Shown: positions 1 to 50,733 of the stretch, one piece after another
How positions within the stretch are numbered: the first letter of the stretch is position 1
Layout: the number at the start of each line of letters is the position of its first letter
Virus record (IMG/VR): IMGVR_UViG_3300026484_000108
Location: 1 to 50,733 of that record
DNA length: 50,733 nt
Reading direction: 5' to 3' (one strand)
Origin: a virus
Lineage: Duplodnaviria > Caudoviricetes
Position numbers and translations under genes: made by a program
Notes under the pieces: generated by a model
Seen by the model: only the letters and a program-made list of their open reading frames with translations
What the model was told of the DNA's origin: nothing
Databases searched by the model: none

Positions 1-1
1 A

Positions 2-403
2 AAAGATGAAAATTGTATAGGTAGTTTTAATATACCTTTACAATTTGAATTAGGTAAAGTTAAAAAGAAAAAATATTCATTAAACTTGAATACATATAGA
101 AATTTACATTATCAAGTAAATAATAATTTAAAAGTATTAGTTTCTGAATATATAAAAGATTTTGTATTAATTTTACCTATACATGAACCAGTAAGAATAA
201 ATTATATTATATATCCTGGTTCAAAGATAAGAATGGATTTAGACAATATGGTGGTTATTGCTAAATATGTGCAAGATGGTTTAGTAAATGCAGGTATATT
301 AGAAGATGATGATTATAAGCATGTAGTTAATATATCTTTTCAAATTGGTGGATTAGATCCAGATAAAAAAGGTTATTGTGAAGTTATTATAAGGAAAATA
401 TAA
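2..403 (+). CDS. RusA-like Holliday junction resolvase (5'-truncated by window edge)
   Basis: Frame is open from position 2 (KDENCIG...YSLNLNTYRN). RusA-type acidic motifs RMDLDN..AKYVQDGLVNAGILEDDD. Confidence 0.8.
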   Translation, partial: KDENCIGSFNIPLQFELGKVKKKKYSLNLNTYRNLHYQVNNNLKVLVSEYIKDFVLILPIHEPVRINYIIYPGSKIRMDLDNMVVIAKYVQDGLVNAGILEDDDYKHVVNISFQIGGLDPDKKGYCEVIIRKI

Positions 404-404
404 G

Positions 405-803
405 ATGAAAAAGAAAATAATATATTTTATAATAAAATATATTTCTGTATTAAATAATAGTATATTAAAAACAGAATTGATAATAGTAAATAAGTTAAAA
501 TATGCTGTAGAGATTAAAAAATTAGATTCTGAAATAACTAGTATTTTAAGAAGTCTTGGTGCTATAAAGATAACCACTAAAGTTACTCAAGCATTATTAG
601 ACGCTTTAGAAAATACATCTAAAGATAATTTAAATACTGCTATTGAGTATTTAAATATTTTTGTAGATGGATTTCTATTAAAATTTAAAGATAATATTTA
701 TAATGATAATAATGAAATATATTTATTAGTGTCTTACACACAAGAAATAAAAGATTTATTACGAACAGAATTAGATAATTTAAAGGAAAAAAATGAAAAT
801 TGA
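405..803 (+). CDS. hypothetical protein
   Basis: 132-aa ORF tightly packed in the operon. Confidence 0.6.
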   Translation: MKKKIIYFIIKYISVLNNSILKTELIIVNKLKYAVEIKKLDSEITSILRSLGAIKITTKVTQALLDALENTSKDNLNTAIEYLNIFVDGFLLKFKDNIYNDNNEIYLLVSYTQEIKDLLRTELDNLKEKNEN

Positions 804-1074
804 ATTTAATCAAGAAGAATTAGTAGAAGGTATTCTATTACTTTTAGAAGAGCAAGGATTTAAAAAAGATAATTTTATAGTACAAAACTTTAGATTTGTA
901 AGTGGTAGAGGTGAAAATGGTGATAGAGTTGAAGTTGAATTATGTAAAAAATTATCTACTTCAATAGAGCCAGAAAAAGTAAATAATGAAGAACTTATAT
1001 CTAAAAAAGATGATCCATTTAAAGAAGAAAGTAACCATAATAAAAAAACTGTTGGTGATTTATTTAAATCATAA
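793..1074 (+). CDS. conserved N4-like hypothetical protein
   Basis: AAGGA RBS. MKIEFNQEEL...SGRGENG pattern resembles a small protein found near the resolvase in N4-like phages (recalled, not searched). Confidence 0.55.
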   Translation: MKIEFNQEELVEGILLLLEEQGFKKDNFIVQNFRFVSGRGENGDRVEVELCKKLSTSIEPEKVNNEELISKKDDPFKEESNHNKKTVGDLFKS

Positions 1075-1091
1075 AATAAAAAGGAGAAAGA

Positions 1092-1298
1092 ATGAGAAAA
1101 GAAGTTGAAGTTAGAAAAGAATTACAAGAAGTAGCTGTGAGACTTATAGGTGCTATTGCTATTAAAGATAACAGAAATACAGATATTGCTACAAAAAATA
1201 TTAGAAAAATTATTCTTAAAATTGAAGAAATTGGTAAAGAATATAGAAAAGTTACATCACCAAAATTACTAAAAAGTAATAAATCAAATGAAAGTTGA
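1092..1298 (+). CDS. hypothetical helical protein
   Basis: AAGGAG RBS upstream, 68 aa. Confidence 0.65.
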   Translation: MRKEVEVRKELQEVAVRLIGAIAIKDNRNTDIATKNIRKIILKIEEIGKEYRKVTSPKLLKSNKSNES

Positions 1299-2082
1299 TT
1301 TATTATATATAAGTCCTTTGTGGCTTATTAGTAATGGTATAAGACAAAGTCATAATACAACTGATAAAGCTGATAGTCATTGGTTAATTTCAAATCAATT
1401 TAAATGTCCTTATTGTGATTCTGATAAAACAGAAGTATCACTTAGTCAATATGAATGTAATGTAACCGGTATATGTTTAGATTGTGAAGCTAATCTAAAA
1501 ATTCATATAGGTGAAAAAGATTATGATTTAATTAAAAGAGTAGGTTTTAAACTTAAACATGAAAGTGTTTTAGAACATAGTTTAATTGTATTTGAATTTG
1601 AAGCAAGTAGAGCATTACTTCAAGAATTATCTAGACATAGAATTGGTGTAAGTCCTACTATAAAATCTACAAGATATACTTTAAAAGAATTAAGAAACGA
1701 AAAACCTTTTGTAAAAATAAATGGAGCAATAACTGAAGAACAATATAATAGGGCTTCTAAATATGTATTTTTTACAGAAGATGAAATGGTTAATGAAATT
1801 ATAGTTAATAATCTTGAGTATTTAAGATATTTAATCGAAAAAAATAAATCTAATGATGTAGCGAAATATACTTTACCTGAAGCTTATAAATTTAAAGGAC
1901 AAGTAAGTTTTAATTTAAGAAGTTTATTACATTTACTTAAATTAAGAATTGAAAAATCAGCTTTAAAAGAATTTAGATTATTATGTAAAGATATTATTGA
2001 TTCTTTACCTATTGAATGGAAAGAATTAGTATTATTAGATGCACAGATAGAAAAAAATTACAAGGAATTAAACAATGAATGA
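1288..2082 (+). CDS. thyX: FAD-dependent thymidylate synthase with Zn-ribbon insertion
   Basis: HESVLEH, SRALLQELSRHR.....KSTRY ThyX motif, AKYTLP, NLRSL..LR. Closely resembles Campylobacter-type ThyX. Confidence 0.93.
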   Translation: MKVDLLYISPLWLISNGIRQSHNTTDKADSHWLISNQFKCPYCDSDKTEVSLSQYECNVTGICLDCEANLKIHIGEKDYDLIKRVGFKLKHESVLEHSLIVFEFEASRALLQELSRHRIGVSPTIKSTRYTLKELRNEKPFVKINGAITEEQYNRASKYVFFTEDEMVNEIIVNNLEYLRYLIEKNKSNDVAKYTLPEAYKFKGQVSFNLRSLLHLLKLRIEKSALKEFRLLCKDIIDSLPIEWKELVLLDAQIEKNYKELNNE

Positions 2083-2380
2083 AAGTAAGTTAGTATATAG
2101 AAGTATTAAATCAGATAAAAATGATAATTACTTGAGAATAGAAATCGTAGAAAAAGAATCAGCTGCAGTATTAACAGAAGGTACATTAGGTATGTTGATA
2201 GTTAAAGATCTTTCAGATGGACAATTATTTGCAATAAGCCCTGTAGCATTAAAAAATAACTTTAAAATAGAAAAAATTGTAGCAGATGAACCAGAAAATG
2301 AAGAAAACTCTGAACTTGATGACTTAATGGAAATACTTAATGCATTAGACAAAGCATTAAATTCTTCTAAAAATGATTAA
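2075..2380 (+). CDS. hypothetical protein
   Basis: Overlaps thyX stop, AAGGA RBS, acidic C-terminus. Confidence 0.65.
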   Translation: MNESKLVYRSIKSDKNDNYLRIEIVEKESAAVLTEGTLGMLIVKDLSDGQLFAISPVALKNNFKIEKIVADEPENEENSELDDLMEILNALDKALNSSKND

Positions 2381-2406
2381 TAATAGAACTTTTTCTGGTT
2401 CTATTA
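2381..2406 (+). terminator. inverted repeat, possible terminator
   Basis: TAATAGAAC-N8-GTTCTATTA right after a stop codon. The right arm overlaps a CTGGTTC motif. Confidence 0.4.
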
Positions 2407-2425
2407 TAAAAGGAAAGGAATAAAA

Positions 2426-2605
2426 ATGCATATATATGAAATACAAGGTAATGGAAAAGGATTATATAGAATTATTTTAACTAAAAAGAAAAAATATATA
2501 AAAAGTATAACAAAATATATATTTAGTAATAAACAAGAAGCTTTAGTATATATAGAAAAATTAAAGGAAGAAAATGACTATACAGGAATTACAGAAAGAA
2601 ATTGA
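2426..2605 (+). CDS. small hypothetical protein (59 aa, not in ORF track)
   Basis: AAGGAAAGGA RBS. MHIYEIQGNGKGLYRII...ITERN*; fills the gap. Confidence 0.6.
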   Translation: MHIYEIQGNGKGLYRIILTKKKKYIKSITKYIFSNKQEALVYIEKLKEENDYTGITERN

Positions 2606-3455
2606 AGTACTGTATAAAGAGGATAATTATTTTCTTCTTTCTAATACAGCTACTTCTTTATTAGATAAATTTGATACAAGTTTATATAAATTATATAAAG
2701 TACTTAAAAAACTTAATTTAAGTAGAAAACAAGCATATATTGATTTAGTATCTAAACATGACCCAAAAGATGTTACGGCTTTTGAGCTAATAAAAAGATA
2801 TAAATTAAAATCAGTAAAAGTATCTACTTTAAAAAGATATGCTAAAGAAATACATGGAATACCTTATATGGATTTTTATGATAAACAATCTAAAGAATTA
2901 GAAGAAGAAATAAATGAAATGTTAGAAGAGTATGAATTTCCTTTATTACAATTAGGTAGAATAGGTATAATAAACTATTTAGGTATTGGTATAAATAAAT
3001 ACTATAAACTAAAAAAACAAAAAAGATGGTCTAAAAGAAAAGAGTATAAAAGATTATTTAATACTTATCCATTAAATGAATATTCAATGCAAGAGATTGC
3101 TAATATAATAGGTAAAAATAAGGCTACTATTATAGATTGGGTAGAAAAATTAAAAATAGAAAGAACTACTAAAAAAGCAATTTCTATGAAAGTAATTAAA
3201 GCTCGTAGAGAAAGATACGGTTTAACGCCTGTAAAAGAGCAAATAAAGAAATTTTCTTATAAAGAGATAAAAACATGGTTTGAAAGTAAATTATTGAACC
3301 AGAAGGAATTATCAGTAAAAGAAATAAAAGAATATCTTGGTAGAAAGGATATGAATAAAGTACTTTACTGGATCAAGAAAAATTATGGTTTAATAGATTA
3401 TGTATTTGATCATAAAGAATTGAAGTATAAATTAAAGGATAATAATGACATATAG
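2574..3455 (+). CDS. multi-HTH basic DNA-binding protein
   Basis: HTH-like segments VKVSTLKRYAK, YSMQEIANIIGKNKATIIDWV and LSVKEIKEYLG. Lys-rich. Confidence 0.55.
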   Translation: MTIQELQKEIEVLYKEDNYFLLSNTATSLLDKFDTSLYKLYKVLKKLNLSRKQAYIDLVSKHDPKDVTAFELIKRYKLKSVKVSTLKRYAKEIHGIPYMDFYDKQSKELEEEINEMLEEYEFPLLQLGRIGIINYLGIGINKYYKLKKQKRWSKRKEYKRLFNTYPLNEYSMQEIANIIGKNKATIIDWVEKLKIERTTKKAISMKVIKARRERYGLTPVKEQIKKFSYKEIKTWFESKLLNQKELSVKEIKEYLGRKDMNKVLYWIKKNYGLIDYVFDHKELKYKLKDNNDI

Positions 3456-3711
3456 TGATTTTATAGAAGAAGAAATTCTAAAAGAATTGAGGACAGGTAA
3501 CTATATAACAAAGATAGCTAATTGGTATAGTGCTAAATGGAATAGTACAGAAGTAATAATTTATACCTTTAAAGGGCATAGAGCTTATTATTCTGGAGGA
3601 ACTACTACTTTGCTTATTAGTAAAAATAATTTTAAAGTAGTTACTAAAAAGAGTATTGGAAAAGACATTAAACATTTATATACAGAATATTCTAAAGGAG
3701 AAGAGTTATGA
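3445..3711 (+). CDS. hypothetical protein
   Basis: RBS, overlapping start/stop with neighbours. Confidence 0.65.
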   Translation: MTYSDFIEEEILKELRTGNYITKIANWYSAKWNSTEVIIYTFKGHRAYYSGGTTTLLISKNNFKVVTKKSIGKDIKHLYTEYSKGEEL

Positions 3712-4013
3712 AAACAGAAGAGATACTAAAACAAAGAGGGTTTCGTTATGGAGAATTTAAAGATTTAGCTATAATTAGTCAAAAGTTAAAAGATATTGTA
3801 TATGAAGTAGATGGTGTACAAGATAAAGTATTAATAGAAGCTATAGAAATGATAATGCATAAGATAGCAAGAATTATTAATGGAGATGAATCATATATTG
3901 ATAATTGGGCAGATATAGCTGGTTATGCTACATTAGCAGTACAATATTTAGAAAAAGGGAAAAAAGATGAAAAATTGGCGAAACAGCAAAGCTTACCGAC
4001 ATTGGAGGATTAA
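3708..4013 (+). CDS. DUF6378-family phage protein
   Basis: RG..YG.F...EAIEMIMHKIARIINGD..YIDNWADIAGYA signature. Confidence 0.75.
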   Translation: MKTEEILKQRGFRYGEFKDLAIISQKLKDIVYEVDGVQDKVLIEAIEMIMHKIARIINGDESYIDNWADIAGYATLAVQYLEKGKKDEKLAKQQSLPTLED

Positions 4014-4257
4014 AGTTATTAGAAGAGATAAAAGATGTGTTATATGTGGATCTATTAAAAGTAGAAATGCTCATCATATGAACCATGCAACATATTTTCC
4101 AGAACAAAGATTTGATGTAGAAAATGGAGTTACTTTATGTGCTAATTGTCATAGACAATTTCATACAAACTTTAAAAGAAGTTTTAGAACAAAATGTACT
4201 GAGTATGATTTTAAAAATTTCATAGAATTAAGTAATTATCTAAAAGGATTGAAATGA
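3967..4257 (+). CDS. HNH endonuclease
   Basis: WR..V..RD..CVICG...AHH...NGVTLCANCHRQFH. Confidence 0.88.
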   Translation: MKNWRNSKAYRHWRIKVIRRDKRCVICGSIKSRNAHHMNHATYFPEQRFDVENGVTLCANCHRQFHTNFKRSFRTKCTEYDFKNFIELSNYLKGLK

Positions 4258-4436
4258 AAATAGGTGAAAAATATAAACATGTTAGTAGATTATCTATTTA
4301 TGAAATAGTGGATTTAGTTTCATTAGAAGTAAAAGGTAGAATTGAACCAGGAATAGTATACATTAAAGAGAATGAACCAGAAACTAAATATTGTAGAAGT
4401 GCAAGAAGTTTTAAATCTAATTTTAATAAGGTTTAA
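4254..4436 (+). CDS. DUF1653-like small protein
   Basis: YKH....YEIV...IVY.....YCRS...F..NF pattern. Confidence 0.5.
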   Translation: MKIGEKYKHVSRLSIYEIVDLVSLEVKGRIEPGIVYIKENEPETKYCRSARSFKSNFNKV

Positions 4437-4438
4437 GT

Positions 4439-4606
4439 ATGGATATAATTAAAAGTTTCTTCTTAGCTTTATTTATTACTGCAGGTGCTATTATTACCTG
4501 GTTCAGTAGTATAGTAATAGGCTATTTTTTAGCAATTGTAGGAGGAATAATACTATCTGTTTTTTTATTATTTCAAATAATATTAGGGACAATTAGGAAA
4601 GCTTAA
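4439..4606 (+). CDS. small two-TM membrane protein (55 aa, not in ORF track)
   Basis: MDIIKSFFLALFITAGAIITWFSSIVIGYFLAIVGGIILSVFLLFQIILGTIRKA*. Its stop overlaps the convergent vRNAP stop. Confidence 0.7.
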   Translation: MDIIKSFFLALFITAGAIITWFSSIVIGYFLAIVGGIILSVFLLFQIILGTIRKA

Positions 4607-7600
4607 AGACTTCCCATTCTTTCCCATAATGCTAATGGATTTGCTCTATTAAATAATTCATCATAAATATGAATACTTCTATTTGTAATTATATCAGTCA
4701 ATGATTGATTATAACTTTCATATATTTCAGGAACATCTACTATATTATTTATTCCAAATAATCTTATAGCTTTTTCAGGTGATTTACCTATAGTATTTAA
4801 TACTACTTTTACAGTACCTAATACAAATTTACTGAACATAAATGCTCCAGTATCATTAAGATACTTAATATATTTATTTTCATTTAAGTTGTAATTTACA
4901 AAGTATTGATCAGCTTCTAATATAGCTTCCTCTTTAGATTTACCTTGTTTTATTAAATAGTCCATATAAGTTTGTTTAGCTACTACATCTGAATACTGCA
5001 TTATTTTAATTGCTTTTTTAAATGGTGCTGAATCTTCAGTTAAAAATAAAGATTTTATTATACTTTTAGTAGTTTCATTCATATTTTTATCTATATAACT
5101 ATTTATTTTATTACTAATTAAATTAGTGTCATTTATGTTAGATATAGTGGCATCTTCAATAATTGAACCAACAATACCATTTTCTACTAAATAACTCATT
5201 CTATTTTTACTAATAGAAATATTTAATACTTTTAATTCTCTTTTATCTTTACTATCAGCAATACCATTACTAACTTTACTATCTAATATATGTTTTCTCT
5301 GTAGATCTTTATTTAATTTATCAAATAAAATCCAATTTTTTCTAAATTCTCTATATACTTCTACAGGACTCATAAATTGAGATAATACAAAAAAGTTAGA
5401 TGCAAAGTTTCCATACAATACAGCCCCATTAACAATTACCATTCCTGGTTTAAGTAATTTAATTAAATCTTTCCATAATTTTTCTATTAATTTTATTTTT
5501 TCTCTTAGATATTTAAGGTTAGTGTTATGGAATATAGGTATATTTGCGATACTAGCATCTTTAAACCCAAAAGTATCATTTAATAAATATTTGTCTACAT
5601 AAATAAAGTTTTTTCCTTTAGTAGCTTTATATAAGTAATCTTTTGTGTCTTGAGGAAGAATATCATAATATTCTTCATTATGTTTTATTTTTACACCACT
5701 TATAGTTTCTATACCTACTTTTACATATCTATTTGGTTTTTTTGGATCATAACTCTTAATGAAATAATCAATCATTTTTTTATTCCATTCTCTACCATTA
5801 ATTTTTAAATACATATGTGATTGAGTATTAGATATTACACTTCTTATATCCATATTTAATCCACTATGCTCTTCCATATCAGAATTATGTATAGTATATC
5901 TATAATTAACTATATTACCATCTAAATCTAATATAGGTACTACTTTAGTTTCTTTTTTACTTAATAAGTTAGAATATTCTTTTCTTGGATCAAAATCTTG
6001 AGACTCGTTTATTTTACTATTTTCAGCTATTTTTTTAATCATATTTAATACTAAAGCTTCAGTTAATTTATTATCCTCTGTGTCTTTATTAGTATACTTA
6101 TCTGTTAAAGTAATACCCATTGTAGACATTCCTGTAATCTCGAATGCTCCTTTGGTATATGATGGTTCTGTATTTAATCTTTTTACTAATATAGTATCAT
6201 GGGTACCAGATTCTTTACTATCTTTACCTATTGTTACTATTTCAGTCCAACCATATGATTTATATGTTTTTAAATCTTTACTTGATATTACTTTAGTTTC
6301 ATATAAGTTATTTGATTTAGGTCTGATATAACCTTTTATTTTATGTACATCTTCTTCAAATAATTCATTAGTTTTAGTATGAATACCATTTCTAATGTAA
6401 GTAATTAGTTTATTAAATTTTTTTGGATGAGTATTTACATAATGCTTTAAGATATTTAAATCTTCTTTAGGTGTATAATTTAAAGCATATAAACTTATTA
6501 ATTCATCTATTAATTGAATTTCTCTTTCAGTTGTAGCTATTTTAGAACCAGTAAATGTTCCATTAGCAATATTGTTAGCATTTAACATTAAATTATCTAA
6601 AGTAGATACTCCTGTAAGCATATAATAAGCAAGTGCTTTAGCTTGATTTATTTTGGCTTGTGAGAAAGTAAATTTACCTAATTCTTTTTCTATTTCATGT
6701 ATTCTTACATTTCTAATACTATCATCTCTAATAAATCTTTTTATTCTATTTATATCTCTTATAGAAGCTATATCTGTTTTTAATATAGAGGTAGTCAAAG
6801 ACTTTAATTGTTTTTTATTTAACCCTGGAACCAGAGAATCTAATAATTCTATATTAGCTGTTTCTATATGCATTCTTAAAGTTTCTTGTATATATTTTAT
6901 TTTAGAGAATAATCTATAAAATTCAGAGAAATTAGCATTAGATATAAACATTTCTTTAGTTAGATCTCTTATTAGTTTAACAAAATCAAAGTTTATAGTT
7001 TTAGTTATTCTATTTATAGTTCTCATAGAAGCTGCCCATTTAGTACTTGTATCCATCATATCTTGAGCTTCTTTAAAAGTATTTTCTAATTTAGAATAAT
7101 TTTTCTTTATGTTATTAAATATTGGATTTGTTATTTCTCTATATTTAGTTATTTTAACTATATTATCCATTAATTTATATAAAGCTTCAATACTTCTATT
7201 TTCTTCTGGTTCATATTTTCTTTCATTTACTAATTGTGTTAATCTTACAGCTGTTATTAATATATCTTGTAATTCTTTATCTAATGTATTTTTATTTAGA
7301 TCTATTTTATCAAATATATAATTTATAGCTTTAATAACATAATTAAATAAAGTATCTACTATATTATTAGTTTCTATTTCATCTATTAATTTACTTTTAG
7401 TTTTTATTTTAGAATAGTTATCATTTATATATTTATTTAGTATAGGATTTGTAACTGCTATAGTTAAAAATTCAGAAGGACTTGTTTGCATATATTCATA
7501 TAATTCCTTACTTCTTTGTTTAGCTTTCTCTGTATGAGGCATACCTTCAGGTATAAAGAATGTTTCTGGATCTACACCATCTTTTTTAAGTAATTCTAAT

Positions 7601-10600
7601 ATTTGTTTTTTTACTAATAAGATTCTAGTCTTAGTTTTAGCATCTGCCTGAATACCTTTTTCTGTAAGTAAGTGTGTCATTTCGTGCATAAATACTTCAG
7701 CTTCAGTTTGTAAAGACAAACCAGTACCTTTAGATAATTTAATTACATTTCTCATTATATCAGCTGAACCTCTATTAAAAGTTTTATTTATAAATTCTAC
7801 TACTTTTAATTTGTCAGCTGTTTTAAAGAATGAACCAATAAGAGAAATAAAGTTATTTAAAGTGGTATCTTTTAATAGAGTATCTTCTGGAGTAAGTAAA
7901 TCATTTAAAAAATTTTCAACTTCTTTTTTATTAGTTAGTTCTCTAGTATTTTCACTTTTACCCATAGATTTAGTATATGTAGAAGAACCTATTTCAACAT
8001 CTATTATATCTTCTACTTGTTTATGTAGATTATTATATTCTTCTGTTAAAATATCATTTACTTTTTCATATAAATTAGTAGTATCTAATTCATTTAATTT
8101 ACTTAATTTTATAGCAAGATTATGTATTTTATCTGGATCATTCATAATTAAATATTGTTTTATTAAATGTAAAGCTTTATGTAATGTTTGATGTTTAGTT
8201 ATACCTTCTTTATTTGCAGTCATTTTAATAATCATAGCAGCATCATCTTTATTTATACCTAATTTAACTAAATTTTCTACTAACTTTTTTCTATCAGTTA
8301 AACTACTACCTGTAATATCTTTTAATATATCATCAATACTTTGTATGTTTGTTACATTAGTATTTGTTTCTTTTATAGTAATATTTTTATTAGTATTTTT
8401 TGATATATTCTTTAAATGTTTAAGTAATTCAAGCATAGATTTTTGTAATTCTTTAGAATTACTTAATTCTTGAATCTCAACCTTTTCTCCATTTTTATTA
8501 GTGTATGAAGAATATTCTAATTCTCTTGTACCTATAAAAGCAGATCTACTATTATAAGTAATATCTTTAATCTTAACTGGTTCAAATGTTTTAGTATCTT
8601 TATTATATTTATAATATTTATTATCTCTTGTATTTAATACATAGATAGTTTTATTTAATTTAATAGCTAATTTAACTGCTGAATTAGTTCCACCTTCTCC
8701 TGATTTTAAGTTTATATTTAAAGGCATTACAGCATATACATTATCAGCATTGATTATTTGAAAGTAATTTCTGTTATTCATATAATGTGTATTATTTTTG
8801 GCTTTCTCATTAGCTTCTTGTCCTAATCTATTTTCTTCATTTGTTATTTGTATAAAAGTATCTTTAGATGTCTTATGCCATTCTCTACTACCTCTTTTAA
8901 TTGGTAATATATGCCTATTTATTGCTTTAGAACCAAAAACTTTACTAATTAATTCAGCCCATATACGATCAGCACCTGTTGCACCACCTGAAAAGTTATT
9001 TAATTTATTTTCGTCTATTGAATCATAAAAATCACTTTTAGTAAATGTTCTACTTGGTATTTTATTACTATTATCTTTATGAGTATCTGTTATATAAACA
9101 TATTCTGTTAATTTATCCATATGATATTCATGCATTACTTCTTTTATTAAATCGTCTAAATGAATTATTTCTTCTTTATTTAAAGAATCTAAATGTTCTT
9201 GTATTAAGTTATCAATAATAACACCATCTTCTTTAGATAAAAATATTTTCATCTTTTTAGTTAATAATTTAAATTTATTAAACCCTTCTTGTGTTAAATC
9301 TTCATATACTTCAAAACCAGTTAAACCACTTTCAGCTAAATGTTTTATAGCAAGGTATCTAGCTAATGCTTTATCTTCTATATTTCTAATCATTTCTCTT
9401 ATATTAGCGTGATTATTTAATTCCATAGGTTGTTCTACATCATTTTCTGTATTTATAAGCATTACAGTTTCTAATCTTTGTAGAATATCTGTCAAAGAAT
9501 GTGAACCAGAAAGTGCAAATAAATTACTTATTTGATCTTTTATATGTTCTGCTGCTTTTTTAGATATTTCTTCTTTAAAGTTGAAAGTATGTTGTTTTAA
9601 AATATCTTCTTCTTTTATATTATCACTTTTATATAAAGTAGATTTTTCATCTGTTACATAGTTATGTGCTGATAATACATTTTTACTAAAGAAATCTTTA
9701 ATATTCTTTTTAACTTCATTTATATTATGTTCAGTATATGCATACTCTAATACATTTAAAGCTATATTCACTATTTCTAATTGTTGTTTTTGTCTCAATG
9801 CTCCTGTACTATCTTCATCTTTTACAGAAATATTAGTAACATTATTCATAAAAGCCTCAAAAGTTTCCTCATTAGTTAATATAGTATGCGCTTTAGCTAA
9901 TAAAACTATATATACATTATATTCTTTAGATACATCAATAATTGATTTATTATAGTTATATACACTATTAAATAAATCTTTTCCATTTACACCACTTAAT
10001 AAGGCATCAAATATATGAGTTACATTATTCTTGTTTTCTTTTAATGCATCCATTATTATTTTACTATCTATTTGGTGTGCTGATACTGCACCAATAGCTG
10101 CAAGATTATCTGTAAATTCTTTTAGTCTTACGGCTGTTATTTGATAATGATTTATACCATTTTTTATTGATTTAGTTTTACTAGGATTTTTTTCTTCATT
10201 TTCAAGAGTAACATTACCTTTACTTGCTGCTTGAAAATCATACCATATACCATCATCTTGCATAGATTGAATTACTTCTATATATTGTTCTAAAGTCCAT
10301 TTAAATCTATCTTCACCAAACTTATCTGACATTCTTTTATAAAATGTATTTATTGAACCAAGATAAGTAATTTTAGCTAATTGTTGTAATTTTTCTCTAT
10401 AATCAGTAATAGGTGTATATCTTTGAAATACTCTTTTAAATAAATAACCAAAAGATGGCATATAAACTCTATTAAAATAACTATCTATAGCATTACCTTG
10501 TAAACCTAAATCTTTAAATTTAAAACTTTTAAAATCAATATCTTCATTTTTATTACTAAATGTAGTATTTTTCATTGTTGAATCTAATTCTGGATCTAAT

Positions 10601-13600
10601 ACATAAGCATTAAATAATTTACTATATAAATTAAATAAATTCTTTTTATGATTTTTAGTATTAATATATTGTAAGTTTATTGATGAAATATTGTCAAATG
10701 AGTCAATAAATAATAATTTTTTAGACATATGAAATTGACCTTCTTCATCATACCATTTACTTTCGTATATAGCTACAGGATTATCACTAGATAAAACTTT
10801 TTCTGCTTCTTTTTTACTTTTATATACTGTAGGTCTATTAGAATCTTCTGGGTCTATATGTGTAATATATCTCAAATAAGTATTAAATACTTTATCAGTT
10901 ACTTCTGGGTTATAATTATTACCTTTAGTAGTATCCATTAAATGTGCTTTAAGCATATCAGTAAATATTCTAATCATATATTTTAATTCTTTTATTTTAT
11001 CTTTATCCATAGTGTTAAATTTATTTTCTATATAAGCATCTATAGATAAATCTTCTGGATCATTAGTAATTCTTCTAACCATAACCATAATATCATGTAA
11101 TGATATTTTATCAAATGCTGGATCACTAAATTTATCTTGTAAGTTACTTATAATCATTGAATAATACATTTTTTTAATAATATTATAAGTAGCAGCACCA
11201 TAAGTAAATACCATTTGAGCAGGTTTAACTAATGATCTTTTAAATTCTAATACATTATCATTATTTAGATACATTTGAAATATATTTTTAACGCTATCTT
11301 TGATATTAGGTGTTATAGTATCTTCTATTGTTTGTTCATTTTCTATTTCTTTACCATTTATATAATCTAAAACTTCTTGACCATATTTAGTTAAATAATA
11401 AGCAAGTGTATTATAGAAATCATGTAATTTAGGGTTATTTTTATTTTCTGGATCTAATAAAGTTCCGTGTGTTAATTCACCTTTTTTTACTTTTTCTATA
11501 AGAGTCTTTATATATTCATCTGATACCTCACCCTCTATACCAAATGTAGTAGAATCTTCATGATATATACCACCTTTAGCTAATAAATTAATTATATCTC
11601 TTCTATCATTTTTATTGCTATTTACCATTAATGCTTGTAATAAAGTAATAATCATACCTGATGTAATAGCATCAGACTCTATATGTAAGTCTGTTTTATG
11701 TTCATATACTTCTGGATCTTTTAATGCTTTATCTAATCTTGCTAGTTCTATTAAAGCATGAAATCCATGCATCCCTTCAGTAGTATTTATAAAAGCTACT
11801 AAATCATCTTTATCTTGTTGAGTTAATTCTTCTTTATTTAGAAGTTTATGTGCTACTTTAATTGCTTTGTCTAAACCTTTTTTCTTACCACCTTCATTTA
11901 TTTTAACTCCTGAACCAGAAATAGTTAACATTTCATCTAATGCAGCTAATGCAGTTTCATCCCTAACTTTATCAGTATCTAAATCAAATGCTTGTGTTAG
12001 AGCTAATTTAAACAATCTAAATTCTATTTGATTATCTATTACAAATTTATTCATACTTCTACCAGTTTTACTTTTACCTTTTATATATAAAGTAGTTACT
12101 TGAGATGGCATTCTTGTAGTATGTCTATGGATTTTATTATCTTGTGGTTCTACAGCACTATTCATATGCGTCCTACCATTTTTAGCTTGAAACCATTTAA
12201 CTTTAAAACCATTCATTACATCTGATAGATACAACATTAAATTATCTCTTCTTCTTTTGTAATCTTCATTTTTACTTTTAGTATTATTTCTAAGTGCCAA
12301 AGGAACAGTACCTAAGTCTTTACCTCCAGCAATTTTAATTGCAGTATCATCATCTAATGCTAAATAAGGTTCTAATGCATTATTTCCTTCAAATATTACT
12401 TCTTGTTCATCAGATATAAATTCTAATGCTTCATCAGTTACTGGTTCATTAAAAGTATTCTTTTGTTTATCTTGAACCATAGAATGTTTATCAGCAGGAA
12501 TAGGTGCTTGTTGTTTAAAAGGATTTAAAGATAATCTACTTACAAATTGAGTATATCTATGTAAAAACTCTTTAAATTCTTCTTTATTTTTATAAGAATG
12601 TACAAATTTATATAAATTATAATCTTTACCATTTATATTTATAGGTTTAGATTGTACCACTCTACTTGTAGCATTTTTATTAGGATTTGTAACTAACTGT
12701 TTTATAATAGTTGATCCAAGAGCTAATATCATTTCTTCTTTAGTGTATCTACTAAACTCTTTATCATTTGCTTTTATACCTAATTCATGAAATACTATTT
12801 GACCTATATCAGTAGCTATTTCATACATAGGGAAACCATTTTCTTGAAATTGTTTAGTTGCAATACTTAATGCTTGCATATCTCCATTTCGTTGTTCATA
12901 ATCACTTAAATCTTTATATCCAAGAATAACTGCTACTTTATCTTCAGTAATCATTTCAGGATTAGATAATCTATCTAAAATTAAAGGTAAACTTATTTGA
13001 ATTATTTTTATTATTTCTGGATTAAGAATATAATTATTTGAACCAGGAATGTTATATAAGAAAGGAGCTAATGCTATATTTACATCTTCTTCAATAATTA
13101 CCTCTTCTCCTTTCTTATTCTTAGTTTTAGTTACCCATTTATATTCTCCATTTATTTTTTTAATAGTAGGTAATGATAAATTATTAATATTACCTGTATT
13201 AGTAAATATTGTAGTTAGATCACCTAAACCAAGTGTTGGGTCTTTTAAGAAATATTTTTCTATATTAGCTACTAATTCTTTATATAAAGATGATTCCACT
13301 AAATTTCTTGAATCAGTCCATACTTCTTTTAATTGACTTTCTAAGTCTTGTATAAATGTACCTTTATTAAAGCTTGTGTACAAAGTATGTAATTTGGAAG
13401 TAAAATTAGGAATACTTCTAACCATATTTTTTATTGCAGGGAAATTTTTATTTAACATATATTTAAACATATTACCTAATTTATTATTAGGAGCATATCC
13501 ATCAGATTTTTCTTCGATTTCTTCATCTAATCTTTTTATTTTTTGTCTTATAGATTCATTTACTTGTCTAATATAATCTGCTTTAGTCAATTCTGGTTCT

Positions 13601-13701
13601 ATATTTAAATTATCTATACTATGTATTAATTTATCAGTATGTGCTTTTCTTTTTTCTATTACTTTTAAACCTCTTTTTATAATTGAACATTTTTTACTCA
13701 T
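4603..13701 (-). CDS. virion-encapsidated RNA polymerase (N4 gp50-like), 3032 aa
   Basis: KNGR..M...PQ..K..R (T/DxxGR-like), motif A HIESDAITSG, motif B RSLVKPAQMVFTYG, motif C HIFDA, zincin HEMTH in the C-terminal region. Nearly Cys-free; N4 synteny. Confidence 0.92.
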   Translation of the reverse strand: MSKKCSIIKRGLKVIEKRKAHTDKLIHSIDNLNIEPELTKADYIRQVNESIRQKIKRLDEEIEEKSDGYAPNNKLGNMFKYMLNKNFPAIKNMVRSIPNFTSKLHTLYTSFNKGTFIQDLESQLKEVWTDSRNLVESSLYKELVANIEKYFLKDPTLGLGDLTTIFTNTGNINNLSLPTIKKINGEYKWVTKTKNKKGEEVIIEEDVNIALAPFLYNIPGSNNYILNPEIIKIIQISLPLILDRLSNPEMITEDKVAVILGYKDLSDYEQRNGDMQALSIATKQFQENGFPMYEIATDIGQIVFHELGIKANDKEFSRYTKEEMILALGSTIIKQLVTNPNKNATSRVVQSKPININGKDYNLYKFVHSYKNKEEFKEFLHRYTQFVSRLSLNPFKQQAPIPADKHSMVQDKQKNTFNEPVTDEALEFISDEQEVIFEGNNALEPYLALDDDTAIKIAGGKDLGTVPLALRNNTKSKNEDYKRRRDNLMLYLSDVMNGFKVKWFQAKNGRTHMNSAVEPQDNKIHRHTTRMPSQVTTLYIKGKSKTGRSMNKFVIDNQIEFRLFKLALTQAFDLDTDKVRDETALAALDEMLTISGSGVKINEGGKKKGLDKAIKVAHKLLNKEELTQQDKDDLVAFINTTEGMHGFHALIELARLDKALKDPEVYEHKTDLHIESDAITSGMIITLLQALMVNSNKNDRRDIINLLAKGGIYHEDSTTFGIEGEVSDEYIKTLIEKVKKGELTHGTLLDPENKNNPKLHDFYNTLAYYLTKYGQEVLDYINGKEIENEQTIEDTITPNIKDSVKNIFQMYLNNDNVLEFKRSLVKPAQMVFTYGAATYNIIKKMYYSMIISNLQDKFSDPAFDKISLHDIMVMVRRITNDPEDLSIDAYIENKFNTMDKDKIKELKYMIRIFTDMLKAHLMDTTKGNNYNPEVTDKVFNTYLRYITHIDPEDSNRPTVYKSKKEAEKVLSSDNPVAIYESKWYDEEGQFHMSKKLLFIDSFDNISSINLQYINTKNHKKNLFNLYSKLFNAYVLDPELDSTMKNTTFSNKNEDIDFKSFKFKDLGLQGNAIDSYFNRVYMPSFGYLFKRVFQRYTPITDYREKLQQLAKITYLGSINTFYKRMSDKFGEDRFKWTLEQYIEVIQSMQDDGIWYDFQAASKGNVTLENEEKNPSKTKSIKNGINHYQITAVRLKEFTDNLAAIGAVSAHQIDSKIIMDALKENKNNVTHIFDALLSGVNGKDLFNSVYNYNKSIIDVSKEYNVYIVLLAKAHTILTNEETFEAFMNNVTNISVKDEDSTGALRQKQQLEIVNIALNVLEYAYTEHNINEVKKNIKDFFSKNVLSAHNYVTDEKSTLYKSDNIKEEDILKQHTFNFKEEISKKAAEHIKDQISNLFALSGSHSLTDILQRLETVMLINTENDVEQPMELNNHANIREMIRNIEDKALARYLAIKHLAESGLTGFEVYEDLTQEGFNKFKLLTKKMKIFLSKEDGVIIDNLIQEHLDSLNKEEIIHLDDLIKEVMHEYHMDKLTEYVYITDTHKDNSNKIPSRTFTKSDFYDSIDENKLNNFSGGATGADRIWAELISKVFGSKAINRHILPIKRGSREWHKTSKDTFIQITNEENRLGQEANEKAKNNTHYMNNRNYFQIINADNVYAVMPLNINLKSGEGGTNSAVKLAIKLNKTIYVLNTRDNKYYKYNKDTKTFEPVKIKDITYNSRSAFIGTRELEYSSYTNKNGEKVEIQELSNSKELQKSMLELLKHLKNISKNTNKNITIKETNTNVTNIQSIDDILKDITGSSLTDRKKLVENLVKLGINKDDAAMIIKMTANKEGITKHQTLHKALHLIKQYLIMNDPDKIHNLAIKLSKLNELDTTNLYEKVNDILTEEYNNLHKQVEDIIDVEIGSSTYTKSMGKSENTRELTNKKEVENFLNDLLTPEDTLLKDTTLNNFISLIGSFFKTADKLKVVEFINKTFNRGSADIMRNVIKLSKGTGLSLQTEAEVFMHEMTHLLTEKGIQADAKTKTRILLVKKQILELLKKDGVDPETFFIPEGMPHTEKAKQRSKELYEYMQTSPSEFLTIAVTNPILNKYINDNYSKIKTKSKLIDEIETNNIVDTLFNYVIKAINYIFDKIDLNKNTLDKELQDILITAVRLTQLVNERKYEPEENRSIEALYKLMDNIVKITKYREITNPIFNNIKKNYSKLENTFKEAQDMMDTSTKWAASMRTINRITKTINFDFVKLIRDLTKEMFISNANFSEFYRLFSKIKYIQETLRMHIETANIELLDSLVPGLNKKQLKSLTTSILKTDIASIRDINRIKRFIRDDSIRNVRIHEIEKELGKFTFSQAKINQAKALAYYMLTGVSTLDNLMLNANNIANGTFTGSKIATTEREIQLIDELISLYALNYTPKEDLNILKHYVNTHPKKFNKLITYIRNGIHTKTNELFEEDVHKIKGYIRPKSNNLYETKVISSKDLKTYKSYGWTEIVTIGKDSKESGTHDTILVKRLNTEPSYTKGAFEITGMSTMGITLTDKYTNKDTEDNKLTEALVLNMIKKIAENSKINESQDFDPRKEYSNLLSKKETKVVPILDLDGNIVNYRYTIHNSDMEEHSGLNMDIRSVISNTQSHMYLKINGREWNKKMIDYFIKSYDPKKPNRYVKVGIETISGVKIKHNEEYYDILPQDTKDYLYKATKGKNFIYVDKYLLNDTFGFKDASIANIPIFHNTNLKYLREKIKLIEKLWKDLIKLLKPGMVIVNGAVLYGNFASNFFVLSQFMSPVEVYREFRKNWILFDKLNKDLQRKHILDSKVSNGIADSKDKRELKVLNISISKNRMSYLVENGIVGSIIEDATISNINDTNLISNKINSYIDKNMNETTKSIIKSLFLTEDSAPFKKAIKIMQYSDVVAKQTYMDYLIKQGKSKEEAILEADQYFVNYNLNENKYIKYLNDTGAFMFSKFVLGTVKVVLNTIGKSPEKAIRLFGINNIVDVPEIYESYNQSLTDIITNRSIHIYDELFNRANPLALWERMGSL

Positions 13702-16700
13702 TATTTACATCCTTCTTTTTCTTTTAGACTATTTAATTTAGAATGTGCAATATCTAAATACTTTTGGTATTCTTCAGCATTGTCTCTTAATGTTATTATA
13801 TCACTTTTTAATTGCTCTTGAATTTCTGGGTTTTTAGGATTAAATCTTACTCTATTTATCTTTAATATTTCACTTATTATATTATCAGTAGCAAAGTCAT
13901 TAACATCTTTAATAGTAGCTCTAATAACTTCAGGAAGTTGACTAAACACTTTAGGATCCATTTCTATAGTAAGTTTTCTTGTGTTTAATTTACCATCAGA
14001 GCTTTTAATATTACTTGTTAATTCTTCTGATATTATTTTCTTGATACCTCTATATACTTTAACTAATTCTTTAGTATTAGTCTTAATAGCTTCTTGATTA
14101 CCTGCTCTTTCATATATGTCTTCTTTTAAAGGTTGTGTATTATATTCGTTTTCTGGATCAATACTATCTATAAAACCGATACCAACACCTACTTTATCTT
14201 GAATTTCTTTAGCTTCATTTATACCTATTTTACTCTCTATTTCACCAGAAATATCATCTAATAAATTAAATTCATCTAATGATATATTATCATTATTAGT
14301 TTGTTTAGTTTCATTAGTAGTTTTTTCCTTAGGCTTTGGTTTATCACCAAATAATGGATTATTCTCTAATGGTGTAGTATCATCCTCTGGTTCTTCTTCT
14401 ATATTTTCATCTTGATTACTCTTAGTATCTGGTGTTTTAACATTATCATCCATAACTGGATTTTTAGTAGGCGTGTTTTCACCTTTATTTGTTGTTTTTT
14501 TAGAACCAGAGTTAGAACCAGAAGAAGGTGGTGGTGTATCATCCATAACAGGGTTTTGTTTAGTTGTAGGATCTTTAAGTGCTTTAATTATGTTTGTACC
14601 AAAGAAAGATAATAATTCTTTTCTATCTCTAACATTTTCTTGTTGATTATCTGCTTGAGACCAAGATATTAATTCAGGAGATATATTACCTTTATCAATA
14701 CTTTCTTGAGCTTTAGTTATATACTCTTTATTTAAAGGTTTTTCAATAGTAGTAGAATTTAATAATGCTTTTACATCATTCTCATCATTAGTAGTTAAAC
14801 TACCTGTAGTGTTCATTCTTTCCATGATGTCTTCTATATTACTATCTTTGTCAATAGTTAATGTTAATTTTCTTACTCCTGTTGCATTACCTTTGTTATC
14901 TAAAGTATAATCTAATAAAGCTATATGTCTATTTCCTTCTTCATCTTCATAATCTTTTAGTTTAATAAATGGTTTATCATTTATAATAAAAAATGGGGTA
15001 CTTGTAATTTCATTATCAAATTTCTCATATACATAAGAAAAGAATTTTTTAAACATATAATTATATACATTAAGTAATTTAATTTGTGATTCTTCATCAA
15101 TATTATTTGCAAGGTTTAAAATATCTTTAGAATTTATTTGTTTAGGTTTAGACTTAGATACATTTAAATAACCTTTAGCATTTTTATAAAAACTAAATGC
15201 TGTATAAGTAATACTTTTATCTGATTCTTTTTTAGTGTTTAATATATATACACTTTTACTTTTACTTATTGATGGTGAAAATAAAGAATAAGCTAAATTA
15301 GGTAATTTGAACCAAGATAATCCATAAGCATTTAAAGTTTCTCTAATATAATTTATTTTATTATTAGTAGTCTTCTTTGTTGATGTATTATTTGATGTAT
15401 TTTGTTTTTTACTTTTATCTTTAGATTTCTTTTTCTTATGCTTCTTTTTATAAGCAGTTTTACCATAATATACATGTATGCCTTTAGGGTAGACTATATG
15501 ATTATGGCTATCTACATATACATCTTTTACAGTATATTTCTTCCCATTTGCTGCTGTATAAGTAAATGTATCAAACCAAGTTAGAGGACTTACTGGCATT
15601 ACACCATTATTTTTAGAACCAATATATCTTGCTAAAGCAAATGCTAATGCTTTACCTGCTCTTACTTCATTTGGATCTTGGCTTTGTGTCATTGCTAATG
15701 CTTTGTTATACATTTGTATTATTAAATCAGCTTGTAATCTTTTATCAGATATTTTTTGGTATAAATTACTTAAACCATCACTATCTTCTGTATTATCTAT
15801 AGTATCTGGATCCAGATTTATAGAATCTATCTGTCTTGGAGAAGCTTTTCTAAAATCTAATTCTCCTTGCTCATTTACGAAAGGTTCGTAATAAACAGAT
15901 TGCCCATTATCATCTTTAACAGGTAGAGTAGCAATAAGTGCTAACATTTGAGATATTTGTTTATTTATATCACTTTTAGTTTTTTCATCAGTAGCATGTT
16001 GTCTAGCTTTAAATAATGCTTTTAAAGAGTTTTTAGCTGTATCGATAAAAGCTTCATTCTCTTTTAAAATAGTATCAAATACATCTGGATCATTTATATT
16101 ATCCTGATTAGCTTTATTCATATATCTTGAACCAATAAAGTTAATTAAGTTTTTAGAAGTACTTATAACTTGACTGATTACTCCTTGTTTAGTATCCTCA
16201 TCAATATTCTCTTGTGAAAGAGCATCAGCTTGATTAATAAATCCTGTATTATAATCTTTTAAAGAAGATTTCTGATTAGTTGAGTTACCTGTCTCTAATA
16301 TTTCATTATTTACTGTTTCAATAGTCTTTTTAAAATCTGCATAATTCTTACTATTTAAAAGAGTAGCTATTATCCCAAAGTCATCATTTTCTTTTAATTT
16401 ATTAATAGTATCAGCTAAAGTATTTAATAAACTATTTATGTCATTAACACCATCTGCACTTGAAAAGAATTCTGTGTCATCAAGTAAATTTAAAGGATCC
16501 AGATAATTAGCTCTTTTTTCTCTTTCTTCTTTATTTGCAATTAATCCACTAGAACTAAATAATGATTTTATATAATTATATTTAGCTTCTGTATTAGTTT
16601 CTGTCAATATAGCTTCATTAATATCATCTCTTTTAAGATACTCATTTAATGCTTTATGTGCTTTTGCATTCTGTTTTACTGCATATTTATATACTTCTTT

Positions 16701-18755
16701 TTCTTCTTCAGATAATTCACCCCCCATCTGTACTATTTGATTGAACATTTCTGTAATATTAGAGTAATAATCTATAATATCAGTAAGTTTATGTACAGGA
16801 TGAGTATCTAATATATTTACATTATCTTTTTTTAATGTAGCGTAAGTAATTTGTCTATACAATACTTCTAATGCTTTAGATTGTTCTAATTCTACATTTT
16901 TATCTATACCTAATACTTTATTAATCAATGGTAGTATTTTATTATCACTACCATCATATTCTTTCATATATTTATGTAATTCTTTTATATTTTTATTTTT
17001 AAAATATGTCTGTGTACCTACTAATGCAGCTGTTGTAGGAATACCTACTGTTAATGCAGCACCTGCTCCCATAAGCATACCAGGAGAATGTAATAATGCA
17101 CCACTTAATGATGTAGGGTTCATTGTTGAATGTGTAGCAACACCTGAAGTACCTCCTATAGCAGAAGCATTTAAATATTTACTTAAAGGACCTATTTCCC
17201 CATTAGTTATATAATCTTGTTGTAATTGATCTAATGGTTCTTGTATAGCTTCTCCCATAAATGCTTTAGATAAATTAAATACTTCTCCTCCTACTTTTTT
17301 ACCTGCAAATAAAGCAGGAGTCAATCCTTTAGCTACTAAAGGTGATTTACCTTTAATTACATTCATCATATGTGAACCAGAAGATATTAAATCTTTACCT
17401 GCTCTTTCTATAATAGCTGCTTCCCCGAAAGCTTTATCCATAGCTAAAGTGCCATAATTTAAAAATGTTGATAATTGAGCTGTTCCATACAATTTAACTG
17501 GGTCTTTTAATATACTAGGATCTCTTTTAATTGCTGTATCTAAATCGTGATTTACTCTTTGAAAAGTTGCTGCAAGTAAACCTCCTGGTAACATTATTTC
17601 TGTAGTTTCTCCCATAGAATTACTCATATTACCTACCATAGATTTAAGATCTAAATTAGCTAATACTGCATCTGTATAATTAGCTAGAGTACCTTGGTTT
17701 ACTCCATTAGCTAACATCTCTGTGTAAGCATTATGTACATCTGTATAATGTGCCATTTTTTTAGCACTTTTACCCATATAAAAATCAGTATATAATTTTT
17801 TATTAAATTCTCTTATTTCTGGATCAGACCATTGTTTGTAGTATTCTTGAGCTACTTTATTCCAATAGTCTGCGCTACCTTTATAACCAGTTACTGCTTC
17901 TATACCTTCACCTACTTTGGCAAGAGCTAGTGATAAATAAGTACCTACTACATTACTTAAATCACTAAAATGTTCGCCTATATTAGCTACACTACCTTGT
18001 ATATAATCTTTAGAATAAGATAGATATTTAGATAATATACCATCAGATTTATCAGCATCTGTTTTATTATAAGCGTTCATTCTAGCTAAATATAAATCAT
18101 CATGATTAGCTATTTCTCCTGGTCCTTGTACACCACCTTGTAAATAAGTTGCTTCTAATACTTCTGGATCAGTCATTACTTTCTGGTTCTTATGGCGTAT
18201 CTCTCTTAATTGTCCTGTTTTAGGATCAATATATGGTAATACATAATCTTTATTTATATTTACATCTGAACCAGTAAAAGCATTATTATATATTGTACTA
18301 AACATTTTATAAGCATATTGACCATTATCTGTATTTAGATCAAATAAATCTTGAGGCAATGTTTTTAGCTTTATTCTTAATTTTTTTAAAGTAGCTTTTT
18401 CATTTAAAGGTATATTTCCATATGAACCATACTTATCTATTAAACTTGAATATATATTTTTATATTCTTTCGCTGTTTCCATAATATATGAATATGCTTT
18501 ATTTGCTTTAAACATTAAATCTTGTTTCTTTTCTGGATCTCCCACATCTGCAATTGCTTGTTTGAATGGATTGTTATTAGGGTTATTTACTAAGTATGAC
18601 TCATCCATATCAGTATAAGTTGGTTGAGTATCTTGTATCCATTGAGGTGGAGTAAAAGGAGTATCTCCATGAATAGGGGTATTTACTCGTGAAGACATTT
18701 CTTCGGTAGAAGGTCCTGTATTTGTACTTATACTATTTAGTGCTTCTAATAACAT
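13701..18755 (-). CDS. large ejection/internal virion protein (possible detached vRNAP N-terminal domain), 1684 aa
   Basis: TAATG-coupled to vRNAP. Gly/Ala hydrophobic segments, GEAIQE motif, single Cys at the C-terminus. Confidence 0.7.
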   Translation of the reverse strand: MLLEALNSISTNTGPSTEEMSSRVNTPIHGDTPFTPPQWIQDTQPTYTDMDESYLVNNPNNNPFKQAIADVGDPEKKQDLMFKANKAYSYIMETAKEYKNIYSSLIDKYGSYGNIPLNEKATLKKLRIKLKTLPQDLFDLNTDNGQYAYKMFSTIYNNAFTGSDVNINKDYVLPYIDPKTGQLREIRHKNQKVMTDPEVLEATYLQGGVQGPGEIANHDDLYLARMNAYNKTDADKSDGILSKYLSYSKDYIQGSVANIGEHFSDLSNVVGTYLSLALAKVGEGIEAVTGYKGSADYWNKVAQEYYKQWSDPEIREFNKKLYTDFYMGKSAKKMAHYTDVHNAYTEMLANGVNQGTLANYTDAVLANLDLKSMVGNMSNSMGETTEIMLPGGLLAATFQRVNHDLDTAIKRDPSILKDPVKLYGTAQLSTFLNYGTLAMDKAFGEAAIIERAGKDLISSGSHMMNVIKGKSPLVAKGLTPALFAGKKVGGEVFNLSKAFMGEAIQEPLDQLQQDYITNGEIGPLSKYLNASAIGGTSGVATHSTMNPTSLSGALLHSPGMLMGAGAALTVGIPTTAALVGTQTYFKNKNIKELHKYMKEYDGSDNKILPLINKVLGIDKNVELEQSKALEVLYRQITYATLKKDNVNILDTHPVHKLTDIIDYYSNITEMFNQIVQMGGELSEEEKEVYKYAVKQNAKAHKALNEYLKRDDINEAILTETNTEAKYNYIKSLFSSSGLIANKEEREKRANYLDPLNLLDDTEFFSSADGVNDINSLLNTLADTINKLKENDDFGIIATLLNSKNYADFKKTIETVNNEILETGNSTNQKSSLKDYNTGFINQADALSQENIDEDTKQGVISQVISTSKNLINFIGSRYMNKANQDNINDPDVFDTILKENEAFIDTAKNSLKALFKARQHATDEKTKSDINKQISQMLALIATLPVKDDNGQSVYYEPFVNEQGELDFRKASPRQIDSINLDPDTIDNTEDSDGLSNLYQKISDKRLQADLIIQMYNKALAMTQSQDPNEVRAGKALAFALARYIGSKNNGVMPVSPLTWFDTFTYTAANGKKYTVKDVYVDSHNHIVYPKGIHVYYGKTAYKKKHKKKKSKDKSKKQNTSNNTSTKKTTNNKINYIRETLNAYGLSWFKLPNLAYSLFSPSISKSKSVYILNTKKESDKSITYTAFSFYKNAKGYLNVSKSKPKQINSKDILNLANNIDEESQIKLLNVYNYMFKKFFSYVYEKFDNEITSTPFFIINDKPFIKLKDYEDEEGNRHIALLDYTLDNKGNATGVRKLTLTIDKDSNIEDIMERMNTTGSLTTNDENDVKALLNSTTIEKPLNKEYITKAQESIDKGNISPELISWSQADNQQENVRDRKELLSFFGTNIIKALKDPTTKQNPVMDDTPPPSSGSNSGSKKTTNKGENTPTKNPVMDDNVKTPDTKSNQDENIEEEPEDDTTPLENNPLFGDKPKPKEKTTNETKQTNNDNISLDEFNLLDDISGEIESKIGINEAKEIQDKVGVGIGFIDSIDPENEYNTQPLKEDIYERAGNQEAIKTNTKELVKVYRGIKKIISEELTSNIKSSDGKLNTRKLTIEMDPKVFSQLPEVIRATIKDVNDFATDNIISEILKINRVRFNPKNPEIQEQLKSDIITLRDNAEEYQKYLDIAHSKLNSLKEKEGCK

Positions 18756-18766
18756 TTATTTACTCC

Positions 18767-20278
18767 TTATTTTTTAAAAGACATATTAGATAATACATCT
18801 ATATTCTGCCAAGTATCTGATTTATATCCCATATGAATTAAAGGACCTACACTAGATAAACTTTTATATATATTACCATTAGGATTTATTACATATTGAT
18901 AAACATTCATTTGTAATTTTTTTGGATCCAGATTATATAAAGAACCTATATTATTACTTGCTACATTTAATGCAGATAGAAGTAGTCCTTTATGTGAATT
19001 ACCACTATCATCTTCTAATTCTTCTTTGATATCATTTGCCATATTATCTATAAATAAATTATTATCAGTAGAAGCTATAGTATCAATACCTTTTTTAAGA
19101 CCATTAGCAATAGACATTGTTTTATTTATTGCATCATATGCTATTTTAGGAGACATACCTTTATTTTTAAGTATTTGGATTAAATGTTTTTCACCTTCAG
19201 GTAAATTATATTTATTTGGATTTTCATAATGTTTTATAAAATTACTATCTTTAGATATAGTATATAAATCATTATAATTTATATTGTTATTAGCTATCTC
19301 TTGCTGTAAGATTGTAGTAATTGTATTATAATTAGTATTTATTATACCTAGTGTATCATTATTACCATATTTTAAATAAGAACCATCAGGTAAATTTAAT
19401 GCATTAACTATATTAGGCATTTTTGTCTCTAAATCTTTCATATCATAAGAATAAACTACTTCTCCTGTTTGTGGATTAACACTCTGTTTAGGTGCTATAC
19501 CTAAGCCATCTAATAATTTTAAACCTTTTGGAGTAACATTTCCATTATTATCAATTAGACCTAATCTTTTACCATTATTCAATTTACTATAAGTTTCTTC
19601 TATATTTGAGAAATAATTTCTAAGTTTTTTATTATTAGCTGAAGCTTTTAAACTTTCATTAGTTAAACCTTGCATTGTTTTTATACTTCTTGGATTAGTA
19701 GTTGTTCCACTTCCGAAACTTTTACCAAGACCTCCTCCATTTAGAGGTATACCATTAACTTTATAAAATTGTAAAGTATCAGCTAATGATTTCATTCTGG
19801 CTTTCTCTGTTAATTCTAATTCTGCTGCTTTTTGTTGTAATTGTAATGGTAATTTTTTCTTAAATATATCAAACAATCTTTCAGAATTATAATCTGATAT
19901 AGCTTTATTTTTAGCTATAGCTGCATTTAATTTACTAGCATCTTTAATATCTGCTTGTTCTTTCGATATTCTTGCTATATTATCTTGAGTATTTTTATCT
20001 ACTCTATTCTCAAATACATTATTTAATGCAGTTACATTTCTTCCATATGTATTTAATGCTTTAGACATATTTCTATACTTCTGCCCAGTTATATCAGTTT
20101 CTTTATTATAAATATTACCTATTGATCTTGCTTCTTCAATACCTGTTCGAGCCAGAGATTCAGAAGCCATAGACACATTTCTACTTGCCTGGTTCAATGA
20201 ATTCAATAGGCTTGCAGTATTTACTGTTTGATTAATATCATTAGCATTAAATATTTTCTGTATTCTTCCATTCATCAT
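18767..20278 (-). CDS. internal virion/ejection protein
   Basis: 503 aa, Cys-free, helical N-terminus, located between the capsid genes and vRNAP. Confidence 0.55.
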   Translation of the reverse strand: MMNGRIQKIFNANDINQTVNTASLLNSLNQASRNVSMASESLARTGIEEARSIGNIYNKETDITGQKYRNMSKALNTYGRNVTALNNVFENRVDKNTQDNIARISKEQADIKDASKLNAAIAKNKAISDYNSERLFDIFKKKLPLQLQQKAAELELTEKARMKSLADTLQFYKVNGIPLNGGGLGKSFGSGTTTNPRSIKTMQGLTNESLKASANNKKLRNYFSNIEETYSKLNNGKRLGLIDNNGNVTPKGLKLLDGLGIAPKQSVNPQTGEVVYSYDMKDLETKMPNIVNALNLPDGSYLKYGNNDTLGIINTNYNTITTILQQEIANNNINYNDLYTISKDSNFIKHYENPNKYNLPEGEKHLIQILKNKGMSPKIAYDAINKTMSIANGLKKGIDTIASTDNNLFIDNMANDIKEELEDDSGNSHKGLLLSALNVASNNIGSLYNLDPKKLQMNVYQYVINPNGNIYKSLSSVGPLIHMGYKSDTWQNIDVLSNMSFKK

Positions 20279-20280
20279 TT

Positions 20281-21003
20281 TTAATTACCTCCATATGAAG
20301 CTGTAAGTTTATCTCTTAGAGCTGCTTTTCTTTTATATTCATTTTTTTGTATATCTAATGCCCATTTTTTAGCTCCAAGTTCCCAATCAGTGATACTCTT
20401 ATTGTATGCAAATTGTTCTTTTTGAAAATCTAAATTAGCTTGTTGAATTTCTTTAGCCCAATCAAATCTTTCTCTTTGGAAATCCATATTCTTCTGATAT
20501 AAGTTCATTTGATCAGCCCATTGACTTCTAGCAAATGCTTGTTGTTGGTTTCTAATATCTCTTTGAAATTGTAAGTCTAAATTGTGTTGTTCTTTCTGCC
20601 AATTTAAATTACTCTTTAATAAATCATATTTTTGTTGTGAAGCTTTATCAGCTAAAGAAAGCATTCCTTTATAATAATCTGCTAAAAAACTACCACTATT
20701 AGGATTACTTAAGTCTATTCCAGTATTTAAAGGTTGTCTTACTTCAGGTGTTTTTGTTGCAGTGTTTACTGTAGTAGTAGTTTCTTCTAATGGATCTCCA
20801 TTATCATCAAATATATTTGTAAATCTTGGATCTGTTTGTGCTTCTACTTGTACATAGTTTACTGTAGGATACTTCCCATCATTAGCTTTATAATTTTCGA
20901 AATTAGTTACTACTGTAGGTGATTTATAAGGTTGTATATTATGTGCGAATTTATCATTACTTTTTTTTAATAGATTATTCCATGCTGTATTATCCCATGC
21001 CAT
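20281..21003 (-). CDS. internal virion/ejection protein with Q/W-rich coiled coil
   Basis: Cys-free, repeated (W/F)Q(K/R)E(Q/R) units. Confidence 0.55.
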   Translation of the reverse strand: MAWDNTAWNNLLKKSNDKFAHNIQPYKSPTVVTNFENYKANDGKYPTVNYVQVEAQTDPRFTNIFDDNGDPLEETTTTVNTATKTPEVRQPLNTGIDLSNPNSGSFLADYYKGMLSLADKASQQKYDLLKSNLNWQKEQHNLDLQFQRDIRNQQQAFARSQWADQMNLYQKNMDFQRERFDWAKEIQQANLDFQKEQFAYNKSITDWELGAKKWALDIQKNEYKRKAALRDKLTASYGGN

Positions 21004-21033
21004 TAGTTTTCCTTTTATATAAATTTTAATAAG

Positions 21034-21042
21034 ATTATAACA
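21034..21042 (-). promoter_or_regulatory. extended -10 sigma70-type late promoter (TGTTATAAT)
   Basis: TGnTATAAT about 30 nt upstream of the 240-aa gene, with T-tracts upstream. N4 late genes use host sigma70 RNAP. Confidence 0.6.
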
Positions 21043-21083
21043 AATAAATATAAAAAGAGAAGGAGGGAGAAGAAACGAAGATT

Positions 21084-21581
21084 TTATTTTTTATTTTGTT
21101 TTTTAAATTCAGTATAAGTAATATCTGGACCTTTTGGATATGAAATATTATATTTATTTACTAATTTAGCTTTTTTATTTCCTGTTGGTTTACCTAATCT
21201 ATCTGTTTCTTGGATATGTTTAATGATTTTTGTGTCTTTAAGAATATCAATTAAAGCTTTTTCTAACCATACATCTTGTCCTAATGGAACCAGTCTAGCT
21301 AATTCAAAGTATTTATTACCGAAACCTACAAATGCTGTTTCATCTTCATCATCTCTTGGATCATTACTTGTAATATTTACAAAGTATCTTTCTGTAGCAG
21401 ACTTTCTTTTAATTGCCATTCTTTCTCTTTCTGTTAATGGTTTAATTTCTTCTGCTTTTTCTACTGTTAATTCTTTTTTAGCTTCTTCAATTTTTTCTTC
21501 TAATTTAGCTACTGTAATATTTTTAGGGTATTCAATTCCTAATTGATCTGCTTCTTTTTTTACTTCTTTAATGTCTCTCAT
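21084..21581 (-). CDS. N4 gp55-like protein
   Basis: N-terminal ADQLGIEYPKNI...L (HeH/LEM-like), ITSNDP, immediately downstream of MCP. Confidence 0.7.
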   Translation of the reverse strand: MRDIKEVKKEADQLGIEYPKNITVAKLEEKIEEAKKELTVEKAEEIKPLTERERMAIKRKSATERYFVNITSNDPRDDEDETAFVGFGNKYFELARLVPLGQDVWLEKALIDILKDTKIIKHIQETDRLGKPTGNKKAKLVNKYNISYPKGPDITYTEFKKQNKK

Positions 21582-21604
21582 GTTTTATCCTTTGGAATAT
21601 TTTA

Positions 21605-21632
21605 TTTTCTGGTTCAAAGAGAACCAGTAAAA
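21605..21632 (-). terminator. hairpin after major capsid gene built from two GAACCAG motifs
   Basis: CTGGTTC-AAAGA-GAACCAG inverted repeat between MCP and gp55-like gene. Confidence 0.5.
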
Positions 21633-21639
21633 TTAGTTA

Positions 21640-22818
21640 TTAAACTAATTTACAAGTTACTTCTAATCTAAGTAGTTTTTCTGCTTCAAGAATAATTCCT
21701 GCATACCAGAAGTTATAACTAAATAAACCTTTAGTACCATATGGGTTGTTAAGTTCTTTGTTATTTGGAGAAATAGCATTGAATTTAACTTTTCCATGTC
21801 CTTTTAATCCTACTGTTGCAAATGCTCCCTCAGTTACAATAAGTGCTGGGAATACATCATAATAGTATTTGTTATCATCATCTGGATTTTCACTTGAGTA
21901 ACAAACTGCTGATGGTGCTTCACCCTTATCTCCAACTATATGACCTTGATGTCTATATACCATTGCACTTTCAGACTCAATAAATCTCATATCATATAAT
22001 AGACCAAATTCTCCATCTGCAATATTTGTAGCACTTGCATATTTATACACAGGAATGAATTTATCTAATCCTTCTAAATCGTATTTGATTTCTGGACCTA
22101 CGATTGCATAATATGCACTATTTACAGTTTTAGTATCAATTTTAGTTGAACCAGTAACCATAGATGTATGTTTTTTAGCTCTATATTTAACTAAATCTTT
22201 TACAGATTTTCTTACTAAAGTTTCATCAATAGTATATCTATCTGAAGTAGCATCATCATTTCCACCTAGTTCTCCTCTATTAGTTGCATCTCCACCATAC
22301 TTAACGAAGTTACCACCTAACATATCTAATTGAACTAAATCTTCATATCTTCTTCTTGCTCTATCTCCTAATTCTTCTCTATATCTGATTTGTACAGAGT
22401 CTTCAGAGAACATTTCTACTTCATCAGTATATTCGATCATTTCACCATATCTTTCTAATTTAGTAGACATAGTTACTTTTTTAATTTTAAAGCTATTTGC
22501 TGGTCCAGAACCTTCTTCTAATCCTGGTAAACCATTAGTTACATCAGTAACATCTCTTCCACTATAAAGACCATTTGGATCTCCAACGAATTTACCTTCA
22601 TCATCAACTACTTGTCTATCTAATCCCCATAACCATTTAGAGATTTTAAAAGTCTTACCATACTTAGTTGGCATAGATTTTTTATCTGCTAACATTTGGT
22701 ATACATTTTTAGTAGTAGCTGCTCTAATACCAGCTCTATCATAAAAATGTGTAATAGTATTTGCACCATGAGAACTATTCGTTCCTTGGTTATATTGATT
22801 TACAATAATTTCAGCCAT
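21640..22818 (-). CDS. major capsid protein (N4 gp56 family)
   Basis: LADKKSMPTKYGKT, LEEG, YG...EYTDE, KIDTK, YA......GEFG, RFI, GAFATVG, PYG..G..S..FWY. Confidence 0.93.
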   Translation of the reverse strand: MAEIIVNQYNQGTNSSHGANTITHFYDRAGIRAATTKNVYQMLADKKSMPTKYGKTFKISKWLWGLDRQVVDDEGKFVGDPNGLYSGRDVTDVTNGLPGLEEGSGPANSFKIKKVTMSTKLERYGEMIEYTDEVEMFSEDSVQIRYREELGDRARRRYEDLVQLDMLGGNFVKYGGDATNRGELGGNDDATSDRYTIDETLVRKSVKDLVKYRAKKHTSMVTGSTKIDTKTVNSAYYAIVGPEIKYDLEGLDKFIPVYKYASATNIADGEFGLLYDMRFIESESAMVYRHQGHIVGDKGEAPSAVCYSSENPDDDNKYYYDVFPALIVTEGAFATVGLKGHGKVKFNAISPNNKELNNPYGTKGLFSYNFWYAGIILEAEKLLRLEVTCKLV

Positions 22819-22828
22819 TTTTTATCCT

Positions 22829-23920
22829 TTATCTATTCATAATTTCATTATAAAGTCTATCAAACTCTTCGTCAGACATATCCATATAATTTATATGATA
22901 ATCTGCATAACTTCTTTGAGGTTTAACAGCTTTATTTATACTTGCTCTTTGTTTAACTTCTTCCATTTGTGTTTGTTGTACTTGCTTTTGTTGTTGATTA
23001 CTTTGTACCTTTTGTAAGGCTTCCTGTTTCTTTTGTTCGATTAGCTGACTAGCTAAATTTGCATAAATCTCAATGTATGAACCAGTAGCATTACCTAACA
23101 ACATTTGTTTAGTAACTAATGGTTCAACTTCAAAGAAAATTCCTGATTTAATATCTTGGTGTAATCCTTCAATTAAATTAGGATTCTGCATTAACATCTC
23201 TTTACTTTTTGGATCCAGTACAGATTCAATTACTTTAACTGTTGTAGGATACTCTTCATCTTGAGATATTCTCTCTTCAATTTCTTTAAGTTGTACTTCG
23301 ATTTCATTAGGTGCATAATTCTTAGGAGTATATTGGATCTCATCATCTGGATCAAATTCCTCATATACATCTAAATTAACATCTTTAATTAATTTTTTAA
23401 CAGCTTCTTTATTTCCCTGTTTAATATCAACTAATAGATTTAAATCATCTACACTTAATTTTTGTTGTTGCATTAATTCTACAGCACTTCTAAAAGGACT
23501 GATTTGTTGCATTTTTCTTGTATAGTCTACACCTTTACTTGCTAACTGATAGAGTTCTTCGATATCCTCGATTGGAATCTCTTTTCCTGCAGCTTTTAAA
23601 GGTTTAAGTTCAAACTGTTTATTCTTTGTAGATTTATTTTTTTTAGGTTGCTCTTCTATAGAGTCCTTTTCAGTTTCATCTACATTTTCTTCATTCAGTT
23701 TAGTATTTGTTTCTGTATTAGAATCCTGTTCATTTTCAGGTTGTTCTAATTCATTTTTTATACTTTCTAATTCTGCTCTTTCATCTGGGTCTAAATCATC
23801 TTCTTCTTTAGGCATAGATTTTTTAGACTCTTTCGCCATTGCTTCTAACTCTTCATCAGATTTTTCCCATAAAGAATCTTCATCTAAAGGTGTTACTTCT
23901 GGGTTTGTTTCTTTATTCAT
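22829..23920 (-). CDS. N4 gp57-like protein (scaffold / 'tape measure')
   Basis: Acidic N-terminus, PLKAAGKEI...LASKGVDYTRKMQ, C-terminal MSDEEF. Confidence 0.8.
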   Translation of the reverse strand: MNKETNPEVTPLDEDSLWEKSDEELEAMAKESKKSMPKEEDDLDPDERAELESIKNELEQPENEQDSNTETNTKLNEENVDETEKDSIEEQPKKNKSTKNKQFELKPLKAAGKEIPIEDIEELYQLASKGVDYTRKMQQISPFRSAVELMQQQKLSVDDLNLLVDIKQGNKEAVKKLIKDVNLDVYEEFDPDDEIQYTPKNYAPNEIEVQLKEIEERISQDEEYPTTVKVIESVLDPKSKEMLMQNPNLIEGLHQDIKSGIFFEVEPLVTKQMLLGNATGSYIEIYANLASQLIEQKKQEALQKVQSNQQQKQVQQTQMEEVKQRASINKAVKPQRSYADYHINYMDMSDEEFDRLYNEIMNR

Positions 23921-23934
23921 ATGTTATCCTTTTA

Positions 23935-24243
23935 TTATGCTTCTACTTCTTCTGCTTCTACTGGTTCATCTAAATCATCGATACCTTCATTCATAAGTTC
24001 TTTTCCTGTCATTTCAATATTAAGTAAAAATAAATGTAAGTTACTTTTAGCTACTAACTCTTCCATTACATCTGGTCTTTCACCATTTCTTTTAATAGCA
24101 GGGTGAGCCAGTAAGCTAAAATTATCCATTACACTATCATGTAAATACTTATTTCTAATAAGTAACTTAAAGTCAGGATTTTTATCTAATCTTTTAAGTG
24201 CTTCATAAAGTACTAATGCTTCTTCTCTTGTTTCTTCTTTCAT
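23935..24243 (-). CDS. N4 gp58-like protein
   Basis: ALKRLDKNPDFKLLI...YL; synteny. Confidence 0.7.
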   Translation of the reverse strand: MKEETREEALVLYEALKRLDKNPDFKLLIRNKYLHDSVMDNFSLLAHPAIKRNGERPDVMEELVAKSNLHLFLLNIEMTGKELMNEGIDDLDEPVEAEEVEA

Positions 24244-24279
24244 GTTAATCCTTTGTTTTAGTTTGTTTGTTTTTTATTT

Positions 24280-24537
24280 TTATTGCATTGGTTGTTGAGG
24301 TTGACCACCACCACCTTGTTGTTGCATATGTTGTAAATATCTCATTACAACTTGTTTTACTACGCTTGGTATATTAGGATCATTCATAATATCTTGAGGG
24401 CTAACTTGTCCTGCTTGAATAGCTTGAATAATCTTAATAGCCATAGCTTTTATCTGTTCTCCCTGCTGGTCTCCACCTTGAGGTTGTTGAGCAGGTTGAG
24501 CCATACCACCTTGTTGCATTTGTGTTTGCTCATCCAT
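24280..24537 (-). CDS. Gln/Pro/Gly-rich small protein
   Basis: AAGGA RBS. Q-rich tails flank a short helical core. Confidence 0.7.
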   Translation of the reverse strand: MDEQTQMQQGGMAQPAQQPQGGDQQGEQIKAMAIKIIQAIQAGQVSPQDIMNDPNIPSVVKQVVMRYLQHMQQQGGGGQPQQPMQ

Positions 24538-24565
24538 TTTTTATCCTTTATTACTTTGTAGAAGA

Positions 24566-24571
24566 ATTATA
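24566..24571 (-). promoter_or_regulatory. -10 box for capsid operon
   Basis: TATAAT about 29 nt upstream of the Q-rich gene start, in the intergenic gap. Confidence 0.5.
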
Positions 24572-24591
24572 TACTAATTACTTCTTATTTG

Positions 24592-26631
24592 TCAATTCTT
24601 AGGCTTTTTAGCTTGTATATTAGCTAATTCTTTTTTTGTAAGTAAATCTAATAAAGTTTTATTTAACTCTAATTTATTTCTACTAGTAATTTCATTAGCT
24701 TTTAATTCTAAGTTAGCTTGATGTTTCATAACATCTGTAACAGATTTTAATTTTTCTATTTGCATTTGATTCTCATGATCTGTATTTTCTTGTTTTCTTG
24801 TAAAATCTAAATCTAGTAAATCAGCTTTACTTTGAGCTTCTTGTGCTTTAGCTTGTTTAAGAGCATAATCAGCTTCATTTTCTTTAGCTCCTGCTTGTTT
24901 AAATGCAATTTCAGCTTTAGCTTTTTCTATCTCAAGTTTTTTCATTTCTTCTTCTAACGGATCTGGTTTAGGTTGGAATTGTGCTAATTTAATTGCTAAT
25001 TCAGGCATACCACTTAATTCAGCGATTTCTGCCATAGCTATTTTAGACATTTCCATAGGCATATTAGGACCCATAGTTTGTAATAAAAAAGAAAGTTTTT
25101 TAACTTTAGAATCATTAGCTTGATTAGTAGATATATTTATTTCAAAGTCAGAATATAAATCTTCTAAATAATCATTACTCGGTTCAAATGGGATACCTGT
25201 AATTTCTTCTATTTCTTCTGGTTCCATAAAATAATACATATAACTAAGCCATTTAATTAATAATGGTTTAATTGCATTTTCAGCAATGTTTCTAACTAAA
25301 TCTAATTCTCTAACTGCTGGAGCATTTAGTTTATTACTTTCACTTGCTGCAGTAGTACCTAGAGCTTGTGAACCAGCCCCTGAACCAGGAAGTGTATTAC
25401 TTAAAGTATTTATTTCATTATCTACTTCATGCATAATAGTAAATATTTGATTATTTATAGGGGTATAATGTCCTTGATAAAACTCATTAGGTGAAATGTT
25501 ATATTCAAATGACTTACCTTCCATAAATCTTTTTTTATTTACGGCATCTAAGTTACCTTTTCTTACACCTCTTTGTTGTGAATTACTTTGAGCCAGGTCA
25601 TCAATAATACCTCTAATAATACCTGTTTTAATCTTCTGTAAATCATCTAATATATCAGGCATAGATAACCCATAAATACTAAAAGGTTTTTTAGTAAATT
25701 GTAATACTATAAATGGTATTTTTTCATCAGGGAAAGGGTTATTTTCTAATCTAATAATAGTATCATTTATCCATGTACATACTATAGGTTCTGCTATACC
25801 ATCTCCATTTAGATCGTAGTTACCCCAATATTCATACATAGTTAATTTTCTTCTTGCAGAGTCTTTAAAATTAAATAATTTCTTAGCTTCTTCATCTTCT
25901 CTGATCCAGTCAAATGAAGTATCATGATCATCTTGATATTCTTGTAACATTTCAGTATTAACTTTACTTTCTATTTGATCTAAGTTTTTATAAATACCTT
26001 GTTGTTTTAATTCACTTAAAGAAGTTTCTGTTCTATGAATTATAAATTGAATGTCTTCTTGTTTAGTAGCTCTTGGATCAATATAAATATCTTCATTTCT
26101 ACATACTATAGCAGTAGGTTCATTTACTATATTTACTGTATCTTTAACTGTCATAGAACCAAAGTTTATTTGATGTCCTGTAGATGTAGTATGTACTATA
26201 GGTAGTTCTTTACTAATATCTTTACTTTTATAATCCCATCCAGTTCTAATTACAGCAGTACCTTCTATTTGTAGAGTTTTAATTAAATCAGTCATAAAAG
26301 TATATCTAGGAAATTTACGAGTAAATTTATAATTAGCTAATTTCATAGATTGTAATACAAATCCTTTTCTCTTAACATGTAAAGAGGATAATTTAACTAT
26401 TTTAGTGTTATTCACAAATGGTTCTTTAATTATAGAATGTTGTTGTTCTACTTGTCTAAATATATCTCTACTTACAAATTTAGACCTACCTTTCTTTTCA
26501 TTCCCATATAATTTACCTTCATATCTATCTATAGAATTCTTTATATATGGATTTACTTCAGTATTTTTATATTCCTGAGCATCCTTTAAGTCTTGTTTAA
26601 ACTTTTCTAAAATACTATTTAAATTTATCAT
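24592..26631 (-). CDS. portal protein (N4 gp59-like)
   Basis: KGRSKFV, EGTAVIRTGW, IYIDP, YEYWG.YD..GDG..EPIV.TW..D.IIRLENNPFPD, SFLLQTMGPN. Confidence 0.93.
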   Translation of the reverse strand: MINLNSILEKFKQDLKDAQEYKNTEVNPYIKNSIDRYEGKLYGNEKKGRSKFVSRDIFRQVEQQHSIIKEPFVNNTKIVKLSSLHVKRKGFVLQSMKLANYKFTRKFPRYTFMTDLIKTLQIEGTAVIRTGWDYKSKDISKELPIVHTTSTGHQINFGSMTVKDTVNIVNEPTAIVCRNEDIYIDPRATKQEDIQFIIHRTETSLSELKQQGIYKNLDQIESKVNTEMLQEYQDDHDTSFDWIREDEEAKKLFNFKDSARRKLTMYEYWGNYDLNGDGIAEPIVCTWINDTIIRLENNPFPDEKIPFIVLQFTKKPFSIYGLSMPDILDDLQKIKTGIIRGIIDDLAQSNSQQRGVRKGNLDAVNKKRFMEGKSFEYNISPNEFYQGHYTPINNQIFTIMHEVDNEINTLSNTLPGSGAGSQALGTTAASESNKLNAPAVRELDLVRNIAENAIKPLLIKWLSYMYYFMEPEEIEEITGIPFEPSNDYLEDLYSDFEINISTNQANDSKVKKLSFLLQTMGPNMPMEMSKIAMAEIAELSGMPELAIKLAQFQPKPDPLEEEMKKLEIEKAKAEIAFKQAGAKENEADYALKQAKAQEAQSKADLLDLDFTRKQENTDHENQMQIEKLKSVTDVMKHQANLELKANEITSRNKLELNKTLLDLLTKKELANIQAKKPKN

Positions 26632-28340
26632 TTTCCATTATCCTTTAAGAATTTATTTAATATATTGAACCAGATATAATTATTAAAATTATAACCTAAT
26701 ATAGTATCTCTTTCTGTTACAACTAAAAATTTCAATGAGTAATATAGTAATTCTACAAAATCTAATAAGATAAAGTCTTTAGCTATATTATATATAAGAG
26801 GGAATAATATATTATCTTTACTATCTTTAGCTTTATAAGTATAATCTTTACCATTTAGTTTATATATTACTTGTATATCTTTTATAGAATATTCTATGTA
26901 ATATTCTTCAAAGTATTTTCTAATAAATATATTATTGTCTGGATCAATTATTTTTACGAATGTACCTGTCTTAGTAGGGTAATGATGTGTAACTGTATCT
27001 GTATTAATATTATAATTAAATGATACATAATTATTATCATTTTTCCTTATTTTCATTGTAGTTGTAGTATCATTGTTGGCATAATATTTATGCATTAAGT
27101 TAAATAAATACTCATTAATAATAGCTTTTTCTTTATATGGATCAATCAATTGTATTGCAAGTATTTCATTTATAATATCTTGTTTGAAAGTTATATTGCT
27201 ATAAGCATTCATAGTCATAAAATATTTATTAGTCATTAATCCCCATTTATTTGAAAGCAAACCTTTATGTTTAATTTCAAGTATTCCTTGTAATTGAATA
27301 TCTTCTTCTATAAGAAATTTATCTTTAGCATCAGTTAAATAACATTTTTTAGTTCCATCATCTAATAAGTATTCTACATATATTAATTCATCTGTATTAA
27401 AATCTTTATCTATTGATATTTTATCTTTATCTATATCAATAGTTTCATCATCTTTATCATCTTGATTATCATCATCGTTACTTGTACCAAGTGTATCAGA
27501 ATCTATTTCATAATCTATATCCTCTTTAAATGATATTTGATTATTATCATTATCTGCATCTTTTACTGTAAGCTTATGGGTATTATCATCAGTATCTTTT
27601 ACATCAAACGATCTATCAATTAAATTAGACCAATCTAATTGTGGAGGATATATATCTTTTACATCTATAAAAGTGCCTGCTTCTGTATCATCAGAGACAT
27701 GTTGATTAAACTTAAATTTTCTTTTTTTATTATAAGTATGTGTAGTTCTAATTTTATCATTCGAATAATCACAATCTGAACCAGAAAGAATATAAGTATC
27801 ATTATTTATAATATCTGTATTAGTATCTGAATCATATTGATTATTATCTTTAAGGTAATTTATTACATTTTCATTACAATCTTCTGTAGCATGTATTGTA
27901 TATTTATCATTATCTCTATTAACTGAATTTATATAATAATATTTATTATCATCTTTAAATACATCTGTTTCAAATGAATATTCTTTATCTCTTTGAAGAT
28001 ACCATAATGCTTGATACAATTCATCTAAATTATTATTATACTGAGAAAATATTATTTTTTCAGCATTACTATCTATCTTACCTTTTATATACTGAAGAAT
28101 TGCATTTTTATCAACATATTTTATTTTAGAACCAGTAGAATAAGAAGATAAATTAAAAGTAGTAGCATTTTTATTTTTAATTAATACTAGTTGTTTATAC
28201 ATGTTTTTCATAGCTTGAGTATTTGTATCTACTCTTGGTTTATTAAAAGACATTAGGTCTTTTAAACTAAATTTATTATCTTCTGGTTCATTTGGGATAG
28301 AAAGGATATTAAATCCTTTTACCAAGTTTTCTAATCTCAT
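26628..28340 (-). CDS. putative tail/virion protein
   Basis: 570 aa, acidic and beta-rich, ATGA-coupled to portal. Confidence 0.5.
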   Translation of the reverse strand: MRLENLVKGFNILSIPNEPEDNKFSLKDLMSFNKPRVDTNTQAMKNMYKQLVLIKNKNATTFNLSSYSTGSKIKYVDKNAILQYIKGKIDSNAEKIIFSQYNNNLDELYQALWYLQRDKEYSFETDVFKDDNKYYYINSVNRDNDKYTIHATEDCNENVINYLKDNNQYDSDTNTDIINNDTYILSGSDCDYSNDKIRTTHTYNKKRKFKFNQHVSDDTEAGTFIDVKDIYPPQLDWSNLIDRSFDVKDTDDNTHKLTVKDADNDNNQISFKEDIDYEIDSDTLGTSNDDDNQDDKDDETIDIDKDKISIDKDFNTDELIYVEYLLDDGTKKCYLTDAKDKFLIEEDIQLQGILEIKHKGLLSNKWGLMTNKYFMTMNAYSNITFKQDIINEILAIQLIDPYKEKAIINEYLFNLMHKYYANNDTTTTMKIRKNDNNYVSFNYNINTDTVTHHYPTKTGTFVKIIDPDNNIFIRKYFEEYYIEYSIKDIQVIYKLNGKDYTYKAKDSKDNILFPLIYNIAKDFILLDFVELLYYSLKFLVVTERDTILGYNFNNYIWFNILNKFLKDNGK

Positions 28341-29074
28341 CTATAATCTGCCAAGTAATTGTATAATTCAGTTGCTCTATCATCCGATATAATTGAAGGT
28401 TTACTTTCTAATTCTCCTGTAGTAAACATTAATGACCAAGCATCCATTTGAATTTTAAACATTTCAAGAAATTTTTTATCTACAATAGATTGAGCAGTTT
28501 TATCTTCTACTTCTATTTTTTTATCTGTTAATTGTAGTTCTTTATCTTTTAGACTTAAAAGTTTAGGGTTTAACGCTTGTTTATATTTTAATTCTTGATC
28601 TTGTAATGCTAATTTAGATTCTCCTAATTTAACTTCAGTATCTACTTTTTTATTCTCTAATACTAATCTATCTTTTTCAATACCTAATTTTTCTTTCATT
28701 ATTAATATTTCTGTATCAATTTTAGTAATATTATGAGCCATTACCTCTATTTCTTTTTCTGCTTTCATTAAAGCTAATTTTAATTGATTGTCTATTTCAT
28801 CTATTTTCTTTAAAGTAAGTTTAGTATTAGCATCAGTAAGTTCATTATCTTTTACTAATTTAGCATATGCTAATTTTGTATCTGCTTCTAATTTTTCTTG
28901 TGCTTGTTCTGCATCACCTGCTTTAGTTAATGCTTGTCCAAGTATTTGAACCAGAGCAGTTGCATAATCTGAACCAGTAAGCCTTCCTGCATCATATTCT
29001 TCTTGTAATACTTTAGTAACATTTTGTTTGTATGTTTCAAATATTCTGTTAAAATTTTCTGTATCGAATGCCAT
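28337..29074 (-). CDS. coiled-coil virion structural protein
   Basis: EEYDAGRLTGSDYA N-terminal motif recalled from N4-like structural proteins; long heptad region. Confidence 0.6.
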   Translation of the reverse strand: MAFDTENFNRIFETYKQNVTKVLQEEYDAGRLTGSDYATALVQILGQALTKAGDAEQAQEKLEADTKLAYAKLVKDNELTDANTKLTLKKIDEIDNQLKLALMKAEKEIEVMAHNITKIDTEILIMKEKLGIEKDRLVLENKKVDTEVKLGESKLALQDQELKYKQALNPKLLSLKDKELQLTDKKIEVEDKTAQSIVDKKFLEMFKIQMDAWSLMFTTGELESKPSIISDDRATELYNYLADYR

Positions 29075-29077
29075 TTA

Positions 29078-29758
29078 CTATCCTTTTATTATAAATCTAT
29101 GTTCTGTAATACTTGATGTTTTAAATACTGTATCTTCAATACTTTTAGCTAATGTATTACTATCTGTATCTTTTATATCATCTGCGAATTTAACATATCT
29201 TTTATCACTTCTTATATAAGTAATTTCATGTTCCTCTATATCACCATTTGAATTTGTCCATCTAACTTTTCTACCTACTATATCTTTATCATAAGGTCTA
29301 TTATTATCATGAAAATTCTTTATTCTTATATCTTCTCCTGCTGATTTATCTCCAGTATCTCCATCAAATTGAAAATCAAATTTATTGTTATATTCAATAG
29401 CACATTCAGTAATCATTTTAACCTTATTACCTATGAACTTTTTATAATTTAAAAAGTTAAAATGTTCTTTTAACTTATTATTTTCATTATATTTACTATC
29501 TACATATGGATAATATAATCTTTTATTATTTATTACAACAAATTTATTATCTTGATTTTTAATATCTATAAGAGTACATTTCATATAAATATTTTGTATA
29601 TTATATTGATCACTCCATATTTCATTGTTATCTCTTAATTTATGATATAAATCATAAACTATTATATTGTATCTTAATGTTATTAAGTCTTTTATATAAA
29701 TATCCTGATATAATGAATCATATTCAGGTATCTTTTGTAATTCTATATACTTTTGCAT
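29078..29758 (-). CDS. hypothetical (tail region)
   Basis: 226-aa ORF with AGGA RBS. Confidence 0.6.
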   Translation of the reverse strand: MQKYIELQKIPEYDSLYQDIYIKDLITLRYNIIVYDLYHKLRDNNEIWSDQYNIQNIYMKCTLIDIKNQDNKFVVINNKRLYYPYVDSKYNENNKLKEHFNFLNYKKFIGNKVKMITECAIEYNNKFDFQFDGDTGDKSAGEDIRIKNFHDNNRPYDKDIVGRKVRWTNSNGDIEEHEITYIRSDKRYVKFADDIKDTDSNTLAKSIEDTVFKTSSITEHRFIIKG

Positions 29759-29769
29759 TTTATATTTCC

Positions 29770-31461
29770 TTATATACTATTCTGATGCCTAATACTTAAT
29801 GTTGAATATAATGATACCAAATAAACAGTATGTTCTCCACATTCTATAGACTGTACATTATTAAAATTATAATATTCTGATACATGGTATCTGGTTCCTG
29901 GTACATCATAATCATATTCAGTATGTCCTGATACAGTTATATTATCATTTGTTGTTGTTGTATCATTTATAATTATTTGTTTTACAGAGGATCTATCACT
30001 AGCATTACTATAAAATAAATCTCTACTATTTGCTACTGTATTACCATCTATTTTTACAGAAGCATCACCAACTTCATAGCTCATATTAGTTACTTCTGTA
30101 TCAGCATCTGCTCCTGGTAGTTTACCTGGTTTTACTATTAATATGGTAGTATCTGAATCTTTACATACACTAAAGTTACATAAAGGTATTTCTTTATTAC
30201 ATTCTGGATCATCACTATTATTTTCTATATATGTCATAGTAAATGTGCCTGTAGTGTCTGGTATACTAATATTTGATTCATCGATAATTTCAAATGTATC
30301 ATCCATAGATAGCTTTACTCCTGAAACCTCAGTTAATCCTCTAAGAGGGTCATTATTAGCTCTTGTAATTTGTACACTTTTAGCTATAGGTACATTTAAT
30401 TTAAGTGTTCCATTAGAAGGATATACATTTTGTGATAGTGGACAAGGTATATGTACTAAATTTTCATTATCACTATCTGAATTACCTATTAATCTATAGA
30501 ACCAGCCAGATGCTATACATGCATGTGTATTACTACCTACAACATATGTAGTTAATATATCATTAACACCTTCATCATAAATATCATTTCTTGTATCATC
30601 CATATGTGTACAACCTGCTGGATATTTACAATTAATTATCTCATTACTTAAAGTTACAGTACCATAACTAAATGGTGGTATAGAATAACTCTTTTTACTA
30701 GTTATTTTATTAAAACTTTCAGCATCTGTTAATCCTTTACATTTAGCATTAAACGCAGGAGTCCTATATTCTCTTACAGCAGCTGTACCTGTTAAAGGTG
30801 GATTATAAGTTTTAATATCTTTAATTGCTTTAGCATATGAGTAATTACTTTTAGTTGCTTTTCTGAATTTAGTTAGAACAAATATACCTTGATATATTCT
30901 AGAATTACCATTACTTGCTCTAAAAGCTAACCAACTTCTATATGCAGTTTCAGCACATAATGGTATTAAAGTAGGGTAATTTTCTATTGTTGGGTAAATA
31001 TAATCTACTCCTAATATTGCTGTATTATCATGTTTGATTTTATCTGCCATATATCTTAAGGCTTCATCGCTTGGAAAATGTGGAGTAGCTTCTCCTTTGT
31101 TACTATAATACTCATCTATATATGCTCTTATTTTATCGCATCCATCGAAAAAATTTGGTGGAGGAGCATATGTAGGTGCATTAGGAGGAGCTAATTCTGG
31201 ATTAGCTAAAAAAGAAGGTAATGATGGGTCAAATATAGTATAACCTTTACCTTCTAAATCTTCTAAACCACTTGTAGGGAACCAGAGAGGTTCACCATTT
31301 TCATCATAATTAAATGGTTGCCCTGCTATCCATTCTGTAAAAGATGTACTTGATTTACTATCCCATTCATTAGTAATTAAAGGATACTTATTTAAAGCAT
31401 CAATTTTTAATCTTTTTGCTTGTCCTGGTTCATTATAAGTGTATTGTAATAATTTATCCAT
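29770..31461 (-). CDS. putative Cys-containing tail/receptor-binding protein
   Basis: 563 aa, Thr/Asn/Asp beta-rich C-terminus, multiple Cys. Confidence 0.45.
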   Translation of the reverse strand: MDKLLQYTYNEPGQAKRLKIDALNKYPLITNEWDSKSSTSFTEWIAGQPFNYDENGEPLWFPTSGLEDLEGKGYTIFDPSLPSFLANPELAPPNAPTYAPPPNFFDGCDKIRAYIDEYYSNKGEATPHFPSDEALRYMADKIKHDNTAILGVDYIYPTIENYPTLIPLCAETAYRSWLAFRASNGNSRIYQGIFVLTKFRKATKSNYSYAKAIKDIKTYNPPLTGTAAVREYRTPAFNAKCKGLTDAESFNKITSKKSYSIPPFSYGTVTLSNEIINCKYPAGCTHMDDTRNDIYDEGVNDILTTYVVGSNTHACIASGWFYRLIGNSDSDNENLVHIPCPLSQNVYPSNGTLKLNVPIAKSVQITRANNDPLRGLTEVSGVKLSMDDTFEIIDESNISIPDTTGTFTMTYIENNSDDPECNKEIPLCNFSVCKDSDTTILIVKPGKLPGADADTEVTNMSYEVGDASVKIDGNTVANSRDLFYSNASDRSSVKQIIINDTTTTNDNITVSGHTEYDYDVPGTRYHVSEYYNFNNVQSIECGEHTVYLVSLYSTLSIRHQNSI

Positions 31462-31470
31462 ATTCTTCCT

Positions 31471-33894
31471 TTATACATAAAATGTTAAATTATAATTAAT
31501 ATCTTTTATTATAGGACTAACTATATCAATAGTAAAAGATATACTATCATTCTTTGCTTTAATAAAATAAAGTTTGTTATTAGTTATTATATCATCGAAA
31601 TTAAAATAAAAAATATTATTAGATGAATCATGTAAAAAGTTATCCATTCTATTAGCTTTAATTAAATTATTATTAATTAAGGTAGCTGAACCAATATTAG
31701 TAATTTTAAATCTAAATATATTATCCATATTTTTCATAAAAGTAGGTATAGATTCTATATCATCAGTAATATCAATAATTTTATTAGTAGTTATTATATT
31801 ATCTTTAGGTGATTCTCTATAAAATTTATATCCTACTTTACTATTATTATATTTTATAAAATCTTCATATTCTTCTATAGTAATAGTTGAACCAGTAGGA
31901 ATAATATAATTATTAGATTTTTTAATTACTTCAAATGATGTTTTTAAACCTGTTGAAGTATCTTCAAGTATTATATCTTGCGTCTTTTCTTTAGGCATTG
32001 TAGATGTTAAAGTTTCTACTTCTACTACATTAGGTAAACTTGTATTTTTTACTTTTATAGCAGTAGGTAGTTGCATATATTTACTATTTGAACCAGAAGG
32101 TACTAATTGAGTATTAGTTAATGTAAATAATTTTATTTTATTAGTTTCTTGTGGTGTATCAGTAGATAAATTATTTAAACTATTATCTAATCCATAATTT
32201 TCTTCTGTTGGAATATAGTTAATTTTTATTATTTTATTATTTACACTTATAGTGGAAACTTGTTCTTTATATAACATAGCTATCTCTTTTTCTAACAAAG
32301 ATCTATTAAAAATTCTTACTTGATCTATTTGTATATCTGGTGAAGTATATCTTCCATAGAAAATTATCATTTTACTATTTTTTGTAATACTATTACATGC
32401 AGTATTATATACATATGAATATTCTTTATTATTTATAAAAATTCTTGGTTTTCCACCATTTAAATCTTTATCCCATGTAACTACATAATGTCCCCAATCA
32501 GTACCTATTTCTTCTTTCCAATTAAAATTAACTCTTGTGTTTCTTTCACTACCATCATAAAGTCTGAAATAAGGATTATAATTTCCATCTCTATTTAATA
32601 TTCTTACTTGACAACTACCATTATCTGCTCTTATAATTTCGTTATCTTCATCTAATTTATTTATTTTAACCCATAAAGAGAATGTTAATCTATTAGGTAA
32701 TGTTTCATTCCATTTATAATTAGGAATTTCAATAGAAACTTGTTTATTTTCTGGTTTATGTAAGCTCTTTACATAGTAACCTTCATCAAAAATAGGTGTA
32801 GTGTTTCCAATTGAATTACCATTATAATTCCCACTTAAGTCTGTTAAATCTGAATTATCAAATGTATAACATGCTATACAACTGTTGTCATTAAGTATGT
32901 CTAATGTGTTAATAGTATTTGTTGTTTTATCTTGTTCTATAATATAATCTTTATCAATAGTTACATGATATTTTACTGTATTTACTTTTTCATTATAATA
33001 TAATTTATCTATTTCTTGTGCTGTTAAAGGTCTATTAAAAATTCTTACTTGGTCTATTTTATCCCCCCATGAGTATGGGTATCTCGTATCACTTGTAGTA
33101 CAATAATCCCCTATAGTTAAATGACTTCTGTCATCATCAAATATACAAACTACAAAATGCCATTTTCCATATTCAAAATGATTATCACCATCATTAATTT
33201 CTTCTTTATCAACATAAACTTTACATCCTTTAACGGTCCAGGTATCGTTCATAATTAAATACTGATCTGCACCATCATCACCTCTTGGATCAAATAGGTA
33301 TCTATTACTATTAGCATAAGAACCTTCAGCATAAAACCAACCTGTTACTGTTCTAACAATAGTATCCTCATAGTCTTTATCATCAAGTTGTAAGTCTGTT
33401 GTTTGACCTAATTTTATACATTTATTAAATTTACCATCATCTACAAATATAGGTGAACCTTTTTTATTTTTACCTATTGTTAAATTATACTTTCTATTTA
33501 AATCATCAGCATTACCATCAAAAGTGTAACAAGCTACACAGCTACCATCTCCAAAAATGTCAAGAGTATTAGTTGTATTAATAATTTCTTCAGATTCTTT
33601 TACAGATAAAACTTTAAATATATCTTTATTTTTACCAGATACATCTTTAAAATATTTAACATCTTTTATTTTTGGATCAGTAAATACTAATTTTCTTGAA
33701 GTAGACTCTTCTACTATAAATTCAATAGGTGTAGCTTCATCTCCTGTATTTATTATTATAGGCATTACTAAATTATCTATATAAGAATTATCTCTATATT
33801 TAGAAGTACCATTTTGTGTAATATCAAATATTTCATCTTTTGGATTTTTATCAGTGTTTAACTCTATTTGATTTATAATATCTGACATAAACAT
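31471..33894 (-). CDS. tail protein with two LamG/ConA-like domains
   Basis: Repeated NTLDI..D.SC.ACYTFD...DQVRIFNR.L, plus W.H.V motifs. Confidence 0.8.
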   Translation of the reverse strand: MFMSDIINQIELNTDKNPKDEIFDITQNGTSKYRDNSYIDNLVMPIIINTGDEATPIEFIVEESTSRKLVFTDPKIKDVKYFKDVSGKNKDIFKVLSVKESEEIINTTNTLDIFGDGSCVACYTFDGNADDLNRKYNLTIGKNKKGSPIFVDDGKFNKCIKLGQTTDLQLDDKDYEDTIVRTVTGWFYAEGSYANSNRYLFDPRGDDGADQYLIMNDTWTVKGCKVYVDKEEINDGDNHFEYGKWHFVVCIFDDDRSHLTIGDYCTTSDTRYPYSWGDKIDQVRIFNRPLTAQEIDKLYYNEKVNTVKYHVTIDKDYIIEQDKTTNTINTLDILNDNSCIACYTFDNSDLTDLSGNYNGNSIGNTTPIFDEGYYVKSLHKPENKQVSIEIPNYKWNETLPNRLTFSLWVKINKLDEDNEIIRADNGSCQVRILNRDGNYNPYFRLYDGSERNTRVNFNWKEEIGTDWGHYVVTWDKDLNGGKPRIFINNKEYSYVYNTACNSITKNSKMIIFYGRYTSPDIQIDQVRIFNRSLLEKEIAMLYKEQVSTISVNNKIIKINYIPTEENYGLDNSLNNLSTDTPQETNKIKLFTLTNTQLVPSGSNSKYMQLPTAIKVKNTSLPNVVEVETLTSTMPKEKTQDIILEDTSTGLKTSFEVIKKSNNYIIPTGSTITIEEYEDFIKYNNSKVGYKFYRESPKDNIITTNKIIDITDDIESIPTFMKNMDNIFRFKITNIGSATLINNNLIKANRMDNFLHDSSNNIFYFNFDDIITNNKLYFIKAKNDSISFTIDIVSPIIKDINYNLTFYV

Positions 33895-33895
33895 T

Positions 33896-34198
33896 TTAAA
33901 TTCCTTCTCTTACATAAAAGACATCTTCTTCACATAAGAATTCTCCACCATCATCTTTTAATACAATATATGGTTGAACTATATATGTACCTTCTACACT
34001 AAAATCATCTTCAGTAGAATAATGTATTACTGCTTGATTATCTGAGTCTATATCATCAATACTTAACTTTACTTTTGTTCCATCAGATTTTTTCATCCAT
34101 ACATAACTTTTATTTTTGTCTACATCATTTGTATCTATACCTATAATAAATACCATTTTAACTTTTGTATTTTTCACATATGTTATATTGTCAGCCAT
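33896..34198 (-). CDS. small beta-sandwich (BppU/Ig-like) tail protein
   Basis: KK.DG.K.....DDF..EGTY.VQ.Y pattern. Confidence 0.55.
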   Translation of the reverse strand: MADNITYVKNTKVKMVFIIGIDTNDVDKNKSYVWMKKSDGTKVKLSIDDIDSDNQAVIHYSTEDDFSVEGTYIVQPYIVLKDDGGEFLCEEDVFYVREGI

Positions 34199-34343
34199 TT
34201 ATAATCCTTGTATTTAAAATAATATTTTTATGTAATTTATTAGTAAATGTCATATTTAATTTACATTTAGTTATTTTATTAATAATAACATAACATTTAT
34301 TGTTTAAATTCATAGATTTTATACATTTATTTTTTAATTGCAT
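34191..34343 (-). CDS. small basic protein with ~10-aa NKC repeats (50 aa, not in ORF track)
   Basis: AAGG RBS. MQLKNKCIKSMNLNNKCYVIINKITKCKLNMTFTNKLHKNIILNTRIING*; overlaps next start. Confidence 0.5.
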   Translation of the reverse strand: MQLKNKCIKSMNLNNKCYVIINKITKCKLNMTFTNKLHKNIILNTRIING

Positions 34344-34485
34344 TGTTAAACCTTAAAGTTTTTGTAAGAGTAACTTTTCTAAAAATCATACCATTTAAGT
34401 TATTTAATTTCTCAACTTTAGTGTATCTATATTTAATAATTAAATTAAACTCTTTGCTTAAACCATGTGTAAGAGAACCTATCAT
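34327..34485 (-). CDS. small basic protein (52 aa, not in ORF track)
   Basis: ATGA overlap with upstream stop; MIGSLTHGLSKEFNL...FNNAIKK*. Confidence 0.5.
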   Translation of the reverse strand: MIGSLTHGLSKEFNLIIKYRYTKVEKLNNLNGMIFRKVTLTKTLRFNNAIKK

Positions 34486-35156
34486 TCAGGAACCCTTTTA
34501 TATACATCAGTCTCTGTTGGATCACCATCTTTATTATATAATTTAAATGAAGCTATTACATCACCATCATTATTATAATATTTAAGTTTATTATCTTTAA
34601 TTTCCATCTTACCTGTTTCTATCTGGTTCATTAAATTTAGAATATCTTCTGCTGATTTATCTACTACTTTTATTTTAGATATATCGAAATCTAATTCAAT
34701 GTCTATTGCTTGAACCAGAATAGTAATAATTCCTGGATTAGAGAATTTAGTTTGTATTTCATAAGCTCCTGTGTTACCTACTTGATTTATTTCATTACCT
34801 TTTTTAACTTCTGCTGATAATGGTTGTCTTAAATAAATATATGTATCATCTACATCAATTACATACATCCAAATATCTTTATCTTTAATTTTAAATCTCA
34901 TACCTTTAGTAATATTAGAAGTATCATCTAAAGTTAATTTAGTAGATCCTGAATCAGTATCCTTGTTAACTTTTGTAGTAATACCATCTCCTATATCTTC
35001 TAATAATTCTTTAAAAGAATCATCACTTTTAGTTAATTTATCATCATCTAAATACTTATAGAATAGATCGAAACTATCTTCTTTTCCATATATTCCATAA
35101 ACACTTAAATCTATAGTAATATTATTCTTTTCATCTTTATTCCATACAGAGAACAT
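34482..35156 (-). CDS. virion protein, paralog of 35641..36240
   Basis: Shared NN.T.DLS...YGK, K.KDKDI..YV and VGNTG.Y motifs. Confidence 0.65.
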   Translation of the reverse strand: MFSVWNKDEKNNITIDLSVYGIYGKEDSFDLFYKYLDDDKLTKSDDSFKELLEDIGDGITTKVNKDTDSGSTKLTLDDTSNITKGMRFKIKDKDIWMYVIDVDDTYIYLRQPLSAEVKKGNEINQVGNTGAYEIQTKFSNPGIITILVQAIDIELDFDISKIKVVDKSAEDILNLMNQIETGKMEIKDNKLKYYNNDGDVIASFKLYNKDGDPTETDVYKRVPE

Positions 35157-35606
35157 TTAGTTGTCCTCCATTGGAATATAAACATTAGACATTTTATCTA
35201 TTAAAGGTTGTAATTGTTCACTATATTTATCATATAAATCTGTATCAACTAAAGCTTCCTTTGCTTGTATATATTTTCTATTCTTTAAAGCTCTAAAGAA
35301 ATCTTTATAAGTAACAAGTTTATTTAATCCTAATGTATATAATAGTCTATACACCACTTGTTGAGCATTTGTTTCTAAATCAGCTATCCATGGTTTAATT
35401 TCTAATAATTCTTTTACCATATTATCTAATCTAACTTTTAATAAAATTTCACTTTCTTCTTTACTTAAAGGTAATTTAGTTCCATGACCTACAGATGGGT
35501 ACCCTCTTGGATCCAGATAAAACGAGCTTACAAATCCTTGTTCTTGTTTTATATCTTTTATTAAATCATCTGTCAATAAAAGTTCATTATCTAAAATAAC
35601 TTGCAT
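35157..35606 (-). CDS. GH24/T4-type lysozyme-fold protein, probably catalytically altered
   Basis: IKQEQGF....YLD..GYPSVGHG aligns to T4 lysozyme IDEGL....YKD..GYYTIGIG. Confidence 0.75.
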   Translation of the reverse strand: MQVILDNELLLTDDLIKDIKQEQGFVSSFYLDPRGYPSVGHGTKLPLSKEESEILLKVRLDNMVKELLEIKPWIADLETNAQQVVYRLLYTLGLNKLVTYKDFFRALKNRKYIQAKEALVDTDLYDKYSEQLQPLIDKMSNVYIPMEDN

Positions 35607-35640
35607 GTCATTCCTTTTAATAAGAACCAGAAGGATAAAA

Positions 35641-36240
35641 CTATCCTTGGATTCTTGCTCTTACTCTATTTCCTGCTTTAACAGCATGTAGAATTTCATC
35701 TAGTTTGTTGTCATAGTCAGATACTTCTACAGTTAATACTTCATTCTCAAGACCAATACTTGGATTACTAACGATGAAAGTAACAACACCTGTATCATCA
35801 AGTTTGATTTTCATTCCATAAACACCAGTATTTCCTACTCTATCTAACTCATCACCATCAGCAATATCTCCACTAATTGGATTTCTAGCTATAAGATAAC
35901 CTTCATCAGCATTAACTTCTTCAACATAAAAATAGATGTCTTTATCTTTAACCTTAATAACATCACCTTTTTTGAAGTTAGATACTTTATTATCATCATT
36001 AGTATCTTTAACTGATATTTTAGTAGTACCAGCATCTGTATTACCATCAGCTGTACAACTATTAGCATCTACAGGTTTGATTGTTTCACTCCACTCACCA
36101 CTATCTACTGTATTTACAGTACTTGAACCAGCATATGCATACACACACTCAAAACCAGTCTTACCATAAAGATCATCTGTTGATAAATCAAGAGTTACAT
36201 TATTTTGTACCCCTTTTCTCCATAATGTTGCCATTTGCAA
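35641..36240 (-). CDS. virion protein (tail/decoration), paralog of 34482..35156
   Basis: AAAGGAG RBS; true start may be the ATG at 36234. Beta-rich. Confidence 0.65.
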   Translation of the reverse strand: MQMATLWRKGVQNNVTLDLSTDDLYGKTGFECVYAYAGSSTVNTVDSGEWSETIKPVDANSCTADGNTDAGTTKISVKDTNDDNKVSNFKKGDVIKVKDKDIYFYVEEVNADEGYLIARNPISGDIADGDELDRVGNTGVYGMKIKLDDTGVVTFIVSNPSIGLENEVLTVEVSDYDNKLDEILHAVKAGNRVRARIQG

Positions 36241-36249
36241 CTCCTTTGT

Positions 36250-36288
36250 AAAAAAATAATCTCAGCTATATAATTATAGCTGAGATTA
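36250..36288 (-). terminator. intrinsic terminator
   Basis: Perfect 14-bp inverted repeat TAATCTCAGCTATA-TAAT-TATAGCTGAGATTA followed by T7 on the - strand. Confidence 0.7.
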
Positions 36289-36615
36289 CCCTTTTAATCT
36301 ACCTTTAGTATGATTAGTTTCAGAAATTCTATCTGATACAGTGAAAGTTTGTTGTATATGTATATCACTAATATCATTATCCCAATGTAAAATATAATCA
36401 TTAGTAAAGTATATTTTAAATGGTTTAGTATAGTAGTACTTATCAACCTTTACAATATCAATATTTAATTTCTTCTTATTACCTGGATCTAATACTGTAC
36501 TTATACTAAGTATAAAATCATTAGGATCAGGATCTATTCTACCATCTGAATCTATATGAATACCCTTTACAATATCTGATCCAGTAGGAAAAGTATTATT
36601 TATTCGATAAAACAT
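36286..36615 (-). CDS. small beta protein, paralog of 36827..37123
   Basis: DF.L.....DP.N...L.......(YYY/WWW)T..F.I.....I.HW.ND..DI shared. Confidence 0.65.
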   Translation of the reverse strand: MFYRINNTFPTGSDIVKGIHIDSDGRIDPDPNDFILSISTVLDPGNKKKLNIDIVKVDKYYYTKPFKIYFTNDYILHWDNDISDIHIQQTFTVSDRISETNHTKGRLKG

Positions 36616-36826
36616 CTTCTATAACTTTTAATTTTTTACCTTGTAAACTTACAAGTACATCATGTACTGTATCTCTTTCTAAGTCATTAGTACTCATTGA
36701 TTCTAACTTCTCTAAACCTGTAACTACTAATCTTGTATAAAATCTCTCAAAAATAGTTGACCAAGCAACTCTCCCTAACATAGTTAAAGTAGTTTCTTTA
36801 ATTAAAGTAAACAGTATTGCACCCAT
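36596..36826 (-). CDS. small protein, possible holin/lysis accessory
   Basis: 76 aa with amphipathic N-terminus, GAGG RBS, near lysis genes. Confidence 0.4.
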   Translation of the reverse strand: MGAILFTLIKETTLTMLGRVAWSTIFERFYTRLVVTGLEKLESMSTNDLERDTVHDVLVSLQGKKLKVIEDVLSNK

Positions 36827-37123
36827 TTATAATACCTCCTTTATTTTGTATGGATTTTTTTCTATAAATATAGTTACCTTTAAATCTATATCTGCATTAT
36901 CATTGATCCAGTGAAATATATGTTTTCCTGGTTCATTTATATAAAACTCTTCTGTCCACCACCAAGGATCATCATTTATAACTTTTACATCTAATTCAGT
37001 TTCATTTAAAGGATCTGAAGCTTTAGCAAGTTTCAATGTAAAATCATCAGCTTCTATTTTAGTAAATCCACTTGTTTTCTTCATACCAAGTACTATAGGT
37101 TTGTACTGTTTATAATATGTCAT
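36827..37123 (-). CDS. small beta protein, paralog of 36286..36615
   Basis: See paralog; ATGA-coupled to upstream gene. Confidence 0.65.
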   Translation of the reverse strand: MTYYKQYKPIVLGMKKTSGFTKIEADDFTLKLAKASDPLNETELDVKVINDDPWWWTEEFYINEPGKHIFHWINDNADIDLKVTIFIEKNPYKIKEVL

Positions 37124-37470
37124 AATTCTCCATCTCCATTAGTATCAGAAGATGAATCTAATTCTCCTGTGGTAGGATTTATATAGGGATTCATATCAAA
37201 CACTCCTGATATTACTTCACCAGTTGAAGTGGTAAAAGTATTCTTTATTTCATATAGATTTGTCCCATAATCACAAAACACTTTGTACATTTTATTAACT
37301 CTACTATCATATATCTCAGCATACCATATAAAAATATATTTTCCATTTTCTTTTTTATTAGAATCTTTTTCCATAAAACTATTCATTACTCTTTTATATT
37401 TAGTAATTAAGTAGTCAAGAGTTTTATCTGAATTCTGCCTTACAAATACTTCATATTTTCTAAGAGCCAT
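37120..37470 (-). CDS. hypothetical protein
   Basis: AAGGAG RBS, 116 aa. Confidence 0.65.
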   Translation of the reverse strand: MALRKYEVFVRQNSDKTLDYLITKYKRVMNSFMEKDSNKKENGKYIFIWYAEIYDSRVNKMYKVFCDYGTNLYEIKNTFTTSTGEVISGVFDMNPYINPTTGELDSSSDTNGDGEL

Positions 37471-37513
37471 ACAGCACTCCTTTATAAATTAGAGCCAGAA
37501 AAGAGAAAATCTC

Positions 37514-38101
37514 TTATTCTACTGCTCCATCTCCACCATCTTCTTCTTCAACTTCTGGGAAAAATACATTTTTAACACTAGTAACTAATGTATCAACTTT
37601 AATATCTACTACTTTAGAAAGACATTCTTTAGAAGCATAGTTAGTTCCTAAATCAGCTTTTACTGCAGCAATTTCATCTCTGTTTTGTGCAGTTTGAGTT
37701 TCAAGTGCAGCTACTCTTGCTTTTAAGTCTTCAATTTCTTTTTCAATTGCAGCTTTTACATCAGCAGTATTTGCAGTTAAAGCATCAACTCTACCGTTTA
37801 CACCATCAATAGCTTGTTGAAGTAAAGTAGCTTTAGCTAGGATTTCTTCGGGTGTAATAGTCCCATCTTCATTTTCGTCAAACGCTTTAGAGAATGCGTC
37901 TGCCATAGCTTGAATTTTTTCTAATTGTTCTCCAAGACCATCAATTTTACTTAATTCACTAACGATCTCGTCTTTTAAAACACCTTTTAATGCAGCGTCT
38001 TGTCCATCTACATACGATTTTACTTGTCCAGCAACTTTAACTAATGCTTCTTGTAATTTAGCATTAATTTCAACATTTAAATCTTCACATGTTATAGCCA
38101 T
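37514..38101 (-). CDS. coiled-coil protein with EF-hand loop
   Basis: FDENEDGTITPEEI canonical 12-residue EF-hand loop flanked by heptad repeats. Confidence 0.7.
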   Translation of the reverse strand: MAITCEDLNVEINAKLQEALVKVAGQVKSYVDGQDAALKGVLKDEIVSELSKIDGLGEQLEKIQAMADAFSKAFDENEDGTITPEEILAKATLLQQAIDGVNGRVDALTANTADVKAAIEKEIEDLKARVAALETQTAQNRDEIAAVKADLGTNYASKECLSKVVDIKVDTLVTSVKNVFFPEVEEEDGGDGAVE

Positions 38102-38154
38102 GATATATCCTTTTAAAATATGTTTTCTTTACCCAACCAACCACCCTAAATAAA

Positions 38155-38160
38155 ATTATA
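38155..38160 (-). promoter_or_regulatory. -10 box upstream of EF-hand gene
   Basis: TATAAT in the intergenic gap. Confidence 0.45.
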
Positions 38161-38166
38161 TCTAAA

Positions 38167-38643
38167 TTATTTTAGATGTGAATTTAGAATAGAATATATT
38201 ACTGCCATCATTATCCCACTAATAACAGTCCAAAAGATTTTTGCATGACTTGCTAATTGTTTTTTAATATAAGACAATTCTGTATTTATAATCTCATGTG
38301 AATTGCAAGTTCTAGGAGTATTTGCTAAAGTTTTTGCTTTTTCACATTCTTTTTCTAAAGCATCTATTTTAGTAAACATATCTTTTCTTTCATTATCTAT
38401 GGCATGTTCTACCGTATCTACTCTATCGTGTAATCTAGATACACTATCTCTATGTATAGTTTCTATATTTGTAACCTTTTCAATAATTATTTCTTGTTTA
38501 GATATTGCAGAACTTATCATTTGTAGTTGTTTAGCAGTTTCTTTACTGTAGTTAACTAAATCTTTTAAAGATTCTTTAATATACACAATTTCTACATCAT
38601 GTTTTTCTATCTTTGTTTCTATGCTTGTCATCTTAAACTCCAT
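38167..38643 (-). CDS. coiled-coil protein with C-terminal TM (XhlA-like / holin candidate)
   Basis: Heptads followed by IFWTVISGIMMAVIYSIL; next to endolysin. Confidence 0.55.
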   Translation of the reverse strand: MEFKMTSIETKIEKHDVEIVYIKESLKDLVNYSKETAKQLQMISSAISKQEIIIEKVTNIETIHRDSVSRLHDRVDTVEHAIDNERKDMFTKIDALEKECEKAKTLANTPRTCNSHEIINTELSYIKKQLASHAKIFWTVISGIMMAVIYSILNSHLK

Positions 38644-38977
38644 ATCTTATTTTATGATAAATCTTTACAGCATTATACATTAATTTTCTGCTAAACTTAT
38701 CAACTTGTAGTTCTTTTAAGCAATCACAAAAATATGTATCTGCTTTATTATATTCTTCTAAATCACAAAGATAGTCATGTATAATAGCACAAGGTAAGTA
38801 ATCAGTTCTATTAGGTGGAAAAATGAACCAGAATGCTCTTGGTACAGAAGCACCATCAGTCCTATATCCAGACGGTACTATAATATCCTTATACTTTACT
38901 GGTTCAAGTAATTTAAATTTGTGTTCCTTTAGTGGTTGTAATTTAAACTCACTATATGTTAATTTACTCATGATCAT
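38633..38977 (-). CDS. DUF1353 protein
   Basis: VPSGYRTDGASVPR.FW...AIIHDYLC...KAD..F. Confidence 0.85.
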   Translation of the reverse strand: MIMSKLTYSEFKLQPLKEHKFKLLEPVKYKDIIVPSGYRTDGASVPRAFWFIFPPNRTDYLPCAIIHDYLCDLEEYNKADTYFCDCLKELQVDKFSRKLMYNAVKIYHKIRYGV

Positions 38978-39341
38978 AAGTCCATATTACATGTTGTGGT
39001 TTACTTGTATCCATGTCTACATGTATGAAATGTTTAGCTGGACCAAATCTAGTGAACCCTACAATTAATCCATTAGACACTATATCAAATCTTTGTGAAC
39101 CAGAAGATACTGCAATATCAGCAGCTAAACCTTTAACATGCGCTGAATCTTTAACGCCACCTATTTCTTTATTATGTTTTTCACATCTATACCCACTTGT
39201 TATTTTAAATGGAAATTTACATCTACCTCTTAAATCATCTAATGCATATAGAAATTCTTTATCCATTTTCACTTGTCCACAACAAGGACAAGCAAATTCT
39301 TTTAATTTAAAATATTTTAACTTCATATTAAAATCCTTCAT
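38964..39341 (-). CDS. endolysin, peptidase M15A family
   Basis: YF...EFACPCCG, ITSGYRC..HN..IGG...SAH..GLAADI, FIHVD Zn-ligand motifs. Confidence 0.9.
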   Translation of the reverse strand: MKDFNMKLKYFKLKEFACPCCGQVKMDKEFLYALDDLRGRCKFPFKITSGYRCEKHNKEIGGVKDSAHVKGLAADIAVSSGSQRFDIVSNGLIVGFTRFGPAKHFIHVDMDTSKPQHVIWTYDHE

Positions 39342-41430
39342 TTACAATAGTTTTAATTTCACTATTGATTATTGCTTTTCTAAAAAATCTTGGAAGAGTG
39401 ATACTACCTTTAAAAGATTTATCACCATCATAACCTAACCAAATTTCATCAGATAAAGTATTATCTGTAGTATAATAACCGAAACTTTGTTCATCTAATA
39501 TAACTCTATTATCTGAAGTAACAATTAAGCTATGCATAGCTGAATCATTCACAACTTTATCTATTTCATTACCAAAAATAAACAATTTACCATTTATTAT
39601 ATCAACTACTCTTTTACCTGATTTTTCATAGATTAAAGGCATATTATCAGAATTATTTGTTTGGAACCAGATAGATATACTATATTCATTAGGGGTAGTT
39701 TCTGTAACTTTACCAAGTTTTATAGAACTATCATCTTGAGCAAATGTAGCCTTATTCATAACTATACTTGGTTCATAATCGATTTTGTTTGCTTCTCCAT
39801 TATATCTATTGAATTCGTCATCAATATTATAATTTAAAAAATAAGCAGAAATTTCACTTAAATCTTTGAATAATTCTTTATAAGAATCAGTTAATTTATG
39901 GTTATGTAAATGACTCATTTCTAATAAAGATATAGAATCTCTAAATGAATTAAATAGTGAAAATTCCATATTATTATACTTTTCATTCTTAAGTATTCTA
40001 CCACCTAAAGTTGATAATGCTGTATCTATATGAAACGAATTAGTTGTACTTGCAACTTTTTCTTTTACAGGAACTTCATTATTGTAGAATGATATAGTCT
40101 TATCTTTATATATCATTGTAAGTCTATAATATTTACCTGGTTCTATATGACTTGCTACATCACTTTTTTCTGAGAAAACTACTGATTTTCCATTAGTATC
40201 TAATATTTCTCCATATAGATATAATACTTTATTATCTGAGTCATACTTCTGTGTAATTTCTAATTTATTTTTAGTATCTACATCAGTGTGATCATTTAAA
40301 GTAAATATAACTTTATCATCATTATTATCTATTACTTTTATTTCAAAGTCAATAGTCCAGTTATCTTCGTAATAATCTAACCCTAATATATGGGGAAATG
40401 TAATAGCAGTAGCATGATCAGAATAAGTAACAGCACTAAATTTCATATTATTTAAATTCTTTTTATATTCTGCAAACATCTCATTGAACCAGATAGCATC
40501 ATAACCTGCTGTACTTGCAGTAGTACTTCTATTAAATTCTAAACACACTCCATCAATATGTCTATTTAATTTATTCTTATTAAGGCTAATAGGTCTATAA
40601 GTAAATAACTTATTTCTATCAATAGTTCTTTTAAATGTATTTCTAAATATTCTGAAATCATCTATTTGTCCTATGAACCCTACATCTACTTCATTTGAAC
40701 CAGTTCCTGCAAGGAAAATATCTAAATAAGTATTCTCTCTATAATGTTCATAGTAACCCGTAGAAATAGGCACATTATCTAAGGTAATTCTCCATGTACC
40801 TTTTTTAAATTCTATTATTAAATGATGTCTAAATGTATCATTTATATTTACTCCTGTATTTACTTCATAAACATTATCTCCATCACCTGTTTTAAAAATT
40901 AGATTATGATTATCATTATCATCTCCAATAATTAAACTAAATGTTTTACTATCATGAGCATATTCTACAATTCTTCTTCTAACATCATCATTATTATCTG
41001 AACCAGAAATAATAAAGAATGCTACACTAAAATTATCTTGAAATACTTCTTTATATTCATCATAAGTAAATCTAATTTTAGAATTAGTTTTACCATTAAA
41101 TTTAATAGCACTTCCATTTATAATACCATTAGTAAATATTATATTTTCTCCACTTTCTACTTCTGGTTCTTTATTTTCCATAAAGTCTTTAAAATTCTCT
41201 TCAAAGCCATACCAAGAAATTAATTCAGCAGTATCTGCATAATAGTTTTCTTGTTTTAAATTTGCAGGGATTTCTTGGTTGAGGGTAAATGTATTATTAA
41301 ATACATCTTGTAAAGTTCTATCCCATAATGTAGTAGCACTAATATCAGTATATTTATCTGATCCAGAAGCTACTACTTTAACTATGTTTTCATCTACAGC
41401 CATTGTTGCTAAATTAAGTGTATTATCCAT
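39328..41430 (-). CDS. multi-LamG/ConA-like tail protein
   Basis: WYGFEEN, F.GQIDDFRIF, YSISIWF..., FKGSI...RFF..AI; about three degenerate LamG units. Confidence 0.7.
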   Translation of the reverse strand: MDNTLNLATMAVDENIVKVVASGSDKYTDISATTLWDRTLQDVFNNTFTLNQEIPANLKQENYYADTAELISWYGFEENFKDFMENKEPEVESGENIIFTNGIINGSAIKFNGKTNSKIRFTYDEYKEVFQDNFSVAFFIISGSDNNDDVRRRIVEYAHDSKTFSLIIGDDNDNHNLIFKTGDGDNVYEVNTGVNINDTFRHHLIIEFKKGTWRITLDNVPISTGYYEHYRENTYLDIFLAGTGSNEVDVGFIGQIDDFRIFRNTFKRTIDRNKLFTYRPISLNKNKLNRHIDGVCLEFNRSTTASTAGYDAIWFNEMFAEYKKNLNNMKFSAVTYSDHATAITFPHILGLDYYEDNWTIDFEIKVIDNNDDKVIFTLNDHTDVDTKNKLEITQKYDSDNKVLYLYGEILDTNGKSVVFSEKSDVASHIEPGKYYRLTMIYKDKTISFYNNEVPVKEKVASTTNSFHIDTALSTLGGRILKNEKYNNMEFSLFNSFRDSISLLEMSHLHNHKLTDSYKELFKDLSEISAYFLNYNIDDEFNRYNGEANKIDYEPSIVMNKATFAQDDSSIKLGKVTETTPNEYSISIWFQTNNSDNMPLIYEKSGKRVVDIINGKLFIFGNEIDKVVNDSAMHSLIVTSDNRVILDEQSFGYYTTDNTLSDEIWLGYDGDKSFKGSITLPRFFRKAIINSEIKTIVNEGF

Positions 41431-41439
41431 TTATTCTCC

Positions 41440-41949
41440 TTATAATTCTTCTACTATAATAGTACTTGCGCACCATCTCGCATATGCATTGTTATTATCA
41501 TATTTTCCTCTATTTATATAAACATCATCCTGAGCAACTAATCTAACATCATAAGTATGTTTCCCTTTAGTTACATTTTTATCAATAAATTCAAATGAAG
41601 CACTATTATCACTTTCATCATTACCAATAGTAGATGTGCAAAAAGTAGCATTTCTTACATCTGTAGAATTTGAACCTAGTATATCTTTTATTTGTTTTCC
41701 ATCTCTATATATATAAAAACAAGTAACTCTTCTATCATCTCCATCATAATGCCCAACTCTACCTATATTTACAGAAACTCGGACATTAGTTATTTCTTTT
41801 TTAATATCAATGTCTACTTCGAATCCATCTATTTTAGTAATATTTTCTGTGTTATAATGTGGTGTGTCAGTAAATATAGTCTGTGCTATATTAGTTTTAG
41901 CATTATCATTACATACTGCATTAACGTCTCTCATCTTACTATCCTCCAT
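41440..41949 (-). CDS. tail-fibre tip-like beta-domain protein
   Basis: IYRDG, F.FID.....G.HTY.V..., STIIVEEL ending typical of fibre C-terminal domains. Confidence 0.55.
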   Translation of the reverse strand: MEDSKMRDVNAVCNDNAKTNIAQTIFTDTPHYNTENITKIDGFEVDIDIKKEITNVRVSVNIGRVGHYDGDDRRVTCFYIYRDGKQIKDILGSNSTDVRNATFCTSTIGNDESDNSASFEFIDKNVTKGKHTYDVRLVAQDDVYINRGKYDNNNAYARWCASTIIVEEL

Positions 41950-42887
41950 TCTCCAGCTTTAAATATGATTTCATATCTACCTGAAGTATTTATAATAACT
42001 TCATCCATATAACCATCTATTTTATGATTATTACTAAACACTATAGTAGGACTTTTATCAAATACTTTATATAAATCGATTATTTTTATAAAAGTATCTT
42101 CTACTGGTTCATTAGGTAATTCAACTCTAATATTTCTACCTCTACTATCAACCCATACAGTTTCTCCATTATTAGCTTTATAATCTTTATCTATTGTAAC
42201 TGTATTATTACTATAAAGTTTATTCATAGTATTTATATCATTTTTAGTATAAGTATCAGCTACAGAAAAAGTATTCCAAGTATTAACTTGTATCATTGAA
42301 CCAGAAGGTAAAAATGAATCAAATATAATTGACTCTCCATTAGACATATCACAAGAACCATAAGGTTTAGGGAATATAGTAGAACCGTTTACTGATACTT
42401 GTATATTAGGAAAATCATATTTCTGTTTTAAGGTAAATTCTTTAGTTTTACCGTCAGCTATAAAATATTCGGTATTCATTACCATTTCAACTGTAGTAAC
42501 TTCACTATTCCATTTATCTCCATTCCATACTTTTAATTTTTTTAAAAGTGTAGAAAAATAAACATCCCCTACCTCTAAATCACTACCATCATTTCTGGTT
42601 ACTGGATCAGTATAATGTGAACCAAGATAAACTTTACCTATAAAATTTATTTCTGTAGAAGAATCTGCTAATATATTTATATTAGGTAAATCCTCTTTAA
42701 CTTCATTAATATTTTCTAAATCATCTGCTATTGCTTTATAAGTATCTAAATTATCAACAGCTTCAACAACTTTATTATCTTTTATTTGTTTAATTCTCTC
42801 ATCTAGTTCTTTCTTAAAATTTTGTAAATATATATTTAAGAAGTCATCTATAAACTTTTGAGAATTATCACTTCCATATAATCCCAT
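41931..42887 (-). CDS. tail fibre protein
   Basis: YLG.....P.TRNDG..L..GD.YF......KVWNG..W anchor motif, ADG...F, ELP..P repeat domain. Confidence 0.7.
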   Translation of the reverse strand: MGLYGSDNSQKFIDDFLNIYLQNFKKELDERIKQIKDNKVVEAVDNLDTYKAIADDLENINEVKEDLPNINILADSSTEINFIGKVYLGSHYTDPVTRNDGSDLEVGDVYFSTLLKKLKVWNGDKWNSEVTTVEMVMNTEYFIADGKTKEFTLKQKYDFPNIQVSVNGSTIFPKPYGSCDMSNGESIIFDSFLPSGSMIQVNTWNTFSVADTYTKNDINTMNKLYSNNTVTIDKDYKANNGETVWVDSRGRNIRVELPNEPVEDTFIKIIDLYKVFDKSPTIVFSNNHKIDGYMDEVIINTSGRYEIIFKAGEWRIVR

Positions 42888-42898
42888 CTTTTATCCTT

Positions 42899-43627
42899 TT
42901 ACACAAAATTAATTATATTATTATTATATTCTTCAACAGAATTTAAACCACCATTATTCTTAATCAATTCTTGTATAGCAGTATAAAATCTTTGATAATA
43001 TAAATTTTCCATCTGAAAAGCATTAACATTACTCACAGAAGTATGTAATCTATCTAATACTCCCCAATATAAAGCATTCTTTATCCTCATATAATTTAGA
43101 TCAGATAACTCACTAATATCATAGTAAATAACTGAACCATAAACTAATGCTTTATTATAAGTCTTAAAATCAAATCCTTCATTAAGTTTTAACCAATCAC
43201 CTTCTATAGTTTTATTAGGTAATTCTCCAAAATCGATATTAAGACACTCTAATACATTTAAAGCTTTTATTTTAGTATTTCTAACTTGTTTATTTTGATC
43301 AGGTAAAACAAATTCTCCAGCTTCTATATCAGTATTAAATTGATTTGAACCAGAAAAAGTAATAGTATTAGTAATACCTGTAGACACTCCTTGTTCTAAA
43401 ATAGTTTTTAAATTATAATCATACTTTTTTTCCCTAATAATTTCATTAGTGACTGGATCCCTTTTTTCATCTAATAGATCAAATGTGATAATTCTTTTAA
43501 AAGGATTTGCTTGTATTTGAATATCTATTAGTATTTCATTAGCTAATGTAAGCAATTCATCATCATCTTTTTTAATGTTATTAAATAAATTCCTTAACAC
43601 TTTTATTATATTATTATTATCTAACAT
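42899..43627 (-). CDS. putative head-tail adaptor (N4 gp67 position)
   Basis: Synteny next to TerL; ALY.GV and NLYYQRF helical C-terminus. Confidence 0.5.
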   Translation of the reverse strand: MLDNNNIIKVLRNLFNNIKKDDDELLTLANEILIDIQIQANPFKRIITFDLLDEKRDPVTNEIIREKKYDYNLKTILEQGVSTGITNTITFSGSNQFNTDIEAGEFVLPDQNKQVRNTKIKALNVLECLNIDFGELPNKTIEGDWLKLNEGFDFKTYNKALVYGSVIYYDISELSDLNYMRIKNALYWGVLDRLHTSVSNVNAFQMENLYYQRFYTAIQELIKNNGGLNSVEEYNNNIINFV

Positions 43628-43637
43628 TTATGTATCC

Positions 43638-45221
43638 TTATATATCATATGGATTATATCCATCATCTTCTTCTTCATAATACGACACTTCTTCAAATTC
43701 ATCAGTCTTCTCATTATATTTATATTCCACAGGTGCACTTGGTAATATAGGCTCAAAAGTAATCAACATAGAAATTATATCTAAAAAGTCATCATGTTTA
43801 GATTTAAACCCATCAGCTGATACATTAAATATTTCAGATAACCCTTCATCCATAAAAGTACTGCCTTCTAACTCAGAAGCAAACCATATTCTTTTAGCTT
43901 TAAATAAAGGTTCTACTAACTTAAATCTACTAAATTTATTAGTACTTGGTCTAATACCTGGTTTAGAAGCACCTGGTTCTGATAGCAAATTAAAGAATAT
44001 ATTCCTTTTAATCATTTCTTGCTGGATCCAAGATATAAATCCTCCTTGTTGTCCTGTTACTTCCACGCCTACTCCAAGTGGTTTATACATAGAAATAAAT
44101 CTAAATAAATCATTTATATTTTCATCCATTTGCTGTCTAGCTAATTTACCATCAACTAATAAGAATTGCCCTTCTGTATTGACAGCCCATACACCTACAA
44201 CACTGTAATCAGCACTTCTCTTTTCACTTGTAGCAAAGTCAGTAGTAATATAGAAGTTATAATTACTTTTGTTCTTAAAGACTTCTTTTCTACTGAACCA
44301 GACAATATCATCTGGTTGGATTAACATATCTTCTTTACTTAAAATTCTAAGCATTAATTCCTGGTTAAATGAATGTATCCTACCTACTGCTTTAGCAGAC
44401 TCATACTCATCTTTAACATATTCATAAGGAAATCTATCTTCCCAGCTACCTATAAACTCTTCTGGTCTACAAGGGAATTTAGTTGCAATAGGATAAACAC
44501 TTACATCCCAAGTACCAGATTCTACTACCTCAACTAATGGATCATTCTTATTAAATGGAGTACCAATATAAATAGTTTTACTCCTTGTAGGGTGCATAGC
44601 TTTACCTATAGCATTATGAACATTATTCTTAACATTCTCTAATTCAGTGGGAGATTTAGCATCTTGATCTGAAAGTAAATCATCCATTACTACTAATTGA
44701 GGTCTAATACCCATTTCTTTAGTACCCCTTATATTAGTTTTAGCACCATACATCTTAACTACAAACTTTTTACCTGATTTATTAACAAACTCTAATCTAT
44801 TATCTGTAAATCTAATCTTAGGTACCCACTCTTTCATAAAATCACTATTCTCATATCTTGACTCTATATTCTTTCTTAAGTTCTTAGCCCCACCTTCAGC
44901 ACTATCTGCTACATATAAAGCTAGACTTACTTCTCCAAAACCAGGCATCTCTCCAAATACAGCAATATACATAAACATATACTCTGCAATTAGAGTAGTT
45001 TTAGCAAATCCCCTATGACACACAATAGCATGTCTTTTCTTTCTACTAAATACATTATCTAATACTTTAAAATGTACTACAGGAGTTTTATTTTCTTCTG
45101 CTCCTCCATTAACCATCTTAATAAAATTAACAAACTCTATAGCCTCAGGAGAAGGAGTATATCCATCAAACTTATACTCAGCTTCATTTAAATAATCTTC
45201 TAATGTTTTAGTCTTCACCAT
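43638..45221 (-). CDS. terL: terminase large subunit (N4 gp68-like)
   Basis: Walker A-like CHRGFAKTT, RPQLVVMDDL Walker B, GTPFN, TTDFATS, HDDFLD nuclease motif. Confidence 0.95.
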   Translation of the reverse strand: MVKTKTLEDYLNEAEYKFDGYTPSPEAIEFVNFIKMVNGGAEENKTPVVHFKVLDNVFSRKKRHAIVCHRGFAKTTLIAEYMFMYIAVFGEMPGFGEVSLALYVADSAEGGAKNLRKNIESRYENSDFMKEWVPKIRFTDNRLEFVNKSGKKFVVKMYGAKTNIRGTKEMGIRPQLVVMDDLLSDQDAKSPTELENVKNNVHNAIGKAMHPTRSKTIYIGTPFNKNDPLVEVVESGTWDVSVYPIATKFPCRPEEFIGSWEDRFPYEYVKDEYESAKAVGRIHSFNQELMLRILSKEDMLIQPDDIVWFSRKEVFKNKSNYNFYITTDFATSEKRSADYSVVGVWAVNTEGQFLLVDGKLARQQMDENINDLFRFISMYKPLGVGVEVTGQQGGFISWIQQEMIKRNIFFNLLSEPGASKPGIRPSTNKFSRFKLVEPLFKAKRIWFASELEGSTFMDEGLSEIFNVSADGFKSKHDDFLDIISMLITFEPILPSAPVEYKYNEKTDEFEEVSYYEEEDDGYNPYDI

Positions 45222-45525
45222 AACATTTGTCCTTTATTTCTTGTTCTAATCTAAGTAAATACTCATTAACTTTCTCCTGATATATTGTTTTAGGGTATAT
45301 TGACATTACAATATGTTTTCTATAATTTATTATATATTCCATAATAAATTTACTATAACGACATAAATGTTCATTTACAAATACATTTAAACCTATAGGT
45401 CTTTTTCTTTGTAACATCATATATCTATGCCATTGAAACATAGGTTCATCAAATTTAATAACTTTAACTGATCCATCTTTATAATATAATTCTATCCTTG
45501 CGTCTCTTGTATTATCCATAATCAT
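45208..45525 (-). CDS. hypothetical protein
   Basis: 105 aa, coupled between the gp69-like gene and terL. Confidence 0.6.
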   Translation of the reverse strand: MIMDNTRDARIELYYKDGSVKVIKFDEPMFQWHRYMMLQRKRPIGLNVFVNEHLCRYSKFIMEYIINYRKHIVMSIYPKTIYQEKVNEYLLRLEQEIKDKCYGED

Positions 45526-46211
45526 TCCTCTATTTCAGCTTCTATAATTTTCATTTCTGCGACATCTTTAGCATTTACAGCTCCTGTATTAATAGCTTCT
45601 AACTGTTTACTTGCAAATTGTCTCATAGTGTTCTTTAAATCCTCTAATTCTTTACTTGGTTTCATACTAACTTCTAATTCTACTTTGTTATTTTCAGGTA
45701 ATTTAAGCTCTCTAATTAAAGCTTCTGCTGCTTTCATTCTAACCATCTCACTTTTAGCAGTCATAACTAAATTACTCAATTCATTTATAGCCATCTGTAC
45801 TTTATCCTGGTTCATAACATGTGCAGGAATTAAAGTCCTTTCAGTAATAGCTATAATCAAATCACCCTTATTATAAGCACTAATATACTTATGTTGATCA
45901 GCTATAGGTACACCTTCTTTTAACCATTTATTTACTTTATCTTTAAACACTATACTATAAGCATCATGATTAGTAAATCCCATATTCTTCAAAGACACAT
46001 ACTTAACAGCATTAACATATTTCTCTAAATTCCATCTACCATTCTCTAATACTTTAGCATAAGTAATCATTTCTTCAGTAAAATCAAACTTATCGTCTTT
46101 AACAGTAGCAAGTAACTTCTCATACAATTCTTCAGTTAATTGTTTTCTTTTATTTGGAGGTAATTGTTTTTTAAATATTTTATATTCTTGTAGTTGTTCT
46201 TCACTTAACAT
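45522..46211 (-). CDS. N4 gp69-like protein (putative terminase small subunit)
   Basis: YVNAVKYVS.K.MG.TN..AY, SAYNKG.L, AKSEMVR..AA..L..LK.PE; synteny. Confidence 0.75.
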   Translation of the reverse strand: MLSEEQLQEYKIFKKQLPPNKRKQLTEELYEKLLATVKDDKFDFTEEMITYAKVLENGRWNLEKYVNAVKYVSLKNMGFTNHDAYSIVFKDKVNKWLKEGVPIADQHKYISAYNKGDLIIAITERTLIPAHVMNQDKVQMAINELSNLVMTAKSEMVRMKAAEALIRELKLPENNKVELEVSMKPSKELEDLKNTMRQFASKQLEAINTGAVNAKDVAEMKIIEAEIEE

Positions 46212-46244
46212 ATATTATCCTTTGGTTTAAGATCACATATGATA

Positions 46245-46253
46245 ATTATACCA
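46245..46253 (-). promoter_or_regulatory. extended -10 late promoter (TGGTATAAT) inside ACATATG/CATATGT palindrome
   Basis: About 34 nt upstream of the first late gene. Confidence 0.6.
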
Positions 46254-46408
46254 TATGTAATCCATAAAAATAAAACAAACCAAAGAATAACATACTTCAA
46301 TGAATAACTTAGAAGCAGTAAAATTATACTTAAATTGAACCAGAAAAGCAAACTAATTAAGAAGTGTTGTAACAAAACACCTTATTTAAGGGATTTATAT
46401 AAAGAAAG

Positions 46409-46417
46409 TGATATAAT
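46409..46417 (+). promoter_or_regulatory. possible extended -10 promoter (TGATATAAT) facing early region
   Basis: Motif match in the divergent non-coding region. Confidence 0.4.
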
Positions 46418-46548
46418 TTCTAAGAAACTTTCTCTGAAAGAATTTCTTTCAAGGAAATTTCTTGAAATTATATCAATATTTTTAAATTTGTCAAGTGTAT
46501 TTGTAAATATCATTCAAAAGTCCAAGAAAAAATTCAATTTTTTAGTAT

Positions 46549-46619
46549 GAGCGTAGTAAACTACTCTGGATCAACTTCTGACGAAGTTATCCCCCCCTGG
46601 CATTAAGTAGGTACTACTT
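46549..46619. promoter_or_regulatory. cluster of three short hairpins, candidate vRNAP promoter/terminus
   Basis: GAGCGTAGTAAACTACTC; AACTTC-TGAC-GAAGTT; AAGTAG-GTA-CTACTT; C7 run in between. Confidence 0.5.
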
Positions 46620-46657
46620 TAGTATTATCTATGAAAATTAAAATTAAGGAGTATATT

Positions 46658-46831
46658 ATGGTAGAAGTAGCTTTAGGTTCATTATTGTTTGTAGTATTTA
46701 TTAGTATATTTGGTGGATATTATGAAACAGCTATTAGTAAAATTATAGATTTAAGTGTATTATTTATTACAAAAGTGTTAAGTGCATTAAAATCTATTGA
46801 ACAACCAACAGAAGAAGGAGAACAACAGTAG
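46658..46831 (+). CDS. early small membrane protein (start revised to ATG 46658)
   Basis: AAGGAG RBS precedes MVEVALGSLLFVVFISIFGG. Confidence 0.65.
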   Translation: MVEVALGSLLFVVFISIFGGYYETAISKIIDLSVLFITKVLSALKSIEQPTEEGEQQ

Positions 46832-46845
46832 TTGTTCTTTATTCT
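46819..46845 (+). terminator. intrinsic terminator
   Basis: GAGAACAAC-AGTA-GTTGTTCTT followed by T-rich sequence. Confidence 0.55.
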
Positions 46846-46937
46846 TTACTTTGTAAAGCACTCACTTCACATCACTTAAAGATAGGACATTCTCTATTAT
46901 TATATATGAAAATTAAATTACACAAAAAGGAGACAAG

Positions 46938-47174
46938 ATGAACAACAAAGACAGATTAAAAGTTTTAGTGCAATTAAGTGGTATAAATATAGGTATTCTA
47001 TATGTAAATGGAAATGTAGCCGATGGTTATGATCCAGAAGATGTTATAGATAGATTAAACTACTTTGCTAATGGGTCAGATTATAGTTTTGAAGAATATA
47101 AACCAAAAGGTATTAATGTGTTAGGATTAACTCCTAAAAATAAACAAAAATCTAAACAACCAGAAGAGTATTAA
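46938..47174 (+). CDS. early hypothetical protein
   Basis: AAGGAG RBS. Confidence 0.7.
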   Translation: MNNKDRLKVLVQLSGINIGILYVNGNVADGYDPEDVIDRLNYFANGSDYSFEEYKPKGINVLGLTPKNKQKSKQPEEY

Positions 47175-47189
47175 CTCTTCTTCTTTTTT
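47162..47189 (+). terminator. intrinsic terminator
   Basis: AGAAGAGT-ATTA-ACTCTTCT followed by TCTTTTTT. Confidence 0.65.
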
Positions 47190-47438
47190 ATCACATATAC
47201 AAGATAGGTAAGTGAATTAATTCAATACTTTATTTATCTATCTTATATAACTACTTTAAATACCTACATAAATGGCTCATAAATGCTCATATTTAAACAA
47301 AGTCATTCAAGATAGGTAAAACTACTATAACCTTATAATTTTTGTTATATAGTCTTTTATTGTTGTTCTTTTGTTTGTTGTTGTTTTATCTTTTTCTCTT
47401 TGGTTCCTCTTTGGTATTATTTATGTAGTAGTAAATTA

Positions 47439-47676
47439 ATAGACCCGAATATGTCTATAAACTATTCTAAATTAAACTAAAAGGATTTACAATGACAAGG
47501 GTAAAATATGCAGGGTATTACTATTCATTCCCAAAAGGAAGTCATCCAGAATTAATTATTCAAGGTGGTAAAAATATAGTTAGTATTGATGAATGGAGTA
47601 AAGCTCCACAAGATAAAAAAATGATATTAGTTTAAGTTATAGACCTGAATATGTCTTAAAACTATTCTAAATTAAA
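47439..47676 (+). repeat. 38-bp direct repeat (47439-47476 / 47639-47676)
   Basis: ATAGACCYGAATATGTCTWWAAACTATTCTAAATTAAA, 3 mismatches, each just upstream of an RBS. Confidence 0.85.
47492..47635 (+). CDS. early small protein (47 aa, not in ORF track)
   Basis: AAGGA RBS; MTRVKYAGYYYSFPKGSHPELIIQGG...MILV*. Confidence 0.7.
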   Translation: MTRVKYAGYYYSFPKGSHPELIIQGGKNIVSIDEWSKAPQDKKMILV

Positions 47677-47689
47677 AAAAGGATAAAAA

Positions 47690-48013
47690 ATGTTAAAAGT
47701 TAATCTTAAAAAAGATATAAAAATTGAAGGTATTAATATTGTTAAATTAAATAATAAATTACAATTAACAGGATTCACTTGGTATGGTGGAAGTTTAATA
47801 ACAGTTACTAAATATTTAAAATTAAAACATTTACAAAATATTAAAGTAATAGATATTAAAAATAGAGAAGACAGTTGTGTAGTATCAATAGAAATTAATG
47901 ATATAGGAGTATCACAAGCAATAGACACTTGTGTAGGATTTCAAAGATTAATTAATAAAGAAAGAATTAATATTTTAGAAGAATTATCTTGTATACCAAA
48001 TGTTAAAGAATAA
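47690..48013 (+). CDS. early hypothetical protein
   Basis: AAGGA RBS after the second repeat copy. Confidence 0.65.
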   Translation: MLKVNLKKDIKIEGINIVKLNNKLQLTGFTWYGGSLITVTKYLKLKHLQNIKVIDIKNREDSCVVSIEINDIGVSQAIDTCVGFQRLINKERINILEELSCIPNVKE

Positions 48014-48065
48014 AAAGAATAAGAAGAGAAATCTTCTTATTTATTTTAAATTTAAAGGAAATAGG

Positions 48066-48818
48066 ATGAAAGAGTCAACATTTAAATTGTTATCTTATCG
48101 ATTAAATAAGATAGGCTATGACTTTAGTGATAAGAAAGATTTATTAGAAAAGTATTTTAAAAAATTAATATTTACACAAGAGAGTTGGAGTTTACAATAT
48201 ATAGCAGCTTTAATAGGTAAAAAATTGTGTAAAGATTTTAAAATAAATCTACCTAATGATCTAGAAGTAGCTTATCAAGGAATTAGATTTCTTGAAATGC
48301 TACCTAAAACATTAATAAATTATAGAGTAGGATATACTCCTGAAGGTACTCCATCAATAGTAATAATCCCTCAACATTATTTCGAAGAAGAATTAGAGGA
48401 AAAATCTATTGAACCAGAATTAGATCCAGAAGAGATAGAATATTCTAAAAGAGATCTAATTCATAAGAGATTTTGGAAAGGAAGTATATTTGATTTAGAT
48501 ATGGATTCTTTAGATATATTAAATAGAGTAGCTTTTACTATTGATAAGAGTATATCTATATTAGAGGACCCAAGTTATGATAAATCAGAATATAAACACT
48601 TAGAAAAGAATAGAAGTAAAGAATTAGTAGATAAATATATTAATATAAATAAATTCTACTTTAGACATTTCTATGATACAAGAGGACGTATATATAGTAG
48701 AGGGTATCACATTAACCCACAGGGAACTAAATATAAAAAAGCAATGCTTACAATGATTAATAATACTCAATGGAACCAAGAAGATAAAGAAGAATTAAAA
48801 GACTTCTTACAAAATTAA
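48066..48818 (+). CDS. RNA polymerase II subunit 1 (N4 gp15-like); start revised from 48000
   Basis: FYFRHFYDTRGRIYSRGYHINPQG..YKKA signature; AAAGGA RBS before ATG 48066. Confidence 0.9.
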   Translation: MKESTFKLLSYRLNKIGYDFSDKKDLLEKYFKKLIFTQESWSLQYIAALIGKKLCKDFKINLPNDLEVAYQGIRFLEMLPKTLINYRVGYTPEGTPSIVIIPQHYFEEELEEKSIEPELDPEEIEYSKRDLIHKRFWKGSIFDLDMDSLDILNRVAFTIDKSISILEDPSYDKSEYKHLEKNRSKELVDKYININKFYFRHFYDTRGRIYSRGYHINPQGTKYKKAMLTMINNTQWNQEDKEELKDFLQN

Positions 48819-48833
48819 ATATAAAGGAAAAAA

Positions 48834-49817
48834 ATGTATAGTAAATTAAATAAATTTGAATGGATAGCAATTAGTGTAGCAAACGAAGCAGGGTTTGATA
48901 AACTACTTTGGAATGAGAGAGTAGTTAAAGGTAAAGAGATAATTAATTCTTATCTTAATGGTTCATTTGATCCAGAAAAATGTAATCTCTTGCTTATTAA
49001 AAGATTAAATGAGGTTAAAGAGTTAGTAACAGGAGTTGCTACTCAAGAACCTAACATTTACCTTGATGCTACGGCATCAGGGTTACAAATACTTAGTGCT
49101 ATCTCATTAGATTTAGAAGCAGGTAATAAAGTAAATATCGGTACTAAAGAAAGGAAAGATGTTTATTTAGAGACTGCAAAGTTATTTGGGGAAATGTTTG
49201 GATTAGAAATAGAACGGGAACACGTTAAGAAACCCCTTATGACATATTTCTATAATTCAAGAAAGAACATAGAAGACTATTTCGGAGAAGAGATGGCTGA
49301 AATGTTCTTCGAGATGATGGAAGAAGGATTCAAAGGACCTCAAAAGGTGTTAAATACAGTAAATAAATACTTTGAACCAAGAAAAGTATTTGAATATAAC
49401 TTACCTGATATGAAGGTAAGTATACCTGTAGAAGTAAGTGTTACTGAAGATCTTAAGTTTAAAGATATAGAAGAAGTACCATTTACATATAAAATTAACC
49501 AAGCTGATAAAAATCAATGGAGAGGTTTAGTACCTAACATTGTACATTCACTTGATGCTTGGATATTAAGATATGTAGTTAAGCAATTAAATGAAGAAGG
49601 AATAGTAGTACATACTATTCACGATTCATTTCAAGTACCAGTAAGTAAAGCAGCTGAATTAATAAATGCTTATAAAGAAGCATTTATTACTATGGTTAAA
49701 GATGAATTATTTCCAAATATTATGAAAGACTTATTTGATGTAGAAATAAATTATAATTCTAAAAGAAAAGCAGCAATGATTGAAGCTATTAAGAGAAGTG
49801 AGTATATGTTGAGTTAA
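48834..49817 (+). CDS. RNA polymerase II subunit 2 (N4 gp16-like)
   Basis: Motif A LDATASGLQI, motif B REHVKKPLMTYFYNS, NIVHSLDA, motif C IHDSF. Confidence 0.93.
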   Translation: MYSKLNKFEWIAISVANEAGFDKLLWNERVVKGKEIINSYLNGSFDPEKCNLLLIKRLNEVKELVTGVATQEPNIYLDATASGLQILSAISLDLEAGNKVNIGTKERKDVYLETAKLFGEMFGLEIEREHVKKPLMTYFYNSRKNIEDYFGEEMAEMFFEMMEEGFKGPQKVLNTVNKYFEPRKVFEYNLPDMKVSIPVEVSVTEDLKFKDIEEVPFTYKINQADKNQWRGLVPNIVHSLDAWILRYVVKQLNEEGIVVHTIHDSFQVPVSKAAELINAYKEAFITMVKDELFPNIMKDLFDVEINYNSKRKAAMIEAIKRSEYMLS

Positions 49818-49844
49818 TCTCAATGTATCTCTCTTTCTTTTTTT
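49803..49844 (+). terminator. intrinsic terminator after RNAPII
   Basis: ATATGTTGAG-TTAAT-CTCAATGTAT (with G-U pairs) followed by a T-run. Confidence 0.55.
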
Positions 49845-49888
49845 CTTATAAATATAATATAATTATATAAATTTTAAAAGGAGATAAA

Positions 49889-50029
49889 ATGGTAGAAGTA
49901 ATTACACACGGATTACTTACTTTTAGTATGCTAATGCTATTAAGTAAAGATAGAAAACCAGAAGATACTTTAATAAAAGATATACTTAAAACTATTAATT
50001 ATTTTACTGGTTCTAAAATAAGAGTATAA
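49889..50029 (+). CDS. small protein (46 aa, not in ORF track)
   Basis: AAGGAG RBS; MVEVITHGLLTFSMLMLLS...KIRV*. Confidence 0.6.
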   Translation: MVEVITHGLLTFSMLMLLSKDRKPEDTLIKDILKTINYFTGSKIRV

Positions 50030-50046
50030 TCTCTTATTCTCCCTTG

Positions 50047-50070
50047 TTCTCGGTCGTAAACTCCCTCGAA
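50047..50070 (-). other. strand-specific tandem G.A hairpin
   Basis: - strand TTC GA GG GA GT-TT-AC GA CC GA GAA. Confidence 0.65.
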
Positions 50071-50197
50071 ATTAAATTGTTTTGTGAAAAAATAATATAG
50101 GTAAAGATACTTATATTTATTGTTTTGTGAATGTTAAAATAGATAGGTATATTTAAAAATATACTGTATCTTGAAAAATTACAAATAAAGGAAAAAG

Positions 50198-50617
50198 ATG
50201 AATAATATAAATGGATTATTAAGAGAATTAATAGGAGGAGGTTATCTTGACTGGAAACAATTAGATGAATACATTGAAAAATATCAAATAGATCCAGAAG
50301 ATATAGCACAAGAAGTAAAATATATGTTTGGTGAAGGTTATTTACCAACATTTAACGATTTGATGTATATAACATTATATTTAGGATTTTATAGTATGAA
50401 AGATTATATTCTAACTATTATAAAAGAAAATGAATGGAATATAAAGAGTGAAGTAAAAGATTGGATAGAAAATGTAGAATTTAATTGTTTTGTGAATTAC
50501 TTAGACAGTTTTATACAAACCCCAATATTCTGTGATTATGATATGGAAGAATTAACTGGGGATAAAAGAGTTGTTGCATATTTTATAGCTGATGTGTGGA
50601 AAGAGATAAAGGAGTAA
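50198..50617 (+). CDS. hypothetical acidic protein
   Basis: AAGGA RBS, 139 aa. Confidence 0.7.
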   Translation: MNNINGLLRELIGGGYLDWKQLDEYIEKYQIDPEDIAQEVKYMFGEGYLPTFNDLMYITLYLGFYSMKDYILTIIKENEWNIKSEVKDWIENVEFNCFVNYLDSFIQTPIFCDYDMEELTGDKRVVAYFIADVWKEIKE

Positions 50618-50619
50618 AG

Positions 50620-50733
50620 ATGATATTAAAAGATTGGGAAGTAATGCAATATTTTAGAGAAGGTTATTTAATTAAACAAATTAAAGAAGTGTATTATGAA
50701 CATAAATATACAATTGAAGTATATAAAAGAATA
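50620..50733 (+). CDS. hypothetical protein (3'-truncated)
   Basis: AAGGAG RBS; MILKDWEVMQYF... open to window end. Confidence 0.6.
   Translation, partial: MILKDWEVMQYFREGYLIKQIKEVYYEHKYTIEVYKRI

Follow-up and report, generated by a model that had tools for sequence, protein, structure and literature searches.

Genome-wide GAWCCAG in an N4-like phage is selected at the DNA level and is a predicted recognition site of the gp43 helicase-primase

The window (the whole stretch of 50,733 nucleotides that was analysed) carries the heptamer GAWCCAG from one end to the other, and the question raised by this array is which protein reads it. The window represents a 74%-complete N4-like phage (26% of the genome is unseen) with a GC content of 26%, and the Schitoviridae (N4-like) markers, i.e. 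virion RNA polymerase, two-subunit RNA polymerase II, N4-type capsid, portal and terminase, were all found. The initial annotation had counted about 100 copies (about 57 GAWCCAG and about 46 CTGGWTC), close to the exact numbers in Table 1, and every one of its example coordinates was exact. The word is predicted here to be the recognition site of the phage gp43 (dns) helicase-primase, which has an AEP fold (probability roughly 0.65). Of the options in that annotation, among which there was no primase, binding by a DNA-binding protein of the phage comes closest.

Table 1. Coordinates of the word array and of the genes used for context in the window.
Feature	Positions	Strand	Remarks
GAWCCAG array, 104 copies (68 GAACCAG, 36 GATCCAG)	185..50297	both	exact count
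GAWCCAG reading on +, 57 copies	185..50297	+	gap CV 0.80; in genes 55 vs 16.2 expected
GAWCCAG reading on -, 47 copies	216..50013	-	gap CV 0.74; in genes 42 vs 15.6 expected
Overlapping opposite copies, two (CTGGATCCAG)	15806..15815	both	within a 1684-aa gene; rare CTG-Leu used
Inverted copy pair, 5 bases between	21609..21627	both	intergenic, downstream of the major capsid gene
RusA-like resolvase	2..403	+	truncated by the contig start
ThyX	1288..2082	+	host context; not a component of the signal
Virion RNA polymerase	4603..13701	-	identifies an N4-like phage; word copies in both orientations inside
N4-type major capsid to portal genes	21640..26631	-	trees do not follow word class
Terminase large subunit	43638..45221	-	tree does not follow word class
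Two-subunit N4-type RNA polymerase II	48000..49817	+	undetected in one complete word-bearing relative

One possibility considered was that GAWCCAG merely reflects codon and amino-acid usage (EPE, DPE, SGS). In 100 dinucleotide shuffles 3.9 ± 1.9 copies were obtained (largest 8), near the expectation of about 3 given previously, but the fair expectation is higher: when synonymous codons were shuffled within genes (300 shuffles), 31.4 ± 3.9 coding copies were obtained (largest 42), against 98 observed. The coding enrichment is about 3-fold, not 25-fold, and it persists under the codon-preserving shuffle that had been proposed as a check. The rise of the expectation from 4 to 31 and the location of 44 of the 98 coding copies in the E/D-P frame speak for a by-product; the largest value in the 300 shuffles, 27 copies in frames with about 0.3 expected and 6 intergenic copies speak against it, and this explanation is regarded as refuted and as virtually excluded. 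The protein sequences permit the word at 201 places, of which 98 are used vs 25 expected, with the cheap synonymous opportunities almost exhausted ([DE]P[VADEG], 44/49; xGS, 27/31) and the other frames used less (W[FI], 11/22; L[DV], 9/41; [NI]Q, 6/47; remaining frame, 1/11). The proposal of a dispersed cis-acting signal selected at the DNA level is thus supported by the codon-preserving null and by the use of permitted places, and the copies reported in several frames and in intergenic gaps extend to all six frame/orientation classes. The claim that rare codons are forced by the word held for CTG-Leu (9 of 15 inside the word) and not for CAG-Gln (only 6 of 59, non-specific). Single-mismatch neighbours of GAWCCAG were near or below expectation, with the exception of GAWCCAA (30 vs 19).

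The gaps were then considered strand by strand. The mean gap is 894 bases on the + strand and 1082 on the - strand, approximately the scale of Okazaki fragments, which are 1 to 2 kb long. The per-strand gaps in the window are more even than with shuffled strand labels (P = 0.022), as they are in 15 genomes combined (Fisher, 5e-4; the genomes are not independent), while the pooled-strand gaps look random; the evenness is absent in TUMS_P11 (P = 0.97) and G009 (P = 0.67). Strand-by-strand evenness is left unexplained by an orientation-blind coating or methyl mark of the kind offered as options in the initial annotation. Comparison with the nearest relative, L075 (76% DNA identity), gave 5 shared sites, and 3 and 4 private ones; sites turn over with density maintained, which was counted in favour of a primase.

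L075 carries the same word, and its RusA is 94-95% identical to that of the window. The region from 0 to 4.4 kb upstream of RusA in L075 holds gp43, Sak4 and SSB, and the gene of the likely reader would therefore be situated just beyond the window edge; the window phage presumably carries gp43 in its missing part. All 54 phage records matching the window ThyX (54/54) were Campylobacter phages, which indicates, on the basis of sequence, that the host is likely a member of Campylobacterota; a ThyX scan of genome contigs gave 8 loci, with no Campylobacterota among them. A multi-HTH gene of the window (2574-3455) was tried as a reader of the word and rejected, its homologues being found only in L066, L068 and L075.

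The motif is not peculiar to the window phage. Coliphage N4 contains 110 copies of GAACCAG vs 10 of the reversed word (100 vs 27 expected in coding sequence), and a related CCA-core word is among the top words in 9 of 10 other cultured N4-like phages, from at least six host genera. The CCA core is fixed across the word variants, with CTA in part of a third gp43 clade; the complete 46-kb genome G006 has 130 copies of its word, and the top word of G005 and G006 is AGAACCAAC, which contains CCAAC. No published account of the word or of the idea was found in the literature searched, from which paywalled journals, the early papers on N4, theses and book chapters were absent.

A signal defined by the host (an AddAB/RecBCD Chi, an uptake sequence, or a methyl or phosphorothioate self mark) and copied by phages is consistent with the GAACCA core being common to many phages with Campylobacterota-type ThyX, and Chi (GCTGGTGG) is described as over-represented in phages that lack a recombinase (PMC3784561, PMC8022716). 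Both are oriented words over-represented in phage genomes and have TGG in common. Chi, however, is host-defined and enriched in its host at about 0.2 per kb according to the same two sources, whereas the N4-like word occurs at 2 to 4 per kb in Sak4-encoding phages. In host-type DNA (49 loci, 712,883 bases) it was not enriched (GAACCAG, 53 vs 62 expected; GATCCAG, 52 vs 89; GAACCAA, 95 vs 131), and the hundreds to thousands of host copies typical of DUS, USS or HIP1 were not seen in these loci. With word lists chosen after inspection of the data, a CCA word was one of the ten highest-ranked six-mers in 1 of 41 phage loci lacking N4 markers and in 0 of 39 host-type loci; the word was found in 0 of 3 Nitratiruptor phages. 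It is also shared with N4, whose host Chi is GCTGGTGG. A host signal is accordingly very improbable, and host Chi was dropped as largely refuted in view of the unenriched host-type DNA and the N4 copies; the Chi/DUS/HIP1-like option of the initial annotation fails on the same host DNA and on the presence of the word in phages of unrelated hosts. The word belongs to the phage lineage.

By the same ranking and the same post hoc CCA and CTA lists, canonical gp43 was accompanied by a top-10 CCA word in 53 of 68 genomes or loci and a second gp43 clade in 12 of 13, i.e. in 65 of 81 for the first two helicase-primase clades, and the third clade in 0 of 8. The canonical rows without such a word (15/68) include VBP47, in which only CCAAG (199/129) was found. 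In the third clade, sampled by 8 rows and two cultured phages, three phages over-use a CTA-core word instead (observed/expected: AD45-P1, CTAGTT 169/59; PT11-V19, AACTAC 143/61; G014, CTACG 275/108); a top-10 CTA word was present in only 3 of the 8 rows and the CTA signal was diffuse in G010, G011 and G013.

Word classes were mapped onto gene trees. With classes set by hand, one change was required on the primase, exonuclease, SSB (only 3 non-CCA rows) and polymerase trees, two on the Sak4 tree and four on the terminase, capsid and portal trees, and this clean result depends on the hand-set classes, from which 8 ambiguous rows were left out. An automatic rule (summed ANCCAN/ANCTAN) required 4 to 5 changes whatever the tree, primase included; mild over-use of CTA words in many N4-like phages makes this rule noisy. 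A single word-class clade was rejected by the AU test for capsid (p = 1.7e-8) and terminase (p = 0.035). It is the replication genes that the word tracks, and not those for capsid or packaging.

These trees bear directly on the idea that terminase, portal, capsid or an unseen modifying enzyme reads the word as a packaging, condensation or phage-methylase mark. Such a mark would be in keeping with a word on both strands of the whole genome and could involve the unseen 26%; against it stand the four changes on each of the three trees, the nesting of L052 (CCA) among CTA phages for capsid and portal, the strand-specific evenness, and the failure to find a methyltransferase among the 49 window proteins scanned (genome 74% complete). 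It is hardly probable, and the packaging option raised previously is disfavoured by the departure of word class from these trees.

Within the replication module the trees of gp42 exonuclease, SSB and polymerase fit word class as well as that of the primase, and two further readers were weighed. In the first, the oriented word would be a phage-private Chi, at which the gp42 PD-(D/E)XK exonuclease, with the annealing protein Sak4, would halt or hand over; if so, phage DNA would be spared or marked as self, and recombination and restart points would be set independently of the host. By BLAST the exonuclease family is the gene present in 12 word-positive and 0 word-negative loci, its tree needs one change, as does the primase tree, orientation-specific spacing is compatible, and the reverse strands (G)TTGGTTC, GGTGGTTC and CTGGWTC resemble GCTGGTGG as given in PMC8022716. 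More distant exonuclease homologues, however, were found in word-negative phages, the Sak4 tree needs its two changes, and no clustering near the ends or in one region was seen in binned counts, unlike lambdoid Chi as described in PMC3784561. When plasmids were searched for gp43 unaccompanied by the exonuclease, 2 partial matches resulted. We know of no stand-alone exonuclease of the gp42 type with such a site, and this possibility is rated as unlikely.

In the second, the word would serve for loading or restart and not for priming, its reader being SSB, the helicase half of gp43 during loading, or a large ejected virion protein. The SSB tree agrees with this, and G006 retains SSB, Sak4 and a 2964-aa virion protein. 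No relationship was detected between the large virion proteins of G006 and those of N4, and to our knowledge no sequence-specific sites have been documented for SSBs. Such sites are documented for AEP primases (PMC8718748, PMC12205980), and a loading site is considered a slightly poorer prospect than the exonuclease.

We infer that the reader of the word is gp43 and not one of the replication proteins encoded beside it. Replication of N4 requires dns (gp43); no recognition site for it was found in the literature searched. In favour of gp43, the word-bearing complete genome G006 encodes it, whereas DNA polymerase, virion RNA polymerase, RNA polymerase II and SF2 helicase were undetected there. 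Phage records that carry gp43 number 476. L075 and all complete word-bearing genomes encode gp43 (phrog_2135, PriCT_1, AEP fold), and N4 dns is described as an SF6 helicase with a C-terminal AEP (PMC4889955). The C-terminal part of gp43 from the nearest relative has an AEP-primase-like predicted fold, with a pLDDT of 90.5 when built with an alignment and only 45 from the single sequence. It matched S-2L PrimPol (E = 2e-4, Z = 8.8, rmsd 3.4 over 137 residues) and RepB' (Z = 6.5), with NrS-1 N300 among the weak matches; no solved structure related to gp43 by sequence was found.

According to the proposed mechanism, every copy of the word exposed on single-stranded template would be a start point for a fresh primer made by gp43. 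GAWCCAG is selected at about one per kb on each strand; at 26% GC such a site is rare by chance and would have to be written in by selection. Which strand serves as template can be proposed by analogy only: with GP55 as the model, priming would take place on 5'-GAWCCAG-3' and the first bases of the primer would be pppGGWUC, and with the NrS-1 and T7 sites as the model, CTGGWTC would be the template strand. If gp43 does read the word, the specificity of the primase could be deduced from genomic words for an entire phage family, the natural CCA/CTA variants would help to map the gp43 residues setting specificity, and recoded N4-like phages would have to retain approximately one site per kb on each strand. 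GAACCAG in N4 offers a ready substrate in a laboratory phage for the question of second-strand copying.

Three known enzymes were compared. Template CCAAC is used by GP55 of lactococcal phage 1706, with GTP beginning the primer opposite the second C, and CTAAC is also accepted, with the primer begun by ATP; as in gp43, the AEP domain lies behind a helicase domain (PMC12205980). The sites agree in the CCA core and the acceptance of CTA, and CCAAC is found within the top word of G005 and G006. Unlike gp43, GP55 is polymerase-fused and described as loosely specific, and the accessible text of that source mentions no genome-wide site array (PMC12205980). In phage 1706, under the codon-preserving null, ACCAA was the rank 1 five-mer (238/179) and the GP55 site CCAAC was not clearly enriched (95/85). 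The NrS-1 primase-polymerase, also an AEP with a helical bundle reading a defined site, has the sites 5'-TTTGGTTA-3' and 5'-GTG(G)-3' (PMC8718748), and TTGGTT and GTGG occur in the reverse strands of N4-like words. Unlike the GAWCCAG array, TTTGGTTA is an origin-type site with one occurrence in the NrS-1 genome, and unlike gp43, NrSPol doubles as polymerase. Profile comparison of gp43 with GP55 and NrSPol gave no detectable sequence likeness, and the resemblance of the sites is therefore an analogy.

Most of the known AEP sites have fewer than seven bases, which was counted against a primase.

The T7 gp4 primase, as reported in PMC12839067, is likewise a helicase-primase reading short oriented sites, 5'-(G/T)(G/T)GTC-3', along a phage genome. 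Unlike the reader proposed for the N4-like word it is DnaG-type, and its site has five bases, with an enrichment far below 3 to 6-fold: under the codon-preserving null TGGTC was 1.4-fold over-used (126/88, rank 10), and TTGTC gave 70/82. Known primase sites are thus detectable under the same null, more weakly than the N4-like word.

On the plus strand of the window, 57 copies of GAWCCAG and 47 copies of CTGGWTC were counted, and dinucleotide shuffles of the window gave 3.9 copies (maximum 8 in 100 shuffles). Within genes, 98 copies were observed versus 31.4 ± 3.9 (maximum 42) in 300 within-gene shuffles of synonymous codons. The enrichment claimed in the initial annotation is far beyond chance and persists under the codon-preserving shuffle set there as its check, but it amounts to about 3-fold with proteins and codon use kept, as compared with 25-fold from base content. 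The proteins permit the word at 201 places, 98 of which were used versus 25 expected; the cheap places were almost saturated (44/49 and 27/31), and frames expecting about 0.3 copies held 27. Counts of one-base neighbours were close to expectation, and it is next to impossible that the word is an artefact of codon choice. T was found at position -1, where C never occurred, and the 3' side was A-rich; a long flanking consensus around the copies in the window was not found. Under the codon null, the window was also strongly poor in TCAAAA (18 versus 77), CTAG (42 versus 106), ACGT (3 versus 21) and A runs, possibly through avoidance of restriction sites or slippage.

By the same null, a CCA-core word was among the top words in nine of ten cultured N4-like phages (observed/expected): PhAPEC7 (GAACCAG, 100/28), EcP1 (GAACCAA, 76/17), VCO139 (92/26), SP-058 (57/20), DSS3P2 (52/18), TUMS_P11 (AAGCCAA, 77/13), Presley (TAGCCAA, 41/9), PT15-A5 (AAACCAA, 65/26) and 1.224.A (AACCAAG, 45/13). 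The exception was VBP47, in which no dominant CCA word was found, only CCAAG (199/129), despite a canonical gp43. N4 held 110 copies (69 and 41 by strand) versus 10 of the reversed word; all were GAACCAG, and a single GATC was present in its genome. Secondary over-used words were TGACCCA in N4 (40/11), GACCCTA in locus L102 (7/1) and CCCGGG in PT11-V19 (34/2). Primase sites are of a known kind; a genome-wide six- to eight-base site under such selection across the family is apparently new, no report of one, family-wide or in N4, being found in the literature searched (subscription and older N4 literature outside its scope).

Many of the 80 viral loci retrieved with the ThyX alignment over-use variants of one core (AGAACCAA, GAACCAC, GAGCCAA and GAWCCAG). 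This shared core was initially read as a host Chi, but 49 chromosomal host-type loci (at least 5 kb, out of 80 retrieved; 712,883 bases) were without enrichment of GAACCAG (53 versus 62), GATCCAG (52 versus 89) or GAACCAA (95 versus 131). All word-positive phages with visible structural or replication genes were N4-like or smaller relatives, the word was absent from the three temperate Nitratiruptor phages examined, and a host mark is very doubtful. Other words were over-used in phages without N4 markers, namely AAATCAGC in L136 (27/0.5), ACCTCCT in L106 (18/0.6) and AGATTAGC in L112 (25/1.7), and may be local repeats.

Mean gaps per strand in the window were 894 and 1082 bases. Per-strand gaps varied less than at random (CV 0.80 and 0.74), whereas pooled gaps were random (0.98); shuffling of strand labels gave P 0.022 for the window and a Fisher P of 5e-4 for 15 genomes, which are not independent and whose words were picked genome by genome, with TUMS_P11 and G009 as exceptions. 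This strand-wise evenness fits a process reading one strand in one direction. The nearest relative, L075 (76% identity over 5.3 kb), has the same word at 1.5 per kb, with 5 sites common and 3 and 4 private, so density is maintained while positions shift.

The window is N4-like by its virion RNA polymerase, RNA polymerase II, capsid, portal and terminase, and its record is linear and about 74% complete by estimate. Its ThyX matched Campylobacter phages only (54/54 records), and the host is therefore likely one of the Campylobacterota. Further features are collected in the table; a T run after the 7-base inverted repeat was not found on the coding strand.

Features of the window and of L075
Position	Feature	Remark
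2574-3455	Multi-HTH protein	Homologues confined to L066, L068 and L075, the closest three relatives
4603-13701	Virion RNA polymerase gene	DprA-like domain match at residues 1564-1706 (E 4e-8)
21609-21627	Two word copies as 7-base inverted repeat, 5-base loop	After capsid gene
46553-46620	Three short hairpin-like inverted repeats, C run, one word copy	Gap preceding early genes; perhaps an early promoter region or a genome end
L075:7059-8885	ThyX, 608 aa, with LAGLIDADG domain	Likely intein; domain absent from window ThyX

The window starts within a RusA gene and does not include the replication block; in L075, gp43 lies directly upstream of the genes at which the window begins. The C-terminal 305 residues of L075 gp43 gave a predicted fold (pLDDT 90.5) resembling AEP primases, the best match being S-2L PrimPol (E 2e-4; Z 8.8, rmsd 3.4, 137 residues), followed by RepB' and LigD. 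N4 dns is described as essential, with an SF6 helicase and a C-terminal AEP (PMC4889955), AEPs with helical domains recognise defined sites, such as TTTGGTTA and GTGG for NrSPol (PMC8718748), and GP55, the primase of lactococcal phage 1706, uses CCAAC, also accepts CTAAC and primes opposite the second base (PMC12205980). The last tolerance is paralleled by the CCA/CTA split among N4-like phages; relatedness of gp43 to NrSPol or GP55 was not detectable. Under the codon null, known primase sites gave a weak signal, both in T7 (TGGTC 126/88, GGGTC 82/62, GTGTC 69/56, TTGTC 70/82) and in phage 1706 (238/179 for ACCAA, but only 95/85 for CCAAC).

The gp43 homologues formed three clades. When a CCA word was sought among the top 10 six-mers (loci below 9 kb and 14 duplicates excluded; word lists picked after the data were seen), it was found in 53/68 genomes or loci with canonical gp43, 12/13 of the second clade, 0/8 of the third, 9/40 N4-like loci without visible primase, 1/41 loci without N4 markers and 0/39 host-type loci; the values for a CTA word were 3/68, 0/13, 3/8, 16/40, 0/41 and 0/39, respectively. 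The core was switched to CTA in two cultured third-clade phages, AD45-P1 (CTAGTT, 169/59) and PT11-V19 (AACTAC, 143/61). L413, with a second-clade gp43, had no CCA word; its best related word, TGCTAC (z 7), is possibly an independent switch.

With hand-set word classes (8 ambiguous rows excluded), 1 class change was needed on each of the primase, exonuclease, SSB and polymerase trees, 2 on Sak4, 3 on small terminase and 4 each on large terminase, capsid and portal; the result depends on this curation, because under an automatic rule every tree required 4 to 5 changes. The AU test rejected a single non-CCA clade with p 1.7e-8 for capsid and p 0.035 for terminase, and a packaging or modification signal is highly improbable. 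G006, a complete 46-kb genome with 130 copies of its own word, encodes gp43, exonuclease, Sak4 and SSB; DNA polymerase, RNA polymerases and SF2 helicase were not detected in it. From the trees and this gene content, the reader therefore most likely lies in the gp42-gp45 block. A Chi private to the phage stays a rival, though an unlikely one, because the gp42 exonuclease tracks the word as well as gp43 does, and a loading or restart site of another replication protein is decidedly unlikely; recognition by gp43 is given a probability of about 0.65.

G006 (L156-L158) and G008 (L162-L164) are complete N4-related genomes of 45 to 46 kb with gp43, in both of which DNA polymerase, virion RNA polymerase and RNA polymerase II were not detected. 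A gp43-like primase is also encoded by NZ_CP110465.1 (H171; 75 kb), which is filed as an Acinetobacter baumannii plasmid and is possibly an N4-like phage.
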